Below, piece by piece: positions 1-64,000 of a stretch of DNA of 64,000 bases. Made by a program: the position numbers and the translations under genes. Origin of the DNA: an uncultured Sphingomonadales bacterium (GTDB taxonomy: Bacteria > Pseudomonadota > Alphaproteobacteria > Sphingomonadales > Sphingomonadaceae); contig CAXIBD010000009.1 of assembly GCA_964022135.1 (NCBI GenBank), positions 491 to 64,490 on the forward strand. Reading direction: 5' to 3'. The first letter of the stretch is position 1; each line of letters begins with the position of its first letter. The notes under the pieces are model-generated. The model saw only the letters and a list, made by a program, of their open reading frames with translations, did no database searches and was not told the origin of the DNA.

Positions 1-1134
1 TCCCTCCGGCGCATCGGGAATGCCGTCGAGATCGCCGCCCAGACCGACATGATCGGGACCGGCCACCCTGGCGATATAGTCGATATGGTCGGCGACCATG
101 GCGATGGTGGTGCGCGGCATCGGATGGGTCTTCTGCCATACGGCCAGCGCGGCAGCGGCCTTGTCAGGCTGGCCGATATAAAGCCCGCCATAGGGCGGCG
201 CGCTGAGCAGCGTCTTCTGCGCGGCCAGCTCCGCGTCCCAGTGCCGCCGGGCTTCCGAGACATAGCCGGGATAGAAATTGACCATCACGATCCCGCCATT
301 CTGCACCAGCGTCCCGAGCACATCATCGGGCACGTTGCGCGGATGATCCGCAACGCCGCGCGCACCGGAATGGGAGAAGATGACCGGTGCGCGGGTGATC
401 GCCAGCGCGTCCTTCATCGTGTCCGGCGAGACATGGCTGAGGTCGACAAGCATGCCGAGCCGGTTCATCTCGCGCACGATCTGTTCACCGAAGGGCGTCA
501 GTCCGCCGTGAACCGGAGCGTCGGTCGCCGAATCCGCCCATTCGGTATTGGAAGAATGGGTCAGGGTCATATAGCGCGCGCCGAGCGCATACATCTGCCG
601 CAGCACCGCCAGCGATCCGCCGATCTGATGGCCACCCTCGATACCGATCAGCGAGGCAATCCTGCCCGCTTTCTCATCCCGCACAACATCGTCTGCGGTC
701 AGGGCAAGCGCCAGACTTTCGGGATAGGCGGCGACCATCTGCTTGACCAGATCGATCTGCTCGATGGTCATTTCGACCGCTTCCGGTCCTTTCACCGACA
801 CGGGAATCCAGACCGACCAGAATTGCCCGCCGACATGGCCGGCGCGCAGGCGCGGGATGTCGGTCATCAGCGGAATCGCGTCCGGCGTGTCTTCCGGCAG
901 CGGCAGCCCGGCGGTGTCGCTCGCCAGATCGACCTTGGAAAAATCACTGTCGAACCGGTCGCGCAATTCCCACGGCAGGTCGTTATGGCCATCGATCACG
1001 GGATGGGCGCTGAGCACCCGTTCCACGCGCGCTGCGATCGCCGGGTCGTCAATCGCCGGCTGGGCCTGCGCCATCACCGGCAGCAGCAACAGGGCGGCGA
1101 CGCTTCCCGAGATCTTCAAATGCAGTAAACTCAT
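1..1134 (-). CDS. membrane (renal-type) dipeptidase, peptidase family M19; C-terminal end runs off the left edge
   Basis: Absent from the ORF track because there is no stop in the window. Reverse-strand translation from ATG 1134..1132 gives [24 protein letters not shown] (signal peptide), then [49 protein letters not shown]. The frame stays open to position 1, and the ATG overlaps the TGA of the upstream gene (ATGA). Confidence 0.85.
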
Positions 1135-2720
1135 TGCTCTTCGCCCGCTGGTACAAAATTGAGATGGTGATAGTCGAAACTGAAATCGGCGATCGGCGAT
1201 ACCGCCTTGGCGGTGATGCCTGTTACTTCACCAGCCGCCCCGATTGCAAATGTCAGATAGGCAGGCTCGATCGACGGGTCGTCAAATTCGGTGACGAACG
1301 TGTCATATTGCCAATGTTTCAACCGTCCGTTCATCCCCGGCGTCGTGGCGAAATTGACCTTCAGCCCCTTGCCCGCAGCCGAGACAAGCAGCTTGCCATA
1401 CCATGGGTCAACATAGGTGCCGGCATAGCGGTCAACCGGGAGGGATGGACCGACAGCGACCGGCTCTGCTCTCGCCGCGGTGACCACAGCCGCCGCTGCG
1501 GCCAGTCTTTCATCAAGATAGCTGCCGAATTTTTCCGGCCAGTCCTGGGGCGGCTGATCGAGATAATGGTCGAGCAGTTCGTACATCAGGCCATAGCGCG
1601 GCTCGATATCCTCGGCATTTACCTCGATCGCGAAACCGACGTTTTTCTCGGGGATCAGCACCACGATCGAGGTAAATCCGAACAGGCCACCTGCATGCCA
1701 GACGATCTGCGTGCCATGATAGTCCTGAACCTGCCAGCCCAGCGCATAGGCCTGGTAGGTAGGTGTCATGCCCTCAAGACCCTTGCGGGGTGGAGCAATC
1801 GGCATCGGGGTTACCGGCTTCCACATTTCGCGACCGGCGTCATCACTGAACAATCTCCCGCCTTCGGGTGTCGCTCCGTGGGCCAGCTGGATCTGCAGCC
1901 AGCGCGCCATGTCATTGGCGCTCATCGCGATCATGCCGGCGGGCGCCGCCGCGCGACCCAGCTGGTCGCGTTCGTCGAGCAGCTTCTGGTCGCTGAGACC
2001 GCGCACGACGCCGCCGACCCGGCCGTGCGGATAGGCGCGGTTGGCATTGCCGAAATGCGCGGCATCGGTGGCGGCACCGCTCTTCAGGCCGGCGGGCGCG
2101 AACACATGGTCATGCATATAGTCTTCCCAGCTCTGGCCGCTGACCTCCTCGACCAGCTGGCCGGCAACCGCGTAGAGGATATTGTCATAGGCATAGCCGC
2201 TGCGAAAGCTGGTATCGGGCTTGATATAGCGCAGGCGCCGGACCAGTTCCTCGCGCGATATGTCGCCGCGCGGCACATAGAGCAGGTCGCCTGCCCCGAG
2301 CGGCAGGCCGCTGCGATGGACCAGCAGATCGCGCACCGTCATTTCGCGGGTTACCCAGGAATCGTACATCTGGAACCAGGGCATATGATCGATGACCGGG
2401 TCATCCCAGCCGATCTTGCCGGCGTCGACCAGCGTCGCCAGGGCAGCGCTGGTAAAGGCCTTGCCGGTCGAGCCGATCATGAAGATCGTATCGGCATCGA
2501 CCTTGGCATCGGTGCCGATCTTGCGAATGCCATAGCCTTTGGCGAGCGTGACTTCGCCATTTTCCACAATGGCGATCGCTACACCGGGCGTTCCTGCATC
2601 CTTGCGGACCTCTTCGACATGGCTGTCGAAATTGGCCGGCGGCGCGGCGAGCGCCGGCAGGGATGCTGCGCAGGTCGCAACCGCAACTGCGGAGAGCAAG
2701 ACGGGACGAAGATCAAACAT
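1131..2720 (-). CDS. secreted serine hydrolase, beta-lactamase / peptidase S12 family (D-aminopeptidase or DD-peptidase-like)
   Basis: ORF 1131..2756, trimmed to ATG 2720 (GGAG about 7 nt upstream; 4 nt after the stop of the upstream gene). Signal peptide [25 protein letters not shown]; SxxK motif in [10 protein letters not shown]. Confidence 0.8.
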
Positions 2721-3855
2721 GGGAAGGCTCCTGGGTTGAAGGAGAGGAAAGGACATTGCCCCGGCGCAGTCGCCAGATACCGACGGTCAGCAGGGGAATG
2801 ACGAAAATCGCGAACATGATATAACCAAAGGCGCCATATCCCTGGGCGATCAGCGAGATCAGGCCGAAGCGCGCCGCGAGAAAGCCGGAGCCGGTCAGCA
2901 GGATGGCCCCGACCACGAACCGGAACAGCGGCGGATATTGCCGGTCATTTCGCGCCGCAAGCGCTCCGCCGATACGTTCGTGCACGACATTGACCGCGCC
3001 GACCCCAGTCTCCAGCAGCGCGATGAAGATCATCAGCTGAAAGAAAAAGGCGAACCAGGGTGCGTCCAGCTGCCGCAGCAGGAAGTCGGAGGGCAAGGCC
3101 TCGTCCGATATCGCCGGATAGAAGGCCACCATGCACAGGAAGAAGATCAGCGCCGGCGCCATGGTCAGGGGCCCGGCCAGCGCTCCGGCGATCACCGCAT
3201 CCCGGCGGTTCGTCAGATGGCGAATGAACGGCAGGACGGCAATCGCCGCCACGACATTATAGCTGGCATAAGTCAGGCCGTTGAAGATCCAGCCGGCCTG
3301 CAGCGGCGCTGCGCTGATCTGCGCCGGGATGCGGTCGCCAAAGCTGGTCAGGGCGAGGATCAGGAAAACGGCATAGACGGCATAGAGCAGAAAGGATGTG
3401 ATGCGGAACATCCGTTCCGCCGCGTTGCTGCCGAAACTCGTGACCAGCGCGATCAGCCCGATCAGGGCCAGCGACCCGGCCAGCAGCGGCCAGGCAAACA
3501 GCGCCTGCCCGATCTCTCCGGCTGCCGCCGACATCACCGCCAGAATCAGCACCAGGAACAGGATATAGACAATCTCGAAGACCGGCCATGCCGGGCCGAG
3601 CAGCGACTTGAACAGGGCGCGATATTCATAGGCCCCCAGCTGCTGCGACAGCGCGAAGGCGACCATGCACACGATACTCCACAGGATCATGGCCAGCAGC
3701 ATGCCGAGCAGGCCGCCCCATGGACCGACGCTGAGGAAAAACTCGATCAGCTCGCGCCCGGTGGCATAGCCTCCGCCGATGACAACTGCCTTGAACGCGA
3801 GTCCGGGAAGCAACCGACGCTGAAACCAGCTGGCGGGTGTCCCGGCATCCATCAT
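2713..3855 (-). CDS. YkvI-family polytopic membrane protein (putative transporter)
   Basis: ORF 2713..3939, trimmed to ATG 3855, which overlaps the TGA of the upstream gene. About 10 hydrophobic segments; the N-terminal block AFKAVVIGGGYATGRELIEFF resembles the YkvI family. Confidence 0.6.
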   Translation of the reverse strand: MMDAGTPASWFQRRLLPGLAFKAVVIGGGYATGRELIEFFLSVGPWGGLLGMLLAMILWSIVCMVAFALSQQLGAYEYRALFKSLLGPAWPVFEIVYILFLVLILAVMSAAAGEIGQALFAWPLLAGSLALIGLIALVTSFGSNAAERMFRITSFLLYAVYAVFLILALTSFGDRIPAQISAAPLQAGWIFNGLTYASYNVVAAIAVLPFIRHLTNRRDAVIAGALAGPLTMAPALIFFLCMVAFYPAISDEALPSDFLLRQLDAPWFAFFFQLMIFIALLETGVGAVNVVHERIGGALAARNDRQYPPLFRFVVGAILLTGSGFLAARFGLISLIAQGYGAFGYIMFAIFVIPLLTVGIWRLRRGNVLSSPSTQEPSHV

Positions 3856-4919
3856 TCGGCGAGACAGCTTTCCACAAGAGCCGCCAATTTGGCGCCACCC
3901 CGCATCGGATCGGCGACCGGCATGTTCAGCCGGGCGCATTCGCGATCGAGCAACCGGTCGGCCTCGACCGCGTCAAGATGCGCGGTGTTGATGCTCACGC
4001 CGCCACAGCGAATGGCGGGATTGGTCCTGCGTCCCAGCATGAGATTCAATTCGATGGCCTCCTCGAGCGAGGGCAAGGGATAATGTTCGAGACCGAGAAT
4101 ATTTTTCCGGCCGGCCTGGTGACATAGCACGATAACATCCGGCTGGCTGCCATGCAGCAGCCCCGTCGAAACCCCGGCATAGGCAGGGTGGAACAGCGAT
4201 CCCTGCCCCTCGATGACATCCCAGTGCCGATCCTCGGCATCGGGGCTGAGCAATTCGGCTGCGCCGGCGAGAAAGTCGGCGACGACGGCATCAATGGGTA
4301 TGCCGCTGCCGGCAATCATGATCCCGGTCTGGCCGGTCGCGCGAAAGTCGCAGGCGAGCCCTTTGTCGGCAAACGCCCTGGCCAGGGCAAGCGCCGTATA
4401 TTTTTTTCCCAGTGCACAATCCGTGCCCACCGTCAGCAAACGCTTGCCGCTGCGCTTGCGCCCGGTGCCGACCGGAATGTCGGCCGGTGGCGACCGCACG
4501 TCAATCAGGCTGCGCCCCAGGCTTTCGGCCAGATGGCGCAGCTTCAGATTGCTCGCGAGCGGAGAATGCATGCCGCTGATCAGATCGAGACCCGCAGTCA
4601 GCGCTTCCGCCATTGCCGGCAGCCAGCTCGCCGGGACAATGCCCCCCGGATTGGCCACGCCGATAACCATCGACCGGGCGCCAGCCGCATAGGCCTGCGC
4701 GGGCGTCATGGCCGGCAGTTCGGTCGAGACGGTAGAATCCGGCAGGCAGTACTCGCCAATGCATTTGTCTCCCGCCCAGTCGCGCAAACCGAAGGCGGTC
4801 TTTGCGAATCCGGGTTCGGTCGTGTCACCCAGAAAAAGCAGATAGGGTCCGGGAAGCGTCGGTGCTGAATCGCGCGGTCGCCATCGGCTTTCCGCCGCCA
4901 TTGTGGTCGCTGCTTTCAT
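3852..4919 (-). CDS. dgcN: DUF1611 family protein, DgcN-like (D-glutamate N-acetyltransferase family)
   Basis: 355 aa with LLTVGTDCALGKKYTALALARA (P-loop-like block typical of DUF1611). An enolase-superfamily epimerase lies in the same locus. Confidence 0.6.
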   Translation of the reverse strand: MKAATTMAAESRWRPRDSAPTLPGPYLLFLGDTTEPGFAKTAFGLRDWAGDKCIGEYCLPDSTVSTELPAMTPAQAYAAGARSMVIGVANPGGIVPASWLPAMAEALTAGLDLISGMHSPLASNLKLRHLAESLGRSLIDVRSPPADIPVGTGRKRSGKRLLTVGTDCALGKKYTALALARAFADKGLACDFRATGQTGIMIAGSGIPIDAVVADFLAGAAELLSPDAEDRHWDVIEGQGSLFHPAYAGVSTGLLHGSQPDVIVLCHQAGRKNILGLEHYPLPSLEEAIELNLMLGRRTNPAIRCGGVSINTAHLDAVEADRLLDRECARLNMPVADPMRGGAKLAALVESCLAE

Positions 4920-4922
4920 CCA

Positions 4923-7265
4923 TCAATACTCGGCGGTCAATGCCAGACCAAAGGAGCGCGGCCGGATAATGCCGGTGCCGATTGCGCCGTTGGGCAAAAC
5001 CGGCAGACCATTGGAATTGAGCGATGCAATCGAAGTCTTCCCGTCGCTGTTGCCGAGGTTTCGGACAAAGCCTTCGAGCTTGAACTGGCCGAAGTCAAGA
5101 CCGGCGCGCAGGTCGATCACCTCATAGGACGGAAGCTGGCGTTGCCGACCATTGGCCGCGCGATAGGCCCCGTCAAAGGCTCCCGACTGTTTGGACAGGA
5201 AGCGCATGGAACCGCCGACCGAGGCGGTAACCCGGTCGCTGAGCGCCCATTCATAGTCGCCGTTCAGGCTGATGCTGTATTTCGGGGTGAAGGGCAGATC
5301 ATCGCCCTTGATCCCGCCAACCAGATTGGCACCGGGGACGCCATTGGTGACCACGACCGTATCATCGGTGAGACGGGCGTTGGTATAGGCACCATTGATC
5401 GAAAGGTTGAGGCCCGGCGTGGGGCGCGCGGTGGCGGTAAATTCGAGACCGTCGCTCTTCGCTCCGGGTCCGTTGGTATTGACATTGAAATTGCCGATCG
5501 CGGCGATCAGCTGAACATTGTTCCAGTCGATATGGTAAGCGGCTGCCTCGATGCTGAAACTGTTGTCGAGCGTTGTCGCCTTGACCCCCACTTCATAGCT
5601 GAGCACCGTATCGGAATCGAACGTCTGCACGCTGGCCGGGGCTCCCGGTGCCAGAGCGTTCGGTCCGCCGGGGCGGAAGCCCTTCGCGACCCGGGCATAG
5701 ATAGAAGCATTGTCCCCAAATTTGAATTTCGGCGCGACCGAATAGGTGAAGACATTTTCCGAAGAGTTCTGGCTGGCCGTAGTCATGCCTCCCGCCAGCG
5801 GACCGTCGGTGCCCTGCACTGCATTCTGGTTGTTGTGGCTGTAGCGGCCGCCTAAATCGATGTCGAACCGGTCGCCGAGATGCACCGTGGCATTGGCAAA
5901 GCCGGCGATTTCCTCATATTCGGAATCGAGCGTGGCGATGGCCAGCGTACCCAGCGCATCGATGCGGTTCAGCGTGCCCTGGGTGACCGGGATGAACTCC
6001 TGATCGATCAGGCCCTTTTCCTTGGTGTAATAGCCGCCAACGATCCAGTCGATAAAGCTGCTTTCCGAGGATGCCAGCCGCACTTCCTGCGTGAATTTCT
6101 TCGCCCGGGTGGTCTGATTCAGATAGATCTGGTCGGGAAACAGGCCGAGCGCGGTGCTCAGGTTGAACGACAGGTCGTCGCGGAACTGCTGCTCGAGCGT
6201 GGCATAGCTGGAAGACGAGGTGAGCGTCGCGAAGCCGAAATCATAGTCGATCACACCGTTATAGACACGGTAGCTGACGTCGCTTGCCGGCGATACGAAA
6301 AGCGACTGGGTCGGCCGTCCGAACAGCGTTTCCAGCGTATCGGGATCGCTCTCCACCGACGACGGGGCGTCTGCCTCGAAATTCTGCAGGATGGCGCTCA
6401 GCCGAACGGACAGAGAGTCGTCGGGCGTGAATTTCAGCGATGCCCGACCGCCGTAGGATCGGGTGCCATTGATATTGTCTTCCTTGCGCGAGGTGAACGT
6501 GGAACCGAACAAATCCATCGAGCTCGAGCCGATCGAGTCAATGAAGCCGCCCTGCCTGCGATAGGTGCCGGACGCGCGGAATGCCAGCGTATCGCCCAGC
6601 GGCACGTTGATGACGGCGTTCCCCGCATAGGAAATGTCACCACCCTTTACCGCTTCCACGGAACCACGGACCCGGCCGATAAACTGCGTCGCATCGGGTT
6701 CGTTGGTGACGAACTTGACCACGCCGCCGAGCGAACTGGCGCCGTAGATCGTGCCCTGGGGCCCGCGCAGAACTTCGACCCGGGCAACATCGAACGTGTC
6801 GAAATCGCCTGCCAGAATCGCCCCGTTTACCAGACCGCTGCTGGACCCGAATGGCGTTTCGTCGACATAGGTGGCAACCGTCGACGCCACGCCGCCGGTA
6901 TTGACGCCGCGAATGACCAGCCGGCCAAATCCCGGCGTGTCCTGCACAAGCTGCAGGCCCGGAACGAGGTTCAGATAATCCTGAAAGGAGGATGCCTGCT
7001 GCGATTCAAGCGTGTCGCCGGAAACGACCGAAATGGACTGGGGCACATCGACCAGAGTCTGCTCGCGCTTTTGCGCGGTGACAATGATGATGCCGGAATT
7101 TCTTGCTGTCGCCTGATCCACATCGTCGGCCTGCTCCTGCGACCATGCAGCTCCGCTCCAGAGCAGGGCAACGAGCGCCGTCGACATGCCGGCGGTACGA
7201 AGACCGCCGCTGGTCAGCGCGGTTGCGGCTTTTTTGTTAATATGCAATTTTGATCCCCAAAGCAT
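4923..7265 (-). CDS. TonB-dependent receptor
   Basis: 780 aa. Long signal peptide, plug block IIIVTAQKREQTLVDVPQSISVVSGD, beta-barrel repeats, aromatic C-terminal residue (..LTAEY). Confidence 0.9.
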   Translation of the reverse strand: MLWGSKLHINKKAATALTSGGLRTAGMSTALVALLWSGAAWSQEQADDVDQATARNSGIIIVTAQKREQTLVDVPQSISVVSGDTLESQQASSFQDYLNLVPGLQLVQDTPGFGRLVIRGVNTGGVASTVATYVDETPFGSSSGLVNGAILAGDFDTFDVARVEVLRGPQGTIYGASSLGGVVKFVTNEPDATQFIGRVRGSVEAVKGGDISYAGNAVINVPLGDTLAFRASGTYRRQGGFIDSIGSSSMDLFGSTFTSRKEDNINGTRSYGGRASLKFTPDDSLSVRLSAILQNFEADAPSSVESDPDTLETLFGRPTQSLFVSPASDVSYRVYNGVIDYDFGFATLTSSSSYATLEQQFRDDLSFNLSTALGLFPDQIYLNQTTRAKKFTQEVRLASSESSFIDWIVGGYYTKEKGLIDQEFIPVTQGTLNRIDALGTLAIATLDSEYEEIAGFANATVHLGDRFDIDLGGRYSHNNQNAVQGTDGPLAGGMTTASQNSSENVFTYSVAPKFKFGDNASIYARVAKGFRPGGPNALAPGAPASVQTFDSDTVLSYEVGVKATTLDNSFSIEAAAYHIDWNNVQLIAAIGNFNVNTNGPGAKSDGLEFTATARPTPGLNLSINGAYTNARLTDDTVVVTNGVPGANLVGGIKGDDLPFTPKYSISLNGDYEWALSDRVTASVGGSMRFLSKQSGAFDGAYRAANGRQRQLPSYEVIDLRAGLDFGQFKLEGFVRNLGNSDGKTSIASLNSNGLPVLPNGAIGTGIIRPRSFGLALTAEY

Positions 7266-7290
7266 GTCTTTTCCCCATTTATCACTATTA

Positions 7291-7308
7291 TTGTCCTGAT
7301 TAGGACAA
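7291..7308. promoter_or_regulatory. palindromic operator TTGTCCTGATTAGGACAA upstream of the TonB-dependent receptor gene
   Basis: Perfect 7-bp arms around GATT, 26 nt upstream of the receptor start. Its 12-mer core GTCCTGATTAGG recurs at 11713..11724. Confidence 0.6.
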
Positions 7309-7315
7309 TTAACAC

Positions 7316-8626
7316 CTAATTAGACAATCTGTCAATCGGTAAAACCGGCGGCTGAAGGGACTCGTCATGCTCGGCAATGACCCGCGCCGCCGTCGGTGAG
7401 AGCATGTAGAGGATCACGGCCGAGGCGGTCGCGATGGCCGCGAGAATCATGAAGAAAACGGGGCGATCAAACACGCTCCACAAAGTTCCGACCAGTCCCG
7501 CTGCCAGACTGCCGCTGAAAATGGTGAGATACCAGGCCGCAACGGTCGTGGCCCCGAAGCGCGGCGGGGCCAGCCGGGCGAACAGGCCCAGGCCATTGGG
7601 CAGGATGTAGAGTTCGCCCAATGTGAAAATCGCGAAAAAGGCAACCAGCCACAATGCATTGGCGGGCGCATCGCCGCTGATCAGGGAAGCGGCCGCGAGC
7701 ACGACATAGGCGCTGGCGACGATCAGGGCGCCGATAGCCATCTTGACGATCGGCTCATGCTCCTTGCCATCCGCCGCACGGCGCTGCCAATGGGCCAAAA
7801 GCAAGGGCGTCATGAGAATGACCAGCATGGGGTTGAGCGACTGGAACCAGGTCATCGGGACGGTCAATCCGCCGACGATCCGGTCAACGCCGGTATCGGC
7901 CCACAGCGCTACCGTATTGCCGACCTGCTCGTAGGCGCCCCGGAAGACCGTGACCGCGAGCCCGATACCGAGCAGGAACAGATAGGGCTTGGCGCCGCCG
8001 GTCCGCCTGGTGTCCGCGGCGGAGGAAAAGCGGCTCTTCTCTTCCGGCAGATATTTGCCCCCGACCAGATAGATCACGAGGCCGATGAACATGCCGACCC
8101 CTGCAGCACCGAAGCCCCAGTGCCATCCATAGACCTCGCCCAGCGTCCCGCAGACCAGAGGCGCCAGAAATCCGCCGATGTTGATCCCGACATAATAGAC
8201 ATTATAGGCCCAGGGCCGGCGCGGGTCGCCGGGGCCGTAGAGATCGTTGATCTGGCTGGGCAGGGTGGGCAGAAACAGGCCGTTGCCCAGCGCGATCGTG
8301 GCAAGCGCGATATACAGCATCGGCTCGAAGGCCATCATGAAATGCCCGGTCGCCATGATGCTGGCACCGATGATCACGGCCTTGCGCTTGCCCAGCCAGC
8401 GATCGGCAATTGCCCCGCCGATGATCGGGGTGAAATAGGCAAAGGCGGTGTAGCTGCCATATATGAACGACGAGGTCTGCTGGTTAATCAGCAGTTCCTT
8501 GGTCATGTAATAGATGAGCAGCGCCCGCATCCCGAAGTAGGAAAACTGCTCCCACATGTTGGTGAGGAACAATATGGTCAGGCCGCGCGGCTGACCAAAC
8601 CAGGTCTTTTCGGTGCCAGCCGTCAT
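7316..8626 (-). CDS. POT/PTR2 family di-/tripeptide:proton symporter
   Basis: ORF 7316..8878, trimmed to ATG 8626 (MTAGTEKTWFGQPRGL), 2 nt after the stop of the upstream gene. POT signature MWEQFSYFGMRALLIYYM. Confidence 0.85.
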   Translation of the reverse strand: MTAGTEKTWFGQPRGLTILFLTNMWEQFSYFGMRALLIYYMTKELLINQQTSSFIYGSYTAFAYFTPIIGGAIADRWLGKRKAVIIGASIMATGHFMMAFEPMLYIALATIALGNGLFLPTLPSQINDLYGPGDPRRPWAYNVYYVGINIGGFLAPLVCGTLGEVYGWHWGFGAAGVGMFIGLVIYLVGGKYLPEEKSRFSSAADTRRTGGAKPYLFLLGIGLAVTVFRGAYEQVGNTVALWADTGVDRIVGGLTVPMTWFQSLNPMLVILMTPLLLAHWQRRAADGKEHEPIVKMAIGALIVASAYVVLAAASLISGDAPANALWLVAFFAIFTLGELYILPNGLGLFARLAPPRFGATTVAAWYLTIFSGSLAAGLVGTLWSVFDRPVFFMILAAIATASAVILYMLSPTAARVIAEHDESLQPPVLPIDRLSN

Positions 8627-8628
8627 GG

Positions 8629-9633
8629 TCAGGCCGGCGTTCCGGAACCCCAGATATTGGCGGCACAGGTCACCAGGCCATCTGCATATTCTATCGAGGG
8701 CTTGCGGTCCTCGGTCAGAAAAATCGGACCATCGAGATCGACCACGGCGCAAAGCTGGCCCAGCACATAGGCAGGGGCCATGGCGAGGCTGGTACCAACC
8801 ATATTGCCTACCATCACGCCCAGACCGAGCTCGCTTGCCGCCCGCGCCATCGCCAGGCCTTCGGTCAGGCCGCCGCATTTGTCGAGCTTGATATTCACAA
8901 TGTCGAACCGCCCGACCAGCCCTTCAACATCCTGCAAGGACAGGGCGGATTCGTCCGCAGCAACGGGGATCGGCGAATGGAAACCGTCCAGCGCATCCTC
9001 GGCACCGCGCGCAAAAGGCTGCTCGAGCAAGCAGACACCACAATCTTCCAGCGCTTCCAATACCGGTCCAATGGTATCGCGGGAATAACCCTGATTGGCG
9101 TCCACAGCCAGCCACACCTCCGGCCGCGCCGCGCGGATCGCCTCGACGCGCGCGATATCCTCCGCCACGTCACCGGTCAGCTTGATCTTGATCCGCTTTG
9201 CATGGCTGTAATTCTTGGCACCTTCTGCCATTTTCTCGGGCGTGTCGGCGCCCAGCGTGAACGTGGTTTCCAGCGGGTGGGGCGCGGACAGGCCGGCCAG
9301 CTGCCATACGGGCATCCCCGCCTCTGCTGCTTCCAGCTCCCACATCGCGCAATCCAGGGCGTTGCGCGCGCCGCAGGGCGGCAGCAACGATTGCAAGGCC
9401 ATCCGGTCCGCACCGCTTTCGATCTGTGAACGCACGCCCTCGATGGTGGCAACCATCGCCTGCGCATCCTCGGCAAGATAATAGACCCCCGATGCTTCGC
9501 CACGTCCGACATGCCGGCCTCTGGTCAGGGTCACCACCACCACGTCGTGCGACGTGAACACATGGCCCGATATCCGGAATGGCGTGGCAAGCTTGAGTGG
9601 TTCGATTGCGACGTTGAGCTGGACCGCCGACAT
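8629..9633 (-). CDS. dgcA: enolase-superfamily dipeptide epimerase / N-acetyl-D-Glu racemase (DgcA-like, L-Ala-D/L-Glu epimerase family)
   Basis: ORF 8629..9720, trimmed to ATG 9633 (ATGA overlap with the upstream stop). KxK block RIKIKLTG, metal ligands in AVDANQGY / LLEQP / AADES, second Lys in NIKLDKCGG. Confidence 0.7.
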   Translation of the reverse strand: MSAVQLNVAIEPLKLATPFRISGHVFTSHDVVVVTLTRGRHVGRGEASGVYYLAEDAQAMVATIEGVRSQIESGADRMALQSLLPPCGARNALDCAMWELEAAEAGMPVWQLAGLSAPHPLETTFTLGADTPEKMAEGAKNYSHAKRIKIKLTGDVAEDIARVEAIRAARPEVWLAVDANQGYSRDTIGPVLEALEDCGVCLLEQPFARGAEDALDGFHSPIPVAADESALSLQDVEGLVGRFDIVNIKLDKCGGLTEGLAMARAASELGLGVMVGNMVGTSLAMAPAYVLGQLCAVVDLDGPIFLTEDRKPSIEYADGLVTCAANIWGSGTPA

Positions 9634-11627
9634 CAGAAATTCAATCCAAGGGTCAGCATGCCCGCGACCTGTGCGATCCAGGTGATGAAGATCATCGCAA
9701 TCACGAGAACAACCGCCCACACGCGCGCTTGCCAGCTGCGGCCCGGACGGAAAGCCTGCAACAGGTTCCAGCCGGTGGCCAGCAGGCCGCCAATGATCGC
9801 GACTATCCCGAAGATCTGCAGGACCTGCAACAACCAGTCGTAACGCCCGTTGAGATTGGCCTCTTCAACCGAGATCAGGCTGATGAAGCCGACCCAGCCG
9901 AGGATCAGGACGACAACAGCGGTCGCTGCAATACGGCTGGCGCGATAGGCACGCCGATCGTTGCGTTCCAGCGCGAGCGGTGTCTGGTAGCGCCGCCGTA
10001 TCACGGCGCGTATCGGCCACAGCAGCATGGTCAGGAACATGATGGCAAGAGCGGCCATGGCGACGGGCATCAACCACGCGGAATCCCGGTACCAGGGTAC
10101 CCTGTCGAACACCATGAATGGCGAAATCATGTCGAAGGACCAGCGCACCGGCTTTCCGTCGACCAGCTTGGCGGCCAGCTTCTCGTGATTGAGCGGATCT
10201 TCCCACTGGAATGGCGCAATCTCGACCCATTTGCGCGGCGCGCCACCGGGAGTGAGAAGGTCCGGCACAAGCAGGCCTCCGTCTTCCGAAACGCCGACCT
10301 GCGTCTGGCCGGTGAAATAGAGCATCCGCATCCAGCTGGACTGGGCGCGACGCGAGCTTTCCCAGGTTCCCGCCATCAGCTCGGCATGCTCCCGCTGGGT
10401 CTTGCTGTCGAGCGGTGCGGGCATCGGTGGACCGGGGAAATAGCGGTCGGCAAAATCGTGGAACAGCGCGATGCGCAGCGTGCCTGAAGCTCCTTGCTTG
10501 CCGGCGCTGTTGAACGAAACATAGAAGCCGGTATCTTCATTTTCAAACAGGTGCAGCGACGTGTGGAAGTCGGAGGTATCGCCGAGATGGGCGATGACCT
10601 GACGACCATTCACGTTGGTTTCAAAAAAACCGAGCTCCATGCGATTCAGGCCCGGGATGAAGGTCGTTGGCGAATTGTGCATCAGGCGCGCGGTTTCCGG
10701 CTTCAGGATGCGCTTGCCGTCCAGTTCCCCATTCTGGAGATGGGCGATCATGAAACGCCCCATATCGGCCCCCGACGCGGACAGCGAGCCGGCCGGAGCC
10801 GGCCCCACATGCTCGAAATCGCGCGCGTCTTCGCTGGCCCTTGCATAGCCTTTCGACATGTAGGGCTCCAGCTTCTTGGGCAAAGGCTGGCGCATGCTCG
10901 AATAGTTCATCCCCAGCGGGTCGAAAACGTGCCTGTCGACATAATCGTAGAAATTTTCGCCGGAAACGCGCTGGACGATATAGCCCGCAAGCGATGTGGC
11001 GTAATTGGAATAGGCTGGCGTGGTTCCCGGTTCGAAAATCGTTTCTGGCGTCCAGCGCTTGAGCAGTGCCACATAGTCAGGAACCGAATTCGGGCCACGA
11101 CCGATGATCGATTTGGCATTTTCTTCAAAGCCCGCCGTATGCTGCATCAGGTTGCGCATGGTGATCGGCTTGCCGTTTTCAGGGGAAATCTTGAAATCGA
11201 GATACTGGTCGACATTTGCGTCCAGATCGATCTTTCCCTGCTCGACCAGTTGCATGACGGCGGTCCAGGTGACCAGCTTGGAGACCGAACCCGGGCGGAA
11301 CAGGGTCTTCTCGGGATCAACCGGCTTCAGCTTTTCGACATCGGCATAGCCGTAGCCGCGCTCGCTGATGATTTCGCCATCCTTGACGACCACGACAACG
11401 GCACCGGCGATATCGGAGGAAGCCAGCGCAAAAGGCATATAGCCATCGAGCCAGGCATCCAGATCGCTGGCGGTCAGTTCCTTGCCCTGCGAAGAGGAGT
11501 CCCGGGTGCCTTCAGATTGCGCAGCTGCGGGAGCAGAATCCGGCGTGAGCGGGAGGTCGACCTGGGCCAGCACCGGTATCGCCAAAATCGCCAATAACGC
11601 CGCGATGATTGCCTGTCTGATTGTCAT
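9633..11627 (-). CDS. serine hydrolase (beta-lactamase / S12 family) with C-terminal multi-helix membrane domain
   Basis: ORF 9633..11672, start preferred at ATG 11627 (GGGGAGAG 5 nt upstream). Signal peptide MTIRQAIIAALLAILAIPVLAQ; SxxK in GSVSKLVTW. The last ~170 aa contain 4 strongly hydrophobic helices. Confidence 0.8.
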   Translation of the reverse strand: MTIRQAIIAALLAILAIPVLAQVDLPLTPDSAPAAAQSEGTRDSSSQGKELTASDLDAWLDGYMPFALASSDIAGAVVVVVKDGEIISERGYGYADVEKLKPVDPEKTLFRPGSVSKLVTWTAVMQLVEQGKIDLDANVDQYLDFKISPENGKPITMRNLMQHTAGFEENAKSIIGRGPNSVPDYVALLKRWTPETIFEPGTTPAYSNYATSLAGYIVQRVSGENFYDYVDRHVFDPLGMNYSSMRQPLPKKLEPYMSKGYARASEDARDFEHVGPAPAGSLSASGADMGRFMIAHLQNGELDGKRILKPETARLMHNSPTTFIPGLNRMELGFFETNVNGRQVIAHLGDTSDFHTSLHLFENEDTGFYVSFNSAGKQGASGTLRIALFHDFADRYFPGPPMPAPLDSKTQREHAELMAGTWESSRRAQSSWMRMLYFTGQTQVGVSEDGGLLVPDLLTPGGAPRKWVEIAPFQWEDPLNHEKLAAKLVDGKPVRWSFDMISPFMVFDRVPWYRDSAWLMPVAMAALAIMFLTMLLWPIRAVIRRRYQTPLALERNDRRAYRASRIAATAVVVLILGWVGFISLISVEEANLNGRYDWLLQVLQIFGIVAIIGGLLATGWNLLQAFRPGRSWQARVWAVVLVIAMIFITWIAQVAGMLTLGLNF

Positions 11628-11710
11628 GCCAACTCTCCCCACTTCCCGAGATTCCCGACTGACTGATTGCAATCACCGGAAAAATTTCCTATTCATTAAA
11701 CCGTAAAGAT

Positions 11711-11727
11711 TAGTCCTGATTAGGTCG
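11711..11727. promoter_or_regulatory. second copy of the GTCCTGATTAGG operator in the XRE-cupin / hydrolase divergent promoter
   Basis: TAGTCCTGATTAGGTCG; 12/12 identity with the core at 7293..7304; lies between 11627/11672 (minus-strand gene) and 11776 (regulator). Confidence 0.55.
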
Positions 11728-11775
11728 TTGTTATCCTGAAATGAAAAATCAGTCAATTGGTTTGGAGATAAAATA

Positions 11776-12429
11776 ATGAGTTCGGAGCGACAGACGCTAG
11801 GTGCGCTTCTCCGCGGTTTGCGAAGTCGCAACAATTGGACGCTGAAGGAAATGAGCGACGAAAGCGGGATTCCGGTATCGACCCTGTCGAAGGTCGAGCA
11901 CGACCGGCTGACATTGACTTATGACAAGCTGCTGCAGCTCAGCGACCGGCTCGGCGTCCCCATCACCGAATTATTTGCCCAGCCCGAAAATGCCGATCAG
12001 CCGGTCACGGCGCGGCGCAGCATCGGAACCATCGAGGAATCCGTGCGGGTCGAAACGCCCAATTACGATTATTATTATCTGTGCACCGAGCTGCGCCACA
12101 AGCGCATCATTCCGGTGGTCACGCGCATCCGTGCCAAGAGCACGAAAGAGTTCGGCAAACTGGTTTCGCACCCCGGCGAAGAATATATCTACGTTCTGGA
12201 AGGCGCGATCGAGGTCCATACCGAATTCTACGATCCGGTCACCCTCTCGAAGGGGGAATCCATCTATATCGATTCAAACATGGGCCACGCCTATATCGCC
12301 ACCGATGGTTTTGACGAAGCCGTGGTTCTCGGGGTGATGTCGAGCGAAGACAGCAACCTTATCGACTCCCTGATGTCGTTGCATGACGACGAGAAAAACA
12401 GCGGATCCCGGGAAACGGCCAAAAGCTGA
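11776..12429 (+). CDS. XRE-family transcriptional regulator with C-terminal cupin domain
   Basis: HTH block NWTLKEMSDESGIPVSTLSKVEHD; cupin block HPGEEYIYVLEGAIEV...GHAY; GGAGA 8 nt upstream of the ATG. Confidence 0.85.
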   Translation: MSSERQTLGALLRGLRSRNNWTLKEMSDESGIPVSTLSKVEHDRLTLTYDKLLQLSDRLGVPITELFAQPENADQPVTARRSIGTIEESVRVETPNYDYYYLCTELRHKRIIPVVTRIRAKSTKEFGKLVSHPGEEYIYVLEGAIEVHTEFYDPVTLSKGESIYIDSNMGHAYIATDGFDEAVVLGVMSSEDSNLIDSLMSLHDDEKNSGSRETAKS

Positions 12430-12510
12430 AGAATCCGACAGCGCGAGCCCGGCCCTTTCCCGCGATTGCCGCGTCGCGCGGACACGCCTTCGGACGGTGG
12501 ACATCTCATT

Positions 12511-12600
12511 TCAGCTGAACAGCTTTTCGATCAGAGACTGACCGTACCCCGCGACGCCGCCATCGATCGGAAGCACCCGTCCGGCAGCGCGATCAACGGA
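12511..12600 (-). pseudogene. possible 3' remnant of a short-chain dehydrogenase gene
   Basis: Reverse-strand frame reads SVDRAAGRVLPIDGGVAGYGQSLIEKLFS-stop, like an SDR C-terminus (G..L.IDGG). No matching upstream body, and it overlaps the stop of the neighbouring gene in another frame. Confidence 0.25.
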
Positions 12601-13636
12601 CAATGGGAAGCAATCGTTGCCAAAGCTGTTCGTCGAAATGCTCGTCGGGCGCCTTGGCCCCTGTCCGCACCACGATCAGATTCAGGCTGGGAACTATATA
12701 GAGTCGTCGATCCAGAAAACCGAGCGCCGCAACCAGATCGGATGGTGCCGTCGAAATCAGCGGGCCTTCCCGCCTGGCCGCCCCTGCCCGAACGACATAA
12801 TCGCTGCCGTTAAGCCACCACAGTCGACCATAAGCGGGGTTGGTGGCCGATGGCTGGAACATCTTCCGCAGTTCCTGTTCCGAAATGATGCGATTGCCGG
12901 CCGGACCGACCCCGCCATTCAGGACCATCGCTCCGAAGCGGGCAGTATCGCCAGGCGTCGTGACCAGTCCCGTATCGTTGCCGACGTTGCCGAGCGCAGG
13001 GGGACGCTTTCGCCATTGCGTTTCCGTCATTCCCAATGGACCCGTGAGCCAGGCGGCCGTCATCGTTTCGAGCGACATGCCGGATGCGGTCGTCAGAATA
13101 GGCTTCGAAACGGCATAAGCCGGCGTGTTGTAGAAAAAAAGCGTCCCCGGAGGTGCCTCATATTCAAGCCTCTCGTTCAACCCGGAATTCATTGCCAATA
13201 TGTGAGCGACATGGATCTGCGCTTCCTGCTCCGGGCTCGCCTTCGACCAGCCGGCACCAAGATAGCGGTTCACCGGTTCGTCGACGCTGATCAGTCCCTT
13301 GTCGACTGCAATGCCGACGAGAACGGCAACGAAGCTTTTTTGCTGCGAAGCGACGTCTTCATGCAATTCTCCCTGATCGGTAACCTCATAGCGGAACAGG
13401 TCAAATAACGGGTCGGAGGGCGGTGGCCAATTCCGTGCAACCAGCGTGACGTTGTCCTTGATGACCAGAATGCCGGTCGTGTTCTGATCCTGGACATAAG
13501 AGAGCAGCTCTTCTGTCGCGGCCTCATGGTTCTCCATGCCACCGGTCGCCGCTACCGGCCGATCGACGCTTGCGCCCTGGCATCCCGTCATCAAACAGGC
13601 GATCAACAGGGAAAAAACAGCACATCGATTACGCAT
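12593..13636 (-). CDS. serine hydrolase (beta-lactamase / S12 family), lipoprotein
   Basis: 347 aa. Lipobox in FSLLIACLMTGC; SxxK in VASQQKSFVAV. Confidence 0.75.
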   Translation of the reverse strand: MRNRCAVFSLLIACLMTGCQGASVDRPVAATGGMENHEAATEELLSYVQDQNTTGILVIKDNVTLVARNWPPPSDPLFDLFRYEVTDQGELHEDVASQQKSFVAVLVGIAVDKGLISVDEPVNRYLGAGWSKASPEQEAQIHVAHILAMNSGLNERLEYEAPPGTLFFYNTPAYAVSKPILTTASGMSLETMTAAWLTGPLGMTETQWRKRPPALGNVGNDTGLVTTPGDTARFGAMVLNGGVGPAGNRIISEQELRKMFQPSATNPAYGRLWWLNGSDYVVRAGAARREGPLISTAPSDLVAALGFLDRRLYIVPSLNLIVVRTGAKAPDEHFDEQLWQRLLPIVR

Positions 13637-13683
13637 TCTTCTCTCCCGACTTTGGTATTTTCCCGGTCCACGACCAGCAGCCT

Positions 13684-14436
13684 TTATCTGCCGGCAGCAG
13701 ACCTCGAGCCATGTGAGCGCGTACCCCGTGCGAGCATGATCCGCGCCACTTCTCCCTGCATGAAATACAAGATGTCGCGAGCGCTTTGGCTGGCCTGGTC
13801 GGCGTCGCGGGCGACGAGCGCGGCCCTGACCTTCCGCCAGTGGGCATAGGGACCCGATTCCTCCGAATTGATCGCCAGCGCCACATAGGAATAATGGAAC
13901 CGGGTCTTGCGCCGGACCGAGCCAATCATCTTCTGCGCATCGGCGCTGGCATGGCCGGCCATCGCGCTGAATATTCTTTCGCTCAATCCGATGATCCGCT
14001 CTGCGGGCTGATGATCGCCGGCCGCCGCGAGCAGTCGATCGATATCCGCCAGATATTCTGCAACTTCCGCGTCGGATGCCCGCATGCAGGCCACCCTGAC
14101 GGCCAGTCCATAGAGGGCGGCCCGCACCTCGTAGAGGTCAAAAACCTCCTCGACCGTGGTCGCGGATACTCTCGCACCCCGGTTCTCCTCGATCTCGACA
14201 AGGCCATCCTCGCCGAGAATACGCAGCGCCCGCCTTGCGACCGAACGCCCCACGCCAAATTCGCTACAAAGCCGCGCTTCCCGAAGCCATTCGCCTGGCT
14301 CCAGTTCATTGCTTTGGATCCGTTCGCGCAGCGATTGCGCGACCGCATTGGCAACGGTCGCGCTGCCCAGTGGCACAGGCTTTTTGGCGTCGACAACGTC
14401 CTTCTGTTCTGCCCCGGCCTTTTTCGTATCGTTCAT
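13684..14436 (-). CDS. GntR-family transcriptional regulator (FadR/FCD subfamily)
   Basis: The ORF track extends this to 15090, but the N-terminal part is Arg/Pro-rich antisense junk. The real protein starts at MNDTKK (ATG 14436; alternative 14460). wHTH block RLCSEFGVGRSVARRALRILGEDGLVEIEENRGARV plus a helical FCD-like C-terminus. Confidence 0.8.
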   Translation of the reverse strand: MNDTKKAGAEQKDVVDAKKPVPLGSATVANAVAQSLRERIQSNELEPGEWLREARLCSEFGVGRSVARRALRILGEDGLVEIEENRGARVSATTVEEVFDLYEVRAALYGLAVRVACMRASDAEVAEYLADIDRLLAAAGDHQPAERIIGLSERIFSAMAGHASADAQKMIGSVRRKTRFHYSYVALAINSEESGPYAHWRKVRAALVARDADQASQSARDILYFMQGEVARIMLARGTRSHGSRSAAGR

Positions 14437-14487
14437 CGCAACATTCCTACGGGTAGCCATCCGGTGGCTCAAGATAATATTCAACAA

Positions 14488-14526
14488 TTGTACCATAATT
14501 GTCGTACAATATATTGACATACGACA
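14488..14526. promoter_or_regulatory. overlapping inverted repeats (GntR-type operator candidates)
   Basis: TTGTAC (14488-93) / GTACAA (14504-09) and TGTCGTA (14500-06) / TACGACA (14520-26), in the GntR / M28-like divergent intergenic region. TTGTCGTACAA fits the GT-N-AC core of GntR sites. Confidence 0.45.
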
Positions 14527-14582
14527 GGTCGCTGGCCGAAAGCATGTTCTCCCGGCAAAAATCCCTATGACGAGGTGTCCCG

Positions 14583-15878
14583 ATGATGAAAACGAGCAGG
14601 CGAAGCTTTCTGGGCGCGAGCGCTGCACTGTCGCTGGCGCCCGCACGGATTTCCGCGCAGACTCCGGCAGATGAAAAAGTCCGGGAGGACCTGCTCCGCT
14701 ATCTGGATTTCGGCAACAAGCGTGCCGGCGGCGCGGGCGACAATGGTTGCGGCGAGTGGCTGGAATCGGAACTTGCGCAGGCCGGCTATGCGGTCGAGCG
14801 GCAATATTACGAGGTTCCCTTTTTTGAAGCGTCGACGGCAGAGTTGGCATGCGAAGATCTTGCCGTTTCGATCTATCCGCAGCCGGTCGTCGTCCCGACT
14901 GGCCCGCAAGGTCTGGCGGGGCCGCTGGTGCGGGTCGACGGGCATGGCCAGTTCGCCGGTTCGATGAAAGGCGCAATTGCCCTCGTCGACCTGCCCCATG
15001 CAAGATGGTCGTCCATGCTGGCACCCGCGGTGCGGGCGCCGATCGAGGCCGCTTTCGCCGCAGGAGCAACCGCGGCGGTTGCCATAACACATGGCCCCTC
15101 GGGAAAGGTGATCGCGCTCAATGCCGACGGGCGGGGCCCGATGTTTCCAGGGCCGGTCGCCCTGCTCGCTCCGGACCTTGCCAAAGATTTTCTTGGCGCA
15201 GCAATGGGCAGGAAAGTTGCCCGATTGACCATCGATGGCAAGGGAGGAATGCGCAAGGCCTTCAATCTCGTCGGCCGGATGGACCGCGGCAAGCGGCACT
15301 GGCTGGCTGTTTCCACTCCCCGCTCGGGCTGGTTCGGGTGCGCGGCGGAGCGTGGCCCGGGCGTGGCTGCCTGGCTCGAACTGGCGCGATGGGCAGCGCA
15401 AGCCCTGCCGGACCACAATCTGTCCTTTCTGTGCAATACCGGTCATGAATATGAATATCTCGGAGCGGCAGAGGCGATGAAGGAGATCGCACCGCCGGTC
15501 GACCGGACCGACTTCTGGCTCCACATCGGGGCCAATGTCGCGGCTCGCGATTGGCATGTCATTGCCGGGGTTTCGCCGTTGCCCAGCGTCGACAGCCAGC
15601 GATATCTGTCCGTCTCGCCCACCCTGTTGCCCGTCGCCCGATCCATCTTTGCCGGGCAAACCGGTTACGAGGAACCGGTGTCCAGCGAGGTGCTTTCGGC
15701 TGGCGAACTCGACGAGGTGATCAAGGCGGGCTATTCCCCGGCCGCAGGGGTATTCGGAATTCACCGCTATCATCACACCGCGGAAGACGATGCCCGATGC
15801 TTCCATGTTCCCGCCACGGTCGAGGCCACGCAAGGATTTCGCAAACTGCTCGAAACGGTCGCCCGGCGCAACCTGTAA
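14583..15878 (+). CDS. Tat-signal M28-like peptidase with PA-type insert (function tentative)
   Basis: MMKTSRRSFLGASAALSLAPARISAQ (twin-arginine signal). Blocks GAGDNGCG, NTGHEYEYLG and YHHTAEDD resemble M28 metal-ligand blocks. Confidence 0.5.
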   Translation: MMKTSRRSFLGASAALSLAPARISAQTPADEKVREDLLRYLDFGNKRAGGAGDNGCGEWLESELAQAGYAVERQYYEVPFFEASTAELACEDLAVSIYPQPVVVPTGPQGLAGPLVRVDGHGQFAGSMKGAIALVDLPHARWSSMLAPAVRAPIEAAFAAGATAAVAITHGPSGKVIALNADGRGPMFPGPVALLAPDLAKDFLGAAMGRKVARLTIDGKGGMRKAFNLVGRMDRGKRHWLAVSTPRSGWFGCAAERGPGVAAWLELARWAAQALPDHNLSFLCNTGHEYEYLGAAEAMKEIAPPVDRTDFWLHIGANVAARDWHVIAGVSPLPSVDSQRYLSVSPTLLPVARSIFAGQTGYEEPVSSEVLSAGELDEVIKAGYSPAAGVFGIHRYHHTAEDDARCFHVPATVEATQGFRKLLETVARRNL

Positions 15879-15906
15879 GGAAGGCAAGCGGCGGCGGGCA
15901 ATGCTT

Positions 15907-15926
15907 CCGGACCTATTGCGGTCCGG
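15907..15926 (+). terminator. candidate rho-independent terminator after the M28-like gene
   Basis: CCGGACC (15907-13), loop tattgc, GGTCCGG (15920-26), 29 nt after the stop. The T-tract is weak (gattgaaatttc). Confidence 0.4.
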
Positions 15927-16135
15927 GATTGAAATTTCGGAAGAAAGTGGTGCGTGATGCAGTCCGTCGCGAACCGGTCTCGAGTGCAAATTTCTAGATT
16001 CTAGGTGGAACTATGGTCGAGCGTGGGTCCGACTCGCAATTCGTGACCTTACGACTGCTAACGATTAGGACAGAAAATGTAATATTTGAGCTTAATTCTG
16101 CAGAAACGAAATTTTTTGCGCCATGAAGTACAGAT

Positions 16136-16165
16136 ACGCGCGCGCGGGCGCGCGAGCGCGCGCGT
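16136..16165. repeat. 30-nt (CG)n-rich palindrome in AT-rich spacer
   Basis: ACGCGCGCGC-GGGCGCGCGA-GCGCGCGCGT. The outer 10-nt arms are perfect reverse complements, and the centre is also CG-alternating. Confidence 0.9.
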
Positions 16166-16323
16166 AAATCGAAGTGAGATAAGCATCAAGTCTTAATGCG
16201 AGGATCCTGTGATTGGAGAGCCTTTTAGTAGGTGTCGGGACTTTATGATCTTGGCCTGCCATAAGTGGCAGGCTAACCCGCTGCGACGCACGATGACAGG
16301 TTCTATAAAGGTAGGAGATGTTC

Positions 16324-17406
16324 ATGGCTGATGCAAGCGAAGAGCTTATCGTTGTTCCCATGAGCTTTCTGGTAAAGGCTGGGCTGTTTGAAAATAAGAA
16401 CTCCATCATCACTCTCACCTTCCAGGATCTTGGCATTTCTATAAGTTACAACGAAGACGATAACCAACTGCGGGTGATTGCAAACGGTTGGCAATTTCAA
16501 AAATGGTCAGTCGGTATCAGTCATCATCTCCTTGAACGTGGGCCTAGACTGTATTTCGATATTCATAATAATCAACAATCCCAATTGTTTATTATCATAT
16601 ATGGTGAGGATCTACATAGCCGTAAAAGTCTTCTGGAGGATTGCGGCGGCCCCTCTCTCGCGCGCAGGAAAAAGCTTCTTCAGCTCGCTCGGCAACGAGC
16701 CAAGTATTTTGTTACCCCCGGGCTTGGTGCCGTTAAGACCCGCAGGTTGGCAGCTCTCGCGCATCGCACGCTCTCTTTAGACGAGTTCGACAAGCTACCA
16801 AGTGAGACGATCGCGGCTTTTGAAAACGCTCGATCACTCGGACGGCTTCGCCGAGATTGGAAGAGCGCGCAGAACCAGCTAAGTTCTAAATATGCATTTG
16901 CAAACGCACCGGAAATGGCGCCTTTTTATGCTGAATATTTCCGCCGTACTTCGCCAGCCCAATTGAGACGTCAATACCCGGTTAGTGTTGCTGCGATTGA
17001 CCTGACGCCTCAGCCGATTGATAACTACTGCAGGCTCGATATCGCTGACATAAACCATGCTGGCATGTTGAAACGGGGCGAGCTGTTCATTCATAAACTC
17101 GCTTGGCCTCTAGGAAGGACCATGGGAAGAAACATCACGTTGTTTTCTGATTTGCGTGATGAAAGATATCCAATGCTGCTCTTCGAGCTTCTGTTTGCAA
17201 ATATTGATGAAGCGCTTTGGCAGCGGGTAATGCTCACCCAGGCCGATAATGCCAGATGGTATTTTTTATGCCCTATTGAGAAGCATCGGTGCGACAGGCT
17301 TTACTTTCGTGCGCACCGGTTTGGGTCATGGCAAGCCCAGAAGCTCTATCATCCCTCGCAGCGGGGCGGAAGGAGCAGGCCAGGCCAAGCATTAGATGTC
17401 GGGTAA
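16324..17406 (+). CDS. hypothetical protein, no family recognised (orphan at compositional boundary)
   Basis: ORF 16318..17406. AGGAG at 16313-17 favours the second ATG (16324). Low-GC codon usage, Arg-rich helical middle (LARRKKLLQLARQRAKYF), no motif I can place. Confidence 0.55.
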   Translation: MADASEELIVVPMSFLVKAGLFENKNSIITLTFQDLGISISYNEDDNQLRVIANGWQFQKWSVGISHHLLERGPRLYFDIHNNQQSQLFIIIYGEDLHSRKSLLEDCGGPSLARRKKLLQLARQRAKYFVTPGLGAVKTRRLAALAHRTLSLDEFDKLPSETIAAFENARSLGRLRRDWKSAQNQLSSKYAFANAPEMAPFYAEYFRRTSPAQLRRQYPVSVAAIDLTPQPIDNYCRLDIADINHAGMLKRGELFIHKLAWPLGRTMGRNITLFSDLRDERYPMLLFELLFANIDEALWQRVMLTQADNARWYFLCPIEKHRCDRLYFRAHRFGSWQAQKLYHPSQRGGRSRPGQALDVG

Positions 17407-17443
17407 TGATGAAGGACATCTTAGCAAGATTGAAGCCTAGCAC

Positions 17444-18286
17444 TTAGAATGAACCATCGGTTTTTTCCAAAATATGCTGAGAAGCGATCATTGCACAACG
17501 AGCGCGCGCGCTCTTGGTCATCTTTGCATCCAATGACGAACCGCGAGGAACCTCAATGCTAACGGGACAATCTGGCGGAAGCGTGTTCAGGAAGCCGATT
17601 GTGTCAAGGCTGCCTTCGCCTGGCAACTGCCTCTCAATTGACGCTTCATATTCCTGCAGTTCTGGCAAGCAGATCATAGGACCGTCACTGAGTTGAGCAT
17701 AGGCGATATACTCGGGTGGAATTGCGGCCAGCTGTTCGAGAGTTCCTCCAGACCGAAACAAATGCAGCAGGTCCACATTGATGCCGGCAACGCCGGCATC
17801 TCCAATGTGCTCTACCAACACTAGCGCATCCTCGATCGTCACAACCTGCGAAGCGGGGTAAAATTCCACCAAAACCTTCAGATTTCTGCAATGCGCATGC
17901 TCACAAAAGCGCGAAAATGTTTCTTGGCGACTTATCGGGTTCCGATCATAAAGCAAAACGTTCACGAGCCGAGATTTCAATTCGGAAGCACAATCAAGAG
18001 CAGGCGTGAGTTCATCAACTAGAGTGCGTTTCGAGATCGTAAATGGATAGGCAATATCAACGCTTAAATTTAGCTGATCCATCCGGTCGATGAATTGCTC
18101 GCGAAGCCCATGGTCTCCTATCAAGTCATAATTCGGCATTTGCGGCAGGACATCCATGGAGTGAAGGAACGGATTGATGGCCGCATAACCAGTTTCAAAG
18201 GCGATTTCCGCCAATTCGACTGGCGTCGCATCGACAAGCGTGATGTGATCAAGTGCAAACTTGCTGGAACTGATTCTATTATGCAA
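17444..18286 (-). CDS. sugar phosphate isomerase/epimerase (xylose-isomerase-like TIM barrel) family protein
   Basis: 280 aa. Alternating beta/alpha pattern with LKVLVEFYP...GINVDLLHLFRSGG typical of the AP_endonuc_2 / TIM-barrel family. Confidence 0.6.
   Translation of the reverse strand: MHNRISSSKFALDHITLVDATPVELAEIAFETGYAAINPFLHSMDVLPQMPNYDLIGDHGLREQFIDRMDQLNLSVDIAYPFTISKRTLVDELTPALDCASELKSRLVNVLLYDRNPISRQETFSRFCEHAHCRNLKVLVEFYPASQVVTIEDALVLVEHIGDAGVAGINVDLLHLFRSGGTLEQLAAIPPEYIAYAQLSDGPMICLPELQEYEASIERQLPGEGSLDTIGFLNTLPPDCPVSIEVPRGSSLDAKMTKSARARCAMIASQHILEKTDGSF
17500..17513. repeat. perfect 14-nt palindrome GAGCGCGCGCGCTC inside a CDS
   Basis: Self-complementary. Shares the 11-mer GAGCGCGCGCG with 16154..16164. 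Confidence 0.9.
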
Positions 18287-18313
18287 TCGCCTGCTTTCCT
18301 ATTCGACAAAGAT

Positions 18314-19210
18314 TCAATTTTCCCCAGCATCTGCCTTATTGGCTGCCGCCATTTTCTTCGCATCCAGTCCGGCAATTGAATTACCAGCAACGAGGTCGTT
18401 TTGCGCATGTGCGAAATGATGCATGTGATATTGAGCGTCCATGGCCGCTCGTTTTCCCCGCAACTCTTCAACATGGTGGACGGCCTGTTTCGTCAGCCAG
18501 TTGCCGAGGCGGGGTTGCGCAACCAGTTTTGCTGCCATTTTTGCTGTTTCCTGGCGCAATTGATCCCGCGCAACAATGCGATTCACCATGCCAAACTGCT
18601 CTGCCCGTTCGGCGCTCATTCTTTCCCCTAACAAGAGAAATTCCATAGCTACTCGCGGCGGTAGTTCAAATGCATGCGCAAAATATTCAACGCCGGGAAT
18701 CCCCATGCGATTGACTGGATCCTGAAAAAATGCGTCTTCCGATGCGACAATCAAATCGCAGACCCAAGCAAGCATCAGGCCTCCTGCAACGCACGCACCC
18801 TGCACCATAGCAATAGTAGGCTTGGGAATATCGCGCCAGCGGCGGCACATGCCGAGATATTGTTCCTGTTCGCGTGTGTAGAGTAATTCTGCAGCGGGCT
18901 TGTTAATATGTGGTGGAACCATCAGGCGATTGTCGAAATGTTTGAGCACATCGCGACCTGGCGTTCCGATATCATGCCCAGCAGAAAAGTGTTTTCCATT
19001 TCCTGCCAGCACGATGCACCGCACCGCATCGTCTTTGGTCGCTTTTTGGAACGCATCGTCCAGCGCATATGTCATCTGTCCGTTTTGTGCATTGTTGAAA
19101 TCGGGACGATTTAGCGTGATCCAAGCAATCTGGTTATCCGTTTCATATAATACAGGGCTCTCGGTTTCATATACGATTCCGACCTTGGCGGGTTCAACGA
19201 GATCATTCAT
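18314..19210 (-). CDS. enoyl-CoA hydratase (crotonase family), paralogue of the EchA20-like gene at 49853
   Basis: 298 aa. IAWITLNRPDFNNAQNGQMTYALDDAF...HFSAGHDIGTPGRD aligns almost residue for residue with the 49853..50752 product. Confidence 0.85.
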   Translation of the reverse strand: MNDLVEPAKVGIVYETESPVLYETDNQIAWITLNRPDFNNAQNGQMTYALDDAFQKATKDDAVRCIVLAGNGKHFSAGHDIGTPGRDVLKHFDNRLMVPPHINKPAAELLYTREQEQYLGMCRRWRDIPKPTIAMVQGACVAGGLMLAWVCDLIVASEDAFFQDPVNRMGIPGVEYFAHAFELPPRVAMEFLLLGERMSAERAEQFGMVNRIVARDQLRQETAKMAAKLVAQPRLGNWLTKQAVHHVEELRGKRAAMDAQYHMHHFAHAQNDLVAGNSIAGLDAKKMAAANKADAGEN

Positions 19211-19325
19211 ATTCGTTCTCCATGCTATTCATTATTAACCATTCAGCTAACCTCGAATCTTCCGCAAATTTCCCGGTAGCCAGGACATAGCCTCTAGCAT
19301 CAATATAGTCACAAAACCAGCCATA

Positions 19326-19355
19326 TACGTATTTTAGATGAGTGATATTTACGCA
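19326..19355. promoter_or_regulatory. dyad operator copy A
   Basis: TACGTATTTTAGATGAGTGATATTTACGCA: CGTA at pos 3-6 and TTACG at pos 24-28. Divergent promoter region between the hydratase (18314..19210) and the flavin-reductase/wHTH gene. Confidence 0.6.
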
Positions 19356-19458
19356 TTATGCGCCCACAATGATATTATAATTGCATATTTCGTATTTTTC
19401 AGGTAGTTTTCGGTTATGGGCGAAAAGCCAATTCCTGCAATCTATGCTGAGGCAAAAA

Positions 19459-20412
19459 ATGACAAATGTTCGACTGGACACTCAGGAATTTCGTAATGCT
19501 CTCGGATCATTTGCAACGGGCGTGACCATCGTCACGACAGCAACAAACCCGACCGAACCTGTAGGAGTGACAGCCAGTAGCTTCAATTCGGTCTCCCTGG
19601 ATCCTCCCTTGGTTCTTTGGTCTCTTGCCAAAAATTCACTGTCGCTTGATGCATTTCGAAATAGCGGTCATTTTGCGGTTCATATCCTGTCCTGCCTCCA
19701 GGAAAACCTTTCCAACGCATTCGCCCGTTCAGGCACCGACAAGTTCGCCAATGTGGATTGGGGATCAGGCGCGATTGGATCGCCTGTGCTGAATGAATTT
19801 GCAGCCAGATTCGAATGCCGGACTGTTCACCAATATGAAGGTGGGGACCATATTATTTTTGTCGGTGAGGTCATCGCCTTCGACAAGCGCGACCACCCTC
19901 CTCTTGTGTTCCATGGTGGAAACTATGCTGAAACTCGGTCAAAAACATTCATTGATGAGGCTCCAACGGTAGAACCGGAACAAGCTCGGTTTACCGAAGA
20001 TTTTTTCCTCTATCTATTGTCGCGCGCGCATTTTCAGACTTCTGAAATTACTCGCACAAAAACAGAAGAGCTTGGCCTCAGTCAAACCGAATATCTAGCG
20101 ATTGCAGTCCTCGGTATGAATGCACCGCTACCTGCCGAAGAGTTGATTGCCCGGTTACAACACACAGGCCATGCGCCAGATGATACCGAAATAGCGAATA
20201 TGATAAGCAAAGGCCTCATACAGGACGCCCAAGGCGCACTTGCTCTAACTCTATCATCGCGCAGCATATTCATTTCGACCCTGTCGGTGGCCAAGGCTTT
20301 CGAGGATGATTTGCTCGATCATTTTACGCCTGGAGAAATTGCAGACACTAAACGCATTCTCAAAAAGATCATCGAGTTGACTGGAGATAATATCCCGAGT
20401 CTCTGGGAATAG
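19459..20412 (+). CDS. fusion protein: flavin reductase-like FMN-binding domain + C-terminal MarR-like winged-helix domain
   Basis: ORF 19381..20412, start preferred at ATG 19459 (GAGG 6-7 nt upstream). N-terminal FRNALGSFATGVTIVTT...GVTASSFNSVSLDPPLVLWSL (HpaC/HsaB-type flavin reductase). C-terminal GLSQTEYLAIAVLGMNAPLPAEELIARLQ...ISKGLI (wHTH-like). Confidence 0.7.
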   Translation: MTNVRLDTQEFRNALGSFATGVTIVTTATNPTEPVGVTASSFNSVSLDPPLVLWSLAKNSLSLDAFRNSGHFAVHILSCLQENLSNAFARSGTDKFANVDWGSGAIGSPVLNEFAARFECRTVHQYEGGDHIIFVGEVIAFDKRDHPPLVFHGGNYAETRSKTFIDEAPTVEPEQARFTEDFFLYLLSRAHFQTSEITRTKTEELGLSQTEYLAIAVLGMNAPLPAEELIARLQHTGHAPDDTEIANMISKGLIQDAQGALALTLSSRSIFISTLSVAKAFEDDLLDHFTPGEIADTKRILKKIIELTGDNIPSLWE

Positions 20413-20432
20413 ACAGACCGAGAAAACTTCAG

Positions 20433-20470
20433 AAAAAAAATAGACGCCCATTGCTTTCTAGCAATGGACG
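20433..20470 (-). terminator. rho-independent terminator for the Rieske gene (possibly bidirectional)
   Basis: A8 run at 20433-40 (U-run on the minus transcript), stem CCATTGC (20448-54) / GCAATGG (20461-67), loop tttcta. Lies between convergent genes. Confidence 0.65.
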
Positions 20471-20507
20471 CCAGTTATTCAATTCAGGAGAAAAGAATCT
20501 TTTCAGG

Positions 20508-21584
20508 TCAGGCCGCGTCTTCCCATGGGTCACGCGAGGTGCCTTTGGAGATATAATGACCATTCACACGTTTCTGGAAATCGCTTGCCCGCTCGCGTGC
20601 ATTGAAGAACTGCTTGTACCAAATCCTGACTTTATCAAAGGGGCCGTCGCCCTTCACCATCATCGGGCTCAGACACGGCCGCTTATCGGCCCATATTTCA
20701 AAGTCTTGTGCAAAGGCATCTAATCCGGCCTTTTCATATTCGCGTGCAATAGAAATATCTGCCTCAGTTGGCTTTTCGTTGGGGGATTTGACGAGCAAAC
20801 CATACCATACTTTCACCAAACCATCGTCGACTGGCGTATGTGCGATCAGCATATGAGAGGGATAATCGCCCTCCATTGTCGACTGCAGAATTCCGGGGCC
20901 GGTATACCACGTGTCGTTGGTCATCCCCTCCTCCTTGCTGCTCAGTGTGCGATGACCCGCTTTCAAGACCTGCCAACAGACATGATCTTCAAAGCGATTT
21001 TCGAAGATCGCCATATCTTCGCTGCCGTGTACCGGCACCAAATGCCCCTTGTCCGCAATATTGTCGACAATCTCCTGCGGATGACTGTTCAGTTCGCCAA
21101 GCGGCTCAATATTCCATTTGACCCATTGCGAATTGTCATAATTTTCAAAGGCCGGTAAAGCATAATCCGGCTCGCCGCCTTCTTCATCATGCCATATCCA
21201 CAAACAGCCAGCCCTTTCGATAACTTTCCAGTTTTTCAAACAGGCTTTCTTCGGAATCGGGCCGGGAGAATAGGGAATGTCGTTGCATTTGCCATCGGGA
21301 CCAAACCGCCAAGCATGATAGGGGCAACGGATATTGTCACCTTCAACATGACTTTTGTCCTTCACCACGTAAGAAGTCGTGTTTTTGGCCAGATGAGTGC
21401 CCATATGGGGGCAATAGGCTTCGACAAGAAATACACGTCCGCTCTGGCCACGATAGAGCACCATGTCTTCACCAAAATAGCGCACCGCAAGCGGCGTATC
21501 TGTGACCTCGGCAGAGCTCGCGATCATGAACCAACCACGCGGATAGGTATATTCGCCCAATTTGTAATCTGCGGTCGTCGCCAT
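20508..21584 (-). CDS. Rieske [2Fe-2S] non-haem iron oxygenase, KshA-like (3-ketosteroid 9alpha-hydroxylase family)
   Basis: ORF to 21647, trimmed to ATG 21584 (GGAGAG upstream). YPRGWFMIASS N-terminus; Rieske motif CPHMGTHL...CPYHAWRF; iron motif DNIADKGHLVPVH (D-x3-D-x2-H-x4-H). Confidence 0.8.
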   Translation of the reverse strand: MATTADYKLGEYTYPRGWFMIASSAEVTDTPLAVRYFGEDMVLYRGQSGRVFLVEAYCPHMGTHLAKNTTSYVVKDKSHVEGDNIRCPYHAWRFGPDGKCNDIPYSPGPIPKKACLKNWKVIERAGCLWIWHDEEGGEPDYALPAFENYDNSQWVKWNIEPLGELNSHPQEIVDNIADKGHLVPVHGSEDMAIFENRFEDHVCWQVLKAGHRTLSSKEEGMTNDTWYTGPGILQSTMEGDYPSHMLIAHTPVDDGLVKVWYGLLVKSPNEKPTEADISIAREYEKAGLDAFAQDFEIWADKRPCLSPMMVKGDGPFDKVRIWYKQFFNARERASDFQKRVNGHYISKGTSRDPWEDAA

Positions 21585-21689
21585 AGTCTCTCTCCGAGTC
21601 TCGTTCTTATGCGCCCTTTTACATAAATCGTAGAGATTGATCAACACTATTGATAAATTAAACGCCTACCGGCCATATGTTTTGATAAA

Positions 21690-21719
21690 CGCGTAGTTTA
21701 AATATTCATATGCTGCGCA
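21690..21719. promoter_or_regulatory. degenerate dyad operator copy H
   Basis: CGCGTAGTTTAAATATTCATATGCTGCGCA: same spacing, but the right half is CTGCGCA instead of TTACGCA. Upstream of the KshA-like gene 20508..21584. Confidence 0.35.
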
Positions 21720-21730
21720 CCCGGGCTTAG

Positions 21731-22225
21731 CTAAATCTCGAGCGGATGTTCTTCGTCGGTAATTCGTACAACCCGGCCGTTATATTTGACAGTCTGAACG
21801 GCGATGGACGTTTCAACATGATGCACGCCGGGCATTGCCAGAATCTGTTCGGAAGCAGTAGCGTGCAACTGACCAAGCTCGTTGAACAGACAGATCGCGA
21901 ATATATTGAAGCGCCCCAACGTTATCAAAACACCTGTAATACCTGGAATCTTGGACACCTTGCTGGAGATATCTTTCACCTTATCGATATCCGCTTGAAT
22001 ACCAATAAAAGCCAGCTTGTCATCTTTTTGGAGGTCGGGGCTGGTGACTGCAGTGAAGGCGATAAGCCGCTCCTGTTGCAATTTTTTGATCCGACCGCGA
22101 ACGGTTCCTTCGGTGACTCCAAGATCGGTTGCAATCTTACGGTTTGACAGCCGCGCGTCGTCTGACAATATCTCGATTAACTTGTAATCGAGTTCATCCA
22201 ATTCGGGCTTCTCGAACTTATTCAC
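21731..22225 (-). CDS. Lrp/AsnC family transcriptional regulator
   Basis: 164 aa with a GTG start overlapping the upstream stop (GTGA). LDYKLIEILSDDARLSNRKIATDLGVTEGTVRGRIKKL HTH plus a RAM-like C-terminal domain. Confidence 0.85.
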   Translation of the reverse strand: MNKFEKPELDELDYKLIEILSDDARLSNRKIATDLGVTEGTVRGRIKKLQQERLIAFTAVTSPDLQKDDKLAFIGIQADIDKVKDISSKVSKIPGITGVLITLGRFNIFAICLFNELGQLHATASEQILAMPGVHHVETSIAVQTVKYNGRVVRITDEEHPLEI

Positions 22226-22701
22226 GCTGTATCCTTCGTCACAATCGGAGCTACGTCAAATCTGTACTTCACTACATCTACTGCGATTGCCGGCATCATT
22301 GACCCAATGCCGCGAATGGTTGAAATCTTTTCCGAAATGAATGCCTGCAGTTCATCAAAACTTTTAAGTACGACCAATATGTCGATATCATATCGACCGG
22401 TTACCAGGTGAACTGCGAAGACTTCATCCAGTTTCGCCAGCTCCTGGGCAACTTCCGACGCAGCCCGGCTCTCCACTTCAATTGCGATTTCCAATAGGAC
22501 GTCATATCCATGTGCCCGAAAGTCCGACACCGCAACCACCCGGAGTTTATCGGCATTTTCCAGCCGGCGAATTCTTGCTGAAACAGTAGCTGCTGTAAGC
22601 TTAAGTCGATTTGCGATTTGCTGATTGGTCGCACGCCCGTTTCGGCGCAGTTCGCCAATGATGGAACGGTCAATGTCATCTATTTCGAATTTTTCATTCA
22701 T
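22222..22701 (-). CDS. Lrp/AsnC family transcriptional regulator
   Basis: ORF to 22725; MNEKFEIDDIDRSIIGELRRNGRATNQQIANRLKLTAATVSARIRRL. The start is uncertain (22701, 22719 or 22725). Confidence 0.8.
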   Translation of the reverse strand: MNEKFEIDDIDRSIIGELRRNGRATNQQIANRLKLTAATVSARIRRLENADKLRVVAVSDFRAHGYDVLLEIAIEVESRAASEVAQELAKLDEVFAVHLVTGRYDIDILVVLKSFDELQAFISEKISTIRGIGSMMPAIAVDVVKYRFDVAPIVTKDTA

Positions 22702-22817
22702 GCGAAGTCTTTGTTTCATTTTCACTTATGAATCAACTCCACATTGAACAAGAGCATCGGGACGGAAGACCTGGTGCATAGGCAACCGGATTGAATCCAA
22801 GCATCCAGCGAGAATGA

Positions 22818-24098
22818 TCATTCCCCACCGGCAAGTGCGACTCTGTTGGTCTCCAGATGTCGCGCTCCGAGAAGTGTCAACAGCCCGCCGACCATGCCTG
22901 TCGGGATAATAATGGTCAGTGCCCAGCGTAGCGATATGGCATTGTTTCCGAACAATTCACTGAGCGCGCCGGTTGCCCATGGGCCGATGATGAAGCCTAG
23001 AAAAGTGGTAACCATGATGAACAACGCCGTGCTCGTCGCGCGAAACCTGTCCGGAACCAAATATTGCAAGGATTGCATTATGCCTATCGACCAGCCGCCG
23101 CCGAGCAGACCGGCCGGGATCGCAAGCATTTTGGCGACAAATAAGGTATCACTCCAAGTCGAGGCCAGAATGCAGACCGATGCAGCGAGCATCGCCATTC
23201 CTGCCATTAGCAACGGACGCTGCATACCGCCTCTGGCCAGTTTGTCAGATACGGCACCAAAAAGCAGCATCCCTGATAGACCGGCCAAGCCAAAATATAG
23301 CCCAAATGTTGTACTGGCTTCGGTCAAGGGAACTTCATAGACGCGGTGAAACAGGGTCGGCCCCCAAAAGCCGAAACCAACGCCGGACAGGGTTGCCAAA
23401 CCCATGCCGAACATCATCAGTACATAGGATCGTGCCTTGATCAACCGCCGAATGAGCGGCAATAGCGGCACTTGATTCAGTTTTGTCGTTATTTGCAGCC
23501 TCGCTGGCTCTCGGACAATGAGGAAGGCAATACCAGAGATAATCACACCGGGAACAGCCATCGCATAAAATGCCATCCGCCAACTGTAGGCTTCGGCGAT
23601 GGCAGGCCCTGCCGCATAGCCGGTTATCTGGCCAAAATAGACAGCAAGACCCAATATCGCAAAGACCATCCCACGTTTCTCTGGCCGAAAATAGTCCGAC
23701 AACAGCGAATAGGCAGGCGCAATAAAGGCTGCCTCTCCAACACCGACACCAAGCCTGGCCAGCGCCAACATCCAAGGTCCATTTGCTGCACCTGAAAGTC
23801 CAGTGAACAAACTCCAAATCAAACAACCGACACAGATAATCACAATGCGGGAAGATCTGTCGGCAAGACGTGCTATAGGTATTGCGATTGTGGTGTATAA
23901 CAAGGCAAACGCAGGCCCCATGAGAAGCCCCATAAACTGGTCTCCCACCCCAAATTCAGCCTTGATCGGATCGACAAGGCCAGAGATCAGGTATCGATCT
24001 GCGTAATTGAAAATATAAATGAAAAGCAGGACAATGAGAACGACCCACGGGTTGGACTTTCGCCCTGTTACTGCCGAAGCGGCTATAGTTGCGGCCAT
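22818..24098 (-). CDS. MFS transporter
   Basis: 426 aa, 12 predicted helices, MFS loop motif LADRSSR between TM2 and TM3. Confidence 0.85.
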   Translation of the reverse strand: MAATIAASAVTGRKSNPWVVLIVLLFIYIFNYADRYLISGLVDPIKAEFGVGDQFMGLLMGPAFALLYTTIAIPIARLADRSSRIVIICVGCLIWSLFTGLSGAANGPWMLALARLGVGVGEAAFIAPAYSLLSDYFRPEKRGMVFAILGLAVYFGQITGYAAGPAIAEAYSWRMAFYAMAVPGVIISGIAFLIVREPARLQITTKLNQVPLLPLIRRLIKARSYVLMMFGMGLATLSGVGFGFWGPTLFHRVYEVPLTEASTTFGLYFGLAGLSGMLLFGAVSDKLARGGMQRPLLMAGMAMLAASVCILASTWSDTLFVAKMLAIPAGLLGGGWSIGIMQSLQYLVPDRFRATSTALFIMVTTFLGFIIGPWATGALSELFGNNAISLRWALTIIIPTGMVGGLLTLLGARHLETNRVALAGGE

Positions 24099-24142
24099 GT
24101 ATTATCCTTGCCCGTTAAGTTTACAAAATGCAGCCATGACAA

Positions 24143-24904
24143 TCAGTCGCGCATTTGTGTGCCGCCATTTACGTGATAAACTTGCCCGTTGATCCAAGCG
24201 CCGTCATCCGACGCCAACATCGCCACCATCGCTGCGATATCATCGGGCTGCCCCAAGCGAACGTGTGGAACCGCCTTCAAACCCGATTCAACCTGCTGAT
24301 CGGTCATATGCTGCTGGACTGCCTCGGTCAGGACAAGGCCCGGACAAATGACATTCGCCCGGATACCTTTCTTGCCCCATTTGGCTGCGACATGGCGGGA
24401 CAACGCATGTACGGCATTTTTGGCCATCGGATACGCGACTTGCCAAGAAGAACCTCCCGATGCCGCACCGGAACTGGTATAAATCATCGCTCCGCCGCCA
24501 TTTTCCAGCATCACAGGAAGCGCGGCCTGCGTCGCAATCAAATGGCTTTTTGCATTGATCGCGACGGATTTGTCGAACACATCCAGCGAACAATCCAGCG
24601 CATTCACATCACCTACTGTCCCGCCGGCCAAGTTGGAATGAAAGAAATCAAGAGCGCCGAATTCTGAAACCGCCTTGTCTACAATAGCCTGCTGCGATTC
24701 CACTGACGTTCCATCCAGATGAACACCGACAGCGCTTCCGCCTCTGCTTCTAATATCCGCAGCGACGTCTTTGGCCCAATCTTCCATGATGTCTCCGATG
24801 ACGACATGGGCACCTTCTTCCGCCAAACGTCGAGCAGTGGCAGCACCGATTCCCCGCCCGCCACCTGCAACAATCCCCACTTTTCCTTTAAGTCCGCGCA
24901 TCAT
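24143..24904 (-). CDS. SDR family oxidoreductase (candidate hydroxysteroid dehydrogenase)
   Basis: GKVGIVAGGGRGIGAATARRL cofactor motif and Y-x3-K (YPMAK). Confidence 0.8.
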   Translation of the reverse strand: MMRGLKGKVGIVAGGGRGIGAATARRLAEEGAHVVIGDIMEDWAKDVAADIRSRGGSAVGVHLDGTSVESQQAIVDKAVSEFGALDFFHSNLAGGTVGDVNALDCSLDVFDKSVAINAKSHLIATQAALPVMLENGGGAMIYTSSGAASGGSSWQVAYPMAKNAVHALSRHVAAKWGKKGIRANVICPGLVLTEAVQQHMTDQQVESGLKAVPHVRLGQPDDIAAMVAMLASDDGAWINGQVYHVNGGTQMRD

Positions 24905-24930
24905 CTCTTCTCCCTAACCCCGCAGGCGTC

Positions 24931-26460
24931 TCAGCGTCGCCGTGCCGCGAGAGACATATTGTTCCACCAAGGCTGTGCCGTTTCGACCTGCGAAGCCAAT
25001 CGGAACAATGTCGCTTCAGCACCATATCGACCGCTCATCATCACCCCGATTGGCAGCCCGCTTTCAGACATGGCAAGTGGCAGCGACATGCTGGGCTGCC
25101 CGGTAATATTGTAAAGGCCCGTAAACGGCGTGAATTGGGAGACTGCTTCACCCCATTGCCTCATGTTTTCATGGTCCAGATCGTGGATGCCGGTTTTTGG
25201 CGGCGGAGTGGCCAGAGTGGGGGACAGAATTATATCGTAATCCTGCATGAATATCGCCATATCATAAGCCGTCTGCTGGAATATGTTATGCGCCCGGGAA
25301 ACCGACATGCCATCCATTTTTTTGCCAATTCCATAGAATACCATAGTGACCTTTTCTAGCACATCCGCTGATGGCGCTATCCCGGTGATCTTGGCTCGAT
25401 CATCAATATCGGCGGCGAGGGAGGTCGATAGCACCGCAAAATTCGCTTCTCCAATAGCGGCCATATCGACTTTGGGTTGCGCTTCCTCGACATGATGTCC
25501 CAGATCTTCGAGCAGTTTAGCTGCCGCTCGGGTCGCCATGATACATTCCGGGTCGACAGGACTGCCAGCTGGCGGCGCAAGCACTAGGGCTACGCGCAAT
25601 TTGCCTGGCGACTTGTTTAGCTGAGACATGAACGAACCGTCCGGGGATGGCGCAGAATAGCGTGACCCTGGCTCCAGGCCATGGGTTAGGTCCAGCAGAA
25701 GCGCTGAATCTCGGACGGATCGCGTAACGGCATGATGGACGGACATCCCGCCCCAGCCTTCGGTGCGATTGGGGCCCATGGGCACACGCCCGCGGCTGGG
25801 CTTTAGACCGAACAATCCGCAGCAAGAAGCCGGGATACGGATGGAGCCACCGCCGTCGGTCGCATGAGCCGCAGGGATGATGCCGGCCGCCACTGCCGCG
25901 GCCGAGCCGCCGCTTGATCCACCTGCAATGTGCTTCTCATTCCAAGGATTGCGTGTAACGCCAGTTGCGAGCGATTCTGTTGTACCGCTGAGACCGAATT
26001 CCGGCGTTGTCGTTTTGCCGAAAATCACTAAGCCTGCAGCCTGATGTCGCTTCACCAGCTCAGACGTTACGGTCGCCCGATAGCCATTGTATGATCGACT
26101 GCCCTGCCCCGTTCGTTCACCGGCTATATGCGTGTGAAGATCCTTGATTAGCCAAGGCACGCCTTTCAGAGGGCCGTCTGGCAAGCCGTTTTTTATTGCA
26201 GCGCGACCATATTCATACAGCTTCTGTGCGATAAAGTTATAGCTTGGGTTTGCCAATTCAGTCCGGGCGATAGACATTTCCAGAAGCTCTTCGGCCGAAA
26301 CCTGTCGCTTACGTACAAGATCAGCCAAACCGGTTGCGTCATGCGTATCGAGCAAGATCTCTCTATTAATCCTAGGGTTTGCCATCAGCCGACCTGCTGA
26401 TGTAGCAAGTCCCGCAGCGGCAACGCTGCTTGCCAGAACCGAACGACGGGTCATGTTCAC
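24931..26460 (-). CDS. amidase (amidase-signature family) with twin-arginine signal peptide
   Basis: MNMTRRSVLASSVAAAGLATSAG; AS block GGSSGGSAAAVAAG; the start overlaps the upstream stop (ATGA at 26457-60). Confidence 0.85.
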   Translation of the reverse strand: MNMTRRSVLASSVAAAGLATSAGRLMANPRINREILLDTHDATGLADLVRKRQVSAEELLEMSIARTELANPSYNFIAQKLYEYGRAAIKNGLPDGPLKGVPWLIKDLHTHIAGERTGQGSRSYNGYRATVTSELVKRHQAAGLVIFGKTTTPEFGLSGTTESLATGVTRNPWNEKHIAGGSSGGSAAAVAAGIIPAAHATDGGGSIRIPASCCGLFGLKPSRGRVPMGPNRTEGWGGMSVHHAVTRSVRDSALLLDLTHGLEPGSRYSAPSPDGSFMSQLNKSPGKLRVALVLAPPAGSPVDPECIMATRAAAKLLEDLGHHVEEAQPKVDMAAIGEANFAVLSTSLAADIDDRAKITGIAPSADVLEKVTMVFYGIGKKMDGMSVSRAHNIFQQTAYDMAIFMQDYDIILSPTLATPPPKTGIHDLDHENMRQWGEAVSQFTPFTGLYNITGQPSMSLPLAMSESGLPIGVMMSGRYGAEATLFRLASQVETAQPWWNNMSLAARRR

Positions 26461-27599
26461 GCTTTCACCTTTGTCTTGCCCAGCGAAGCAATATTCTCGG
26501 CGACGGCTTTGTCTGCATAGTATCGCGAATAGAATTTTCGGAACTTCGGTATCGGGCCGTCACCATCACAAATCAGGGGTGTGACTTCGAATTTCATCCG
26601 GTCCCAGACAACCTTGTCCTGATCAAGCTGCTTGTTCACATCTTTGATGATTGCTCTTGCCAATCCTGCCATCGGCCCTTCTATCTGGCTCTTTGGCTGG
26701 GTATAAAAATATCGGACTTGCAGCTTATCGAGTTCAACAGGTGTGATGCAGGCAATCAGCAATGTCTCGCAAATGCCTTCAAACCGCACCCAGTTTTGGC
26801 CAGGGCCTTGCGAGGTAGACGTAATCTTTCCATCAATTTCGCCTTTCGGCGTCCCCATTTTTGCTCGTACAATGCCCTTGCGGTCCCACTCACCCCATTC
26901 CAGTTCCGACTCGGGTGGGCTGGCGACACCGTGGATGTAGGTGAAATGCGGAAAGTCGACGCCATTTTCAGCCATGTTCTGTATGCTACCAAAAATCGTC
27001 CAGTCACATTCGTCAAATTCCGACCATTGCGGATCAGTAGCTTCGGGCAACGGGATCACATCATATTTCGGTTGCTCGCCATGGGGATGATACCATGCCC
27101 AAATTATCCGATTAGCTTCCTGAATTGGCCAAGTTTCCTTGCATTTGCGCTTCACCTGCGGCGGGATGACGCGCGCATAGGGGATTTCTTTGACCACGCC
27201 CTCGTTGCCATCGTAGCGCCACGCGTGAAACGGACATTCGAGGAGATTTCCGTGAACTTTCCCACCATGGCCCATATGGGCCCCCAAATGCTTGCAGTAG
27301 GCATCTATCATCCGCACTTCGCCATCTTCACCCCGCCAAATGGCAAGATCCTGAGCAAAATAGCGGGCCGGTTGGACTTCTCCGACGGCCAACTCATCGC
27401 TCAGCATGATCGGATACCAACCAAAAGGAAATCCGATATCGAGATTGCGCTCCTCCGAAGATGGCCGACCAGGAAGATCGGCGACCCGCCAAGCTTCAAG
27501 CTCTTCCCTCGTCATTTTGTTTAGCACTTGTGATGTCGCAACCGGGGCCGTGCGCGCGTCTTTCACAGCAGCGCCAACATGAGATGCACTGGCAGTCAT
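26457..27599 (-). CDS. Rieske [2Fe-2S] non-haem iron oxygenase, KshA-like, second paralogue
   Basis: CKHLGAHM...CPFHAWRY; iron motif ENGVDFPHFTYIH; overlaps both neighbours by 4 nt. Confidence 0.8.
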   Translation of the reverse strand: MTASASHVGAAVKDARTAPVATSQVLNKMTREELEAWRVADLPGRPSSEERNLDIGFPFGWYPIMLSDELAVGEVQPARYFAQDLAIWRGEDGEVRMIDAYCKHLGAHMGHGGKVHGNLLECPFHAWRYDGNEGVVKEIPYARVIPPQVKRKCKETWPIQEANRIIWAWYHPHGEQPKYDVIPLPEATDPQWSEFDECDWTIFGSIQNMAENGVDFPHFTYIHGVASPPESELEWGEWDRKGIVRAKMGTPKGEIDGKITSTSQGPGQNWVRFEGICETLLIACITPVELDKLQVRYFYTQPKSQIEGPMAGLARAIIKDVNKQLDQDKVVWDRMKFEVTPLICDGDGPIPKFRKFYSRYYADKAVAENIASLGKTKVKA

Positions 27600-28474
27600 T
27601 TTGAATCTCCTAGTTTGAAAACTTTCATCGCATTTTCACGCAAAAATTTGGGCCAAACTCCGTCTTTCAATGGAACGCTTTCCATATCGGAAAAAATACG
27701 ATCAAGACTCAGGCCCATAGGAAAATATCCGGCGTAAATTATCTTGTCTGCACCGCGCGTATTGGCGTAGTTGATAATCGCTCTGGGATAATGTTTCGGG
27801 GCGAATGCGCTGGTTGAATAATAGAGATTTGGCCATTTCAGCATAAGCTTCACCGCCAGGTCTTCCCACGGTTCTGCGCCATGCCGCATAACCACTTTCA
27901 GATCGGGAAAGAACCAGCAAATCTCATCGAGATGTTCGACCTTCTGCGTTTCCATAGGAATGCGCGGTCCCGGGATACCGACGTTGAGCAGAATGGGAAT
28001 ATCCAGCTCCACTGCGCAGGCATAAAGCGGGAACATGTATTTGTGATTGATCGGAACCTGCGGGCACGTTCCTGCGGGAAAAACACTGATCGCGCTCAGC
28101 CCCACCTCGGCATGCGCTTGCTTGATCCTCCGCACTTCGTCCATACCGTTATTGGGATTGCACGGCATGTCGAAGAAAAAGCGGCCAGGATATTGCTCTT
28201 TGGCTCTACGTGACGTGTCATTGTCGTTCCAGCCGACGAGCGCATATTCGATATTGAACCTGTCCATCTGTCCGACCGTCCATTTGACAAAATCATCCGC
28301 CTCTCCGGTCTCTGGGATATCCTTGAACATATATTGTGCGGGCATTTTAAACATTTCGCGGCTTTGCTCATCCTTGAGCAGCGGCTTGAAGCTCTCATAC
28401 CAGTCAGACCGGTCCTCAGCTTCGGGGATGCCTAGCATGCAATCGACAATTTTTATATCTTTGGGATAGCCCAT
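27596..28474 (-). CDS. amidohydrolase_2 (ACMSD/LigW-like) family protein, atypical N-terminal metal motif
   Basis: 292 aa. Where the family normally has I-D-x-H-x-H, this protein reads KIVDCMLGIP. Later His/Asp blocks (VMRHGAEPW, YAGYFP) look family-like. Confidence 0.6.
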   Translation of the reverse strand: MGYPKDIKIVDCMLGIPEAEDRSDWYESFKPLLKDEQSREMFKMPAQYMFKDIPETGEADDFVKWTVGQMDRFNIEYALVGWNDNDTSRRAKEQYPGRFFFDMPCNPNNGMDEVRRIKQAHAEVGLSAISVFPAGTCPQVPINHKYMFPLYACAVELDIPILLNVGIPGPRIPMETQKVEHLDEICWFFPDLKVVMRHGAEPWEDLAVKLMLKWPNLYYSTSAFAPKHYPRAIINYANTRGADKIIYAGYFPMGLSLDRIFSDMESVPLKDGVWPKFLRENAMKVFKLGDSK

Positions 28475-30123
28475 TATCTAGCTCCAGAAATTTGCGGCCA
28501 TCTCGCCCGCAGTTCGTTTTTATCTACTTTTCCGACATCGTTGCGCGGCAGCGGTTCGTCCAGAAACGCGACGTGACCGGGTGCCTTATATTTGGCCAGA
28601 TTTTCGCCCACGGTTTTGATAATATCGGATTCGCTATAATCACCGCGTTGCACAACCACGGCGACGAGCAGCTCGCCCAATCGTTTATCAGGAATTCCAA
28701 AAGCTGCGCATTCGCTGATATCATCCATCGCTCCGATGATCCGCTCAACCTCGGCACAGTAGATATTTTCGCCGCCGGAGATCACCATGTCTTTCTTCCG
28801 ATCGACAATGAAGACATAGCCCTCGTCATCGACATATCCGACATCCCCGGTTTTAAGCCAACCATCGGGAGACAATATCTTGTCGGTCTCTTCCTTGTTG
28901 TTCCAGTAGCCCTTCATCACGACAGGTCCTCGGACGACAATTTCGCCCGCTTCGCCGGGCAGCAATTCCTCGCCATCCGGACCTTCTATGCGCATGTCCA
29001 CCAGAGACAGGACCCGGCCGGCGGCCGCGCGGTTGCGGATAAAATCTTCACCGACAGCCATGGACACACTGCCGGATGTTTCGGTCATTCCGTAACCGGT
29101 TCCCATTACTGCCCCGGGGCACGCCGCACGGATATCATCCAGAAGAGCCACAGGCAGCGCCTGCCCGCCCGAAGCTATGTTGCGCAGACTGCTAAGGTCC
29201 GCGCCGGTTTCGCGCGCGCCATTCAGCATATCCCACATCATTGTCGGCACACCCGAGAACGCCGTAATTCGTTCACTCTCGATCAAACGTGTCGCATCGG
29301 CCGCATTCCAGCGCCGCATCATGACCAGTTTCGAGCCTGCACAAAGCGGCGACAAAAACGACGCGCCCAGTCCGGAAATATGAAACAATGGACTGATGAG
29401 CAACGCCGCCTGTTGCGGCAGATTAGCCAGTATCTGTTCAACCGGGATGTTCAGCTTGGCCGCCGTGTCATGCAAAACCATCATGCCGGTCATTTGCACA
29501 CTCATCAGGCCATTGATGAGATTGCGATGGGTCAAAACAGCGCCTTTAACTTGTCCGGTGGTGCCCGACGTAAACAATATCGTGCAAGGATCGTCCGGCT
29601 TTGCTGATTCGAAGTCAGTTAGGGTCGCGCCGCTTGTAGGAAACTCGCCAGTTTCCAATATCTGGCCTGCAAACCCCCCACGGCGCAGCAAGGCAGCGCG
29701 CTCTGGATCGGCGAGAACCAGCCGGGGCGAAACGCCCTCTATGGCCGCGCAGAGCTCTTCAGGCGAACCACGGCTATTAATGAGTGCCGACACGCCATTT
29801 GCCCTTGCAACGGCGAGGAATGCCACCATCCACTCGATGCGGTTGCGCATGCAGATCGCAACGCGATCCCCACGATCGACCTCAAGTGCAGGAACCAATG
29901 CATCTCGCAAAGCAAAAAACTGGTTGAATGTCAGCCGGCGGTCGCCTTCCACGACAAAAACCTTGTCGCCATGGCGCCGGGCAGTTTCCGCGAGCAAATT
30001 GACATCGGCCGGGGCGTTCACAAATTGACGCATGCCGCCTTGCTCACTAATTTCGAACGGCGTACCAGGCGCCGTCAGGGCATCATATATCGGATCAATT
30101 ATTGTCACGTGACAGCGCTCCAT
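28474..30123 (-). CDS. acyl-CoA synthetase (AMP-forming; candidate steroid/bile-acid CoA ligase)
   Basis: ORF to 30192; start probably ATG 30123 (MERCHVTIID). AMP motif ILFTSGTTGQVKGAVLTH, plus GYGMTE and SGGENIY. Confidence 0.8.
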   Translation of the reverse strand: MERCHVTIIDPIYDALTAPGTPFEISEQGGMRQFVNAPADVNLLAETARRHGDKVFVVEGDRRLTFNQFFALRDALVPALEVDRGDRVAICMRNRIEWMVAFLAVARANGVSALINSRGSPEELCAAIEGVSPRLVLADPERAALLRRGGFAGQILETGEFPTSGATLTDFESAKPDDPCTILFTSGTTGQVKGAVLTHRNLINGLMSVQMTGMMVLHDTAAKLNIPVEQILANLPQQAALLISPLFHISGLGASFLSPLCAGSKLVMMRRWNAADATRLIESERITAFSGVPTMMWDMLNGARETGADLSSLRNIASGGQALPVALLDDIRAACPGAVMGTGYGMTETSGSVSMAVGEDFIRNRAAAGRVLSLVDMRIEGPDGEELLPGEAGEIVVRGPVVMKGYWNNKEETDKILSPDGWLKTGDVGYVDDEGYVFIVDRKKDMVISGGENIYCAEVERIIGAMDDISECAAFGIPDKRLGELLVAVVVQRGDYSESDIIKTVGENLAKYKAPGHVAFLDEPLPRNDVGKVDKNELRARWPQISGAR

Positions 30124-30276
30124 CTGGAATTTTCCGTCACAACCGAAGGATAGGATCGAATCGACAAAGAATGCGATTCGCAGCGGCAGCATATTGACCC
30201 AGAACTTTGGATTTGCGTGTTCATAATCCTCCTAAAGATAAGTTCCGGGTGCATTAACACCTCAAATATCACCATA

Positions 30277-30306
30277 TGCGTATTTTTATATCATATATTT
30301 TACGAA
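30277..30306. promoter_or_regulatory. dyad operator copy B
   Basis: TGCGTATTTTTATATCATATATTTTACGAA, about 155 nt upstream of the CoA-ligase operon start. Confidence 0.6.
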
Positions 30307-30351
30307 TATAGCAAGCCCATAGCTGCCCCATCGTCAAATTTGACAAATTTC

Positions 30352-31224
30352 TCAATAAACGGCCGCCGGATTCGGCTCATTGGGGCTTCCCAGCATCTCG
30401 CGATAGGACGGTCGGTCGTTTCCGCGATCGTCAACCCCAAGATCCTTGGCAACTTCCGCCGCGATCAAGGTGCGCCCGGATAGCGCCGCCCCTTTGGGAT
30501 TGGTCGCAAGGGCATGAACAATATACCCGGTGAACTCTGGGTTTTCGGCGGTTTCGATAAAGCCTTCATATTGCTCCGGATTGGTTTCTGCGGCAATTTT
30601 TGATCGCTCGGTGATTAGCGGTCCCATCCAGATGGAAGCAATGCGGACCCCGGTATCGCGCAGATCAAATTCCATGTCATGGGCAAATTTATCCAACCCG
30701 GCCTTTTGAGCGCCATAAGCCGGGCCATGCATGTAACAACTCGCACCGAAGGACGAACCGAATGCAATCATGCCGGAACCTTGCTTTACCATCATCCTGG
30801 CAGCGTGCCAGCTAGCCACGTAGGCGGACCGCAAACCGACATCGAGAATGTTGACGGCAGCGATTTCTTTCTCCCAGAACGGTTTTTTCTCGATCAGCTG
30901 ATGGTGAATGAAGGCTGCGTTATTGACTAGAATATCCAGACACCCCTGTTCTTCTTCGATCTGCCTGAACAGCTGCTCTACTTGCATGTCATCGGCATGA
31001 TCACACATCACCGGAATACCCTTGCCGCCGGCCTTCGTGATCGCATCGGCGGTTTCACTGACCGTTCCCGGCAAAACAGTCCCGTCCCAGCCTTTTGCAT
31101 CGCCCGGCGTTATAGTTCTTCCGGTAACATATACTGTCATCCCCTTTTCACCGAGACCGCGCGCAATTCCTGCGCCTGCGCCCCGGCTGGCGCCAGTCAC
31201 CAATGCAATTTTAGGTTCAGTCAT
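30352..31224 (-). CDS. SDR family oxidoreductase
   Basis: IALVTGASRGAGAGIARGL; 290 aa. Confidence 0.8.
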   Translation of the reverse strand: MTEPKIALVTGASRGAGAGIARGLGEKGMTVYVTGRTITPGDAKGWDGTVLPGTVSETADAITKAGGKGIPVMCDHADDMQVEQLFRQIEEEQGCLDILVNNAAFIHHQLIEKKPFWEKEIAAVNILDVGLRSAYVASWHAARMMVKQGSGMIAFGSSFGASCYMHGPAYGAQKAGLDKFAHDMEFDLRDTGVRIASIWMGPLITERSKIAAETNPEQYEGFIETAENPEFTGYIVHALATNPKGAALSGRTLIAAEVAKDLGVDDRGNDRPSYREMLGSPNEPNPAAVY

Positions 31225-31280
31225 TTTTCTCTCCTGGATATTCCAATATAGACATATTTACAGACACCGCGATCGACAGC

Positions 31281-32045
31281 TTAATCAAAATTGGCCTGCC
31301 CACCATCGAGCGGGATCGTGGCACCGGTCAGATAGCGCATTGCGGGGGAACAAAGCGCCACGACCGCTTCCCCGATATCACCCTCCAATGTCCCTATGCG
31401 GCCCAAAGGTATGGTTCTGAAAAATTCCTCCGCTTCTTTCGGATTCTTCTCAACCCAGCCTTTCAGACCCGGCGATTCCGCATGTGGTGCGATATTCAAT
31501 ACCCGGATATTCTCACTGCCCCATTCGGCAGCGGCGGCTCTGGTAAGCGACTGGATTGATCGCTTCACGGCTGCATAGGCACCGTAGCCTGTCATGTCCC
31601 ACCGCTTCATCGCGGAAGAAACCAGGTTGACGATCACACCACCGCCCTGCTCCACCAGATGCGGCTTCACCAGCTTCATTAATCGCAAAGTGGCGAGCGG
31701 ACCTGATTCAAAGCCTGCGACAAATTGTTCGTCGCTAACCTGCTCCAAGGTACCCATCGGAACCTCTTGGGCATTATTTATGAGTATATCTATCTGACCG
31801 AAATGCTCGATTGCTTCTGCGATCAAGGCGGCAATAGAATCAGCGGATTTGACATCACAGGCGATGCAATGAGCGTGACCCGATCCGCGCGCGTCGATCA
31901 TTGCCTTGGTCACTTCGAGTTTGCCGAAGGTGCGTCCGGCAAGAATTACTCCACAGCCGACGGCGGCGAAGGCCAGTGCAATGCCTTGCCCGATACCCTG
32001 CCCCGCGCCCGTAACTATGACGACTCGCTTTTCAAACTGATTCAT
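31281..32045 (-). CDS. SDR family oxidoreductase
   Basis: VVIVTGAGQGIGQGIALAF; YAAVK catalytic pair. Confidence 0.8.
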   Translation of the reverse strand: MNQFEKRVVIVTGAGQGIGQGIALAFAAVGCGVILAGRTFGKLEVTKAMIDARGSGHAHCIACDVKSADSIAALIAEAIEHFGQIDILINNAQEVPMGTLEQVSDEQFVAGFESGPLATLRLMKLVKPHLVEQGGGVIVNLVSSAMKRWDMTGYGAYAAVKRSIQSLTRAAAAEWGSENIRVLNIAPHAESPGLKGWVEKNPKEAEEFFRTIPLGRIGTLEGDIGEAVVALCSPAMRYLTGATIPLDGGQANFD

Positions 32046-32061
32046 CGTAGAATATCCTATA

Positions 32062-32091
32062 TTCGTAATATTTATTACCTATATTTACGCA
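32062..32091. promoter_or_regulatory. dyad operator copy C
   Basis: TTCGTAATATTTATTACCTATATTTACGCA, in the divergent promoter region between the SDR (31281..32045) and the OYE gene (32161). Confidence 0.65.
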
Positions 32092-32160
32092 TGCTATTGA
32101 CATATAGCATATAGATGCGTCAATTGCGTTATATAAAAATATGCACAGGAGAGCGATCCA

Positions 32161-33396
32161 TTGTCTGAAGGAAGACGATCACCTTTCGATCCGATAACAG
32201 TCGGTCCATTAAAGCTACGCAACCGTTTCATTAAGTCGGCGACCAATGAAGGTATGGCCAAAGGCGGGCTCGTCACAAAGGGGCTCTCGCTTTTTCACGA
32301 GCGTATGGCCGAGGGCGGATCGGCGCTATCGACAGTTGCCTATTGCGCCACCAGTCTTGATGGACGAACCTTCGTCGATCAGGTCACGATGAACCGCGAT
32401 TCCCTGGCCGACATGAAAAGCATGACCGACGCCGTGCACCGTCACGGCGGTGCCATCAGCGCCCAGCTTACCCATGCCGGATCTTTTACATTTTTGCCGA
32501 AAACGGAAATGGCGACTTCCAGGCCGCTCAGTGCCAGCGGCGGTTTCAACAAGGTCGGCGTGCTATCGAACCGCTTTTTCAAAAAGGCGATGAATTTGGC
32601 CGAGATCGATTCCATGGTAGAGGAATTTGTCGTCGCGGCGTTACTTGCCAAAGAAGCCGGTTTTGACGCGATCGAGCTACACATGGGACACGGATATCTG
32701 CTCAGTCAGTTTGCTTCGCCGCTATACAACAAGCGCAAGGATGAATTTGGCGGCACAATAGAGCGCCGAATGAAATTCCCCAACGAAGTGCTGTCCCGGG
32801 TGCTTGATGCGGTGGGCAAAGACTTGGCCGTGCTGGTCAAATATAGCATGACGGACGGCGTCAAAGGAGGCAATTCCATTGAAGAAGGCATTGAAATTGC
32901 CAAATCTCTGGAAAAAACGGGCGCGCATATGGCGGTGCTGTCGAACGGAATGAATGTTGATTCAATCCAGGAAATGTTCGGCTCTCCGCTGCCAAAAACA
33001 AGTACCAAGCCGGCCAATGCGGTGATCGGGCTGGGCATGTGGCTGCAATCCCTGACCGCTCCGCCAGACAAGCAGTTTCACGAAAATTATTTACAGGACA
33101 ATGCCCAGAAAATTCGCGCTGCGGTAAATATGCCGCTCGCCTATATTGGCGGTGCAAAATCAAAACAGGGTGTCGATAATATTCTGGCAGGAGGCTTTGA
33201 TGCAATTGCGATGGGCCGCGCGCTGATCCATGATCCACAACTAATCAATCGCTGGAAAAGCGGTGCCGACGAAACCTCTGGCTGCACAGCCTGCAATCGC
33301 TGTGTCACGATGATGTATCTCCCCACCGGGACCCATTGCGTTCTTACGGGCGCGCAAGACGCCGAACTAAATAAAATTCCTGCAGGAGCAGCTTAG
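32161..33396 (+). CDS. Old Yellow Enzyme / FadH-BaiH-type flavin oxidoreductase core with C-terminal Cys cluster, lacking the usual reductase domain
   Basis: TTG start with GGAGAG 7 nt upstream. LKLRNRFIKSAT and ELHMGHGYLLSQFASP OYE blocks. C375-x2-C378-x2-C381-x11-C393 (CTACNRCVTMMYLPTGTHC). The protein ends at 411 aa. Confidence 0.7.
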   Translation: MSEGRRSPFDPITVGPLKLRNRFIKSATNEGMAKGGLVTKGLSLFHERMAEGGSALSTVAYCATSLDGRTFVDQVTMNRDSLADMKSMTDAVHRHGGAISAQLTHAGSFTFLPKTEMATSRPLSASGGFNKVGVLSNRFFKKAMNLAEIDSMVEEFVVAALLAKEAGFDAIELHMGHGYLLSQFASPLYNKRKDEFGGTIERRMKFPNEVLSRVLDAVGKDLAVLVKYSMTDGVKGGNSIEEGIEIAKSLEKTGAHMAVLSNGMNVDSIQEMFGSPLPKTSTKPANAVIGLGMWLQSLTAPPDKQFHENYLQDNAQKIRAAVNMPLAYIGGAKSKQGVDNILAGGFDAIAMGRALIHDPQLINRWKSGADETSGCTACNRCVTMMYLPTGTHCVLTGAQDAELNKIPAGAA

Positions 33397-34169
33397 TGAG
33401 CCAGAATTTTGACGGACGAGTCGCGATTATTACCGGCGGCAGCGATGGCATCGGTCGCGCTGCTGCAGAAATGCTGGCTACACGCGGCGCCACTGTTGTG
33501 ATTTGCGCGCGCGGCGAAGAAAAGCTGGCAGCCACTGAAAAGGCGATCAAGGCAGCGGGTGGCAAGGTTGAAGCCAGGCAGCTGGATGTTACCGATAGCG
33601 ATGCGTTCACTGCTTTGATCGACGATGTCGCAACGCGCTATGGACGACTGGATATGCTGGTGAATAACGCAATGTCCGTCCATTATGCGCCGATCGGCAA
33701 ACTGAAACTGGAACATTGGCGCAAGGATTTTGCGGTCAATGCAGATGCTGTCTTTGTTGGCACCAAAGCCGCGATGGGCATCATGGCGAAGGCCGGGAAA
33801 GGCAGCATTGTGAACATCTCGTCTACTACCGCGATCCGCGCAGCGCCCTTTATGTCCAGCTATTCCGCGTCGAAAGCAGCGCTTATCCAGTTCACCGCTG
33901 TCGCAGCAATGGAAGCTGCAGAAAGTGGCGTCCGGATCAACGCGATTGTTCCGGGCCAGGTGCAAACTGCAGCCAGTGCAGATTTCGCCGCTAGAGCCCC
34001 GGAAGTGGCAGCGAAAACGGCTGATGCCATCCCGATGAAACGCGGCGGCAATCCGGACGAGTTGGCCGAGGCCATATTGTTCATGTTGTCTGACGCAGCG
34101 AGCTACATCACCGGTGTAGCACTGCCTGTCGATGGCGGGAAAGCGGCCCAACTCTATCTCCCTTCCTGA
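33396..34169 (+). CDS. SDR family oxidoreductase
   Basis: GTG start overlapping the TAG of the upstream gene. VAIITGGSDGIGRAAAEML; YSASK. Confidence 0.8.
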   Translation: MSQNFDGRVAIITGGSDGIGRAAAEMLATRGATVVICARGEEKLAATEKAIKAAGGKVEARQLDVTDSDAFTALIDDVATRYGRLDMLVNNAMSVHYAPIGKLKLEHWRKDFAVNADAVFVGTKAAMGIMAKAGKGSIVNISSTTAIRAAPFMSSYSASKAALIQFTAVAAMEAAESGVRINAIVPGQVQTAASADFAARAPEVAAKTADAIPMKRGGNPDELAEAILFMLSDAASYITGVALPVDGGKAAQLYLPS

Positions 34170-34197
34170 CCATCCTATTCTGAAGGAACAGCCTGCC

Positions 34198-35889
34198 ATG
34201 GAAGAAGTGCCAGAATATATTGTTGACATGCTGATTGTCGGGTCGGGTGCCGGAGGATTGCTTTCGGCGCTGGTAGCGGCTGGAAATCACGCCAATGTAC
34301 TGGTTATTGAAAAGGAAAGTCTCTGGGGCGGCACTTCCGCGACTTCAGGAGCCGGGATCTGGATTCCGGCCAGCGATCAGGCGCGGGCAGAAGGGTTCGA
34401 CGACAATGTCGATGACGCGTTTGCATATGTCCGCACGTTATCCAAAGACAATGTTCCGGATGAGAACATCCGTTCTTATGTAACCAATGCGTCCAAAATG
34501 TTGCGCTGGATGGGCGACAATACCGATATTCAATATTGTGCCTTTCCCTATCCGGATTATCATGCCGAGAATCCGGGGGGTAGCCCGACCGGATACCGGA
34601 CCCATATGCCCTTGCCGATGGATGGCAGAAAACTTGGCAAAGATGTGGAGACGCTTCGCTTTGCCTCTCCTGCCGCCAGTTTATTTGGTTATCTGAATTG
34701 GCACTTTGACGAAACCTACATCCTTCTTTTCCGGCAACCTGGCTGGTGGTGGCACCTTACCAAAAGCCTCGCACGCTATTGGCTGGACTGGCCGTTTCGG
34801 TTCAAGTCGAGCAAGGATCGCCGTCTGACATTGGGCAATGCCCTGGTCGGCGGAATCCGTATGGCGCTGAACAAGAAAAACGTTCCGGTTTGGCTGAATA
34901 GCCCGCTGGAAGAACTTGTCCAGAAAGATGGCAAGGTCATCGGCGCGATAGTGAACCGTCAAGGCCGTAAAATTCTCGTTCGTGCCAGAAAAGGCGTGAT
35001 CCTGGCTGCAGGTGGGTTCGAAAAAAATGCAGAAATGCGCAATGAGCATGCGCCGCTATATCCGAATGCTCTATATTCAGGGGGCACGGCCGGGAACACG
35101 GGAGATAGCATCAAAGCCGGCATGAGCGTGGGCGCGGAGACGCTGAACATGCAATCCGCATGGGCGGCGCCAGTCTTCTATGTACCTGGAGAAGATCGCG
35201 GCAGGCTCTGTACAATCGAAAGAGCCTTGCCGGGATCCATAATGGTCAATCAGAAAGGCGAGCGCTATCTCAACGAAGCGGCATCATATCATGTTGTCGG
35301 CCAACAAATGGCGCGGCGGGAGCAGGAACATGGTGACGCCTCACCCAGCTGGTTTGTCTTCGACCATGAATATCGGCACAAATATCCGGTCGGCCCCTTA
35401 TTGCCCATCATGCCGGACTGGTTCCAGCGCGGCGAAGTGCAGGCCATCTTGAAGAAGGGCAAATCCATTGCCGATCTTGCCGGGGATATGGGCATTGATC
35501 AAGTCGCGCTGGAAACCACAATTTCCCGCTTCAATGAAAATGCAGCAAAAGGCGAGGATCCTGATTTCCACCGCGGTGCGGCGGCCTATGATAAACTGTA
35601 TGGAGACCCGCGCGTCACACCAAACCCGTGCCTGCGCCCCCTAACCAAAGGGCCGTTTTATGCGATGCCTATTTACCCCGGTGATATTGGGACCAACGGA
35701 GGCCTCATGACTGACGATAAAGCACGCGTCATCGGCGAAAATGGAAAGCCGATTGCCGGACTTTATGCAGTCGGAAACAATGCCGCTTCGGCAATGGGTG
35801 AAAGCTACCCCGGTGCCGGTGTCACCATCGGCCCCGCACTTACATTTGGCTATATCGCTGCACGGGATGCTCTTGGAGTGAATGACTGA
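34198..35889 (+). CDS. kstD: FAD-dependent 3-ketosteroid dehydrogenase (KstD-type, 3-oxosteroid 1-dehydrogenase family)
   Basis: ORF from 34132, trimmed to ATG 34198. DMLIVGSGAGGLLSALVAA...VLVIEKESLWGGTSATSGAGIWIP matches the KstD N-terminal FAD fold; 563 aa. Confidence 0.7.
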   Translation: MEEVPEYIVDMLIVGSGAGGLLSALVAAGNHANVLVIEKESLWGGTSATSGAGIWIPASDQARAEGFDDNVDDAFAYVRTLSKDNVPDENIRSYVTNASKMLRWMGDNTDIQYCAFPYPDYHAENPGGSPTGYRTHMPLPMDGRKLGKDVETLRFASPAASLFGYLNWHFDETYILLFRQPGWWWHLTKSLARYWLDWPFRFKSSKDRRLTLGNALVGGIRMALNKKNVPVWLNSPLEELVQKDGKVIGAIVNRQGRKILVRARKGVILAAGGFEKNAEMRNEHAPLYPNALYSGGTAGNTGDSIKAGMSVGAETLNMQSAWAAPVFYVPGEDRGRLCTIERALPGSIMVNQKGERYLNEAASYHVVGQQMARREQEHGDASPSWFVFDHEYRHKYPVGPLLPIMPDWFQRGEVQAILKKGKSIADLAGDMGIDQVALETTISRFNENAAKGEDPDFHRGAAAYDKLYGDPRVTPNPCLRPLTKGPFYAMPIYPGDIGTNGGLMTDDKARVIGENGKPIAGLYAVGNNAASAMGESYPGAGVTIGPALTFGYIAARDALGVND

Positions 35890-35920
35890 CGCTGGACGTT
35901 GTGATCGCAGCTGCTTGCCA

Positions 35921-36565
35921 TCAGTCCGCTCTCACCCTTACCTTGGGTGCCGCAGCTCCACGCCGCATGTGGTTGAGAAAATCTTCTGCCGCAGCGGGCT
36001 TGGGAACAGGCCCTTCAGGCGCACCATCACGCTGCCAAAATTCAGCGTAGCTGGGAAATAGTTTATGGAAATTGCCTTCCGTCCAATCCGTGCCCGGCCA
36101 ACGCATTTTATTGTCACCGACGGGCGGCTTGTTGAGATCCGTCGCATACCAGTATAAAGGCAAACGCCGTGCGAAATACCAGCGCCCGGCCCGCTGAATG
36201 TAGTCATCAACATAGATCATTTGCATGATGATCCATTCATCTGGCCCATCTTTCACCGGTGTTTCGTGCTCATTCTTCGAATAGACAATACCATGCGCAT
36301 GGGTGTCATCGTCAAACTCGATAATATGGCCGCCAATATGGTGCGAGGTGCCCGTAAAGGGAGAGCGCAAGGTTCGGTCCATATAGTCCCGCAAAGCCTC
36401 CCGGCCGCTCGCCTCTTTGCCAACGCGCACATCATCGGGAAACAGGCATACCATCGCATCCATATCTCGCATATCCAATGACAAGGCATATTTCGCAGGT
36501 AGTTGCCGGATCTCATCGAGCGCTTCCAGGCGAGCTATTCTCTGGCCCAAAGATCGATCCGTCAT
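35921..36565 (-). CDS. NTF2-like (SnoaL_4-type) protein, long form
   Basis: 214 aa. IARLEALDEIRQLPAKYALSLDMRDMDAMVCLF is the typical SnoaL_4 N-terminus. Confidence 0.65.
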   Translation of the reverse strand: MTDRSLGQRIARLEALDEIRQLPAKYALSLDMRDMDAMVCLFPDDVRVGKEASGREALRDYMDRTLRSPFTGTSHHIGGHIIEFDDDTHAHGIVYSKNEHETPVKDGPDEWIIMQMIYVDDYIQRAGRWYFARRLPLYWYATDLNKPPVGDNKMRWPGTDWTEGNFHKLFPSYAEFWQRDGAPEGPVPKPAAAEDFLNHMRRGAAAPKVRVRAD

Positions 36566-36647
36566 ATCTTGCCTCCTTTTATTTTCATAGATTTATTGCC
36601 ATATCATTTACGCAATTGCAATTTTCAATTGCATTAAAATGTTCAAC

Positions 36648-36677
36648 TGCGTATTAAAAATTCAATTAAATTACGTA
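36648..36677. promoter_or_regulatory. dyad operator copy D
   Basis: TGCGTATTAAAAATTCAATTAAATTACGTA, ending 17 nt before the start codon of the TonB-dependent receptor gene. Confidence 0.6.
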
Positions 36678-36693
36678 TCAGGAGAGAGCAAGA

Positions 36694-39054
36694 ATGGTTT
36701 CCATGTTGAAGAACAGCGTCGCTTTGGGCGCAATTGCAGCGAGTTTTATCGCCACACCAGCTTTTGGGCAACAGTCCGAGAATAGCATCAGCGAAGCTTC
36801 CGACTCGAACATCATCATTGTGACCGCTCAAAAACGTGAAGAAAATATACAAGAGGTACCGATAGCAATTTCAGCCGTCGGCAAGGACTATCTGAAGTCT
36901 CGCGATATTACCTCGATCAGCGATCTCGGCACGCTCGCTCCCAACGTGAAATTTGAAAATGCGCCCGGTAGCGCGACCACGGCGCAAGTCTCTATTCGCG
37001 GGTCGGTCACGATCAATCCGGCAATCACATGGGAGCCAGCAGTCGGTATCTATCTGGACGGTGTTTATATTGCCAAAAATACAGGCGCGATATTCGACGT
37101 CGCCGATCTGGAACGTGTAGAAATATTGCGCGGGCCCCAAGGCACTTTATATGGCCGGAACACGCTCGCAGGCGCAATCAACCTAGTGACGGCGAAACCA
37201 ACAGGCGAATTGTCCGGTTCAGCTGAAATGACTTATGGAAACTATGACTACCGTCGCGGGAAAGCGGTACTGAATCTGCCAGCCATCGGCCCGTTTTCCG
37301 TCAAGTTATCGGGACAAGTTGCCCAGCGCGACGGATTTTTCGACGTTGTTGCCAATCCTTTTCCGACGGCAGGCTTTTTTGCCAACCCGCCGCAAGTCGG
37401 GGAAGCACATTCGCTCGATAACAAAAGTTTCATGGCTCAAGTGCGCTTTGAGCCGACCGATACTCTGACTTTCGATTACAGCTATGACTATAGCAAATAT
37501 GATCAGACCCCGCTTCCCGGCCAATTGCTGCGGGTCAATCGCAATGGCGGTCCGGCGGATATTTTCGATCCAGCCAGCCCGAGCTTTGTGGGAGTGCCTT
37601 TGGGACTGTTCGCCAATCAGGACAGGCAGGAACAGCTGAGTCTAGACGCCAATATTTTCGAGCGGACGCGTACCTATGGCCATGCACTTACCGCAACACT
37701 CGATCTGGGGGCTGCCGAACTGAAGTCCGTGAGCGCTTATCGCGACGTGAAATTCGAAGACCGGCTTGATCTTGATGGCTCACCTATCTCTATTGCGACA
37801 ACCGCACGCTTCACCGATATGAACAGCTTCAGCCAGGAACTTCAGCTTGCCGGGGCAGCATGGGATGACCGGGTCAAATATGTTTTCGGCGGCTTCTATT
37901 ACAACGAGACTGCCACTACCAGCAACCCGCAGCTGTTTTTCGGTGCTTTTGGTCCGTTCGGCAACCAGTTCGATTCGCGCTATGGTTCAAAAACCGAAGC
38001 CTGGGCAGTTTATGGTCAAGTTGACTTTGATATAACCGAAGAACTGACCCTTTCGCTCGGTGGTCGATATACCGAAGAAACAAAGAGAATCAGCCGGTTT
38101 CTGCAGATTTTGACCGATCCGATGATTCCTGCTGCCGCGTTACCATTTACGGTGGCCGATATTAGATACGGTGATTTACCAGATGCGAAATATGATGATT
38201 TCAGCCCATCAGCGACGCTGGCCTATCAAATCAATCCCGACCTCAACGTCTATGCGCGCTTTGCCAAAGGCTTTAAATCGGGTGGCTTTAACGGGGAGAC
38301 CAACCAGTTTGTAGCACCAACAGCAGATTGCCCGACCGGCACACCGGAATTGTGCAACCCTTACCGGCCCGAAAAAGTGAACAGCTATGAAGTCGGAGTC
38401 AAAAGCGTGATGGCCGATGGAGCACTAACCCTGAATGTTTCTGCATTTTATGACGACCATAAGGACATTCAGCTATCGGTATTCGATGCTACTGGTGCCG
38501 CTGCCTCGACCGTTCTGAATGCTGCATCGGCTACGATCAAAGGAGTGGAGATTGAAACTGTAATTCGGCCGGCCGACTGGCTGACTATCAATGGTTCCTT
38601 CGCTTATCTCGACGCCGAATATGAAAGTTTCGTCGAAAAAGGTGTCGATGTTTCCGACAACCGTGCCTTCCCACAAACACCTAAGTATACGGCGTCCCTG
38701 GGAGTCGACTGGCGTGTCGCAGAAGGTGACTGGGGACGTTTCAACATGCTGGGCGACCTCAGCATGGTGTCGAAATATCATACCTACCCCTATCAGCTGC
38801 GCCCGACTGACCCAACTTCCCAACTCGCCGGTGATTCCCAATCGCCAGGACGGGTTATTCTCAATATCCGCGCAGCCGTATCTGATATTGATCTGGGTGC
38901 TGCCCAGTTCAAGCTGAGCGCTTGGGTCCGCAACGTAACCGGCGAAGATGCGCCAAACAACTTCATCGACTTCGGCCCGGCCTTTGGTGGCCTGCTGCTC
39001 GGATATTTCCCTGAGCCCCGCACTTACGGTCTGACCCTCGGCGCAGAATTTTAG
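36694..39054 (+). CDS. TonB-dependent receptor (embedded in the steroid cluster)
   Basis: 786 aa. Signal peptide, plug block IIIVTAQKREENIQEVPIAISAVGKD, terminal ..LGAEF. Confidence 0.9.
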   Translation: MVSMLKNSVALGAIAASFIATPAFGQQSENSISEASDSNIIIVTAQKREENIQEVPIAISAVGKDYLKSRDITSISDLGTLAPNVKFENAPGSATTAQVSIRGSVTINPAITWEPAVGIYLDGVYIAKNTGAIFDVADLERVEILRGPQGTLYGRNTLAGAINLVTAKPTGELSGSAEMTYGNYDYRRGKAVLNLPAIGPFSVKLSGQVAQRDGFFDVVANPFPTAGFFANPPQVGEAHSLDNKSFMAQVRFEPTDTLTFDYSYDYSKYDQTPLPGQLLRVNRNGGPADIFDPASPSFVGVPLGLFANQDRQEQLSLDANIFERTRTYGHALTATLDLGAAELKSVSAYRDVKFEDRLDLDGSPISIATTARFTDMNSFSQELQLAGAAWDDRVKYVFGGFYYNETATTSNPQLFFGAFGPFGNQFDSRYGSKTEAWAVYGQVDFDITEELTLSLGGRYTEETKRISRFLQILTDPMIPAAALPFTVADIRYGDLPDAKYDDFSPSATLAYQINPDLNVYARFAKGFKSGGFNGETNQFVAPTADCPTGTPELCNPYRPEKVNSYEVGVKSVMADGALTLNVSAFYDDHKDIQLSVFDATGAAASTVLNAASATIKGVEIETVIRPADWLTINGSFAYLDAEYESFVEKGVDVSDNRAFPQTPKYTASLGVDWRVAEGDWGRFNMLGDLSMVSKYHTYPYQLRPTDPTSQLAGDSQSPGRVILNIRAAVSDIDLGAAQFKLSAWVRNVTGEDAPNNFIDFGPAFGGLLLGYFPEPRTYGLTLGAEF

Positions 39055-39525
39055 GTGACTATGACGGCAGACGATTATTTTGCGATCCAGCGGCTTATCA
39101 ACATCTACTTCGCCCATGTGGACGGCGCAGATTTTGAGGCCGCTGGAGCTTTATTCAGTCGCGCAGAGATGATTTATCCGACATCCAACCGGCGGATAGA
39201 ATATGACGGGAAAGCGGTTGCCGAATTGATGCGCAGCTTTGTCAGATTACACGGCGAAGGCGACCGTACCCTGACGCGTCACCACAGCGGAAACATCATC
39301 ATCGAACCCGATGGCGAGAATCAAGCAAAGACCAGTTGCAGCGCGATAATCTTTCAAGCGACGAGCAATTTCCCGCTGCAAGCCATCGCCGAAGCCAGCT
39401 ATACTGATCGCTTCGCATGCAAAGACGGAGAATGGCATTTCACCCGGCGCGAGATGCAAATGACGCTAACCGGTGATTTGAGCCAGCATTTGAAACGGCC
39501 TGCAAAGGCTCGCTTTTCAGGCTAG
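39055..39525 (+). CDS. NTF2-like (SnoaL_4-type) protein
   Basis: GTG at 39055 directly abuts the receptor stop codon (alternative ATG 39061). DYFAIQRLINIYFAHVDGADFEAAGALF. Confidence 0.65.
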   Translation: MTMTADDYFAIQRLINIYFAHVDGADFEAAGALFSRAEMIYPTSNRRIEYDGKAVAELMRSFVRLHGEGDRTLTRHHSGNIIIEPDGENQAKTSCSAIIFQATSNFPLQAIAEASYTDRFACKDGEWHFTRREMQMTLTGDLSQHLKRPAKARFSG

Positions 39526-40016
39526 GCACCAAAGGCGCCTCGCATCTCGCCCATGACGGTTACTAAGGGCTTCCCGGAATCATCCACCCGATGAACCAAC
39601 GCGCTGGTCCGACGAGAGCGGGTTTCTGATATCCACCATTTTCCCGTACCGTCTTTGTGAAAGACATCATCATATTCCACACCCATCTGGGTCAGCGTGC
39701 GCGCTTGGAGATTGATATTGTGGAATAGCAATGACCATTGGCCAGTCGCTCGATTCTCATTTTCAAAACACACCACGCCATTAGCGCCGTGATGAATATC
39801 GAAAATGCCCGGCACGCAGGCAATTTGCTGATAGATTTCAATAAATGGTTCGCGCGACTCGAACCGGGGAAAACCATCAAATTCGATCAGGGCCTGTTCG
39901 GTAAAACAACCGCGCATGGTCTCAATATCCTTGCCATCCGCCCGTAAATAGCGCGCTTTCAAGTCCCGTACTGCGCGATCGTCTTCCAAAGCCTGAATAC
40001 GGTTTTCGAGATCCAC
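39522..40016 (-). CDS. NTF2-like (SnoaL_4-type) protein
   Basis: IQALEDDRAVRDLKARYLRADGKDIETMRGCF; its stop codon shares the CTAG at 39522-25 with the convergent gene. Confidence 0.65.
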   Translation of the reverse strand: MDLENRIQALEDDRAVRDLKARYLRADGKDIETMRGCFTEQALIEFDGFPRFESREPFIEIYQQIACVPGIFDIHHGANGVVCFENENRATGQWSLLFHNINLQARTLTQMGVEYDDVFHKDGTGKWWISETRSRRTSALVHRVDDSGKPLVTVMGEMRGAFGA

Positions 40017-40029
40017 TGACTTTCTCCTT

Positions 40030-40059
40030 TGCGTAATCTATGAACATATATATTACGCA
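40030..40059. promoter_or_regulatory. dyad operator copy E (perfect 9-bp arms)
   Basis: TGCGTAATCTATGAACATATATATTACGCA. With flanking bases, TTGCGTAAT / ATTACGCAA are exact reverse complements. Divergent promoter region between the NTF2 gene (39522..40016) and the SDR gene (40083). Confidence 0.7.
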
Positions 40060-40082
40060 AATCAACCAGCAAGGAGAGTTCG

Positions 40083-40823
40083 ATGGCGTTAGAAGGCAAA
40101 CATATCCTAGTGACCGGAGCCGCATCAGGCATCGGTCGAGCGACCGCTTTGCGACTTGCAGAGGATGGAGCGACGCTTACGCTGGCCGACATTAATCAGG
40201 GCGGGCTAACAGAAACGACTTCGATGATTTCTGCACCAACCGAGATTATCGCGTATGATGCTACGGACATCGAATCCTGTCAGTCAATGATGGCAGCAGC
40301 AACAACAAATGGTCTGGATTGCCTGTGTAATATTGCCGGCCTGCTGGACTGGGGTCCGACGCTGGATTTTGACGAAGCGCGCTTCCAGCGCGTGATCGCC
40401 ATCAACTTAACCAGCGTCTACAGTTTATGCCGGGCGGCTCTCCCGGATCTTATCAAAAGCGGCGGCAATATCGTCAACATGGCATCGACTGCGGGATTGC
40501 TCGGCACACCCTATTCCATCGCCTATTCTGCATCGAAGCACGGCATCGTTGGCCTCACCAAAAGTCTGGCGGTCGAATTTGCATCCCGGAACGTACGTGT
40601 AAACGCTGTCGCACCCGGACAGGTGAATACACCAATGGCACATCAGGCGCCGCCCGAAGGCGACGTTGACTGGCCGTTGATGATGCGCAATGCGCCCAAA
40701 CTTCCCGACGGTATCTGTGAACCAGCTGATATTGCAGAAATAGTGGCCTATCTTGCCTCGGACAAAGCGAGCAAGATAACCGGGAGTGTGATCAATATTG
40801 ACGGCGGACAGCTCACAGGCTGA
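40083..40823 (+). CDS. SDR family oxidoreductase
   Basis: HILVTGAASGIGRATALRL; YSASK. Confidence 0.8.
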   Translation: MALEGKHILVTGAASGIGRATALRLAEDGATLTLADINQGGLTETTSMISAPTEIIAYDATDIESCQSMMAAATTNGLDCLCNIAGLLDWGPTLDFDEARFQRVIAINLTSVYSLCRAALPDLIKSGGNIVNMASTAGLLGTPYSIAYSASKHGIVGLTKSLAVEFASRNVRVNAVAPGQVNTPMAHQAPPEGDVDWPLMMRNAPKLPDGICEPADIAEIVAYLASDKASKITGSVINIDGGQLTG

Positions 40824-41268
40824 GCAATTTCTGCGCGCGTTCATCACCGGTCAGCGGCCGGTTCTCCCGGTGCTGGACGCGCCAGCCATCAGCGGTGCGG
40901 ACAAGTTGCCAGCGGTTTGCCGACACCCGCCACGCCTGATGGCTGTCGCCCATATTCAAGAACACGACGCTATGGTTGGTGGCAGTAGCCTTATCGCCAT
41001 CCAGACTGATATGCGGTGATGTCAGGATATGGCCACAGCCCTGCTGCATAAGATTCTGATGCCTGTCCGAATCAATTAGCATCGCGATCTGCTGACTCCC
41101 CTTTGCTTCACCAAAGTCACCGACACCATAGCTGCCGCCTTCCGTCCACAAAGCCGCGATACCCTTGGCGTCGCCAGCATCCGCCAAGGGTCCGTAGCTG
41201 GCTATCAGATTGCGTATAGCTTCGCCATCTTCCAAGCGCTGGATACGGTCGTGATCAGACTGCTCCAT
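40813..41268 (-). CDS. NTF2-like (SnoaL_4-type) protein, overlapping the upstream flavoprotein gene
   Basis: ORF to 41298, start preferred at ATG 41268 ([30 protein letters not shown]). 14-nt overlap with the 41255..42721 gene. Confidence 0.6.
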   Translation of the reverse strand: MEQSDHDRIQRLEDGEAIRNLIASYGPLADAGDAKGIAALWTEGGSYGVGDFGEAKGSQQIAMLIDSDRHQNLMQQGCGHILTSPHISLDGDKATATNHSVVFLNMGDSHQAWRVSANRWQLVRTADGWRVQHRENRPLTGDERAQKLLSL

Positions 41269-42721
41269 GAGCTGCCTTCCGGCCAGCTTGACGTCCAAAG
41301 AATGTGCAGTCAGCCAAACTCAATCCCGAGCTATAACCATGGCCCCAGGCAGGAAGCCCGGACGTACAACGCCCGGCGGCGTACAAACCGGGAATCGGTT
41401 CCCCGGTGCGGTCCAGCACCTCGCCGTCAGCGGAAGTTTTCAGCCCGCCGAGCGTGAAAAAACTGAAATAGCTGGTTTCAAAATTCAATTCGAGCGCAAT
41501 GAAGGGGCCCTGATCGAGCGGCTGGAGAATTGGCTCTTGTTTACCGAAGAGAGGATCCTGCCCTCTGGACGCATGATCATTGTAGAACTTCATCGTGGCA
41601 GCGAGCGTCCCTTCCGGCATTTCCAGTTCACGCTCGACTTCTTCCCAGTCTTCTCCTGTTCCAGCGATAGACATCCGGGCATGCTCAAAGGGCTCTATAT
41701 AATGTGCACTGTCCAACAGCAGGTAAACGCGGTCACCCGGCTGGTCGATCATCGATCGCGAAACCCGACCATGATAGCAGTCTTCATTGATGAAACGCTG
41801 TCCATTGATATTGACGAACACACCGTTCGCATGCGGCTCCGGAAGAGTCCAAGGACAGGTGGTGAAAAATTGATCCATGTGAATGGCGTCGCCGCCCGCA
41901 CTGACACCCAGATTGATGCCTGAACCATCGTCTTTGTCACCAATGGGGTCACTAATTTTGAACGTGAGGGGGCAGTATTTGCGGCGCATCTCTTCGTTCA
42001 TCACAAAGCCGCCGGTCGCGAGAATGACGCCCTTGCTTGCCCGGACAAAGCGATACTGATTATCGATCCGCATCACCGCGCCAACAATCTTGCCAGCATC
42101 TTCCACTAGCGCGACAGCGCGCGCGTCGACTTCGATCTGCGTGCCCAAATCGCGTGCGCGCTGTTCGAGAATATCCACCAGCTTACGCCCCCCTCCCCAT
42201 CCCATGAACTGGATGACATGGCCGCGCGGCGCAGGCTCGGCGAAATCGCTAAACGGTTTGGCCGCTTCGCTTCCGGACCAGATGAGCGTGTCGTCTTCCA
42301 TTGGCTCGATATGCTTTCCAGGTAGAAAATTGCCCTTATAGGGCACACCCTGCCGCTTCAGCCATTCCCAGTGGGCAAGTGCTTTCTGCCCATATATTTC
42401 GCATTTCGCCTCATCCACACAAGGACCACCGGCCATTTTCAGATAGGTTGTGAATGCTTCGGTGCTGTCATTGAAACCGGCTGCCTGCTGAACCTCGGTT
42501 CCTCCATTGCCGCCGATATAAATCTCGCCGCCGGAAAGTCCCGAGGCACCGCCACTGCCCGAATTACGTTCGAACAATATAACGTCCGCACCGGCCGCAC
42601 GTGCCTCAATGGACGCGCAGGCACCTGTTGCGCCAAAACCGATTACCGCAACATCTGTCTCGAAATCCCACTGCGGAACATCGGCAATCGGGAACGGGCG
42701 ATGAAGCGATGGCCCACTCAT
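41255..42721 (-). CDS. FAD-dependent dehydrogenase of the KstD / TesI (3-ketosteroid dehydrogenase, fumarate-reductase-like) family
   Basis: [46 protein letters not shown]; 488 aa. Confidence 0.7.
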
Positions 42722-43746
42722 CCCCGTGCTTTTACCATGTCCAGCGCAACATCAACGATCATGTCTTCCTGACCGCCGACCATTTTCCGGCGTCCGAGTT
42801 CGACCAGGATATCGCGGGTGTCGAGGCCGTAATCCTTTGCGGCTTTTTCTGCATGAAGCAAAAAGCTCGAATAGACTCCTGCATAGCCGAGCGCCAAAGT
42901 TTCACGGTCCACCCGCACAGGCCGGACCTGCAGTGGACGCACGAGATCTTCTGCAGCATCCATCAGCGCCATGACATCGCAGCCGTGGTTCCAGCCTTTA
43001 CGGTCGGCGGCGGCAATAAAGACTTCCAGCGGTGCGTTGCCTGCTCCAGCGCCCATCCCGGAAAGACTGGCGTCGATGCGCACGGCACCTTCCTGGGCAG
43101 CAACAATGCTGTTCGCGACGCTGAGAGCGAGATTGTGATGGGCATGTATGCCGCGCTCGGTTTCTGGCTTCAGGACCTTGTCATAGGCCCGCAGTCTATC
43201 GCGAACTCCATCCATATCCAGCGCCCCACCGCTGTCGGTCACATAGACGCATTGCGCGCCATAGCTTTCCATCAGCAGCGCCTGTTGCGCCAACAGATCC
43301 GCTTCGATCATATGACTCATCATCAGGAAACCGGAGACATCCATGCCCAGATCTCGGGCAATACCGATATGCTGCTTCGAAACATCCGCTTCGGTGCAAT
43401 GGGTGGCAACGCGAACCGAACGGACGCCAAGATCATATGCGCGGCGCAGATCTTCTTCGGTGCCTACACCAGGCAGAATGAGTGTTGTCAGGACAGATTT
43501 TTTCAAAACATCCGCAACCGCTGCCAGCCACTCCCAATCGGTGTGCGCACCAAAACCATAGTTGAAACTGGCTCCGCTCAGGCCGTCGCCATGCGCGACT
43601 TCGATCGCATCCACGCCGGCATCATCGAGTGCCTTGGCAATATCACGAACGTGATCAATGCCGTACATGTGCCGGATCGCGTGCATGCCGTCCCGCAGCG
43701 TTACATCCTGAATATATAGTTTTTGCGTTTCTACATCAAAGCTCAT
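42718..43746 (-). CDS. dmpG: 4-hydroxy-2-oxovalerate (4-hydroxy-2-oxohexanoate) aldolase, DmpG/HsaF/TesG family
   Basis: [20 protein letters not shown]-terminus; 342 aa; overlaps the partner dehydrogenase gene by 4 nt. Confidence 0.9.
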
Positions 43747-44672
43747 GCCGCCATCCTCCGTTCCGCAAGCAATTCGCCGGTCGCTTTGGCAGCTGCAGTC
43801 ATGATGTCGAGATTGCCGGAATAGGACGGCAGATAGTCACCGGCGCCTTCCACCTCTAGGAAAATCGATGTTTTGATGCCGGTAAACTTGCCCTGTCCCG
43901 GAATGGTCAGCGGATTATTGTCACCGAACCGTTCGAACTGCACTTGCTGCTTCAATCGATATCCCGGCACATATTTCTGCACTTTGGCAACCATTGCTTC
44001 AACCGAGGCCCTGATGGTTTCTTCATTGGCACCTTCTGACAAAGTAAAAACAGTGTCGCGCATGATCATCGGCGGCTCTGCAGGGTTCAGGATGATGATC
44101 GCCTTGCCCTTGGTTGCACCACCAACGACCTCGATCGCCCTAGCAGTTGTGCGCGTAAATTCATCTATATTGGCCCGCGTCCCCGGACCAGCCGATCGGG
44201 AGGAGACAGACGCAATAATTTCCGCGTAATGGACTTTACCAACCTGGCTAACGGCAGCCACCATCGGAATGGTCGCCTGTCCGCCGCAAGTAACCATGTT
44301 GACATTGGGCTCTGCAAGATGCTCGTCCATATTCACGGTCGGTACCGTAAACGGTCCGATCGCGGCAGGAGTAAGATCGACGACCTGTATGCCATCCGCC
44401 CGTAGCGCTTCGTCATGAATTTTATGAGCGTAAGCCGATGTCGCATCAAAGGCGATACCTATATCTTTGTAGCAATCGAGCTTTTTCAGGCCCTTGATAC
44501 CTTCATGCGTGGTTGCGATCCCGTGCTCACGGGCCATCGCAAGGCCTTCGCTGTTTGCGTCTATTCCGACAACCGCAGCAAGTTCCATATTTTGCGGATA
44601 TTTGATCATTTTCATCATCAGGTCAGTACCGATATTACCCGAACCGATAATGACAGCTTTGATTTTCTGCAT
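43743..44672 (-). CDS. dmpF: acetaldehyde/propanal dehydrogenase (acylating), DmpF/HsaG/TesF family
   Basis: [20 protein letters not shown]; 309 aa; coupled to the aldolase gene. Confidence 0.9.
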
Positions 44673-44690
44673 CAGAATTCTCCTACATGT

Positions 44691-45467
44691 TCAAACGAAA
44701 CGAGCGGTGCAGCCGCCGATTCCTTCGAGTATCATTTCAAAAACGTCTCCGGCTTTGGCCGGTTCGAGCGGCACCAGGCTGCCTGACAGGATAATGTTGC
44801 CAGCATCGAGGGTCACACCATGTGCGCCAAGTGTATTCGCGAGCCATGCCACGGCTTCGGCTGGATTGCCCTGCACCGCGGACCCCAGTCCCTCGGAAAG
44901 AACATTGCCGTTTTTGGTTACGGTGACCTTCAAATTCGGAAGATCATAGTCGCGCGGGTCGACCCGAGCATCTCCGACCACAAAAACGCCACAGCTTGCA
45001 TTGTCCGCCACGGTATCGACAATGCTGATTTTCCAATCATCAATCCGGCTATCTACAATTTCAAAGCATGGCGCGATACTCTCGGTCGCGGCCACAACCT
45101 GCTCGGCGGTGACGCCCGGACCATTCAGGCTGTCTTTCAGGATGAATGCGATTTCCGCTTCTGCACGCGGTTGTATCAGCCCTGTTTTCGCAACGTCAAT
45201 ATCCCCTTGGATATGCATCGCATCTGTTAGAAAACCGAAATCCGGCTGAAACACACCAAGCATGTCTTGCACAGCCTTGGAGGTAACACCAATCTTCTTG
45301 CCGACCACCGTCTCTCCATCCTTCAGCCGGCGATCAAGAAAATCGAGGGAAATCGCATAGGCATCATCGATACCGAGTTCCGGGTGATCGGAAACCAGCG
45401 GCGCAATTGTTCTATGCTCGCGAAGCGCGGAATAAAGCCGCGCACCATATTCCGGAATATCAATCAT
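44691..45467 (-). CDS. 2-keto-4-pentenoate / 2-hydroxyhexadienoate hydratase (HsaE/TesE family)
   Basis: 258 aa; FAH-fold hydratase pattern (GKKIGVTSKAVQ...EAEIAF...GSL); sits in the meta-cleavage context. Confidence 0.85.
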   Translation of the reverse strand: MIDIPEYGARLYSALREHRTIAPLVSDHPELGIDDAYAISLDFLDRRLKDGETVVGKKIGVTSKAVQDMLGVFQPDFGFLTDAMHIQGDIDVAKTGLIQPRAEAEIAFILKDSLNGPGVTAEQVVAATESIAPCFEIVDSRIDDWKISIVDTVADNASCGVFVVGDARVDPRDYDLPNLKVTVTKNGNVLSEGLGSAVQGNPAEAVAWLANTLGAHGVTLDAGNIILSGSLVPLEPAKAGDVFEMILEGIGGCTARFV

Positions 45468-46278
45468 TTAGAAACGCAAGGGAATAACGGTTGAATTCGT
45501 CGGTTCGCTCCAGCTGCACCCAGTGACCAACCTTGTTAAAGATGATACACCGCACGTCTTCGCAAGCGTCATAAAAATAGTCGATGCCGGTCAAAGGCAT
45601 AAATTTTTCGTTCCGGCCCCAGAATAATAAAATGGGCATAGTCAGCTTGGAAAGATGAGGCCGGACATTATGCGTCTTCATTCGCGCCAGCACATCTTTC
45701 GGTTGCGTACGCGCAACTTCAAATCGTTCGGCAACCAGCTCGTCGGTAACATGAACCGGATCAAATACGAGGCTCTCGATCAACCTGCGCTGATCGTCAG
45801 GTCCAAAATCCAGGCTGCCAAAAGACGATCGCATATTGGCAATACCGGGCATTGCGAAATAGACATCCAGTTCCTCAATGCAGCCTGGTGCCATCAACAC
45901 AAGTTTGGTCACCATTTCTGGATGGTCTGCAACCAACTGGATCGCAATCCCGCCGCCGAGCGAGTTGCCAACCAGAATCGCCTTTTCGATGCCGTGCATA
46001 GACAGAGCTTCATAAAGCGTGTCGGTAAATAGCGTTAAGGTGTAATCTATTCCTTCTGGCTTGGAAGATTGTCCGTAACCAATGAGATCGGGCAGAATGA
46101 CACGATAACCGGCCTCGACAAATGCATCAACATTCTGACTGAAATTCGAAGTCCCGGAAGCACCCGGTCCACTACCGTGGATAAACACCACCGGCATTCC
46201 ATCATCGGGGCCTGCTTCAGTGATATGAATCCCATACCCGGAACTTAGTTCATATGTTTTTTGCTCGCCGATCAGCAT
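45460..46278 (-). CDS. alpha/beta hydrolase, meta-cleavage product hydrolase (HsaD/TesD family)
   Basis: ORF to 46350, trimmed to ATG 46278 (GAGGAGG 5 nt upstream). VVFIHGSGPGASG, nucleophile elbow GNSLGGG, catalytic His in KVGHWVQ. Confidence 0.8.
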   Translation of the reverse strand: MLIGEQKTYELSSGYGIHITEAGPDDGMPVVFIHGSGPGASGTSNFSQNVDAFVEAGYRVILPDLIGYGQSSKPEGIDYTLTLFTDTLYEALSMHGIEKAILVGNSLGGGIAIQLVADHPEMVTKLVLMAPGCIEELDVYFAMPGIANMRSSFGSLDFGPDDQRRLIESLVFDPVHVTDELVAERFEVARTQPKDVLARMKTHNVRPHLSKLTMPILLFWGRNEKFMPLTGIDYFYDACEDVRCIIFNKVGHWVQLERTDEFNRYSLAFLND

Positions 46279-46355
46279 CGCATCCTCCTCATTCATCGAC
46301 CAGTGCGAATGTCGCCTGTCCATCCAAAGGCCGAATCCACATGGAAACAACCATA

Positions 46356-46385
46356 TTCGTAATATTTATTGCCTTGAAATACGCA
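46356..46385. promoter_or_regulatory. dyad operator copy F
   Basis: TTCGTAATATTTATTGCCTTGAAATACGCA, in the divergent promoter region between the lower-pathway operon (minus) and the 16-gene plus-strand operon. The first 15 nt are identical to copy C. Confidence 0.65.
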
Positions 46386-46480
46386 AATCGTCAATTAAAA
46401 ACCTATTTCGCTTGCTTTTATATCGATAATTGGTTCTTATGGCCTCCTGATTCTGACTACGGAATAGAAAATGAGAAGGA

Positions 46481-47248
46481 GTGGAGTTGCTGCCTGCAAT
46501 CAAACTTGATGACCAAGTGGCATTGGTTACCGGTGGAACCCGGGGGCTCGGGCGCGCTATAGCAGCACGCCTAGCCGAAGCGGGCGCGAAGGTTGTTGTG
46601 TGCGGGCGCAACAAACCGGATACACTTCCACCCGGCGTTACCTATATCAGCAGCGATATACGCGATCCGGAGCAGGCCAGAAGGCTCGTCGATCAGATCG
46701 CGGAATCCCATGGCCGCTTTGACGTTCTCGTCAACAATGCGGGCGGATCGCCTGCCTGCGCGATAGAAGAAGCATCGCCGGGGTTTATCGACGCCATCAC
46801 CCGGCTCAATCTACTAGCACCGCTTTATCTCGCACAAGCCGCTCATCCATATATGGCAAAACTGGAAGGCGGCTCGATCGTCAATATCGCCAGCGTGTCG
46901 GGGACACGCCCCTCCCCCGGAACAGCTGTTTACGGGGCAGCCAAGGCCGGCCTGCTCAATCTGACCCAATCGCTGGCTCAGGAATGGGGCAAAGATGAAA
47001 TCCGCGTGAACGCCATCATTGTCGGTCTGGCACATACGGAAAATGCCGAAATCACCTACGGTGGAACGAAAGCTCAGGAGCAGGTTGCCCAATCGCTGCC
47101 TCTTGGCCGCATGTGCAAAGGTGATGATGTAGCGAATGCCACCGCCTTCCTCTGTTCGCCCATGGCCAGTTACATTTCCGGCGCCCGTCTTGAAGTCGAT
47201 GGCGGCGGCGAACGGCCCTATTTTCTTGATCTAGTGAAAGGTAGTTAG
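46481..47248 (+). CDS. SDR family oxidoreductase
   Basis: GTG start after GAAGGA. VALVTGGTRGLGRAIAARL; YGAAK. Confidence 0.8.
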   Translation: MELLPAIKLDDQVALVTGGTRGLGRAIAARLAEAGAKVVVCGRNKPDTLPPGVTYISSDIRDPEQARRLVDQIAESHGRFDVLVNNAGGSPACAIEEASPGFIDAITRLNLLAPLYLAQAAHPYMAKLEGGSIVNIASVSGTRPSPGTAVYGAAKAGLLNLTQSLAQEWGKDEIRVNAIIVGLAHTENAEITYGGTKAQEQVAQSLPLGRMCKGDDVANATAFLCSPMASYISGARLEVDGGGERPYFLDLVKGS

Positions 47249-47251
47249 GAC

Positions 47252-48184
47252 GTGACAGTCAAAGCACTCGGCTATGTGGTTATCCAGGCCACCGATTTGA
47301 ACAAATGGGATGATTTTCTCACCAATGTTGTCGGCGTTATGTCTGCCGGAGAAGACGAAACAGGTGCAAGGCTTTATCGGGTTGATGCACGCCCATTCCG
47401 GCTTCGGATCGAAAGGGGTCCGGAAGACCGGTTCTTGACGGCGGGTTATGAATTAACATCCGGCAGCTTTGACGAAACTCTAGAAATCATTCGCAATTCC
47501 GGGCAGGTTGCCACTCTTGCGAGCGACGAAGAGGCGCGCCTGCGCGGTGTTGATGCCCTTGCGACGACGAGTGATCCGGCTGGCAACGGGCTGGAATTCT
47601 ATCACGGCGACAGCGTATCTGACGAGCCGTTTTTATCTCCGCTCGGTATCAAGAAATTCGTTACCGGCGACATGGGCATGGGCCACGCGGTCTTCGCTGC
47701 CCCCGATTTCAGGAAATCCCACGCCTTTTACAAGGCGATCGGTTTTGCGGATACCGACATTCCAGAAATAAGGCCCATGGGGCCGGACGGCCCGATCATG
47801 CATTTTGCCTTCATGCACGCCAGCAATGGTCGGCACCATAGCATCGCCATCGGCGAGATGCCGGTTCCACCATCCCGCTGTATCCATATCATGCTGGAAG
47901 TTGAATCTCTGGACGAGGTGGGCCGTGCCTATGATCGCGTTCTCGCCGCAGGATGTCCGGTGTCGGCGACCATTGGCAAACATATGAATGACGAGATGGT
48001 CAGCTTCTATGTCCAGACGCCCGGCGGCTTCGATCTTGAGTTCGGTTATGACGGCATGCAGATCAATCCCGAAGACTGGCAGCCTACAGCCCATGAAGAA
48101 GTCAGCCAATGGGGTCACGTCTGGGCGTGGCAGGAAGAAATGAAGAAACAAGCGGCAAGCGCGAGCGAGCAGGAAACAGTATGA
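47252..48184 (+). CDS. type I extradiol ring-cleavage dioxygenase (HsaC/TesB/BphC family, VOC fold)
   Basis: VKALGYVVIQATDLNKWDDFLTNVVGVM...RLYRVDARPFRLRIE parallels the BphC/TesB N-terminus; two VOC modules; 310 aa. Confidence 0.8.
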   Translation: MTVKALGYVVIQATDLNKWDDFLTNVVGVMSAGEDETGARLYRVDARPFRLRIERGPEDRFLTAGYELTSGSFDETLEIIRNSGQVATLASDEEARLRGVDALATTSDPAGNGLEFYHGDSVSDEPFLSPLGIKKFVTGDMGMGHAVFAAPDFRKSHAFYKAIGFADTDIPEIRPMGPDGPIMHFAFMHASNGRHHSIAIGEMPVPPSRCIHIMLEVESLDEVGRAYDRVLAAGCPVSATIGKHMNDEMVSFYVQTPGGFDLEFGYDGMQINPEDWQPTAHEEVSQWGHVWAWQEEMKKQAASASEQETV

Positions 48185-49062
48185 CATTAGACAAAAGAAT
48201 GACACCCGCCGAGATCGTCGGCGAACTACGCGATGGAATGACGCTGGGGATAGGCGGCTGGGGGCCGCGCAGGAAGCCGATGGCGCTGATCCGCGAAATT
48301 ATGCGGTCAGACCTCAAAGACCTCACGATCGCGGCCTATGGCGGGGCAGATGTAGGGATGCTTTGCGCTGCGGGTAAGGTTAAAAAACTGATTTTTGCTT
48401 TTGTCTCGCTGGACGCCATTCCGCTGGAACCATGGTTCCGCAAGGCGCGTGAAAGCGGGCAGATCGAAGTTTTGGAACTGGACGAAGGTATGTTCCAGTG
48501 GGGCTTGAAAGCAGCATCTTTCGGTCTTCCGTTTCTTCCGACGCGGGTTGGCCTCGGAACCGATCTGGCTGAACTGGGCAATCTCAAGACGGTCCAGTCG
48601 CCTTATGATGATGGCGAAACGCTGATAGCGATGCCCGCGCTGAAACTCGATGCAGCCTTGCTGCATGTCAATCGCTGTGACCATCGGGGTAATGTCCAGC
48701 TCCTCGGCCCAGATTTCTACTATGACGAATGGTTCGCAAAGGCAGCGGCGAAAACCTACGTTTCCTGCGAGGAACTGGTCGACAAGATGGAAGATCATTA
48801 CCCGGAGGACGCCAAGGCGAACATTTTCGAGCGATGCTTTGTCACCGGTGTGACTGCAATTCCGTGCGGCGCACATCCATCGTCGATGCCGCCGCTCTAT
48901 GGTCCGGACATGAAAGCGCTCAAGGCTTATGCAGGCGCTGCGAAAGACCCCGGTGACTGGAAAGCGGTGGCCGACCAGTTCGTTGGCGCAACCGAGGCAG
49001 AATATTTAAATTCAATTGGCGGAAAGGAAGCGGTCATGAATATTCCGCTGGCGACATACTGA
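48181..49062 (+). CDS. ipdA: CoA transferase subunit A (IpdA / ScdL1-like, HIP ring-opening)
   Basis: ORF from 48109, trimmed to ATG 48181 (ATGA overlap). IVGELRDGMTLGIGGWGPRRKP. Synteny with subunit B, the EchA20-like and the IpdC-like genes. Confidence 0.7.
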   Translation: MTLDKRMTPAEIVGELRDGMTLGIGGWGPRRKPMALIREIMRSDLKDLTIAAYGGADVGMLCAAGKVKKLIFAFVSLDAIPLEPWFRKARESGQIEVLELDEGMFQWGLKAASFGLPFLPTRVGLGTDLAELGNLKTVQSPYDDGETLIAMPALKLDAALLHVNRCDHRGNVQLLGPDFYYDEWFAKAAAKTYVSCEELVDKMEDHYPEDAKANIFERCFVTGVTAIPCGAHPSSMPPLYGPDMKALKAYAGAAKDPGDWKAVADQFVGATEAEYLNSIGGKEAVMNIPLATY

Positions 49063-49856
49063 TGACTGATATTACGCTAACCGAGCTTTGCATATTTGCC
49101 TGCTCCGAAGCCTTTCGGACCGACCGCGAAATTATCGGCACGGGCGTCGGCCCTGTCCCTCGTCTTGGCGTTAGTCTAGCACGGCTAACCCATTCACCAG
49201 GCCTGATGATGAGCGATGGCGAGGCATTTCTGGTCGAGGAACCTGTGCCGATCGGGCCGCGCGGCGACTACAAACCAAAATTCTCCGGGCACCTGCCTTT
49301 TTCGCGCTTTTTTGATAGCGCCGTCTGGACGGGCCGCCGCCATGCGATGGTGACCCCCACGCAGATTGACCGCTTTGGTCAGACCAATCTGTCGCGGCTC
49401 GGCGGAACCCACCGGCAACCCAAAATACAGATGCTCGGCGTTCGCGGTTTTCCCGGCAATAGTATCTATCACCCCAACTCGATGTTCATTCCCTTCCACA
49501 GCAAACGAACCTTTGTCGAGGGCGAAGTCGATATGGTCTCCAGCGCAGGATATAATCCTGCAAAACGAGTTGCTGGCGGCAATTATGCCCATGTCGATTT
49601 GCAGAAAATGATCACCAACCTGTGCGTGATGGATTTTGGCGGACCGGACAATGCCGTCCGCGTCGTCACAGTGCATCCCGGAGTAACATTTGACGAAGTC
49701 CAGGAAGCCACGGGCTTTCAATTGATAGACGCGGTTGAAGGCGAAACGGCTCTTCCAGGAAACGAGGCACTGGCGACAATAAACAACCTCGATCCTCACA
49801 ATATACGTGCCCATGTGATCCCCGACAATCCGCCAGCCATAAGGACAGCAGCATGA
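49062..49856 (+). CDS. ipdB: CoA transferase subunit B (IpdB / ScdL2-like)
   Basis: 264 aa; start overlaps the subunit A stop (TGATG). Confidence 0.7.
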   Translation: MTDITLTELCIFACSEAFRTDREIIGTGVGPVPRLGVSLARLTHSPGLMMSDGEAFLVEEPVPIGPRGDYKPKFSGHLPFSRFFDSAVWTGRRHAMVTPTQIDRFGQTNLSRLGGTHRQPKIQMLGVRGFPGNSIYHPNSMFIPFHSKRTFVEGEVDMVSSAGYNPAKRVAGGNYAHVDLQKMITNLCVMDFGGPDNAVRVVTVHPGVTFDEVQEATGFQLIDAVEGETALPGNEALATINNLDPHNIRAHVIPDNPPAIRTAA

Positions 49857-50752
49857 GCGACGATCTTGTACCACTCGAGGACGTTGCGCCGGAATATGAA
49901 ACCGATGAGCCGATCCTCTATGAAGCCAAGGATGGTATTGCGTGGATCACACTGAATCGCCCCGATTTCCACAATGTCCAGAACAGCCAGATGACCTATG
50001 CGCTGGATGACGCGTTCAAGAAGGCCGTCGATGATGATGCTGTAAAATGCATCGTATTGAAATCCGATGCCAAGCATTTCAGTGCCGGACATGATATCGG
50101 CTCTCCTGGCCGCGATTTTCATTCGAGTTTCGATCGACGGTTGATGTGGTATGATCACGCCAACAAGCCAGGTGCGGAAAAAGCCTATATTCGCGAGCAG
50201 GAAGTCTATCTTGGCATGTGCAAGCGCTGGCGGGCAATTCCAAAGCCGACCATCGCACAGGTTCACAAGGGCTGTATCGCGGGCGGCGTTATGCTGGCCT
50301 GGGTTTGCGATCTGATCATCGCGTCGGACGATGCGTTTTTCCAGGATCCGGTATTGCAGATGGGCTTTCCCGGGCTGGAATATTTCGCTCATACATTTGA
50401 GCTCAACACTCGCATTGCCAAGGAATTCCTGTTCCTCGGAGAACGGATGAGCGCCGAGCGCGCTTACCAGATGGGGATGTTGAACCGTGTGGTCCCGCGC
50501 GCGCACCTGGCTGATGAAGTATTGAAAGTCGCGCAGCGGATTGTTGAACAACCGCGCCTGGCCTTGCAGCTTGCCAAACAGGCTTGCAACCATATGGACA
50601 CGCTTGCCGGCAAAGAAGCCGGGATCGACGCATCCTTTGGCTATCACCATTTCGCTCATGCCCAGAACCAATTGGTAAAGGGTGACTATATTGCCGGATT
50701 TGACGGCAAGAAAATGGCCGAGAAGAACAAGAAGCAGGCCGGTGAAAGCTGA
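49853..50752 (+). CDS. echA20: enoyl-CoA hydratase (EchA20 / ScdY-like)
   Basis: Crotonase fold (IAWITLNRPDFHNVQN...HFSAGHDIG), positioned next to the ipdAB-like genes. Confidence 0.7.
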   Translation: MSDDLVPLEDVAPEYETDEPILYEAKDGIAWITLNRPDFHNVQNSQMTYALDDAFKKAVDDDAVKCIVLKSDAKHFSAGHDIGSPGRDFHSSFDRRLMWYDHANKPGAEKAYIREQEVYLGMCKRWRAIPKPTIAQVHKGCIAGGVMLAWVCDLIIASDDAFFQDPVLQMGFPGLEYFAHTFELNTRIAKEFLFLGERMSAERAYQMGMLNRVVPRAHLADEVLKVAQRIVEQPRLALQLAKQACNHMDTLAGKEAGIDASFGYHHFAHAQNQLVKGDYIAGFDGKKMAEKNKKQAGES

Positions 50753-50755
50753 TCC

Positions 50756-51841
50756 ATGACTGATTCGCTTTCCACACCGCTTACAGCAATGCTGGGTTGC
50801 CGCTTGCCGGTTGTACAGACGGCTATGGGCTGGATTGCAACGCCGCCGCTGGTGGCGGCTTCCAGCAACGCGGGTGCCTTTGGGTTCCTCGCCGGGGCGG
50901 TCATGAAACCGGCCGAGCTGGCGAAGGAAATTGCCAGGCTCAAGGATATGACACCGCATGATTTCGGCGTGAATTTCCACAGCTTCCAGCCCGGTGCAAA
51001 AGAAATAGTCGAAGTCATTCTCGCCAACAAGGACCGCGTCCGGGCGGTCAGCTTCGGCCGCGGCCCCGATGCAGAAATGATCGGAAAGTTTCGTGAGGCC
51101 GGAATTATCTGCATGCCAACGGTTGGTGCGCAGAAACATGCCGAGAAGATGGTTGCTCTGGGCTGTCAGGCGATCACAATTCAGGGCGGCGAAGGCGGTG
51201 GTCACACCGGTTCTGTTCCGACAACCGTGCTGCTGCCCCAAGTGCTTGACGCGGTCAATGTGCCGGTAATTGCAGCGGGAGGTTTTGCTGATGGACGGGG
51301 ACTGGCCGCAGCACTCGCTTACGGTGCGGCAGGCATCGCCATGGGCACGCGGTTCATGATGACCAGCGACAGCCCGGTACCGGCCGGCCCGAAGTCTGCC
51401 TATACCAGCGCCACTACCAACGACATCCTGGTTACGACCAAGATTGATGGCATTCCCCAACGCATGATCCTCAACCCGATGCTAAAGAGCATCGAGCGTT
51501 CGGGCAAATTCGCCATGTGGAAACGGGCCATTGAGGCGGGCATGGAAATGAAACGCCAGACAGGCGCCAGCTGGGGCGACATGCTGCATTCCGCGCGCGC
51601 CATGAGCAGGGGCAGTGATATGACGATTCCCCAGGCAATGATGGCTGCAGCTGCGCCGATGATGATCCAGCGCGCGGTCGTTGAAGGCGACGAGAAGAAC
51701 GGTCTTATGGCAACCGGCTTGGTCGGAGGGCGGCTGGACAGCCTGCCCAGCTGCGCCGAACTGCTGGATTCGATCGAAACCGAAGCGCGCGAGAGGATCG
51801 CGGCACTGACCAACGATAACATTCAAAAAGGGGCTGCGTGA
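50756..51841 (+). CDS. ipdC: nitronate monooxygenase-family FMN enzyme (IpdC / ScdK-like enoyl reductase)
   Basis: LGCRLPVVQTAMGWIATPPLVAASSNAGAFGFL and QGGEGGGHTG blocks. Confidence 0.7.
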   Translation: MTDSLSTPLTAMLGCRLPVVQTAMGWIATPPLVAASSNAGAFGFLAGAVMKPAELAKEIARLKDMTPHDFGVNFHSFQPGAKEIVEVILANKDRVRAVSFGRGPDAEMIGKFREAGIICMPTVGAQKHAEKMVALGCQAITIQGGEGGGHTGSVPTTVLLPQVLDAVNVPVIAAGGFADGRGLAAALAYGAAGIAMGTRFMMTSDSPVPAGPKSAYTSATTNDILVTTKIDGIPQRMILNPMLKSIERSGKFAMWKRAIEAGMEMKRQTGASWGDMLHSARAMSRGSDMTIPQAMMAAAAPMMIQRAVVEGDEKNGLMATGLVGGRLDSLPSCAELLDSIETEARERIAALTNDNIQKGAA

Positions 51842-52590
51842 TGGGCATAGAATGCCAGATCAAGGACAAGATTGCGGAGATTGTTTTCAACGTTCCGCCA
51901 GTGAATGCTTTCGACAGTCATACATGGATGTCCTTACCCGACATCATCTCGAGCGCAGCACGCAATGAGGACGTCAACTGCATCCTGATCCGCGCGGAAG
52001 GCAAAGGATTTTGCGGCGGGGTCGACATCAAGGAGATGCAGGCCCATCCGGAGCGGATTACCGTCCTTAACCGCGGCAATTATCTAACCTTCAAAGCCAT
52101 TCGCGATGCCGAAATTCCGGTCGTATCTGCGGTCCACAAGTTCGTGATTGGCGGCGGAATCGGGATTTGTGGTGCCAGCGATACGATTATCGCGGCTGAT
52201 GATTCCTATTTTTCACTTCCGGAAGTGGATCGCGGTGCCATGGGTGGAGCCAGCCACCTTTCGCGGATGCTGCCATTGCACAAAGTGCGGGCCGCCTTCT
52301 TTACCGGCGGCAATATCCCGGCAGAAGAGGCCTATCGTCTCGGTGCAGTCGAGAAAGTTGTTCCACGCGATGAACTGGAAACAGAAGCGCGTGCTTTTTG
52401 TGCGATAATCGCTGCCAAATCCCGCAAGGCGCTTGTGATCGCCAAGGAAGCTTTAAATGGTCTCGAGCCACGTGATGTCGATCGCGGATATCGCTGGGAG
52501 CAAGGCTTTACGCTGGAAATGTATATGCATGAGGATAGCCAGAAATCGCGCGACGCATTTGTCGAAGGTGGCAAGGCAGCGAAATTCTGA
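51841..52590 (+). CDS. enoyl-CoA hydratase/isomerase family protein
   Basis: ATG 51841 overlaps the upstream TGA. IAEIVFNVPPVNAF...GKGFCGGVDIKE. Confidence 0.8.
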   Translation: MGIECQIKDKIAEIVFNVPPVNAFDSHTWMSLPDIISSAARNEDVNCILIRAEGKGFCGGVDIKEMQAHPERITVLNRGNYLTFKAIRDAEIPVVSAVHKFVIGGGIGICGASDTIIAADDSYFSLPEVDRGAMGGASHLSRMLPLHKVRAAFFTGGNIPAEEAYRLGAVEKVVPRDELETEARAFCAIIAAKSRKALVIAKEALNGLEPRDVDRGYRWEQGFTLEMYMHEDSQKSRDAFVEGGKAAKF

Positions 52591-53753
52591 TGGATTTGCA
52601 ATTTACAGCCGAACAAGATGCCTTCCGCAAGGAAGTGCGGACCTGGCTTCAGGAAAATGTGCCCGACAAGCCCCTTGTCACGCTGGAATGCCAAAAAGGC
52701 TATGACACGCATGTCGCATGGGAACGTCAACTGGCGTCAGGCAACTGGGGCATGGTGACCTGGCCCGAGCAATATGGCGGGCGCGGCCTTGACCTGATCC
52801 AGTGGCTGATATTCGAAGAAGAATATTGGGCTGCCGGAGCGCCCCTCCGGGCCAATCAGAACGGCATTTTTCTGCTCGGCCCGACCATCATGGAATATGG
52901 TACGGACGAGCAAAAGGCCCGTTTTCTGACGCCTATGGCCAAGGGCGAGAAAATCTGGGCCCAGGCATGGTCGGAACCAGGAGCTGGATCAGACATGGCG
53001 GCGATTACAAGCAAGGCGGTCCGCGACGGCGATGAATATGTCATCTCAGGTCAGAAGACATGGTCGAGCCGAGCGTCTTTTGCAGACTGGGGGTTTGGAA
53101 TGTTCCGGACGGAAGAAGGCAGCAAGCGGCACAAGGGCCTGAGCTTCCTCCTATTCGATCTGAATAGCCCGGGTATCACGCGGCGACCCATTCGGCAGTT
53201 GCACGGCAATCCCGGATTTGCAGAACTGTTTTTTGACGAGGTCCGCGTCCCGGCAGAAAATATGCTGGCCGGAGAAGGCGAAGGCTGGAACGTCGCCATG
53301 GCGACAGCGGGTTTTGAACGCGGTCTAATGCTGCGATCTCCCGGCCGGTTTCAGGCTACCGCAAAAAAGCTCGTGGAATTGTTCCGGCAACATGCGGACA
53401 AGGCAGCACCGTCCGCGCGCGAAAAGGTCATGGAAGCCTGGATGGCAGCGCAGGCCTATGCCTATAATACATATGCAGTTGCGTCGAAAATCATGGCTGG
53501 CGGCAAAATTGGTGCAGAAGCTAGCCTGAACAAAATTTTCTGGTCCGAGCTTGATCGCGATATGAACCGGACTGCCATGCAGTTGCTCGGCGCCTCCGCT
53601 GAACTGGTTGAATTTGACGATGGCACGATCAACAGCTGGCTGGAGGGCTATATTTTTTCACTATCCGGGCCGATCTATGCAGGTTCCAATGAAATCCAGC
53701 GGAATATTACCGCAGAGCGCCTGCTCGGTTTGCCACGACAGGGAGCAGGCTGA
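52590..53753 (+). CDS. acyl-CoA dehydrogenase, large subunit of a probable heteromeric steroid ACAD
   Basis: 387 aa; WSEPGAGSDMAAI, QKTWSS; coupled (TGATG) to a shorter ACAD gene. Confidence 0.8.
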   Translation: MDLQFTAEQDAFRKEVRTWLQENVPDKPLVTLECQKGYDTHVAWERQLASGNWGMVTWPEQYGGRGLDLIQWLIFEEEYWAAGAPLRANQNGIFLLGPTIMEYGTDEQKARFLTPMAKGEKIWAQAWSEPGAGSDMAAITSKAVRDGDEYVISGQKTWSSRASFADWGFGMFRTEEGSKRHKGLSFLLFDLNSPGITRRPIRQLHGNPGFAELFFDEVRVPAENMLAGEGEGWNVAMATAGFERGLMLRSPGRFQATAKKLVELFRQHADKAAPSAREKVMEAWMAAQAYAYNTYAVASKIMAGGKIGAEASLNKIFWSELDRDMNRTAMQLLGASAELVEFDDGTINSWLEGYIFSLSGPIYAGSNEIQRNITAERLLGLPRQGAG

Positions 53754-54688
53754 TGGACTTTCGACTTTCCGAAGATCAACTCGCTCTCACAGAAGGCGTC
53801 CGCGACTTCCTGACCGGCACACATGGACCGGACGTGCTGCGCCGCCTGGACGAGCAAGGCAATCGGGACGACAGCATCTGGCAGGGACTGACCGATATGG
53901 GCCTGCCGGGCTTGCTCGTTCCGGAGGATCAGGGTGGACTGGGTCTCGGCCTGCTGGACGCCGCGCTAATCGCCAGGGAATGCGGTCGCTTCGCGCTTGC
54001 CGAACCCTTGGTGGATACGGCGTTTGTCGGTGTTCCATGGCTTGCCAGACAAGGGAGAAATGACGCGCTGGACGATATTGCGGCTGGAAAACACAAGGTT
54101 TCTCTGCCGCATAAGATAAACGGCTGGGCTGCCGATGCAGATGGAGGCCAGTTGCAAAGCGTAGACCCCATGCGCAACCTGTCATCGCTGCCCGCAGAGG
54201 AGACCAGCGATGACGATATGCTGCTCGATCTCGGTGCCCTCATGGCGGCTGCGCAACTGCTCGGGCTTGCGGAAGCAATGCTTGATCAGGCGGTGGAATA
54301 TGCCAAAATCCGCAACCAGTTCGGCCAGCCTATCGGAGCATTTCAGGCGGTAAAACATCATCTTGCCACCGCGCGCGTCAAAACAGAATTTGCGGCTCCG
54401 GTTGTCTGGCGCGCGGCGCAGGCAATGGACGACAATAACGAAAATGCTGCAACAGTAGTCAGTCATGCAAAGATTGCGGCTGGGGACACAGCCTGGGCGG
54501 TTAGCGAAACTGCAATCCAGATTCACGGCGCCATGGGATATACCTACGAAGTAGACCTGCATTTCTGGATGAAGCGAAGCTGGGCTCTGGCCGGTGCCTG
54601 GGGCGACCGCGCCTTCCATTTACGCCGCATTGATGACGCAGTGATTGGCGGTGGCATGGCCATCGGACCACAACTTACATTTGCCTAG
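53753..54688 (+). CDS. acyl-CoA dehydrogenase family protein, short subunit
   Basis: 311 aa; C-terminal ACAD helices (FGQPIGAFQAVKHHLA...IHGAMGYTYE) but a shortened N-terminal half. Confidence 0.75.
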   Translation: MDFRLSEDQLALTEGVRDFLTGTHGPDVLRRLDEQGNRDDSIWQGLTDMGLPGLLVPEDQGGLGLGLLDAALIARECGRFALAEPLVDTAFVGVPWLARQGRNDALDDIAAGKHKVSLPHKINGWAADADGGQLQSVDPMRNLSSLPAEETSDDDMLLDLGALMAAAQLLGLAEAMLDQAVEYAKIRNQFGQPIGAFQAVKHHLATARVKTEFAAPVVWRAAQAMDDNNENAATVVSHAKIAAGDTAWAVSETAIQIHGAMGYTYEVDLHFWMKRSWALAGAWGDRAFHLRRIDDAVIGGGMAIGPQLTFA

Positions 54689-54706
54689 ATCAAAGGACTG
54701 AACACC

Positions 54707-55858
54707 ATGGCTGAAGCCTATATTATTGACGCAGTGCGCACGCCGATCGGGCGCAAGAAAGGCAGTCTTGCCGAAGTGCATCCGGCCGATCTCGGCGCAC
54801 ATCCATTAAAGGAACTGATGAAGCGAACCGGCATTGACGCTGGCGCTGTTGAGGATGTGGTCTGGGGTTGCTGTGATACGATTGGTCCGCAAGCCGGCGA
54901 TATTGGTCGTACCGCGTGGCTGGTGGCCGGACTGCCTGAGCATGTTCCGGGAACGACAATCGACCGGCAATGCGGCAGCTCCCAGCAGGCGGTCCATTTT
55001 GCGGCGCAAGGGGTGATGTCGGGGACACAGGATCTGGTGGTTGCCGGTGGAAGTCAGGCAATGAATGCCATCCCGATTTCAGCAGCGATGTATGCCGGAG
55101 AGCCCTATGGTTTTAGCAATCCGTTCAACACCTCTCCGGGGTGGATCGCACGCTATGGCGACGGTTTGCTGAACCAGATTAACAGCGCCGAAATGATCGC
55201 CGACAAATGGGATATCAGTCGCGAGCAGATGGAAGAATTTGCCCTCGCCTCTCATCAACGGGCGCAAGCCGCGACCGATAATGGCTGGTTCAAGAATGAA
55301 ATCGCTCCCTTAAACGGTCTCGAGCATGATGAGACAATCCGTCCGACCACGACGCTGGAAGGTCTGGCTGGATTGAAGGTCATTCAGGAAGGTGGACGCG
55401 TTACGGCAGGCATCTCCAGCCAAAATTGCGATGGAGCAGCATCCCTGTTGGTTGCTTCAGACCAGGCTGTAAAAGATCACGGCCTCAAACCGCGTGCCCG
55501 TATACATCATATCTCCGTCCGTGCTGATGATCCGGTCTGGATGCTAACAGCTCCGATTCCGGCCACCAGATATGCGCTAGAAAGAGCAGGTATGACCATT
55601 GGCGATATTGATGTGTTCGAATGCAATGAAGCCTTTGCCAGCGTGCCCCTCGCCTGGATGAAGGAACTCGGCATTCCGCACGAGAAGGTCAACATACACG
55701 GCGGCGGCATTGCGCTCGGTCATCCGCTTGGCGCAACCGGTGCCAGGCTGATGACAACCATGATCAATGCGCTGGAACGCACGGGCGGCAGATATGGTCT
55801 GCAAACCATGTGCGAAGGCGGCGGCCAGGCCAATGTAACAATTATTGAGAGGCTCTAA
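54707..55858 (+). CDS. acetyl-CoA C-acyltransferase (thiolase; FadA6 / ScdF-like)
   Basis: IDRQCGSSQQAV, NEAFASV, HGGGIALGHPLGATG, CEGGGQANV thiolase blocks. Confidence 0.85.
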   Translation: MAEAYIIDAVRTPIGRKKGSLAEVHPADLGAHPLKELMKRTGIDAGAVEDVVWGCCDTIGPQAGDIGRTAWLVAGLPEHVPGTTIDRQCGSSQQAVHFAAQGVMSGTQDLVVAGGSQAMNAIPISAAMYAGEPYGFSNPFNTSPGWIARYGDGLLNQINSAEMIADKWDISREQMEEFALASHQRAQAATDNGWFKNEIAPLNGLEHDETIRPTTTLEGLAGLKVIQEGGRVTAGISSQNCDGAASLLVASDQAVKDHGLKPRARIHHISVRADDPVWMLTAPIPATRYALERAGMTIGDIDVFECNEAFASVPLAWMKELGIPHEKVNIHGGGIALGHPLGATGARLMTTMINALERTGGRYGLQTMCEGGGQANVTIIERL

Positions 55859-56763
55859 TGGGAATTTGTGACGGACGGACGGTTATTATAACCGGTGCAG
55901 CAGGCGGGCTTGGCAAGGCTTATGCGGTAGCATTTGCCTCCGAAGGCGCCAATGTCGTGGTCAACGATATCGGCACTTCCCTGGGCGGTGAAGGCCGGGA
56001 TACCAGTGCGGCAGACGCCGTGGTTGAAGAGATCAAGGCGGCGGGCGGTAGCGCTTTCGCCAATTATGACGATGTGACCGACTGGGATGCAGGCAAACGA
56101 ATTGTGGATGCCGCCGTCGAAGCCTTTGGTGACCTCCATGTCGTAGTAAATAATGCCGGGATTGTCCGCGACCGGATGTTTGTGTCCGCAACTCTCGAAG
56201 AATGGGATGCAACCATGCATGTGCATTTACGCGGCCATTTTTGTATCGCACGGCATGCCGTGGATTATTGGCGCGCCCGGTCCAAGGAAGGTCATGAAAT
56301 TGATGCCCGGATCATAAACACAACATCCGGCGCGGGCCTTCAAGGCTCGATAGCCCAAGCAGCCTATTCGACGGCGAAAGGCGGCATCGCGTCGCTTACA
56401 CTGGTTCAGGCGGCAGAGCTTGGGCGCTATGGCATCACCGCCAATGCGCTTGCACCTTCCGCACGGACCCGCATGACCGAACAAGCTTTTGCGGACAAGA
56501 TGGCGACCGGAGGTGAAGCTTTTGACGTAATGGATCCCGCCAACATCGCGCCAACAGTCGTCTGGCTGGGTTCGGTTCAGTCAAAAGACGTCACCGGCTG
56601 TATCTTCGAACTCGAAGGCGGCAAAATCATGCTGGAAGATGGCTGGCGAGAAGGGCCGGTGGTCGATGCCGGTGGCAAATGGAATCCAGCTGACGTCGGC
56701 GACGCCGTCTCTGGATTGATGAAAGAGCGCAACCCTCCTAGAAAAGTGTGGGGCACCGCCTGA
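55858..56763 (+). CDS. SDR family oxidoreductase (hydroxyacyl-CoA dehydrogenase-like)
   Basis: VIITGAAGGLGKAYAVAF...VVNNAGIVRDR...YSTAKGG. Confidence 0.75.
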   Translation: MGICDGRTVIITGAAGGLGKAYAVAFASEGANVVVNDIGTSLGGEGRDTSAADAVVEEIKAAGGSAFANYDDVTDWDAGKRIVDAAVEAFGDLHVVVNNAGIVRDRMFVSATLEEWDATMHVHLRGHFCIARHAVDYWRARSKEGHEIDARIINTTSGAGLQGSIAQAAYSTAKGGIASLTLVQAAELGRYGITANALAPSARTRMTEQAFADKMATGGEAFDVMDPANIAPTVVWLGSVQSKDVTGCIFELEGGKIMLEDGWREGPVVDAGGKWNPADVGDAVSGLMKERNPPRKVWGTA

Positions 56764-57818
56764 TGGATTTCGCATTTACCGACGAACAGGCGATGATAGC
56801 CGAGACCGCCCGGCAGTTTTTCACCGAAACGGCGACTAGCAAGCGCACCCGCGAGGCAATGAAGGTCGATGGCTTTGATCGGGACACGTGGCGGTCATTC
56901 TGTCAGGATCTGGGCCTGAGCGGTCTTCTGATATCTGAAGAATTTGGAGGCTCAGGCCTTGGTATGGTCGAATTTGCCAATGTCGCAGAGGCAGCTGGAG
57001 CGCAGGTTGCCGCCATACCCCTTCTTGGTCAGACCATGGTCGGTCAAGCCATCGCGGCAGGTGGCAGCGATGAACAGAAATCCGCTTGGCTACCCAGATT
57101 GGCAACGGGTGAGATTGTCGCGACTGCCAGCGGCAATGCTGAACTGAATGCCAAAGGCAATATTCTTTCAGGGACCATCAAATTCGTCCCGCATGGGAAC
57201 ATCGCGGATATGTTTATAGTGTCCGATGGCAAAAATGCCTGGATCGTTGATGGGAGCGCCAATGGACTTACGGTGGAAACTCCAACCACCATGGACCAAA
57301 CGCGGCCGCTCGCGACTTTGACCCTTGATAATGTCGATGCAGACCCGTTGGCCGATAGCGATGCCGCCTTGGCAGCCGGCAAGTCTGGCGGCTGGATCTG
57401 TCTTGCTGCGGAAGCTCTCGGTGGCGCTCAGGCCTGCCTTGATCGCACCGTCGCCTATTCAAAGGAACGCGTCCAATTCGGACGAGCGATTGGCAGTTTT
57501 CAGGCTTACAAGCACCGCGCAGCCGATATGATGATCGAGATCGAACAGGCAAGGTCTGCAGTCTATTGGGCGGCCTGTGCCGTCGATGAAGGTTCGGAAG
57601 ACGCCATGATGGCACTTCATGCCGCAAAAAGCTTCTGTGCCGACAGTTATTTCAAATGCGCAGGTGACATGATCCAGTTGCATGGCGGCATCGGTTTTAC
57701 CTGGGAGCATGATGCGCATCTGTTTTTCAAACGAGCGCGCTCGATCCAGACCTTATTGCAGAACAGCGTCTGGCATAACGAACAAATTGCGACCATGATA
57801 TTGGGAGAAGCCGCATGA
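56763..57818 (+). CDS. acyl-CoA dehydrogenase family protein (first of second ACAD pair)
   Basis: ORF from 56748, trimmed to ATG 56763 (TGATG overlap). MDFAFTDEQAMIAE; FGRAIGSFQAYKHRAADM. Confidence 0.8.
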   Translation: MDFAFTDEQAMIAETARQFFTETATSKRTREAMKVDGFDRDTWRSFCQDLGLSGLLISEEFGGSGLGMVEFANVAEAAGAQVAAIPLLGQTMVGQAIAAGGSDEQKSAWLPRLATGEIVATASGNAELNAKGNILSGTIKFVPHGNIADMFIVSDGKNAWIVDGSANGLTVETPTTMDQTRPLATLTLDNVDADPLADSDAALAAGKSGGWICLAAEALGGAQACLDRTVAYSKERVQFGRAIGSFQAYKHRAADMMIEIEQARSAVYWAACAVDEGSEDAMMALHAAKSFCADSYFKCAGDMIQLHGGIGFTWEHDAHLFFKRARSIQTLLQNSVWHNEQIATMILGEAA

Positions 57819-58993
57819 GACTGGGTTTCTCGAAAGCAGAAGAAGATTTTCGCGCGGAATGTGCCGACTGGCTGACTGCGCAGATGGCCGGAGAATTTTC
57901 CGACATTAAAGGCATTACGACGCTCACCGAAAAAGCAGAACGGCGCAAGGAATGGGAGCAACAGCTTGCGGCCCACAAATGGTCTTGTATCGGTTGGCCC
58001 GAAAAATGGGGTGGCCGAGGCGCCAGCCTTGCCGAGCAGGTTATTTTCGCTGAGGAATATGCCCGTGCGGGCGTGCCGGGGCGAGTGAATCATATCGGCA
58101 TCGAGCTGGCCGGACCGACGATATTAACATTCGGGACCGACGAACAGAAGCAGCAATTCCTGCCTGATATCGCGGCGGGAAGAACAATTTTCTGTCAGGG
58201 CTTTTCAGAACCCAATGCAGGCTCAGATCTCGCCGGCGTTCGGACCAAAGCACAACTGGAAAATGGCAAATGGGTCGTGAACGGACAGAAAATATGGACT
58301 AGCCTGGCCCATATTTCTGACTGGATTTTCGTGATTGCGCGGAGCGAAGAAGGCACCAAAGGGCCAAGGGGACTGACGTTCCTGATGATGCCGATCGACC
58401 AGCCCGGTATTGAAATTCGCGGGATTCAGCAGATCAACGGCGATGCCGAATTCAACGAAACATTCTTCACAGACGCGACTTGCCCGGAAGACAGTTTGAT
58501 TGGTGCGCCTGGCGAAGGCTGGAAAATTGCCATGGGACTGCTGGCCTTTGAACGCGGTGTGTCCACCCTGGGTCAGCAAATGGGGTTCCGCAACGAACTC
58601 GACGCGATCATTGCTGCGGCAAAAGCCAACGGCAGCGCCAATGACCCCCTCATCCGGCAGCGGATCGCCAAGGCCGAAATTGGTCTGCAACTCATGCGTT
58701 ATGGTGCTCTTCGGATGCTCTCCAATAGCGATCATTCCAAAGTTGATGGCGCGGCGCTTACCTATAAGATCCAGTGGGCAAGCTGGCGTCGGTCGCTTGG
58801 TGAACTTGGCATGGATGTCCTCGGGCAAGCGGCCGAGGTGACTGACAATCCGGCCTATGAATGGGGGATGCTTCCCAATCTGTTCCTGTTTTCACGTTCA
58901 GATACTATTTATGGCGGAACCAACCAGATCCAGCGGAATATGATTGCTGAACGCGCACTTGGCATGCCGCGGGAACCAAGAGGTGACACATGA
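57815..58993 (+). CDS. acyl-CoA dehydrogenase (second of second ACAD pair)
   Basis: 392 aa; FSEPNAGSDLAGV, QKIWTS; ATGA overlap with the upstream gene. Confidence 0.8.
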   Translation: MRLGFSKAEEDFRAECADWLTAQMAGEFSDIKGITTLTEKAERRKEWEQQLAAHKWSCIGWPEKWGGRGASLAEQVIFAEEYARAGVPGRVNHIGIELAGPTILTFGTDEQKQQFLPDIAAGRTIFCQGFSEPNAGSDLAGVRTKAQLENGKWVVNGQKIWTSLAHISDWIFVIARSEEGTKGPRGLTFLMMPIDQPGIEIRGIQQINGDAEFNETFFTDATCPEDSLIGAPGEGWKIAMGLLAFERGVSTLGQQMGFRNELDAIIAAAKANGSANDPLIRQRIAKAEIGLQLMRYGALRMLSNSDHSKVDGAALTYKIQWASWRRSLGELGMDVLGQAAEVTDNPAYEWGMLPNLFLFSRSDTIYGGTNQIQRNMIAERALGMPREPRGDT

Positions 58994-59766
58994 GCATTCC
59001 CGCATATCCCGAACCAAGAAATTTGCTGAAGGATAAAACCGTCGTCGTCACCGCTGCTGCGGGAACAGGAATCGGCTTTTCTGCGGCCAAGCGTGCCGCC
59101 GAGGAAGGCGCCAAGGTTCTGATCAGCGATTTTCATGAGCGCCGTCTCGGCGAAGCGGCCGACCGCATTGCAGATGAGATCGGGGAGCGCCCCTTCACAT
59201 GCGTTTGTGATGTGACCAATCAGGACCATGTAGATGGATTGCGCGATGCTGCCATCCGCGAGCTCGGTCATGTAGATGTCCTCATCAACAATGCGGGCCT
59301 TGGCGGAGAAGCACCGGTCGTCGATATGACAGACGAGCAATGGCACCGCGTTGTCGATGTGACGATGACCAGCGTATTTCGAATGACCCGCGCCTTTCTG
59401 CCGCACATGCAGGAACGGAAATCCGGGGCAATCGTCAACAACGCCTCTGTTCTGGGCTGGCGCGCACAGAAGGGACAGGCGCATTACGCTGCTGCAAAAG
59501 CCGGCGTAATGGCATTCACCCGTTGTTCCGCCGTCGAAGCGGCCGAATTTGGCGTCCGGATCAATGCCGTCGCACCAAGCATCGCCATGCACGCTTTTCT
59601 CGCCAAGGTAACGACCGATGAATTATTGGCAGAACTCTCAGCCAAAGAGGCTTTTGGCCGCCCGGCAGAAGTGTGGGAAGTGGCAAACGTCATGATGTTC
59701 CTCGCATCCGATCTCTCCAGCTACATGACCGGCGAGATTTTATCGGTGTCCAGCCAGCGGGCTTAA
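58990..59766 (+). CDS. SDR family oxidoreductase
   Basis: VVVTAAAGTGIGFSAAKRA; YAAAK. Confidence 0.8.
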   Translation: MSIPAYPEPRNLLKDKTVVVTAAAGTGIGFSAAKRAAEEGAKVLISDFHERRLGEAADRIADEIGERPFTCVCDVTNQDHVDGLRDAAIRELGHVDVLINNAGLGGEAPVVDMTDEQWHRVVDVTMTSVFRMTRAFLPHMQERKSGAIVNNASVLGWRAQKGQAHYAAAKAGVMAFTRCSAVEAAEFGVRINAVAPSIAMHAFLAKVTTDELLAELSAKEAFGRPAEVWEVANVMMFLASDLSSYMTGEILSVSSQRA

Positions 59767-59776
59767 GGAGCAGCAA

Positions 59777-60241
59777 ATGGTCAAGATTTACGAAAGCCCC
59801 CGAGATCTGATCGGCCAGGAAGGGACCATGTTCGGTCCCAGCAACTGGCTGACGATTGATCAGGAACGGGTCAACGGCTTTGCCGATGTAACCGGCGATC
59901 ACCAGTGGATTCATGTGGATGTGGAAAAGGCCAAGGACGGACCGTTCGGCACTACCATCGCGCACGGCTATCTGACGATGAGCCTGGTCAATGTCTTTTT
60001 ACCTGAACTTGTCGAGGTGCGCGGGTTCAGTCACGCTGTCAATGTCGGTGCGGACCGACTTCGCTTTTTGGCACCTGTGACCGTCGGCAGCCGCATTCGC
60101 GCAATTGGCGAGATTGTCGCGGTCGAGGAAATCAAGGGCGGTATCCAGCAGGTTGTCCGCGTCACGATCGAGATTGAAGGCAGTGAAAAACCTGCCTGCA
60201 TCATTGATACGATCAGCCGCTATTACCCGGAGGATATATGA
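59777..60241 (+). CDS. MaoC-like (R)-specific enoyl-CoA hydratase (hotdog fold)
   Basis: FADVTGDHQWIHVDVEKA...TIAHGYLT hydratase-2 motif. Confidence 0.8.
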   Translation: MVKIYESPRDLIGQEGTMFGPSNWLTIDQERVNGFADVTGDHQWIHVDVEKAKDGPFGTTIAHGYLTMSLVNVFLPELVEVRGFSHAVNVGADRLRFLAPVTVGSRIRAIGEIVAVEEIKGGIQQVVRVTIEIEGSEKPACIIDTISRYYPEDI

Positions 60242-60618
60242 AGACCGTTACCGCCGTCGACAAAATAAAGGTCGTGGAGACTTATATTGCCTCCTACAAC
60301 AAAGGCGACCTCGAGGGTATAGTCTCCATTTTTGCTGATGACGCTGCGGTCGAAGATCCGGTGGGAACGCCCTTGTTGCGTGGCAAAGAAGCAATCAGAA
60401 CTTTCATGCAGGCCGGCGTTTCCATGGGCGCGCAATTGCGCCTGGAGGGCTCTATACGCTGCGCCGGCGATTATGCCGCATTTCCGTTCGTCGTCGAACT
60501 GGAACTCGACGGCAAACTTACTTGTATCGAGGTAATCGATATATTCAAATTTGATGAGCACGGGAAAGTAATCGAGATGCGTGCATTTTTTGGCCCAGAC
60601 AACATGAAAGCTGCTTAA
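60238..60618 (+). CDS. ksi: 3-ketosteroid Delta5-isomerase (ketosteroid isomerase)
   Basis: 126 aa. GDLEGIVSIFADDAAVEDPVGTP and IDIFKFDEHGKVIEMRAFFGPDN closely parallel my recollection of Comamonas testosteroni KSI ([47 protein letters not shown]). Tyr/Asp/Asp catalytic positions are conserved. Confidence 0.9.
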   Translation: MKTVTAVDKIKVVETYIASYNKGDLEGIVSIFADDAAVEDPVGTPLLRGKEAIRTFMQAGVSMGAQLRLEGSIRCAGDYAAFPFVVELELDGKLTCIEVIDIFKFDEHGKVIEMRAFFGPDNMKAA

Positions 60619-60619
60619 G

Positions 60620-62161
60620 TTGATCGACGGTCCAAAAGATTTGCCGCCGACGATTCCCCATCTTGCCAAGCGAGGTGCGGAAGTCTTTGGTGCGATGCCT
60701 GCCATTCTCGAGCATGGAGAAACATGGAGCTATCAGCAGCTCTGGGCCCATATAAGCCGCGCTGCTTCCGCTATGCTGAAAGCCGGGATCTCTCATGGAG
60801 ACCGCATAGCAATCTGGGCGCCGAACCGGCGAGAATGGATTGTTGTCGCCATTGCAGGCCAGCTGACCGGGGCAGCGATCGTGCCGCTCAATACGCGGCT
60901 TAAAGGGCAAGAGGCGTCCGATATAATCCGCCGCACATCGGCCAAAGCGCTGTTTACCGTAAAGGATTTTCTGGGTACCAACTATCCCGAAATGATCGCC
61001 GGGGAGGATTTGCCCTCGCTTTCGATGACAATATGCTTCGACAGTGGCTGGGCAGATTTTATTGCGACCGGCAGCTATGATGACGAAGCCGTCGATCAAG
61101 CACTGAACGCCTTAAATGCGAGCGATGTCAGTGACATCATGTTCACGTCTGGAACGACCGGTATTCCCAAGGGCGTATTGACGACCCACGACCGCATCAT
61201 CCCGATGTTCGCAAACTGGACGCAGCTGGTCGATTTGCGCGAAGGCGATCCTTATCTTATCATCAATCCCTTCTTTCACAGCTTCGGTTTCAAGGCCGGG
61301 TTTGTGGCCGCGCTTCTGGTCGGTGCCCTTGTTGTGCCTATGGCTGTTTTCGATGTCAAAAAGGTAATTACCCATATCGAGCAGGATCGCATCGCTTTCA
61401 TTCCCGGGCCGCCTACCATATTTCAGGCGCTTCTGGCTGAATTGGCAGGACGCAGCTTTGATTACAGTTCTCTGCATTCCGCGATGACGGGAGCAGCTAC
61501 TGTCCCACCGTCCCTGATCCGCCGGATGCATGACGAATTGGGGTTTGAACGTGTGCTGACCGCTTACGGCATGACCGAATGTACGAATATCACTTCCTGT
61601 GTTCCAGGCGACTCCCCCGAATTAATCGCCAACAGCTGCGGCAAGGCCATACCCGGCATGGAGGTCCGCATTGCAGATGAAGAAGGCAAGGAGGCTCCGC
61701 GCGAGGAAACCGGTGAAATCCATGTCCGCGGTTACGGCGTCATGCTGGGTTATCTGGATGATCCGGAAGCTACTGCAGAAGCGATTGATCCCGATGGCTG
61801 GCTTCACACCGGTGATGTCGGCACGATGGATGAAAACGGTTATGTTCGCATCACAGACCGTAAAAAAGACATGTATATCTCAGGCGGTTTCAACTGTTAT
61901 CCCGCCGAAGTCGAAAAGCTGTTGGCCAACCATCCGGCGATCGAAATGGTCGCCGTTATCGGCGTTCCAGACGACCGGATGGGAGAGGTCGGCAAAGCCT
62001 TTGTGGTGCTCCGGCCCGGCGTGACGCTGACCGATAGCGACCTGATCAGCTGGGCACGCGACAACATGGCAAATTACAAAGTGCCGCGTGTCGTCAGCTT
62101 TGTCGAACGCCTCCCCCAAAATGCAGCAGGAAAGGTCGTGAAGACGGAACTGCGCATCTGA
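60620..62161 (+). CDS. acyl-CoA synthetase (FadD3 / ScdA-like HIP-CoA ligase)
   Basis: TTG start 2 nt after the ksi stop. IMFTSGTTGIPKGVLTTH, YGMTE, SGGFNCYP. Last gene of the plus-strand operon. Confidence 0.75.
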   Translation: MIDGPKDLPPTIPHLAKRGAEVFGAMPAILEHGETWSYQQLWAHISRAASAMLKAGISHGDRIAIWAPNRREWIVVAIAGQLTGAAIVPLNTRLKGQEASDIIRRTSAKALFTVKDFLGTNYPEMIAGEDLPSLSMTICFDSGWADFIATGSYDDEAVDQALNALNASDVSDIMFTSGTTGIPKGVLTTHDRIIPMFANWTQLVDLREGDPYLIINPFFHSFGFKAGFVAALLVGALVVPMAVFDVKKVITHIEQDRIAFIPGPPTIFQALLAELAGRSFDYSSLHSAMTGAATVPPSLIRRMHDELGFERVLTAYGMTECTNITSCVPGDSPELIANSCGKAIPGMEVRIADEEGKEAPREETGEIHVRGYGVMLGYLDDPEATAEAIDPDGWLHTGDVGTMDENGYVRITDRKKDMYISGGFNCYPAEVEKLLANHPAIEMVAVIGVPDDRMGEVGKAFVVLRPGVTLTDSDLISWARDNMANYKVPRVVSFVERLPQNAAGKVVKTELRI

Positions 62162-62170
62162 GCCACTTAA

Positions 62171-62923
62171 TCAGGAGACCGTGGCACCGCCGTCAATAAC
62201 CAGAGGATGGCCTGTCACAAAGCTGGCTTGATCGCTGCATAGCCACAAAACGGCGCTGGCAATCTCTTCCGGCTGCCCCATTCGGCCAAGCGGTGTCATA
62301 TTCTCCATCGCTGCACGATACTGAGGATTGCTGGCGACCGCTTCCGTCATTGCGGTTTCAATCACGCCCGGACAGACACAATTCACACGAATATTCTGTT
62401 TCGCCCATTTCAGAGCGCCGTGGCGGGTCAATCCGACGACACCATGTTTGGTCGCCACATAGGCGGGCTGCGAGGGATTGCCTGTAAGCCCGTTTATGGA
62501 GGAGGTGTTCACAATCGCGCCGCCGCCGCTTTGCAGCATGGCACCGGCTTCGGCACGCATGCAATGCATCACCCCGGTCAGGTTTATGCTGAGAGCACGA
62601 TCCCAGACATCTTCGTCCCATTCGTTCGCCTGGATATTTGTAATCCCTGCGTTGTTGTGACCGTAATCCAGCCGACCATAAACTTTGATGGCCTGTGCGA
62701 CCAGGGCATTCACGGCACCGGCGTCCGAGACGTCGCACTTCACAAAAATGGCGTTGCCGCCAGCTTGCTTGATCAGATCAACGGTTTCGTCACCACCCTG
62801 CACATTGACATCGCTAACAACTACGGAGGCCCCTGACTGACCGAAAGCAAAAGCCGTCGCCCGTCCAATTCCGCTTCCCGCGCCGGTAATGAGAGCAACT
62901 TTCCCGTCAAAATCGTAGTTCAT
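62171..62923 (-). CDS. SDR family oxidoreductase (candidate hydroxysteroid dehydrogenase)
   Basis: ORF to 62983, trimmed to ATG 62923 (MNYDFDGKVALITGAGSGIGRATAFAF); YVATK. Confidence 0.8.
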   Translation of the reverse strand: MNYDFDGKVALITGAGSGIGRATAFAFGQSGASVVVSDVNVQGGDETVDLIKQAGGNAIFVKCDVSDAGAVNALVAQAIKVYGRLDYGHNNAGITNIQANEWDEDVWDRALSINLTGVMHCMRAEAGAMLQSGGGAIVNTSSINGLTGNPSQPAYVATKHGVVGLTRHGALKWAKQNIRVNCVCPGVIETAMTEAVASNPQYRAAMENMTPLGRMGQPEEIASAVLWLCSDQASFVTGHPLVIDGGATVS

Positions 62924-62941
62924 GCCAATCCTTTCTTGAAT

Positions 62942-62971
62942 TGCGTAATATTTAGCATAGGGTAAAACGCA
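62942..62971. promoter_or_regulatory. dyad operator copy G
   Basis: TGCGTAATATTTAGCATAGGGTAAAACGCA, in the divergent promoter region between the SDR (62171..62923) and the OYE gene (63010). Confidence 0.6.
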
Positions 62972-63009
62972 AACATTGGTCAATATACGACTTTAAGGAT
63001 ATTTTTCGT

Positions 63010-64000
63010 ATGAATGACATATTATTTCAACCTGTAAAGCTCGGCGCTCTTGAGCTATCCAATGCCATTGTGATGGCCCCCATGACACGCGACCGCGCAG
63101 GGCCCGGAGATGTCCCGACTGATGCGATGGTCGAATATTACCGCCAACGCGCTTCTGCTGGCCTTATAATTACCGAAGGTACACAGCCAACCCCTGCTGG
63201 CAAAGGATATTGGCGCACCCCCGGCATTTGGTCAGACGACCAGATTGCAGGGTGGCGCAAAGTCTCGGATGCTGTTCACGCCGAAGGCGGGAAGATTGTC
63301 ATGCAGCTTATGCACTGCGGCAGAGTCTGCGTGACAGCCAATAAGCAAGACGCATCAGAGGTTATTGCCCCCTCCGCCATTGCCTGTGCCGACAAAGTTC
63401 CCGGACCGGATGGCGTTCCCGTCGCGACAGCAATGCCCCGCGCGCTGACAACTGATGAAGTCTCTGATGTCGTGGAGGAATATGCTCAGGCAGCGCGCAA
63501 TGCATTGGAAGCCGGAATGGATGGCGTAGAGCTTCATTGTGCCAGTGGCTATCTGCCTAACCAATTTCTTAACCCCAACAGTAATCAACGCGCCGATAAA
63601 TACGGTGGCCCCGTGGAAAACCGCATCCGCTTCCCGTTGGAAATATTGGAAGCAATGAGCGGCGCAATCGGCAGTGACCGGGTCGGCTTTCGTATATCGC
63701 CGTTTAACCCGTATAACGACATGCAGGATGATGATCCCAAGGCAACTTTCGGTCCGCTTCTGCAATCTGCCGCCAAGCTTGACCTCGCTTATGTGCATTT
63801 GGTCGATATCGCCGATATGCTCGGTTTCGTGAATGAGAATTATGCTGGCACGGTGATCACCAATGGCAATTTGAAGTCCGATAAAGCCGCCGAAATACTA
63901 TCCCGCGGCCAAGCGCAGGCAGTTTCTTTTGGCCGTTATTTCATCAGCAATCCGGATTTGGTCGAGCGCTTCCGAGAAGAAGCAGAGCTCGCGCGCGTAG
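63010..64000 (+). CDS. NADH:flavin oxidoreductase / alkene reductase (Old Yellow Enzyme, NemA-like); 3' end runs off the window
   Basis: Not on the ORF track (no stop in the window). Translation from ATG 63010 gives MNDILFQPVKLGALELSNAIVMAPMTRDRA...GLIITEGTQP...ELHCASGYLPNQFL. Confidence 0.85.
   Translation, partial: MNDILFQPVKLGALELSNAIVMAPMTRDRAGPGDVPTDAMVEYYRQRASAGLIITEGTQPTPAGKGYWRTPGIWSDDQIAGWRKVSDAVHAEGGKIVMQLMHCGRVCVTANKQDASEVIAPSAIACADKVPGPDGVPVATAMPRALTTDEVSDVVEEYAQAARNALEAGMDGVELHCASGYLPNQFLNPNSNQRADKYGGPVENRIRFPLEILEAMSGAIGSDRVGFRISPFNPYNDMQDDDPKATFGPLLQSAAKLDLAYVHLVDIADMLGFVNENYAGTVITNGNLKSDKAAEILSRGQAQAVSFGRYFISNPDLVERFREEAELARV

Follow-up and report, generated by a model that had tools for sequence, protein, structure and literature searches.

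The window analysed, a 64,000-nucleotide stretch of DNA from an uncultured Sphingomonadales bacterium, contains a steroid/bile-salt catabolic cluster in which we found seven copies of a 30-bp dyad. Its consensus is aTw-TGCGTAAT, a 14-bp AT-rich spacer, and ATTACGCA-wAt. All seven TGCGTAAT-N14-ATTACGCA copies occur where the first-pass annotation had placed them, and the degenerate eighth copy that it reported is also present; a further copy at 32116 had been overlooked. The copies, scored with a symmetrised position weight matrix (PWM), and the main candidate genes are as follows.

19326..19355, site A, 28.8 bits, flanked by genes for an enoyl-CoA hydratase (minus strand, start 19210) and a flavin reductase (plus strand, start 19459)
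19459..20412, plus strand, flavin reductase with a C-terminal MarR-like domain, site A upstream
21690..21719, degenerate copy (CGCGTAG...GCGCA), 11.3 bits, in the gap from the Lrp1 stop to the kshA start
21731..22225, minus strand, Lrp1, candidate regulator subunit, Pfam Lrp/AsnC, recognition helix GVTEGTVRGRIKKL
22222..22725, minus strand, Lrp2, candidate regulator subunit, Pfam HTH_AsnC-type and AsnC_trans_reg
30277..30306, site B, 34.9 bits, upstream of a minus-strand operon that begins with a CoA ligase gene
32062..32091, site C, 34.5 bits, flanked by SDR (minus strand) and OYE (plus strand) genes
32116..32145, additional, weaker copy in gap C, 20 bits, 54 bp from site C
36648..36677, site D, 35.8 bits, between a SnoaL-like gene (minus strand) and a TonB-dependent receptor gene (plus strand)
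40030..40059, site E, perfect consensus, 34.0 bits, in the middle of a 66-bp divergent gap
46356..46385, site F, 33.1 bits, between tesD-EFG (minus strand) and an SDR-tesB-HIP operon (plus strand)
62942..62971, site G, 26.4 bits, flanked by genes for an SDR (minus strand, ATG 62925) and an OYE (plus strand, ATG 63010), the latter continuing past the window end

Outside the cluster, an XRE-cupin regulator is encoded at 11776-12429.

The pattern CGTA-N17-WWACG matches only the seven sites in the window, compared with a mean of 0.68 matches in dinucleotide shuffles, and a total of 13 strand-matches was reached by none of 100 such shuffles. When up to two mismatches are allowed, TGCGTA-N18-TACGCA has 10 matches against 1.84 expected, namely the seven sites, the copies at 21690 and 32116, and a coding match at 45704. 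The seven sites score 26-36 bits with the symmetrised PWM and the rest of the window at most 20 bits, the next-best scores being those at 32116 (20 bits), 21690 (11.3 bits), and 24000 (10.5 bits). As had been claimed, all seven sites are intergenic, no gap of more than 100 bp from 19.2 to 63 kb lacks a copy, and six of the seven sites lie between divergent genes, with site G included only after correction of the gene starts. The distance between half-site centres had been given as 21 bp; it is 22 bp for the 8-mer arms and 24 bp for the best-conserved hexamers (CG to CG). The literature searched contained no description of this dyad.

Orthologous steroid/bile-salt promoters carry the dyad in Parasphingorhabdus, Sphingopyxis, Novosphingobium (including N. 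aromaticivorans pNL2), and Sphingobium, as well as in many metagenomic sphingomonads, and the conservation that the first-pass annotation proposed to look for is thus present in the orthologous clusters of many genera. Site B, which precedes genes for a CoA ligase, amidohydrolase, Rieske oxygenase, amidase, SDR, and MFS transporter, followed by Lrp2, Lrp1, and kshA, is kept in L001, L002, L205, and pNL2 (L219 21061). Equivalents were also found for site C (L014 19141 and L217 17526), site E (L088 2702 and L217 11870), site F (L224 5189, pNL2 L222 26474, L163 5906, and L186 2078), and site G (L081 9933, L015 4462, and L209 16169). The position equivalent to the degenerate copy at 21690 has good sites in L002 (19 bits), L004 (23.7 bits), and L129 (perfect arms), and likewise in L205, L209, L213, and L217. 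A strong copy with a second one 62-63 bp away, similar to the arrangement in gap C, occurs in L010, L013, L088, and L187. Information in 43 non-redundant sites from more than 25 loci is concentrated in TGCGTA/TACGCA, and the flanks are not conserved. PWM matches of at least 20 bits number 42 per Mb in steroid loci versus 1.8 per Mb in other DNA, which bears out the enrichment that had been predicted; in metagenomes, 15 of 120 perfect dyad matches are inside steroid clusters. Near-identical strains hold the steroid cluster in different genomic contexts with the sites intact, and the cluster appears to be mobile.

Because the dyad precedes nearly every operon here and in related sphingomonad clusters, a single shared regulator almost certainly docks at it. 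The earlier proposal of a promoter cis-element shared by the ring-cleavage, HIP, uptake, and side-chain operons stands, while the regulator that it favoured, the flavin-reductase fusion, is not supported (see below). Start codons are located 14-24 bp from the site edges at sites C, D, E, and G, with ribosome-binding sites adjoining. Site C has its edge 17 bp from the SDR start codon, the AGGAGA ribosome-binding site of the TonB-dependent receptor gene directly adjoins site D, and site E has start codons 14 bp and 24 bp away on its two sides, with ribosome-binding sites adjoining on both. Site-to-start-codon distances range from 14 to ~115 bp, which is a poor fit to an activator with fixed geometry. 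Judging from these positions, repression is the most likely mode of action, since the operator would overlap core promoters. In the mechanism that we propose, a two-fold symmetric regulator complex would touch both arms, 22-24 bp apart, and the AT-rich spacer between them would probably be bent. Copies adjoining ribosome-binding sites would lie across the -10/+1 region of divergent, overlapping promoters, such that the bound regulator should block RNA polymerase until a ligand derived from the pathway releases it.

Other explanations of the dyad itself fit less well. Transcripts reading through it could form an 8-bp stem with a 14-nt loop, as expected of an RNA hairpin in a leader or terminator. 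However, among 73 arm pairs that depart from the consensus, complementarity was kept in seven and lost in 66, without compensatory changes, which indicates that arm sequence rather than base pairing is conserved. Furthermore, no T-run follows the dyad, and the sites are upstream of genes, not downstream. Given the unconserved flanks and the persistence of sites at orthologous promoters of different genera in otherwise divergent DNA, both a hairpin and a dispersed repeat without a regulatory role are scarcely credible. We also regard as very unlikely a bidirectional promoter element that RNA polymerase would read directly by means of an alternative (ECF-type) sigma factor; strict two-fold symmetry is a signature of dimeric binding. 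The sites do mark promoters in both directions, the ~16 nt between inner arm edges resembles ECF -35/-10 spacing, and the CGTA core resembles some ECF -10 boxes; yet CGTA is always in the upstream arm in either direction, a position unsuited to a -10 box. Site B is equally symmetric though it serves one direction only, the distance to start codons varies (14 to 115 bp), and no sigma or anti-sigma gene is found in the cluster.

For the regulator, the first-pass annotation preferred the flavin-reductase/MarR-like fusion. Site A is found upstream of its gene in at least eight genera (orthologous sites in L001, L002, L003, L013, L015, L021, and L023), and its C-terminal domain has a MarR-like fold. 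An enzyme-wHTH fusion, as in BirA, could yield widely spaced half-sites, in this case with a dimeric reductase core that spaces two wHTH domains two helical turns apart. However, the fusion is a full-length homologue of the Acinetobacter baumannii HPAH C1 reductase (PDB 5zc2; family profile E 6e-66, Foldseek E 8e-24, identity ~35%), is assigned by NCBIfam to the HPAH reductase component, and has equivalents of C1 residues R20, E248, and E251. The MarR-like domain of C1 serves as an autoinhibitory, allosteric effector module, with its 'recognition helix' packed against the NADH site (PMC11618861). In the fusion family, the wHTH segment is acidic (mean net charge -3.1) and poorly conserved, with a variable helix and a wing without Arg, whereas the DNA motif is invariant. 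The dyad also persists where the cluster reductase has only 169-172 aa and lacks the MarR-like domain (L205-L208, pNL2, and pMSHV), and about ten sphingomonad loci with an orthologue of the fusion have no motif. Binding of the dyad by the fusion is largely refuted by the C1 homology, the wHTH character, and the domain-less reductases, and we consider it highly improbable; from its sequence, the fusion is probably a regulated enzyme, a target of site A, and not the dyad binder. Its likeness to C1, which concerns the gene and not the motif, extends over the full length of flavin reductase plus MarR-like domain. The effector of C1 is HPA; that of the fusion is presumed by analogy to be a steroid intermediate because its gene sits in a steroid cluster.

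The Lrp/AsnC pair, the sole transcription-factor genes in the cluster, is the best candidate, by association only. The two genes overlap by 4 bp, Lrp2 adjoins Lrp1 in all related clusters, and the recognition helix of Lrp1 remains conserved at overall identities as low as ~50%. Retrieved Lrp1 orthologues (63-71% identity; hit list 63-99%) have the order Lrp2-Lrp1-[motif]-kshA. Every sufficiently covered cluster with the dyad has the pair, including those of KACC 22771, pNL2 (three pairs), and S. herbicidovorans. Among steroid loci, nine have both Lrp and motif, none has Lrp only, five have the motif only, and seven have neither (one-sided Fisher p ~0.007, for loci that are not independent); cluster type and phylogeny are confounders of this association. 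The 150 unmatched ORFs of motif-positive loci show no other recurring transcription-factor family, and JC815 has no regulator on the hsaA side, where its cluster ends next to polA. The occurrence of the cluster in different genomic contexts in near-identical strains also leads us to expect a self-contained regulator. Lrp-type sites wrap DNA and occur in clusters with spacings of two or three helical turns (PMC2995911); an arm spacing of 22-24 bp and second copies at 54-63 bp agree with this. Tentatively, and with a little less than even confidence, we read the dyad as a single Sphingomonadales steroid/bile-salt operator that would be bound by an Lrp1/Lrp2 hetero-oligomer acting as a repressor; the regulator would most likely be this product of the overlapping genes at 21731-22725.

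Several observations count against the pair. L011 has no motif within 20 kb, though the recognition helices of its Lrp pair are identical to those of the motif-positive L014; L018, with a distant Lrp pair, also lacks the motif; and the promoter of the Lrp operon itself lacks a site in several clusters (L014 and L209). Known Lrp ligands are amino acids, not steroids. The same operator may instead be served by a regulator of another family encoded outside the cluster (e.g., TetR, IclR, GntR, AraC-type, or a factor with widely spaced DNA-binding domains), with the Lrp pair controlling only the conjugate/amidase part of the cluster. This is possible though doubtful. Amidase, MFS, and amidohydrolase genes always adjoin the Lrp pair, and these neighbours, together with the amino-acid ligand class, would suit sensing of glycine or taurine freed from conjugates. 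The arm geometry, with one conserved hexamer per arm and 24 bp between them, is atypical for Lrp dimers, which classically bind semi-palindromes of 13-15 bp that are AT-rich in the centre (PMC2995911). AraC, TetR, and LuxR regulators are present in other sphingomonad steroid regions (PMC12882949, PMC12239570; pNL2), and the pNL2 steroid region encodes TetR, LysR, LuxR, and GntR regulators. However, across more than 25 loci Lrp is the only regulator family that recurs near the sites, the apparently mobile cluster keeps its sites intact in different genomic contexts, and neither the window nor JC815 has the XRE-like gene that occurs in some lineages. The earlier statement that the window contains no TetR gene holds for every ORF tested.

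KstR and KstR2 are TetR repressors of actinobacterial steroid catabolism with 14-bp palindromic operators. The system described here is similar in that one short palindromic operator precedes most steroid operons, often between divergent genes, with repression as the likely logic. However, the KstR and KstR2 boxes are contiguous palindromes, both absent from the cluster in line with the unlikeness noted earlier, whereas the dyad has two arms with 14-18 bp between them; none of the ORFs tested in the window is a TetR gene; and the ring A/B and HIP genes share one motif here while Actinobacteria use two regulons. Targets of Lrp/AsnC proteins have several sites on one face of AT-rich, bent or wrapped DNA (PMC2995911), comparable to arms about two turns apart and second copies five to six turns away, but known dimer sites are degenerate, while the arms here each consist of one sharply conserved, non-palindromic hexamer, TGCGTA. 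The literature searched describes no bacterial Lrp regulator of steroid genes that is paired and presumably heteromeric. EdcR, a TetR protein of the Caenibius tardaugens estrogen cluster, has a palindrome that overlaps the -10 boxes of divergent promoters (PMC8700777). It is likewise a sphingomonad steroid-related repressor at divergent promoters, but its operator (TnnCnnTACnAnTnGTAnnGnnA) is a contiguous 23-bp palindrome, and both sequence and regulator family differ. In Comamonas testosteroni, TesR controls the steroid genes across their cluster through LuxR-type activation (cited in PMC12239570). No gene for such a LuxR-family activator is found in the cluster here. To our knowledge, the TesR system has no comparable dyad. 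The operators of NikR (GTATGA-N16-TCATAC) and BirA (bioO) have two short inverted arms at a distance of about two helical turns, and the spacer between them is not conserved. The protein families and sequences are unrelated to the present case, and the likeness is in geometry only, which implies DNA-binding domains held apart by an oligomeric core.

The region between 16 and 64 kb of the window is a sphingomonad-type gene cluster for steroid and bile-salt degradation. Its GC content (53.6% at 16001-64000) is low compared with the adjoining 1-16000 (61%), which carries peptide and D-amino-acid genes and an XRE-cupin regulator. The genes and sites that matter here are as follows.

16-64 kb: two KshA-like Rieske oxygenases, an amidase and an MFS transporter
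16-64 kb, uptake: a TonB-dependent receptor
16-64 kb: several SnoaL_4 proteins and KstD-like flavoproteins
16-64 kb: TesD, TesE, TesF, TesG and TesB
16-64 kb: a CoA transferase and HIP beta-oxidation genes
11776-12429: PuuR-like XRE-HTH and cupin regulator; its neighbours are beta-lactamase-fold peptidases, a dipeptide epimerase-like gene and a POT peptide transporter
19459-20412, plus strand: flavin reductase with a C-terminal MarR-like domain (the fusion)
21731-22225, minus strand: Lrp1, Lrp/AsnC family
22222-22725, minus strand: Lrp2, Lrp/AsnC family, overlapping Lrp1
19326, 30277, 32062, 36648, 40030, 46356 and 62942: sites A to G, strong copies of a 30-bp inverted repeat (the dyad)
32116-32145: second copy, 54 bp from site C, 20 bits (PWM)
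21690: degenerate copy named in the first-pass annotation, 11.3 bits (PWM)
24000: next-best PWM position, 10.5 bits

The seven-site dyad described in the first-pass annotation is a real feature of this DNA. The pattern CGTA-N17-WWACG occurs at just seven places in the 64-kb window, which are the seven sites listed (mean of 0.68 in dinucleotide-preserving shuffles), and these sites reach 26-36 bits with a symmetrised PWM made from the same seven. Allowing up to two mismatches, TGCGTA-N18-TACGCA has 10 matches in the window versus 1.84 expected. As had been claimed, all seven sites are intergenic, and from 19.2 to 63 kb each gap of more than 100 bp contains one. The divergent placement also extends to site G once the gene starts are corrected (SDR start at 62925, minus strand; OYE start at 63010, plus strand). 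The arm centres had been placed 21 bp apart, but the spacing is 22 bp when measured on 8-mers and 24 bp from CG to CG.

The first-pass annotation had proposed that the motif be looked for beyond this cluster, and both its conservation and its enrichment were borne out. Using the reductase gene as the anchor, we found PWM sites at orthologous promoters in the loci of 12 sphingomonad genomes. Searches with Lrp1 and kshA as queries added megaplasmids; the fusion protein as a plasmid query returned paralogues below 45% identity alone and no orthologous cluster. By PWM, the megaplasmid of Novosphingobium sp. KACC 22771 has seven sites in 50 kb, and S. herbicidovorans pMSHV has sites at orthologous promoters. 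In N. aromaticivorans pNL2, scanned from 150 to 350 kb, sites are found at record positions 221061, 231675, 263875, 326474, and 342974, with zero in the non-steroid stretch at 150-200 kb. In strain JC815 (Parasphingorhabdus), the cluster continues with OYE, a TonB receptor, and hsaA, followed by polA as the boundary; a motif copy precedes each of the first three, and the one at the cluster boundary scores 34.8 bits. When motif-selected data are excluded, matches of at least 20 bits number 21 in 0.50 Mb of steroid loci versus 2 in 1.10 Mb of other loci. The consensus from 43 non-redundant sites is aTw-TGCGTAAt-(AT-rich)-aTTACGCA-wAt, with the information almost wholly in the hexamers. The motif-negative loci (L005-L024, L018) have no variant dyad of the same architecture.

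Among metagenome contigs, the perfect 16-base consensus was found in 120 loci, of which 15 are steroid clusters; the other perfect matches look like chance or unrelated conserved sequences. Two identical 30-mers recur among the non-steroid perfect matches, namely, TGCGTAATGGTTGACATCATTCATTACGCA in contigs of ~52-54% GC (e.g., L099, L105, L114, and L138) and TGCGTAATAAACTAACAAAGAAATTACGCA in contigs of ~30% GC (e.g., L094, L102, and L166). Both are conserved sequences from other organisms.

The dyad is over-represented, confined to intergenic DNA, and conserved at orthologous promoters. These are the generic features of a transcription-factor operator, and we predict from them that the dyad is very probably the operator of a regulator. 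Deviations in one arm are not compensated by the other, with complementarity in just 7 of 73 deviating arm pairs. The dyad is therefore read as double-stranded DNA, and for this lack of covariation we reject an RNA hairpin. Site E sits at the centre of a 66-bp divergent gap, and sites C, D, and G have their edge 17 bp from the start codon with the ribosome-binding site directly adjoining; transcription of those genes should therefore begin within or upstream of the dyad. Across sites, the distance from dyad to start codon ranges from 14 to ~115 bp. Such variable placement over core promoters is typical of repressor operators, and the mode of action would thus be repression. Weaker second copies lie beside a strong copy at 54, 62, 63, 63, and 63 bp in five loci, a small number (pairs at 62-63 bp: L010 4396/4459; L013 9855/9918; L088 4505/4567; L187 5564/5627). 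These distances of five to six helical turns hint at cooperative binding or wrapping. A -35-like TTGAC(A/T) hexamer is present in the middle of the AT-rich spacer of many sites in either orientation (e.g., L095 6197, L174 4616, L163 395, L217 24747, L006 13712, and L081 13626). Scans of eight gaps with the sigma-70 consensus gave no consistent -35/-10 placement.

The first-pass annotation had further stated that the motif is unlike the KstR and KstR2 boxes and that the window has no TetR gene, and we agree on both points. The KstR pattern TnnAACnnGTTnnA has no match in the cluster promoters and one chance-level match at 9757, outside the cluster (0.58 expected), and the KstR2 pattern AnCAAGnnCTTGnT has zero matches. 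No TetR_N match was found in the ~60 ORFs scanned, and neither a TetR-family gene nor any other regulator gene is present at the polA-side cluster end of JC815. The EdcR operator also differs from the dyad (PMC8700777). The literature on sphingomonad steroid and bile-salt degradation that we searched goes no further than naming candidate regulator genes and mentions no shared operator (PMC12882949; PMC8399759), and a search by motif sequence and by sphingomonad steroid regulators returned no earlier description of the dyad. The dyad is very probably a new operator that defines a new regulon, of a kind that is itself familiar, and its regulator may be unusual.

The regulator favoured in the first-pass annotation was the flavin-reductase fusion. 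The protein (317 aa) is homologous over its full length to the A. baumannii HPAH C1 reductase (5zc2; profile E 6e-66; Foldseek E 8e-24) and is assigned to NCBIfam NF045919. It does have a winged helix-turn-helix (wHTH) fold: the family profile matches the MarR structures 3cdh (2.7e-7) and 7kfo (1.4e-5), and the AlphaFold2 model has the helix and wing order of the MarR type (pLDDT 81). C1 uses its MarR-like C-terminal domain as an allosteric effector module, with the equivalent of the recognition helix packing on the NADH site and E248 and E251 pairing with R20 (PMC11618861). In the full-length alignment to 5zc2, residues R12, D240, and E243 of the fusion fall at the positions of R20, E248, and E251, respectively. 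The fusion is thus predicted to share the effector-gated architecture of C1, with an N-terminal flavin reductase, a C-terminal MarR-like domain, and the Arg/Glu pairs. Averaged over 54 orthologues, the wHTH segment (residues 222-265) carries a net charge of -3.1; it has a variable helix (positions 241-250) and an acidic wing, and it lacks the conserved basic recognition helix and wing arginine of MarR proteins. A domain of this kind is therefore incompatible with reading an invariant hexamer. Nor do domain and motif occur together: the motif is retained where the cluster reductase is a short protein of 169-172 aa (L205-L208, pNL2, and pMSHV), and about ten loci have the fusion and no motif. 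These observations largely rule out the fusion as the dyad binder, so that one regulator and a new motif stand from the original interpretation and the favoured protein does not. The fusion gene is a regulated target, and its product is probably a substrate-gated TesA1/HsaB reductase. The analogy with C1, which is switched on by HPA, suggests that the steroid substrate may switch on this reductase. The partner oxygenase hsaA/tesA2 lies past the window end and is seen in JC815 (L081 13734-14912).

The Lrp2-Lrp1 pair (21731-22725) comprises the sole regulator genes that the cluster contains. Linkage of such a pair to the motif is seen in L002, L004, L006, L014, L118, L129, L145, L174, L200/201, L205-L216, L217, L219, L222, and L224, and perfect motif copies are also found beside remoter pairs (40-53%). 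All four Lrp1 orthologues with retrieved context (63-71% identity) are in steroid clusters, three of them in the arrangement Lrp2-Lrp1-[motif]-kshA with kshA directly downstream. The Lrp1 recognition helix GVTEGTVRGRIKRL is kept throughout. The steroid region of pNL2 has three pairs (L219 28533-29572; L219 35899-36941; L222 41810-42789), and one pair has a site within its divergent promoter. Two of the pNL2 pairs have one identical protein (WP_011906860.1) and therefore reflect a recent duplication. Known Lrp targets hold several clustered sites that share one face of the wrapped DNA at intervals of two or three helical turns, and hetero-assemblies exist (PMC2995911). By analogy, the arm spacing of 22-24 bp and the second copies at 54-63 bp would be compatible with such site clusters.

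A regulator encoded elsewhere, unlinked to the cluster, is a serious rival to the Lrp pair. The arms of the dyad are hexamers centred on CG that are sharply conserved and not palindromic; 74-83 of 86 arms depart from symmetry at positions 2 and 5. They are unlike the 13-15 bp semi-palindromic Lrp dimer site with an AT-rich centre. L011 carries an Lrp pair with helices identical to those of the motif-positive L014, yet it has no motif in 20 kb, and L018 has a distant pair with the motif absent. The rival is weakened by the 150 unassigned ORFs of motif-positive loci, among which no non-Lrp regulator family recurs. An XRE-like gene of ~286 aa with a weak HTH_3 match (L209 194-1054; L213 102-927, frameshifted; L216 1-280) is missing from the window and all other loci, which rules it out as the common regulator; it is divergent from a D-aminoacylase operon at one cluster edge in some freshwater and soil sphingomonad lineages only. 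The XRE-cupin gene at 11776-12429 is likewise rejected, as it lies in the 61% GC flank among peptide-utilisation neighbours with no motif close by. On balance, the Lrp pair is a candidate by association, which is confounded with phylogeny, and we place its chance of being the dyad binder just short of even.

A more specific proposal, slightly less probable again, is that a heteromeric Lrp/AsnC pair acts throughout Sphingomonadales as the master regulator of the catabolism of the steroid nucleus and bile salts. Two Lrp heterodimers would bind head-to-head on the two arms of the 30-bp dyad, further copies at a distance of five to six helical turns would allow the complex to wrap the promoter, and the complex would answer to a ligand derived from steroids or conjugates. 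The Lrp/AsnC family otherwise senses amino acids. If true, this model would give the family a ligand class and an operator geometry that are new to it and provide an alphaproteobacterial counterpart of KstR/KstR2. The Sphingobium sp. Chol11 cluster is reported to contain an Lrp/AsnC pair, but not the motif so far (PMC12882949). By locus tag, this pair is NCHOL11_RS15860/65, and the pairs of N. aromaticivorans are SARO_RS18940/45, RS20400/05, and RS19395/400. The bsd I cluster of C. tardaugens is described as having a TetR gene where Chol11 has the Lrp pair. The motif in N. aromaticivorans DSM 12444 (pNL2) and the pair in Chol11 should therefore make cultured model strains suitable for testing the hypothesis directly.

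Next to nothing has been described of how Alphaproteobacteria regulate the breakdown of steroids and bile salts. A shared motif that marks nearly every operon can show regulon boundaries in genomes and metagenomes and predict added pathway genes, such as receptors, transporters, and SnoaL-like dehydratases. It may also serve as a DNA probe to fish out the regulator and as parts for steroid or bile-salt biosensors.

Copies of a steroid-cluster Lrp pair are also found on the conjugative plasmid backbones of pSHV1 (L220 11522-12567) and pEP1 (L221 11522-12567), adjoining MucR, HIRAN, and HU genes, with IS elements also on pSHV1. Neither copy has a motif within 24 kb, but as IS-flanked duplicates of a cluster pair they say nothing for or against the Lrp link outside steroid genes. 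At its left edge, the low-GC cluster has an ORF of 362 aa (16318-17406) with no Pfam or NCBIfam match, which the near-identical MAG locus L001 lacks. An exact look-up of the TonB receptor of the window had no match on record; the nearest relatives are from Parasphingorhabdus, namely, this MAG (96-99% protein identity) and JC815 (~80-90%). Upstream of the reductase gene, the DNA of the MAG (L001 1-9800) is unrelated, and JC815 has relaxase/ArdC-like genes there (L002 1-8600). The cluster therefore seems mobile and appears to move between genomic contexts.

Follow-up and report, generated by a model that had tools for sequence, protein, structure and literature searches.

A probable Parasphingorhabdus counterpart of the sphingomonad bile-salt cluster and a candidate route for side-chain removal

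A nine-gene operon in the window, a 64,000-nucleotide stretch of DNA from an uncultured Sphingomonadales bacterium, is very probably orthologous, in Parasphingorhabdus, to the bile-salt cluster of sphingomonads (cluster 2 of Sphingobium sp. Chol11), a kind of cluster that serves the uptake, deconjugation and side-chain removal of bile salts and that is already described and partly characterised in that strain. The account that we judge best overall, and consider likely, places this orthologue within a steroid regulon and assigns to it the pathway proposed below. The specific chemistry suggested for two of its products, a KshA-like Rieske oxygenase (R1) and a PF04909 protein (AH2), is put forward tentatively.

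Organisation and conservation of the operon

An ORF list combined with Pfam and NCBIfam scans placed nine minus-strand genes, all co-directional, between 20508 and 30123 (Table 1), and bore out the gene content given in a preliminary description of the locus: CoA ligase, amidohydrolase, Rieske oxygenase, exported amidase, SDR, MFS transporter, Lrp pair and second Rieske gene. The tight packing with overlaps of 1-4 nt that it reported was confirmed by direct reading of the junctions (TAATG at 28474, ATGA at 27596-99, GTGA at 26457-60 and GTGA at 22222-25); the remaining intergenic gaps are 26, 44, 92 and 146 nt. An alternative ligase start at 30192 is possible, but 30123 is preferred because homologues favour it, and the R2 ORF could begin at 21647, the ATG at 21584 behind GGAGAG being the likely start. 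Thiolase, aldolase and MaoC hydratase genes are all missing from 20508-30123, as expected from the described lack of a canonical side-chain set, and the same interval holds no ACAD gene. The transcription unit may comprise 11 genes, since the SDR genes S2 and S3 lie upstream on the same strand, have their own operator copy and keep a syntenic place in 39-44 of the 80 related loci compared.

Table 1. Coordinates of the operon and associated features in the window
Feature	Position	Strand	Remarks
Intrinsic terminator	20433..20472	-	Strong; 13-bp stem and T-run 3' of R2; closes the unit
R2, second KshA-like Rieske oxygenase	20508..21584	-	KshA_C, 201 bits
Lrp/AsnC regulator B	21731..22225	-	Pfam
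Lrp/AsnC regulator A	22222..22725	-	Pfam; stop overlaps regulator B start (GTGA)
MFS transporter	22818..24098	-	Nov2c225 position; Pfam MFS_1, 150 bits
SDR S1, hydroxysteroid-dehydrogenase candidate	24143..24904	-	Nov2c226 position; Pfam adh_short_C2
Tat-exported amidase-signature enzyme, bile-salt amidase candidate	24931..26460	-	Bsa (Nov2c227) type; Pfam Amidase, 303 bits
R1, KshA-like Rieske non-haem-iron oxygenase	26457..27599	-	Nov2c228 type; Pfam Rieske and KshA_C, 84 bits
AH2, PF04909 (Amidohydro_2) TIM-barrel protein	27596..28474	-	Nov2c229 / EGO55_16305 type; Pfam
Acyl-CoA synthetase, steroid-24-oyl-CoA ligase candidate	28474..30123	-	SclA type; Pfam AMP-binding, 262 bits
Operator-like palindrome ATGCGTAT-N16-TTACGAAT	30276..30307		Upstream of ligase; "copy B" of the preliminary description
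SDR S2	30352..31224	-	Nov2c231 position; syntenic in 44/80 loci, median identity 77%
SDR S3	31281..32045	-	First gene of co-directional block; preceded by second operator copy (32061-32092)
Heteromeric ACAD pair of 356 and 392 aa	56748..58993	+	Best candidate for Scd4BA-type side-chain Delta22 dehydrogenase; 27 kb from operon

The assignment to the Chol11 type rests on gene order and protein identity. Chol11 cluster 2 (nov2c218-232) encodes SclA, the ACAD Nov2c221/222, the MFS protein Nov2c225, Bsa (Nov2c227), the Rieske protein Nov2c228 and Nov2c229, labelled an "amidase" [Feller et al. 2021, bioRxiv 10.1101/2021.05.19.444901], and its order, sclA, Nov2c229, Nov2c228, Bsa, SDR, MFS, Lrp pair, is that of the operon. 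Locus tags for sclA (RS15895), nov2c228 (RS15885), a contiguous Lrp pair (RS15865/15860) and scd4BA (RS15855/15850) are available [PMC12882949]; by these tags, the order and spacing of sclA, nov2c228 and the Lrp pair equal those in the window. The same order recurs in the pNL2 cluster of N. aromaticivorans F199 (59-81% identity to the operon proteins), a strain for which bile-salt growth via Delta4,6 intermediates has been shown experimentally, and in Sphingobium sp. TomMM15 (61-84% identity), and the order in Sphingopyxis lindanitolerans is exactly identical. The comparison with known clusters proposed in the preliminary description thus recovered the operon order in Chol11, F199 and TomMM15, and supports its suggestion of a Chol11-type bile-salt side-chain system. 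The content that it listed for such a cluster (CoA ligase, ACAD, Rieske oxygenase, amidase) is correct for Chol11 cluster 2, but the operon itself is without an ACAD; conversely, the amidohydrolase_2 gene, MFS gene and Lrp pair that it regarded as extra components are all present in the Chol11 cluster [Feller et al. 2021; PMC12882949].

Matching clusters were found in ~70 other Sphingomonadales genomes, and the order S3-S2-LIG-AH2-R1-AMI-S1-MFS-Lrp-Lrp-R2 is recurrent across the group. In 61 of 68 loci the ligase gene lies 5' of AH2, and in 67 of 75 AH2 directly precedes R1; S1, the MFS gene and regulator A are syntenic in 45, 33 and 32 of 80 loci, respectively, and in 27 of 80 the Lrp pair is succeeded by R2. 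The ligase, the PF04909 protein and R1 form the conserved core.

Proposed deconjugation, activation and desaturation

The amidase combines a twin-arginine N-terminus (TRRSVL) with the Lys/cis-Ser/Ser signature (IKD, GGSSGG, GGSIRIP) and shares 65% identity with the amidases that F199 and TomMM15 carry in the equivalent position. Bsa, its Chol11 counterpart, is a Tat-exported bile-salt amidase of shown activity [Feller et al. 2021]. Of 71 loci, 47 have the gene 3' of R1 and 24 lack it; it is absent from Parasphingorhabdus sp. JC815. The enzyme is dispensable to the cluster and appears to be of the type of a known bile-salt deconjugase, and a periplasmic deconjugase of the Bsa type need have no part in C-C cleavage. 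Among solved structures, its best relatives are a 6-aminohexanoate-cyclic-dimer hydrolase (288 bits), whose name an orthologue carries in one public annotation, and an aryl acylamidase, and the best PDB matches of the ligase are feruloyl- and fatty-acyl-CoA synthetases. These matches would suit a non-steroid operon in which amidase, Rieske oxygenase and CoA ligase act on an aromatic or aliphatic amide of the nylon-oligomer or aryl-acylamide type. We rejected this explanation as highly improbable: KshA is the first PDB match of both Rieske proteins (129 bits for R1, 164 bits for R2), the operon sits amid steroid 9,10-seco/HIP genes behind a common operator, orthologous proteins have steroid activity or bile-salt induction in the literature, and the amidase is dispensable in one third of the loci.

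The ligase is 59-61% identical to its positional equivalents in F199 and TomMM15 and scores 364 bits against the NCBIfam model for the CasG steroid-24-oyl-CoA synthetase, under the equivalog cut-off of 750. A score below that cut-off would be consistent with a main substrate other than mammalian C24 bile salts, such as bile acids and alcohols of fish or invertebrates, sterol-derived acids, or other steroid or isoprenoid carboxylic acids or amide conjugates. Parasphingorhabdus is moreover a marine genus, the closest relatives are MAGs, identity to experimentally studied clusters is only 59-80%, and orthologous clusters reside on plasmids of tomato-root Sphingobium strains, which the title of one paper ties to steroidal glycoalkaloid catabolism. 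We nevertheless consider a different main substrate improbable, as gene order and content equal those of clusters that respond to cholate/deoxycholate in Chol11 and C. tardaugens, and the neighbouring SnoaL_4 (Hsh2-type) and 9,10-seco/HIP genes suit Delta4,6-variant bile-salt degradation; identical side-chain chemistry would in any case be expected for any C24 steroid acid.

For bile salts, we propose that the exported amidase strips glycine or taurine from conjugates in the periplasm, as shown for Bsa, and that uptake of the steroid acid, or movement of intermediates, falls to the MFS protein and a TonB-dependent receptor. Ring hydroxyls would be oxidised by SDRs, among them perhaps S1, which scores 163-179 bits against NCBIfam 7alpha-HSDH models, under their cut-offs. 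The ligase would form the C24 CoA thioester, as shown for SclA, and a heteromeric ACAD would introduce the Delta22 double bond, as shown for Scd4AB. Whereas Chol11 carries scd4BA in its cluster, and scd4A is essential there, the Parasphingorhabdus enzyme would have to be encoded elsewhere. The candidate pair in Table 1 is 65% and 74-87% identical to the cluster-flanking ACAD pairs of Sphingobium, Novosphingobium and Sphingomonas, ranks first among the 5-6 places with an ACAD on pNL2 and pTomMM15a, and has weak similarity to IpdE2. It is embedded in a ring-degradation operon, adjoined by SDR, MaoC, KSI and FadD3 genes, and cholate does not induce EGO55_13765/13770, the corresponding pair of C. 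tardaugens [PMC12882949]; both points count against the explanation that we favour.

R1, AH2 and the proposed removal of the C5 side chain

R1 has the Rieske motif C102-x-H...C-x-x-H and the iron-binding motif D215-x-x-H-x4-H. It was found at 142 genome loci, almost all in Sphingomonadales, and is 67% identical to its F199 orthologue and just 25% identical to R2. Nov2c228 hydroxylates HOCDA at a site that is not C3, 6, 7, 9 or 12. Together with Nov2c229 and Nov2c225, it is more abundant specifically in bile-salt-grown cells [Feller et al. 2021]. On cholate versus testosterone, the C. tardaugens Rieske gene shows a log2FC of 3.24 and the amidohydrolase gene is up ~21-fold [PMC12882949]. We infer tentatively that R1 hydroxylates the steroid acid, with C17 as the likeliest site, and that C-C cleavage catalysed by the PF04909 protein follows. 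AH2 would thus supply the missing step, for which we favour, entirely by conjecture, a retro-aldol-type cleavage of C17-C20, in which a 17-hydroxy-Delta22-enoyl-CoA is split vinylogously into a 17-ketosteroid and a C5 acyl-CoA; alternatively, the side chain could be removed in two steps, C2 then C3. The preliminary description held that the chemistry of C5 removal is not described. The literature of 2025-2026 (including PMC12882949) does still term side-chain chemistry largely unknown, but removal of the whole C5 unit via Rieske hydroxylation, possibly at C17, had been published as speculation, with Nov2c229 as the sole conserved candidate left.

AH2 is the best-conserved protein of the operon, with a median identity of 81% across 70 loci. 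Its structure model is a confident TIM barrel (pLDDT 91) whose nearest characterised structural neighbours are the C-C decarboxylases LigW, gamma-resorcylate decarboxylase and ACMSD, and profile comparison additionally relates it to the LigJ hydratase and the C-C hydrolase LigY; the predicted fold is that of C-C decarboxylases/hydratases. Of the canonical PF04909 metal ligands checked, all are absent except the strand-6 His: there is no strand-1 His-x-His and no His N-terminal to residue 121, Asn164 occupies the strand-5 His position, and Tyr250 that of the strand-8 Asp. With these ligands missing, AH2 may not be a lyase at all. Relatives of 41-65% identity in other lineages lie beside ACADs, CoA ligases, CoA transferases, a P450 and a KshA-like Rieske gene. 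Several relatives of AH2 are accompanied by a second PF04909 paralogue in a pairing that resembles the heteromeric AibH1H2, which hints at a non-catalytic partner role. Its high conservation, with Asp11, Asp183, His198 and Trp203 invariant or nearly so, is compatible with a constrained active site, and also with a tight interaction surface.

The missing catalytic and metal residues, the frequent pairing of its relatives and the overlap of the AH2 stop codon with the R1 start could also mean that this is a bile-salt cluster in which side-chain cleavage is not the work of R1 and AH2. The R1 hydroxyl would then be facilitating or detoxifying, and AH2 would be a non-catalytic R1 partner or a hydrolase of another bond (an ester, lactone, thioester or non-glycine/taurine conjugate), while enzymes of the conventional beta-oxidation or aldolase type from other loci (MaoC or crotonase hydratases, an Ltp2/Sal-type aldolase, thiolases) would act on the side chain. 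The C. tardaugens authors favour such a hydratase/aldolase route (Shy/Sal-type), with its genes elsewhere and a hydrolytic amidohydrolase [PMC12882949], and the window contains ECH (18314-19210, 49853-50752, 51838-52590), MaoC (59777-60232) and thiolase (54707-55858) genes. We regard this route as a real but minority possibility. The window hydratases and thiolase belong to the HIP (ring C/D) operon; in the genomes of Chol11, F199 and C. tardaugens, Feller et al. saw no candidate for a hydratase, aldolase, thiolase or second ACAD acting on the C3 chain; deletion of an igr-like operon in C. tardaugens left growth on cholate unaffected; and Nov2c229 expressed in E. coli did not cleave glyco- or taurocholate [Feller et al. 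2021]. The conservation of AH2 and its invariant residues would also speak against this route if it reflects an active site rather than an interaction surface.

Steroid context and a shared operator

In the pathway that we propose, ring B would be opened via R2, by its PDB match and motif reading a probable 3-ketosteroid 9alpha-hydroxylase of the KshA type; a point against the proposal is that no KshB-type reductase is visible within the window. The window also holds KstD-like, four SnoaL_4, meta-cleavage and IpdAB/IpdC-like genes, and a FadD3 gene that scores over its NCBIfam cut-off. The operator described ahead of the operon proved to be real: the palindrome lies 153 nt from the ligase ATG and overlaps a promoter-like stretch, TTGCTA-N18-TATAAA. 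The pattern ATnCGTAW-N16-WTACGnAT occurs at six sites in the window, all intergenic, against 0.48 expected, a number matched in none of 100 shuffles. The locus appears to be part of a larger steroid regulon with a shared palindromic operator as its marker, and the pattern is also present in 23 of 88 related loci.

Operon layout and kinship with the Chol11 cluster

Nine co-directional minus-strand ORFs, taken from the ORF list and assigned with Pfam and NCBIfam, occupy positions 20508-30192 (see table). They include an SclA-type CoA ligase (LIG), a PF04909 protein of the Nov2c229 type (AH2), a Nov2c228-type Rieske oxygenase (R1), a short-chain dehydrogenase gene (S1) and a second Rieske oxygenase (R2). 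The tight packing claimed in the preliminary description is borne out by overlaps of the form TAATG at 28474, ATGA at 27596-99, and GTGA at 26457-60 and 22222-25. As read from the sequence, the LIG-AH2 junction is a 1-nt overlap and the AH2-R1 junction a 4-nt overlap, and translation of AH2 is coupled to that of the ligase as well as that of R1. A strong terminator lies 3′ of R2 (20472-20443). Two further SDR genes (S2 and S3), 5′ of the ligase and in its orientation, follow the operator copy at 32061-32092, so the transcription unit may be longer than 20508-30123, the extent originally assigned to it. Whole-window Rfam and tRNA scans gave no matches. A minus-strand uORF of 39 codons (30105-30224; MNTQIQSSGSICCRCESH...) follows an AGGAGG Shine-Dalgarno sequence and stops 15 nt within the ligase gene, and Parasphingorhabdus sp. 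JC815 has a 15-codon uORF (MKAKINSFDSRGKML) whose TGA overlaps the ligase GTG. The uORF, which is weakly conserved, could encode a leader peptide or provide translational coupling.

Features of the operon and the steroid region, with the basis of assignment
Feature	Position	Strand	Basis or remark
R2, second Rieske + KshA_C oxygenase	20508-21584/21647	-	Pfam, NCBIfam
Lrp/AsnC regulators (two)	22222-22725; 21731-22225	-	Pfam, NCBIfam
MFS transporter	22818-24098	-	Pfam, NCBIfam
SDR (S1)	24143-24904	-	Pfam, NCBIfam
Amidase-signature enzyme	24931-26460	-	Pfam, NCBIfam
R1, Rieske + KshA_C oxygenase	26457-27599	-	Pfam, NCBIfam
AH2, Amidohydro_2/PF04909	27596-28474	-	Pfam, NCBIfam
LIG, AMP-binding acyl-CoA synthetase	28474-30123/30192	-	Pfam, NCBIfam
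SDR (S2), 5′ of ligase	30352-31224	-	Behind 32061 operator copy
SDR (S3), 5′ of ligase	31281-32045	-	Behind 32061 operator copy
SnoaL_4 (NTF2-like) genes (four)	35921-36565; 39055-39525; 39522-40016; 40813-41298
ACAD pair, candidate Scd4 type	56748-57818; 57815-58993		Sequence identity
Operator copies (six)	19325-19356; 30276-30307; 32061-32092; 36647-36678; 40029-40060; 46355-46386

The closest published system is cluster 2 of Sphingobium sp. Chol11, nov2c218-232 (Feller et al. 2021, bioRxiv 10.1101/2021.05.19.444901), which encodes an MFS transporter (Nov2c225), putative HSDs (Nov2c226 and Nov2c231), the Tat-exported bile-salt amidase Bsa (Nov2c227), the Rieske monooxygenase Nov2c228, an "amidase" (Nov2c229), and a TonB receptor (Nov2c232). 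The Chol11 cluster also contains two contiguous Lrp/AsnC genes (Ibero et al. 2026, PMC12882949), and its locus tags have been reported as RS15895 for sclA, RS15885 for nov2c228, RS15865/15860 for the Lrp genes and RS15855/15850 for scd4B/A (PMC12882949, Table S3). These tags are ordered and spaced exactly as the genes of the window are, with one gene (RS15890 in Chol11) between ligase and Rieske and three more between Rieske and the two Lrp genes. Chol11 cluster 2 (NCHOL11_RS15850-15895), which serves to degrade bile-salt side chains in the Delta4,6 variant, is matched in the order SDR, ligase, PF04909 protein, Rieske, Tat amidase, SDR, MFS, Lrp-Lrp, and the two systems pose the same question of cleavage chemistry. 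The equivalence is drawn from the gene order in the literature and from orthologues in Novosphingobium aromaticivorans F199 and Sphingobium sp. TomMM15. Several differences set the two apart. After the Lrp pair the window has the KshA-like R2, whereas Chol11 has Scd4BA and two hotdog proteins; the Scd4-type ACAD pair of the window lies 27 kb away in a ring-degradation operon; the block is headed by an extra SDR (S3); and its TonB receptor gene is found elsewhere (36694-39054).

Comparison of sequence and synteny agreed with the suggestion that this is a Chol11-type cluster. Identities to proteins of F199 plasmid pNL2 are 59% for the ligase, 77% for AH2, 67% for R1, 65% for the amidase and 58-62% for the Lrp pair; the corresponding values for TomMM15 are 61%, 80%, 66%, 65% and 57-58%. 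F199 grows on bile salts via Delta4,6 intermediates, and the cluster has been reported in this strain (Feller et al.). In TomMM15, an ACAD pair and two hotdog proteins follow the Lrp pair, matching the Chol11 numbering. Among the 80 best genome loci, the order S3-S2-LIG-AH2-R1-amidase-S1-MFS-Lrp-Lrp-R2 is widely kept in Sphingomonadales; the arrangement in Sphingopyxis lindanitolerans is identical to that of the window, and LIG-AH2-R1 is also found in F199, TomMM15, Sphingomonas and Sphingopyxis. R1 shows 99% identity to its counterpart in a Parasphingorhabdus MAG and 86% to that of JC815. The operon is a real, non-random feature whose kind was correctly recognized at the outset, and the locus is very probably an orthologue of the sphingomonad bile-salt cluster published in 2021. 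The Lrp/AsnC pair and MFS gene that characterize a Chol11-type cluster are both present. Along with the amidohydrolase_2 gene, these had been regarded as extra components; since the same order recurs in Chol11, F199, TomMM15 and across Sphingomonadales, they are instead standard parts of the known cluster.

The loci also separate a core from an accessory gene. AH2 lies immediately 5′ of R1 in 67 of the 75 loci with enough flank, and the ligase is 5′ of AH2 in 61/68. AH2 has the highest median identity of the block (81%; R1 69%, ligase 62%). The invariant core is the ligase, the PF04909 protein and the Rieske oxygenase. No more than 47 of 71 loci have the amidase 3′ of R1, and JC815, the closest cultured relative, lacks it. 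The amidase of the window carries an N-terminal twin-arginine motif (TRRSVL) and the Lys/cis-Ser/Ser catalytic signature (IKD at 105, GGSSGG at 180, GGSIRIP at 204; Pfam Amidase, 303 bits), and its 65% identity to the amidases at the same position in F199 and TomMM15 makes it a candidate Bsa-type enzyme. Because Bsa is known as a periplasmic deconjugase (Feller et al. 2021) and the gene is absent from many loci, the amidase is, by analogy, an optional front-end deconjugation activity that would stand outside the unexplained chemistry.

A related arrangement is the bsd I cluster of Caenibius tardaugens (EGO55_16295-16335), which likewise has an amidohydrolase beside a Nov2c228-type Rieske oxygenase, together with an SclA-type ligase. 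It differs in having a TetR gene where the window has the two Lrp genes, an ACAD pair between the Rieske and ligase genes, a MaoC hydratase and an alpha/beta hydrolase, and no exported amidase within the cluster. On cholate versus testosterone its amidohydrolase is up ~21-fold and its Rieske oxygenase has a log2FC of 3.24 (PMC12882949). Bile-salt-specific expression is known only for Chol11 (proteome; Feller et al. 2021) and C. tardaugens (RNA-seq; PMC12882949). Many Novosphingobium-type loci (L011-L017, L031) have a second AMP-binding ligase directly 5′ of the SclA-type ligase, ~1.5 kb upstream; at that position the window has just 228 nt of intergenic sequence, which include the operator.

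A common operator and the steroid region

The operator that the preliminary description placed upstream of the operon is present at 30276-30307, 5′ of the ligase, as the palindrome ATGCGTAT-N16-TTACGAAT. The pattern ATnCGTAW-N16-WTACGnAT occurs six times in the window, as compared with 0.48 expected, and all copies are located in promoter-type intergenic regions of steroid genes. Exact matches are also found in 23 of 88 related loci, and in related genomes the element is conserved 5′ of S3, the ligase, R2, or an SDR-ACAD operon. Through this common operator, the operon belongs to the steroid regulon of the window. The Lrp pair is a candidate regulator of the palindrome, although the palindrome also occurs in loci with no Lrp gene inside the fetched range. 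A version of the operator with an N18 spacer matched only at chance level, and N16 is the correct spacing. A consensus promoter scan gave fewer hits than shuffled sequences, and the promoter-like stretch at the operator was not among them.

The part of the window between ~16 kb and 64 kb is devoted to steroid catabolism. It encodes KstD-like flavoproteins, four SnoaL_4 proteins, a TonB-dependent receptor, an extradiol dioxygenase and a meta-cleavage set (hydrolase, hydratase, acetaldehyde dehydrogenase, aldolase), as well as a CoA transferase, crotonases, an NMO-type reductase, two heteromeric ACAD pairs, a thiolase, MaoC, KSI and one ligase above the FadD3 equivalog cut-off. The SnoaL_4 proteins, one of which (35921-36565) is 64% identical to an NTF2-family protein of the F199 cluster, are candidate Hsh2/Hsh3-type 7-hydroxysteroid dehydratases, the marker of the Delta4,6 variant.

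Family scans found no ACAD within 20508-32045. The pair at 56748-58993 shows 65% and 74-87% identity to cluster-flanking ACAD pairs of Sphingomonas, Novosphingobium and Sphingobium and ranks first among the 5-6 ACAD matches on pNL2 and pTomMM15a; by sequence it is of the Scd4 type. It sits in a ring-degradation operon beside SDR, MaoC, KSI and FadD3 genes and has weak similarity to IpdE2 (NCBIfam). In C. tardaugens, the best hits of Chol11 Scd4BA (EGO55_13765/13770; 66% and 78%) are not cholate-induced, while the bsd I ACAD pair, more distant from Scd4BA, is (PMC12882949); EGO55_13765/13770 are likewise in a ring-degradation setting. Because of its position, the lack of induction in C. tardaugens and the IpdE2 similarity, we list the pair as a candidate only: sequence favors a Delta22 role of the Scd4 type, whereas position and expression in C. 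tardaugens favor a role in ring degradation.

Rieske oxygenases, the PF04909 protein, and their possible role in side-chain removal

Canonical side-chain systems, such as Scd1AB/Shy1/Sal1/Sad with a second cycle in P. stutzeri Chol1 and ChsE/ChsH/Ltp2 and Cas in actinobacteria, start with a steroid-acid CoA ligase and use a heteromeric alpha2beta2 ACAD to form a Delta22 enoyl-CoA, steps common to both kinds of system. In contrast, the operon is devoid of a MaoC/crotonase side-chain hydratase, an Ltp2/Sal aldolase, a thiolase and an aldehyde dehydrogenase; a Rieske oxygenase and a PF04909 protein stand in place of the hydratase/aldolase/thiolase set.

Both Rieske oxygenases have complete motifs for the [2Fe-2S] cluster (C-x-H...C-x-x-H; C102 in R1, C58 in R2) and the mononuclear iron (D-x2-H-x4-H; D215 and D178), and resemble KshA in these motifs and in the KshA_C domain, with KshA structures as the best PDB hits of both. 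They are only 25% identical to each other. R2 scores 201 bits against KshA_C and, being closer to genuine KshA, is likely a 9alpha-hydroxylase. R1, at 84 bits, is a distant paralogue whose Chol11 counterpart, Nov2c228, hydroxylates elsewhere than C9: it acts on HOCDA, a Delta4,6-3-keto bile-acid derivative, at a position other than C3, 6, 7, 9 or 12. The literature describes sphingomonads as having no clear KshB, and no KshB-type reductase was found within the window. A plus-strand flavin reductase with a long C-terminal extension (19381-20412) lies behind an operator copy and is convergent with R2, with which it has a terminator region in common. It resembles the reductase component of p-hydroxyphenylacetate hydroxylase (HpaC/HsaB-type; 222 bits, below cut-off). 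It was considered as an electron donor to the Rieske oxygenases; just 3 of 80 loci keep it in synteny.

AH2-type proteins have been named amidase or amidohydrolase in the literature, with conjugate hydrolysis as the presumed function, and Nov2c229 does not cleave glyco- or taurocholate (Feller et al. 2021). The nearest, and the sole close, solved relative of AH2 is uncharacterized BB4693 (3IRS; 1e-14 with the single sequence, 5e-38 with the family profile). A confident AlphaFold model (pLDDT 90.9) has the (beta/alpha)8 amidohydrolase fold, and Foldseek returned a probability of 1.0 to 3IRS and, in addition, to LigW and the gamma-resorcylate (gamma-RSD) and ACMSD decarboxylases, on which the model superposes after 3IRS, with TM-scores of ~0.65-0.70 to fold relatives. 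The profile also reaches the LigJ hydratase and the LigY C-C hydrolase and, weakly, SfbO (8SM6; E 9e-8, partial). The matches to decarboxylases, LigJ and LigY therefore place the AH2 fold in a C-C cleavage, hydration and lactone-opening group; in this PF04909 (COG2159) group, which includes the LigI lactonase, the known chemistry is of these kinds and not amide hydrolysis.

The active site departs from that of these relatives. No histidine precedes residue 121, so that on strand 1 D11-C-M-L-G (D-x-M-x-G) replaces D/E-x-H-x-H; in alignment with LigW, Asn164 takes the position of the strand-5 His and Tyr250 that of the strand-8 Asp. Only Asp11 and His198 are kept among the canonical PF04909 residues. 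Across 34 relatives down to 31% identity, Asp11, Asp183 and Trp203 are invariant and His198, the only conserved one of five histidines, is nearly so; these residues were placed on the model by DSSP strand limits only. With its metal ligands replaced, AH2 was rejected as a classical metal-dependent decarboxylase or hydratase (ACMSD, LigW, gamma-RSD, LigJ). The amidohydrolase-related dinuclear oxygenases (AROs; AibH1H2, SfbO, PtmU3) are similar in that a PF04909 gene adjoins a Rieske gene, the adjacency that defines the group. They have two metals bound by three His and three carboxylates, and small Rieske ferredoxin partners of <250 aa (PMC10811679). AH2 has one conserved His, and its neighbor, at 380 aa, is a full-length oxygenase that carries an iron site itself; we rejected this assignment as well.

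Relatives of AH2 at 41-65% identity adjoin genes for ACAD, CoA ligase, family-III CoA transferase and P450, and in one high-GC lineage a relative lies beside a KshA-like Rieske gene. Such neighbors point to CoA-thioester catabolism coupled to oxygenases, and AH2 belongs to an uncharacterized BB4693-like clade that appears tied to acyl-CoA catabolism. A literature search for PF04909 together with steroid gave nothing relevant. The relatives at L085, L086/L087 and L090 (P0130, P0151, P0170, P0183, P0184, P0202, P0240) are mostly high-GC metagenomic sequences with frameshifted gene calls.

Homologues account for the entry steps, with deconjugation by Bsa and C24 activation by SclA; Scd4AB is indispensable, and a Delta22 ACAD can substitute for it. 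C17 hydroxylation and removal of the whole C5 unit have already been speculated upon by the published authors, with Nov2c229 as the remaining conserved candidate. A 17-hydroxy-Delta22-enoyl-CoA would be set up for vinylogous retro-aldol cleavage of the C17-C20 bond, which would yield a 17-ketosteroid and a pentenoyl-CoA suited to ordinary beta-oxidation. AH2, with a C-C-lyase/hydratase fold and coupling to the ligase and R1, would be a candidate catalyst. We extend the earlier speculation in this direction tentatively and consider C17 hydroxylation followed by retro-aldol chemistry unlikely as it stands. A more specific version, in which R1 installs the 17-OH and a ligand-less AH2 with an Asp11/His198-type, metal-free site liberates the entire C5 unit as pentenoyl-CoA, is slightly less likely still. 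The main rival, that conventional enzymes encoded elsewhere cleave the side chain and that R1 and AH2 are peripheral, is somewhat unlikely; no side-chain hydratase, aldolase, thiolase or second ACAD was found in the Chol11, F199 and C. tardaugens genomes (Feller et al.). Several AH2 relatives occur in tandem with a second PF04909 paralogue, and such pairing may leave room for a non-catalytic partner role of AH2.

If the retro-aldol reading were true, the amidohydrolase superfamily would gain a new kind of chemistry, and steroid side-chain removal would have a third route in addition to the thiolytic and aldolytic ones. Bile salts are excreted in large amounts by vertebrates, and sphingomonads are major degraders. 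The question of how they remove C5 without the usual hydratase/aldolase/thiolase set dates from 2017-2021. With the cluster published in 2021 and the missing cleavage step already under study, the window sharpens an existing question rather than opening a new one. The novelty is comparative and lies in the delimited core, the accessory status of the amidase, the relocated ACAD, the common operator and the lack of metal ligands in the PF04909 protein; the so-called amidase of the Nov2c229 type is a ligand-less member of a fold known for C-C cleavage and hydration. The bile-salt system also extends to a marine genus. Elucidation of the cleavage step would bring an additional enzyme class and could allow bile acids to be converted to C19 steroid synthons in few enzymatic steps.

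The edge of the steroid region

At the edge of the low-GC block, the minus strand encodes a crotonase (18314-19210) and a xylose-isomerase-like TIM-barrel protein (17444-18286), counterparts of which were found in none of 80 related loci. F199 has a "TIM barrel protein" beside its ligase that is unrelated to the 17444-18286 protein. G+C content is ~0.60-0.63 over 1-16000 and 0.48-0.57 for the remaining window, with a (GC)n-rich run, GCGCGCGCGGGCGCGCGAGCGCGCGCG, at the junction (16138-16164). The high-GC block (1-16317) encodes three beta-lactamase-fold proteins, a TonB receptor, a POT transporter, an MR_MLE epimerase, DUF1611, an HTH-cupin regulator and a GntR regulator, and may be an island of foreign origin for peptide or D-amino-acid utilization. 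A similar HTH-cupin gene and beta-lactamase/Peptidase_M15 pair lies upstream of the Sphingomonas cluster (L081/L082).
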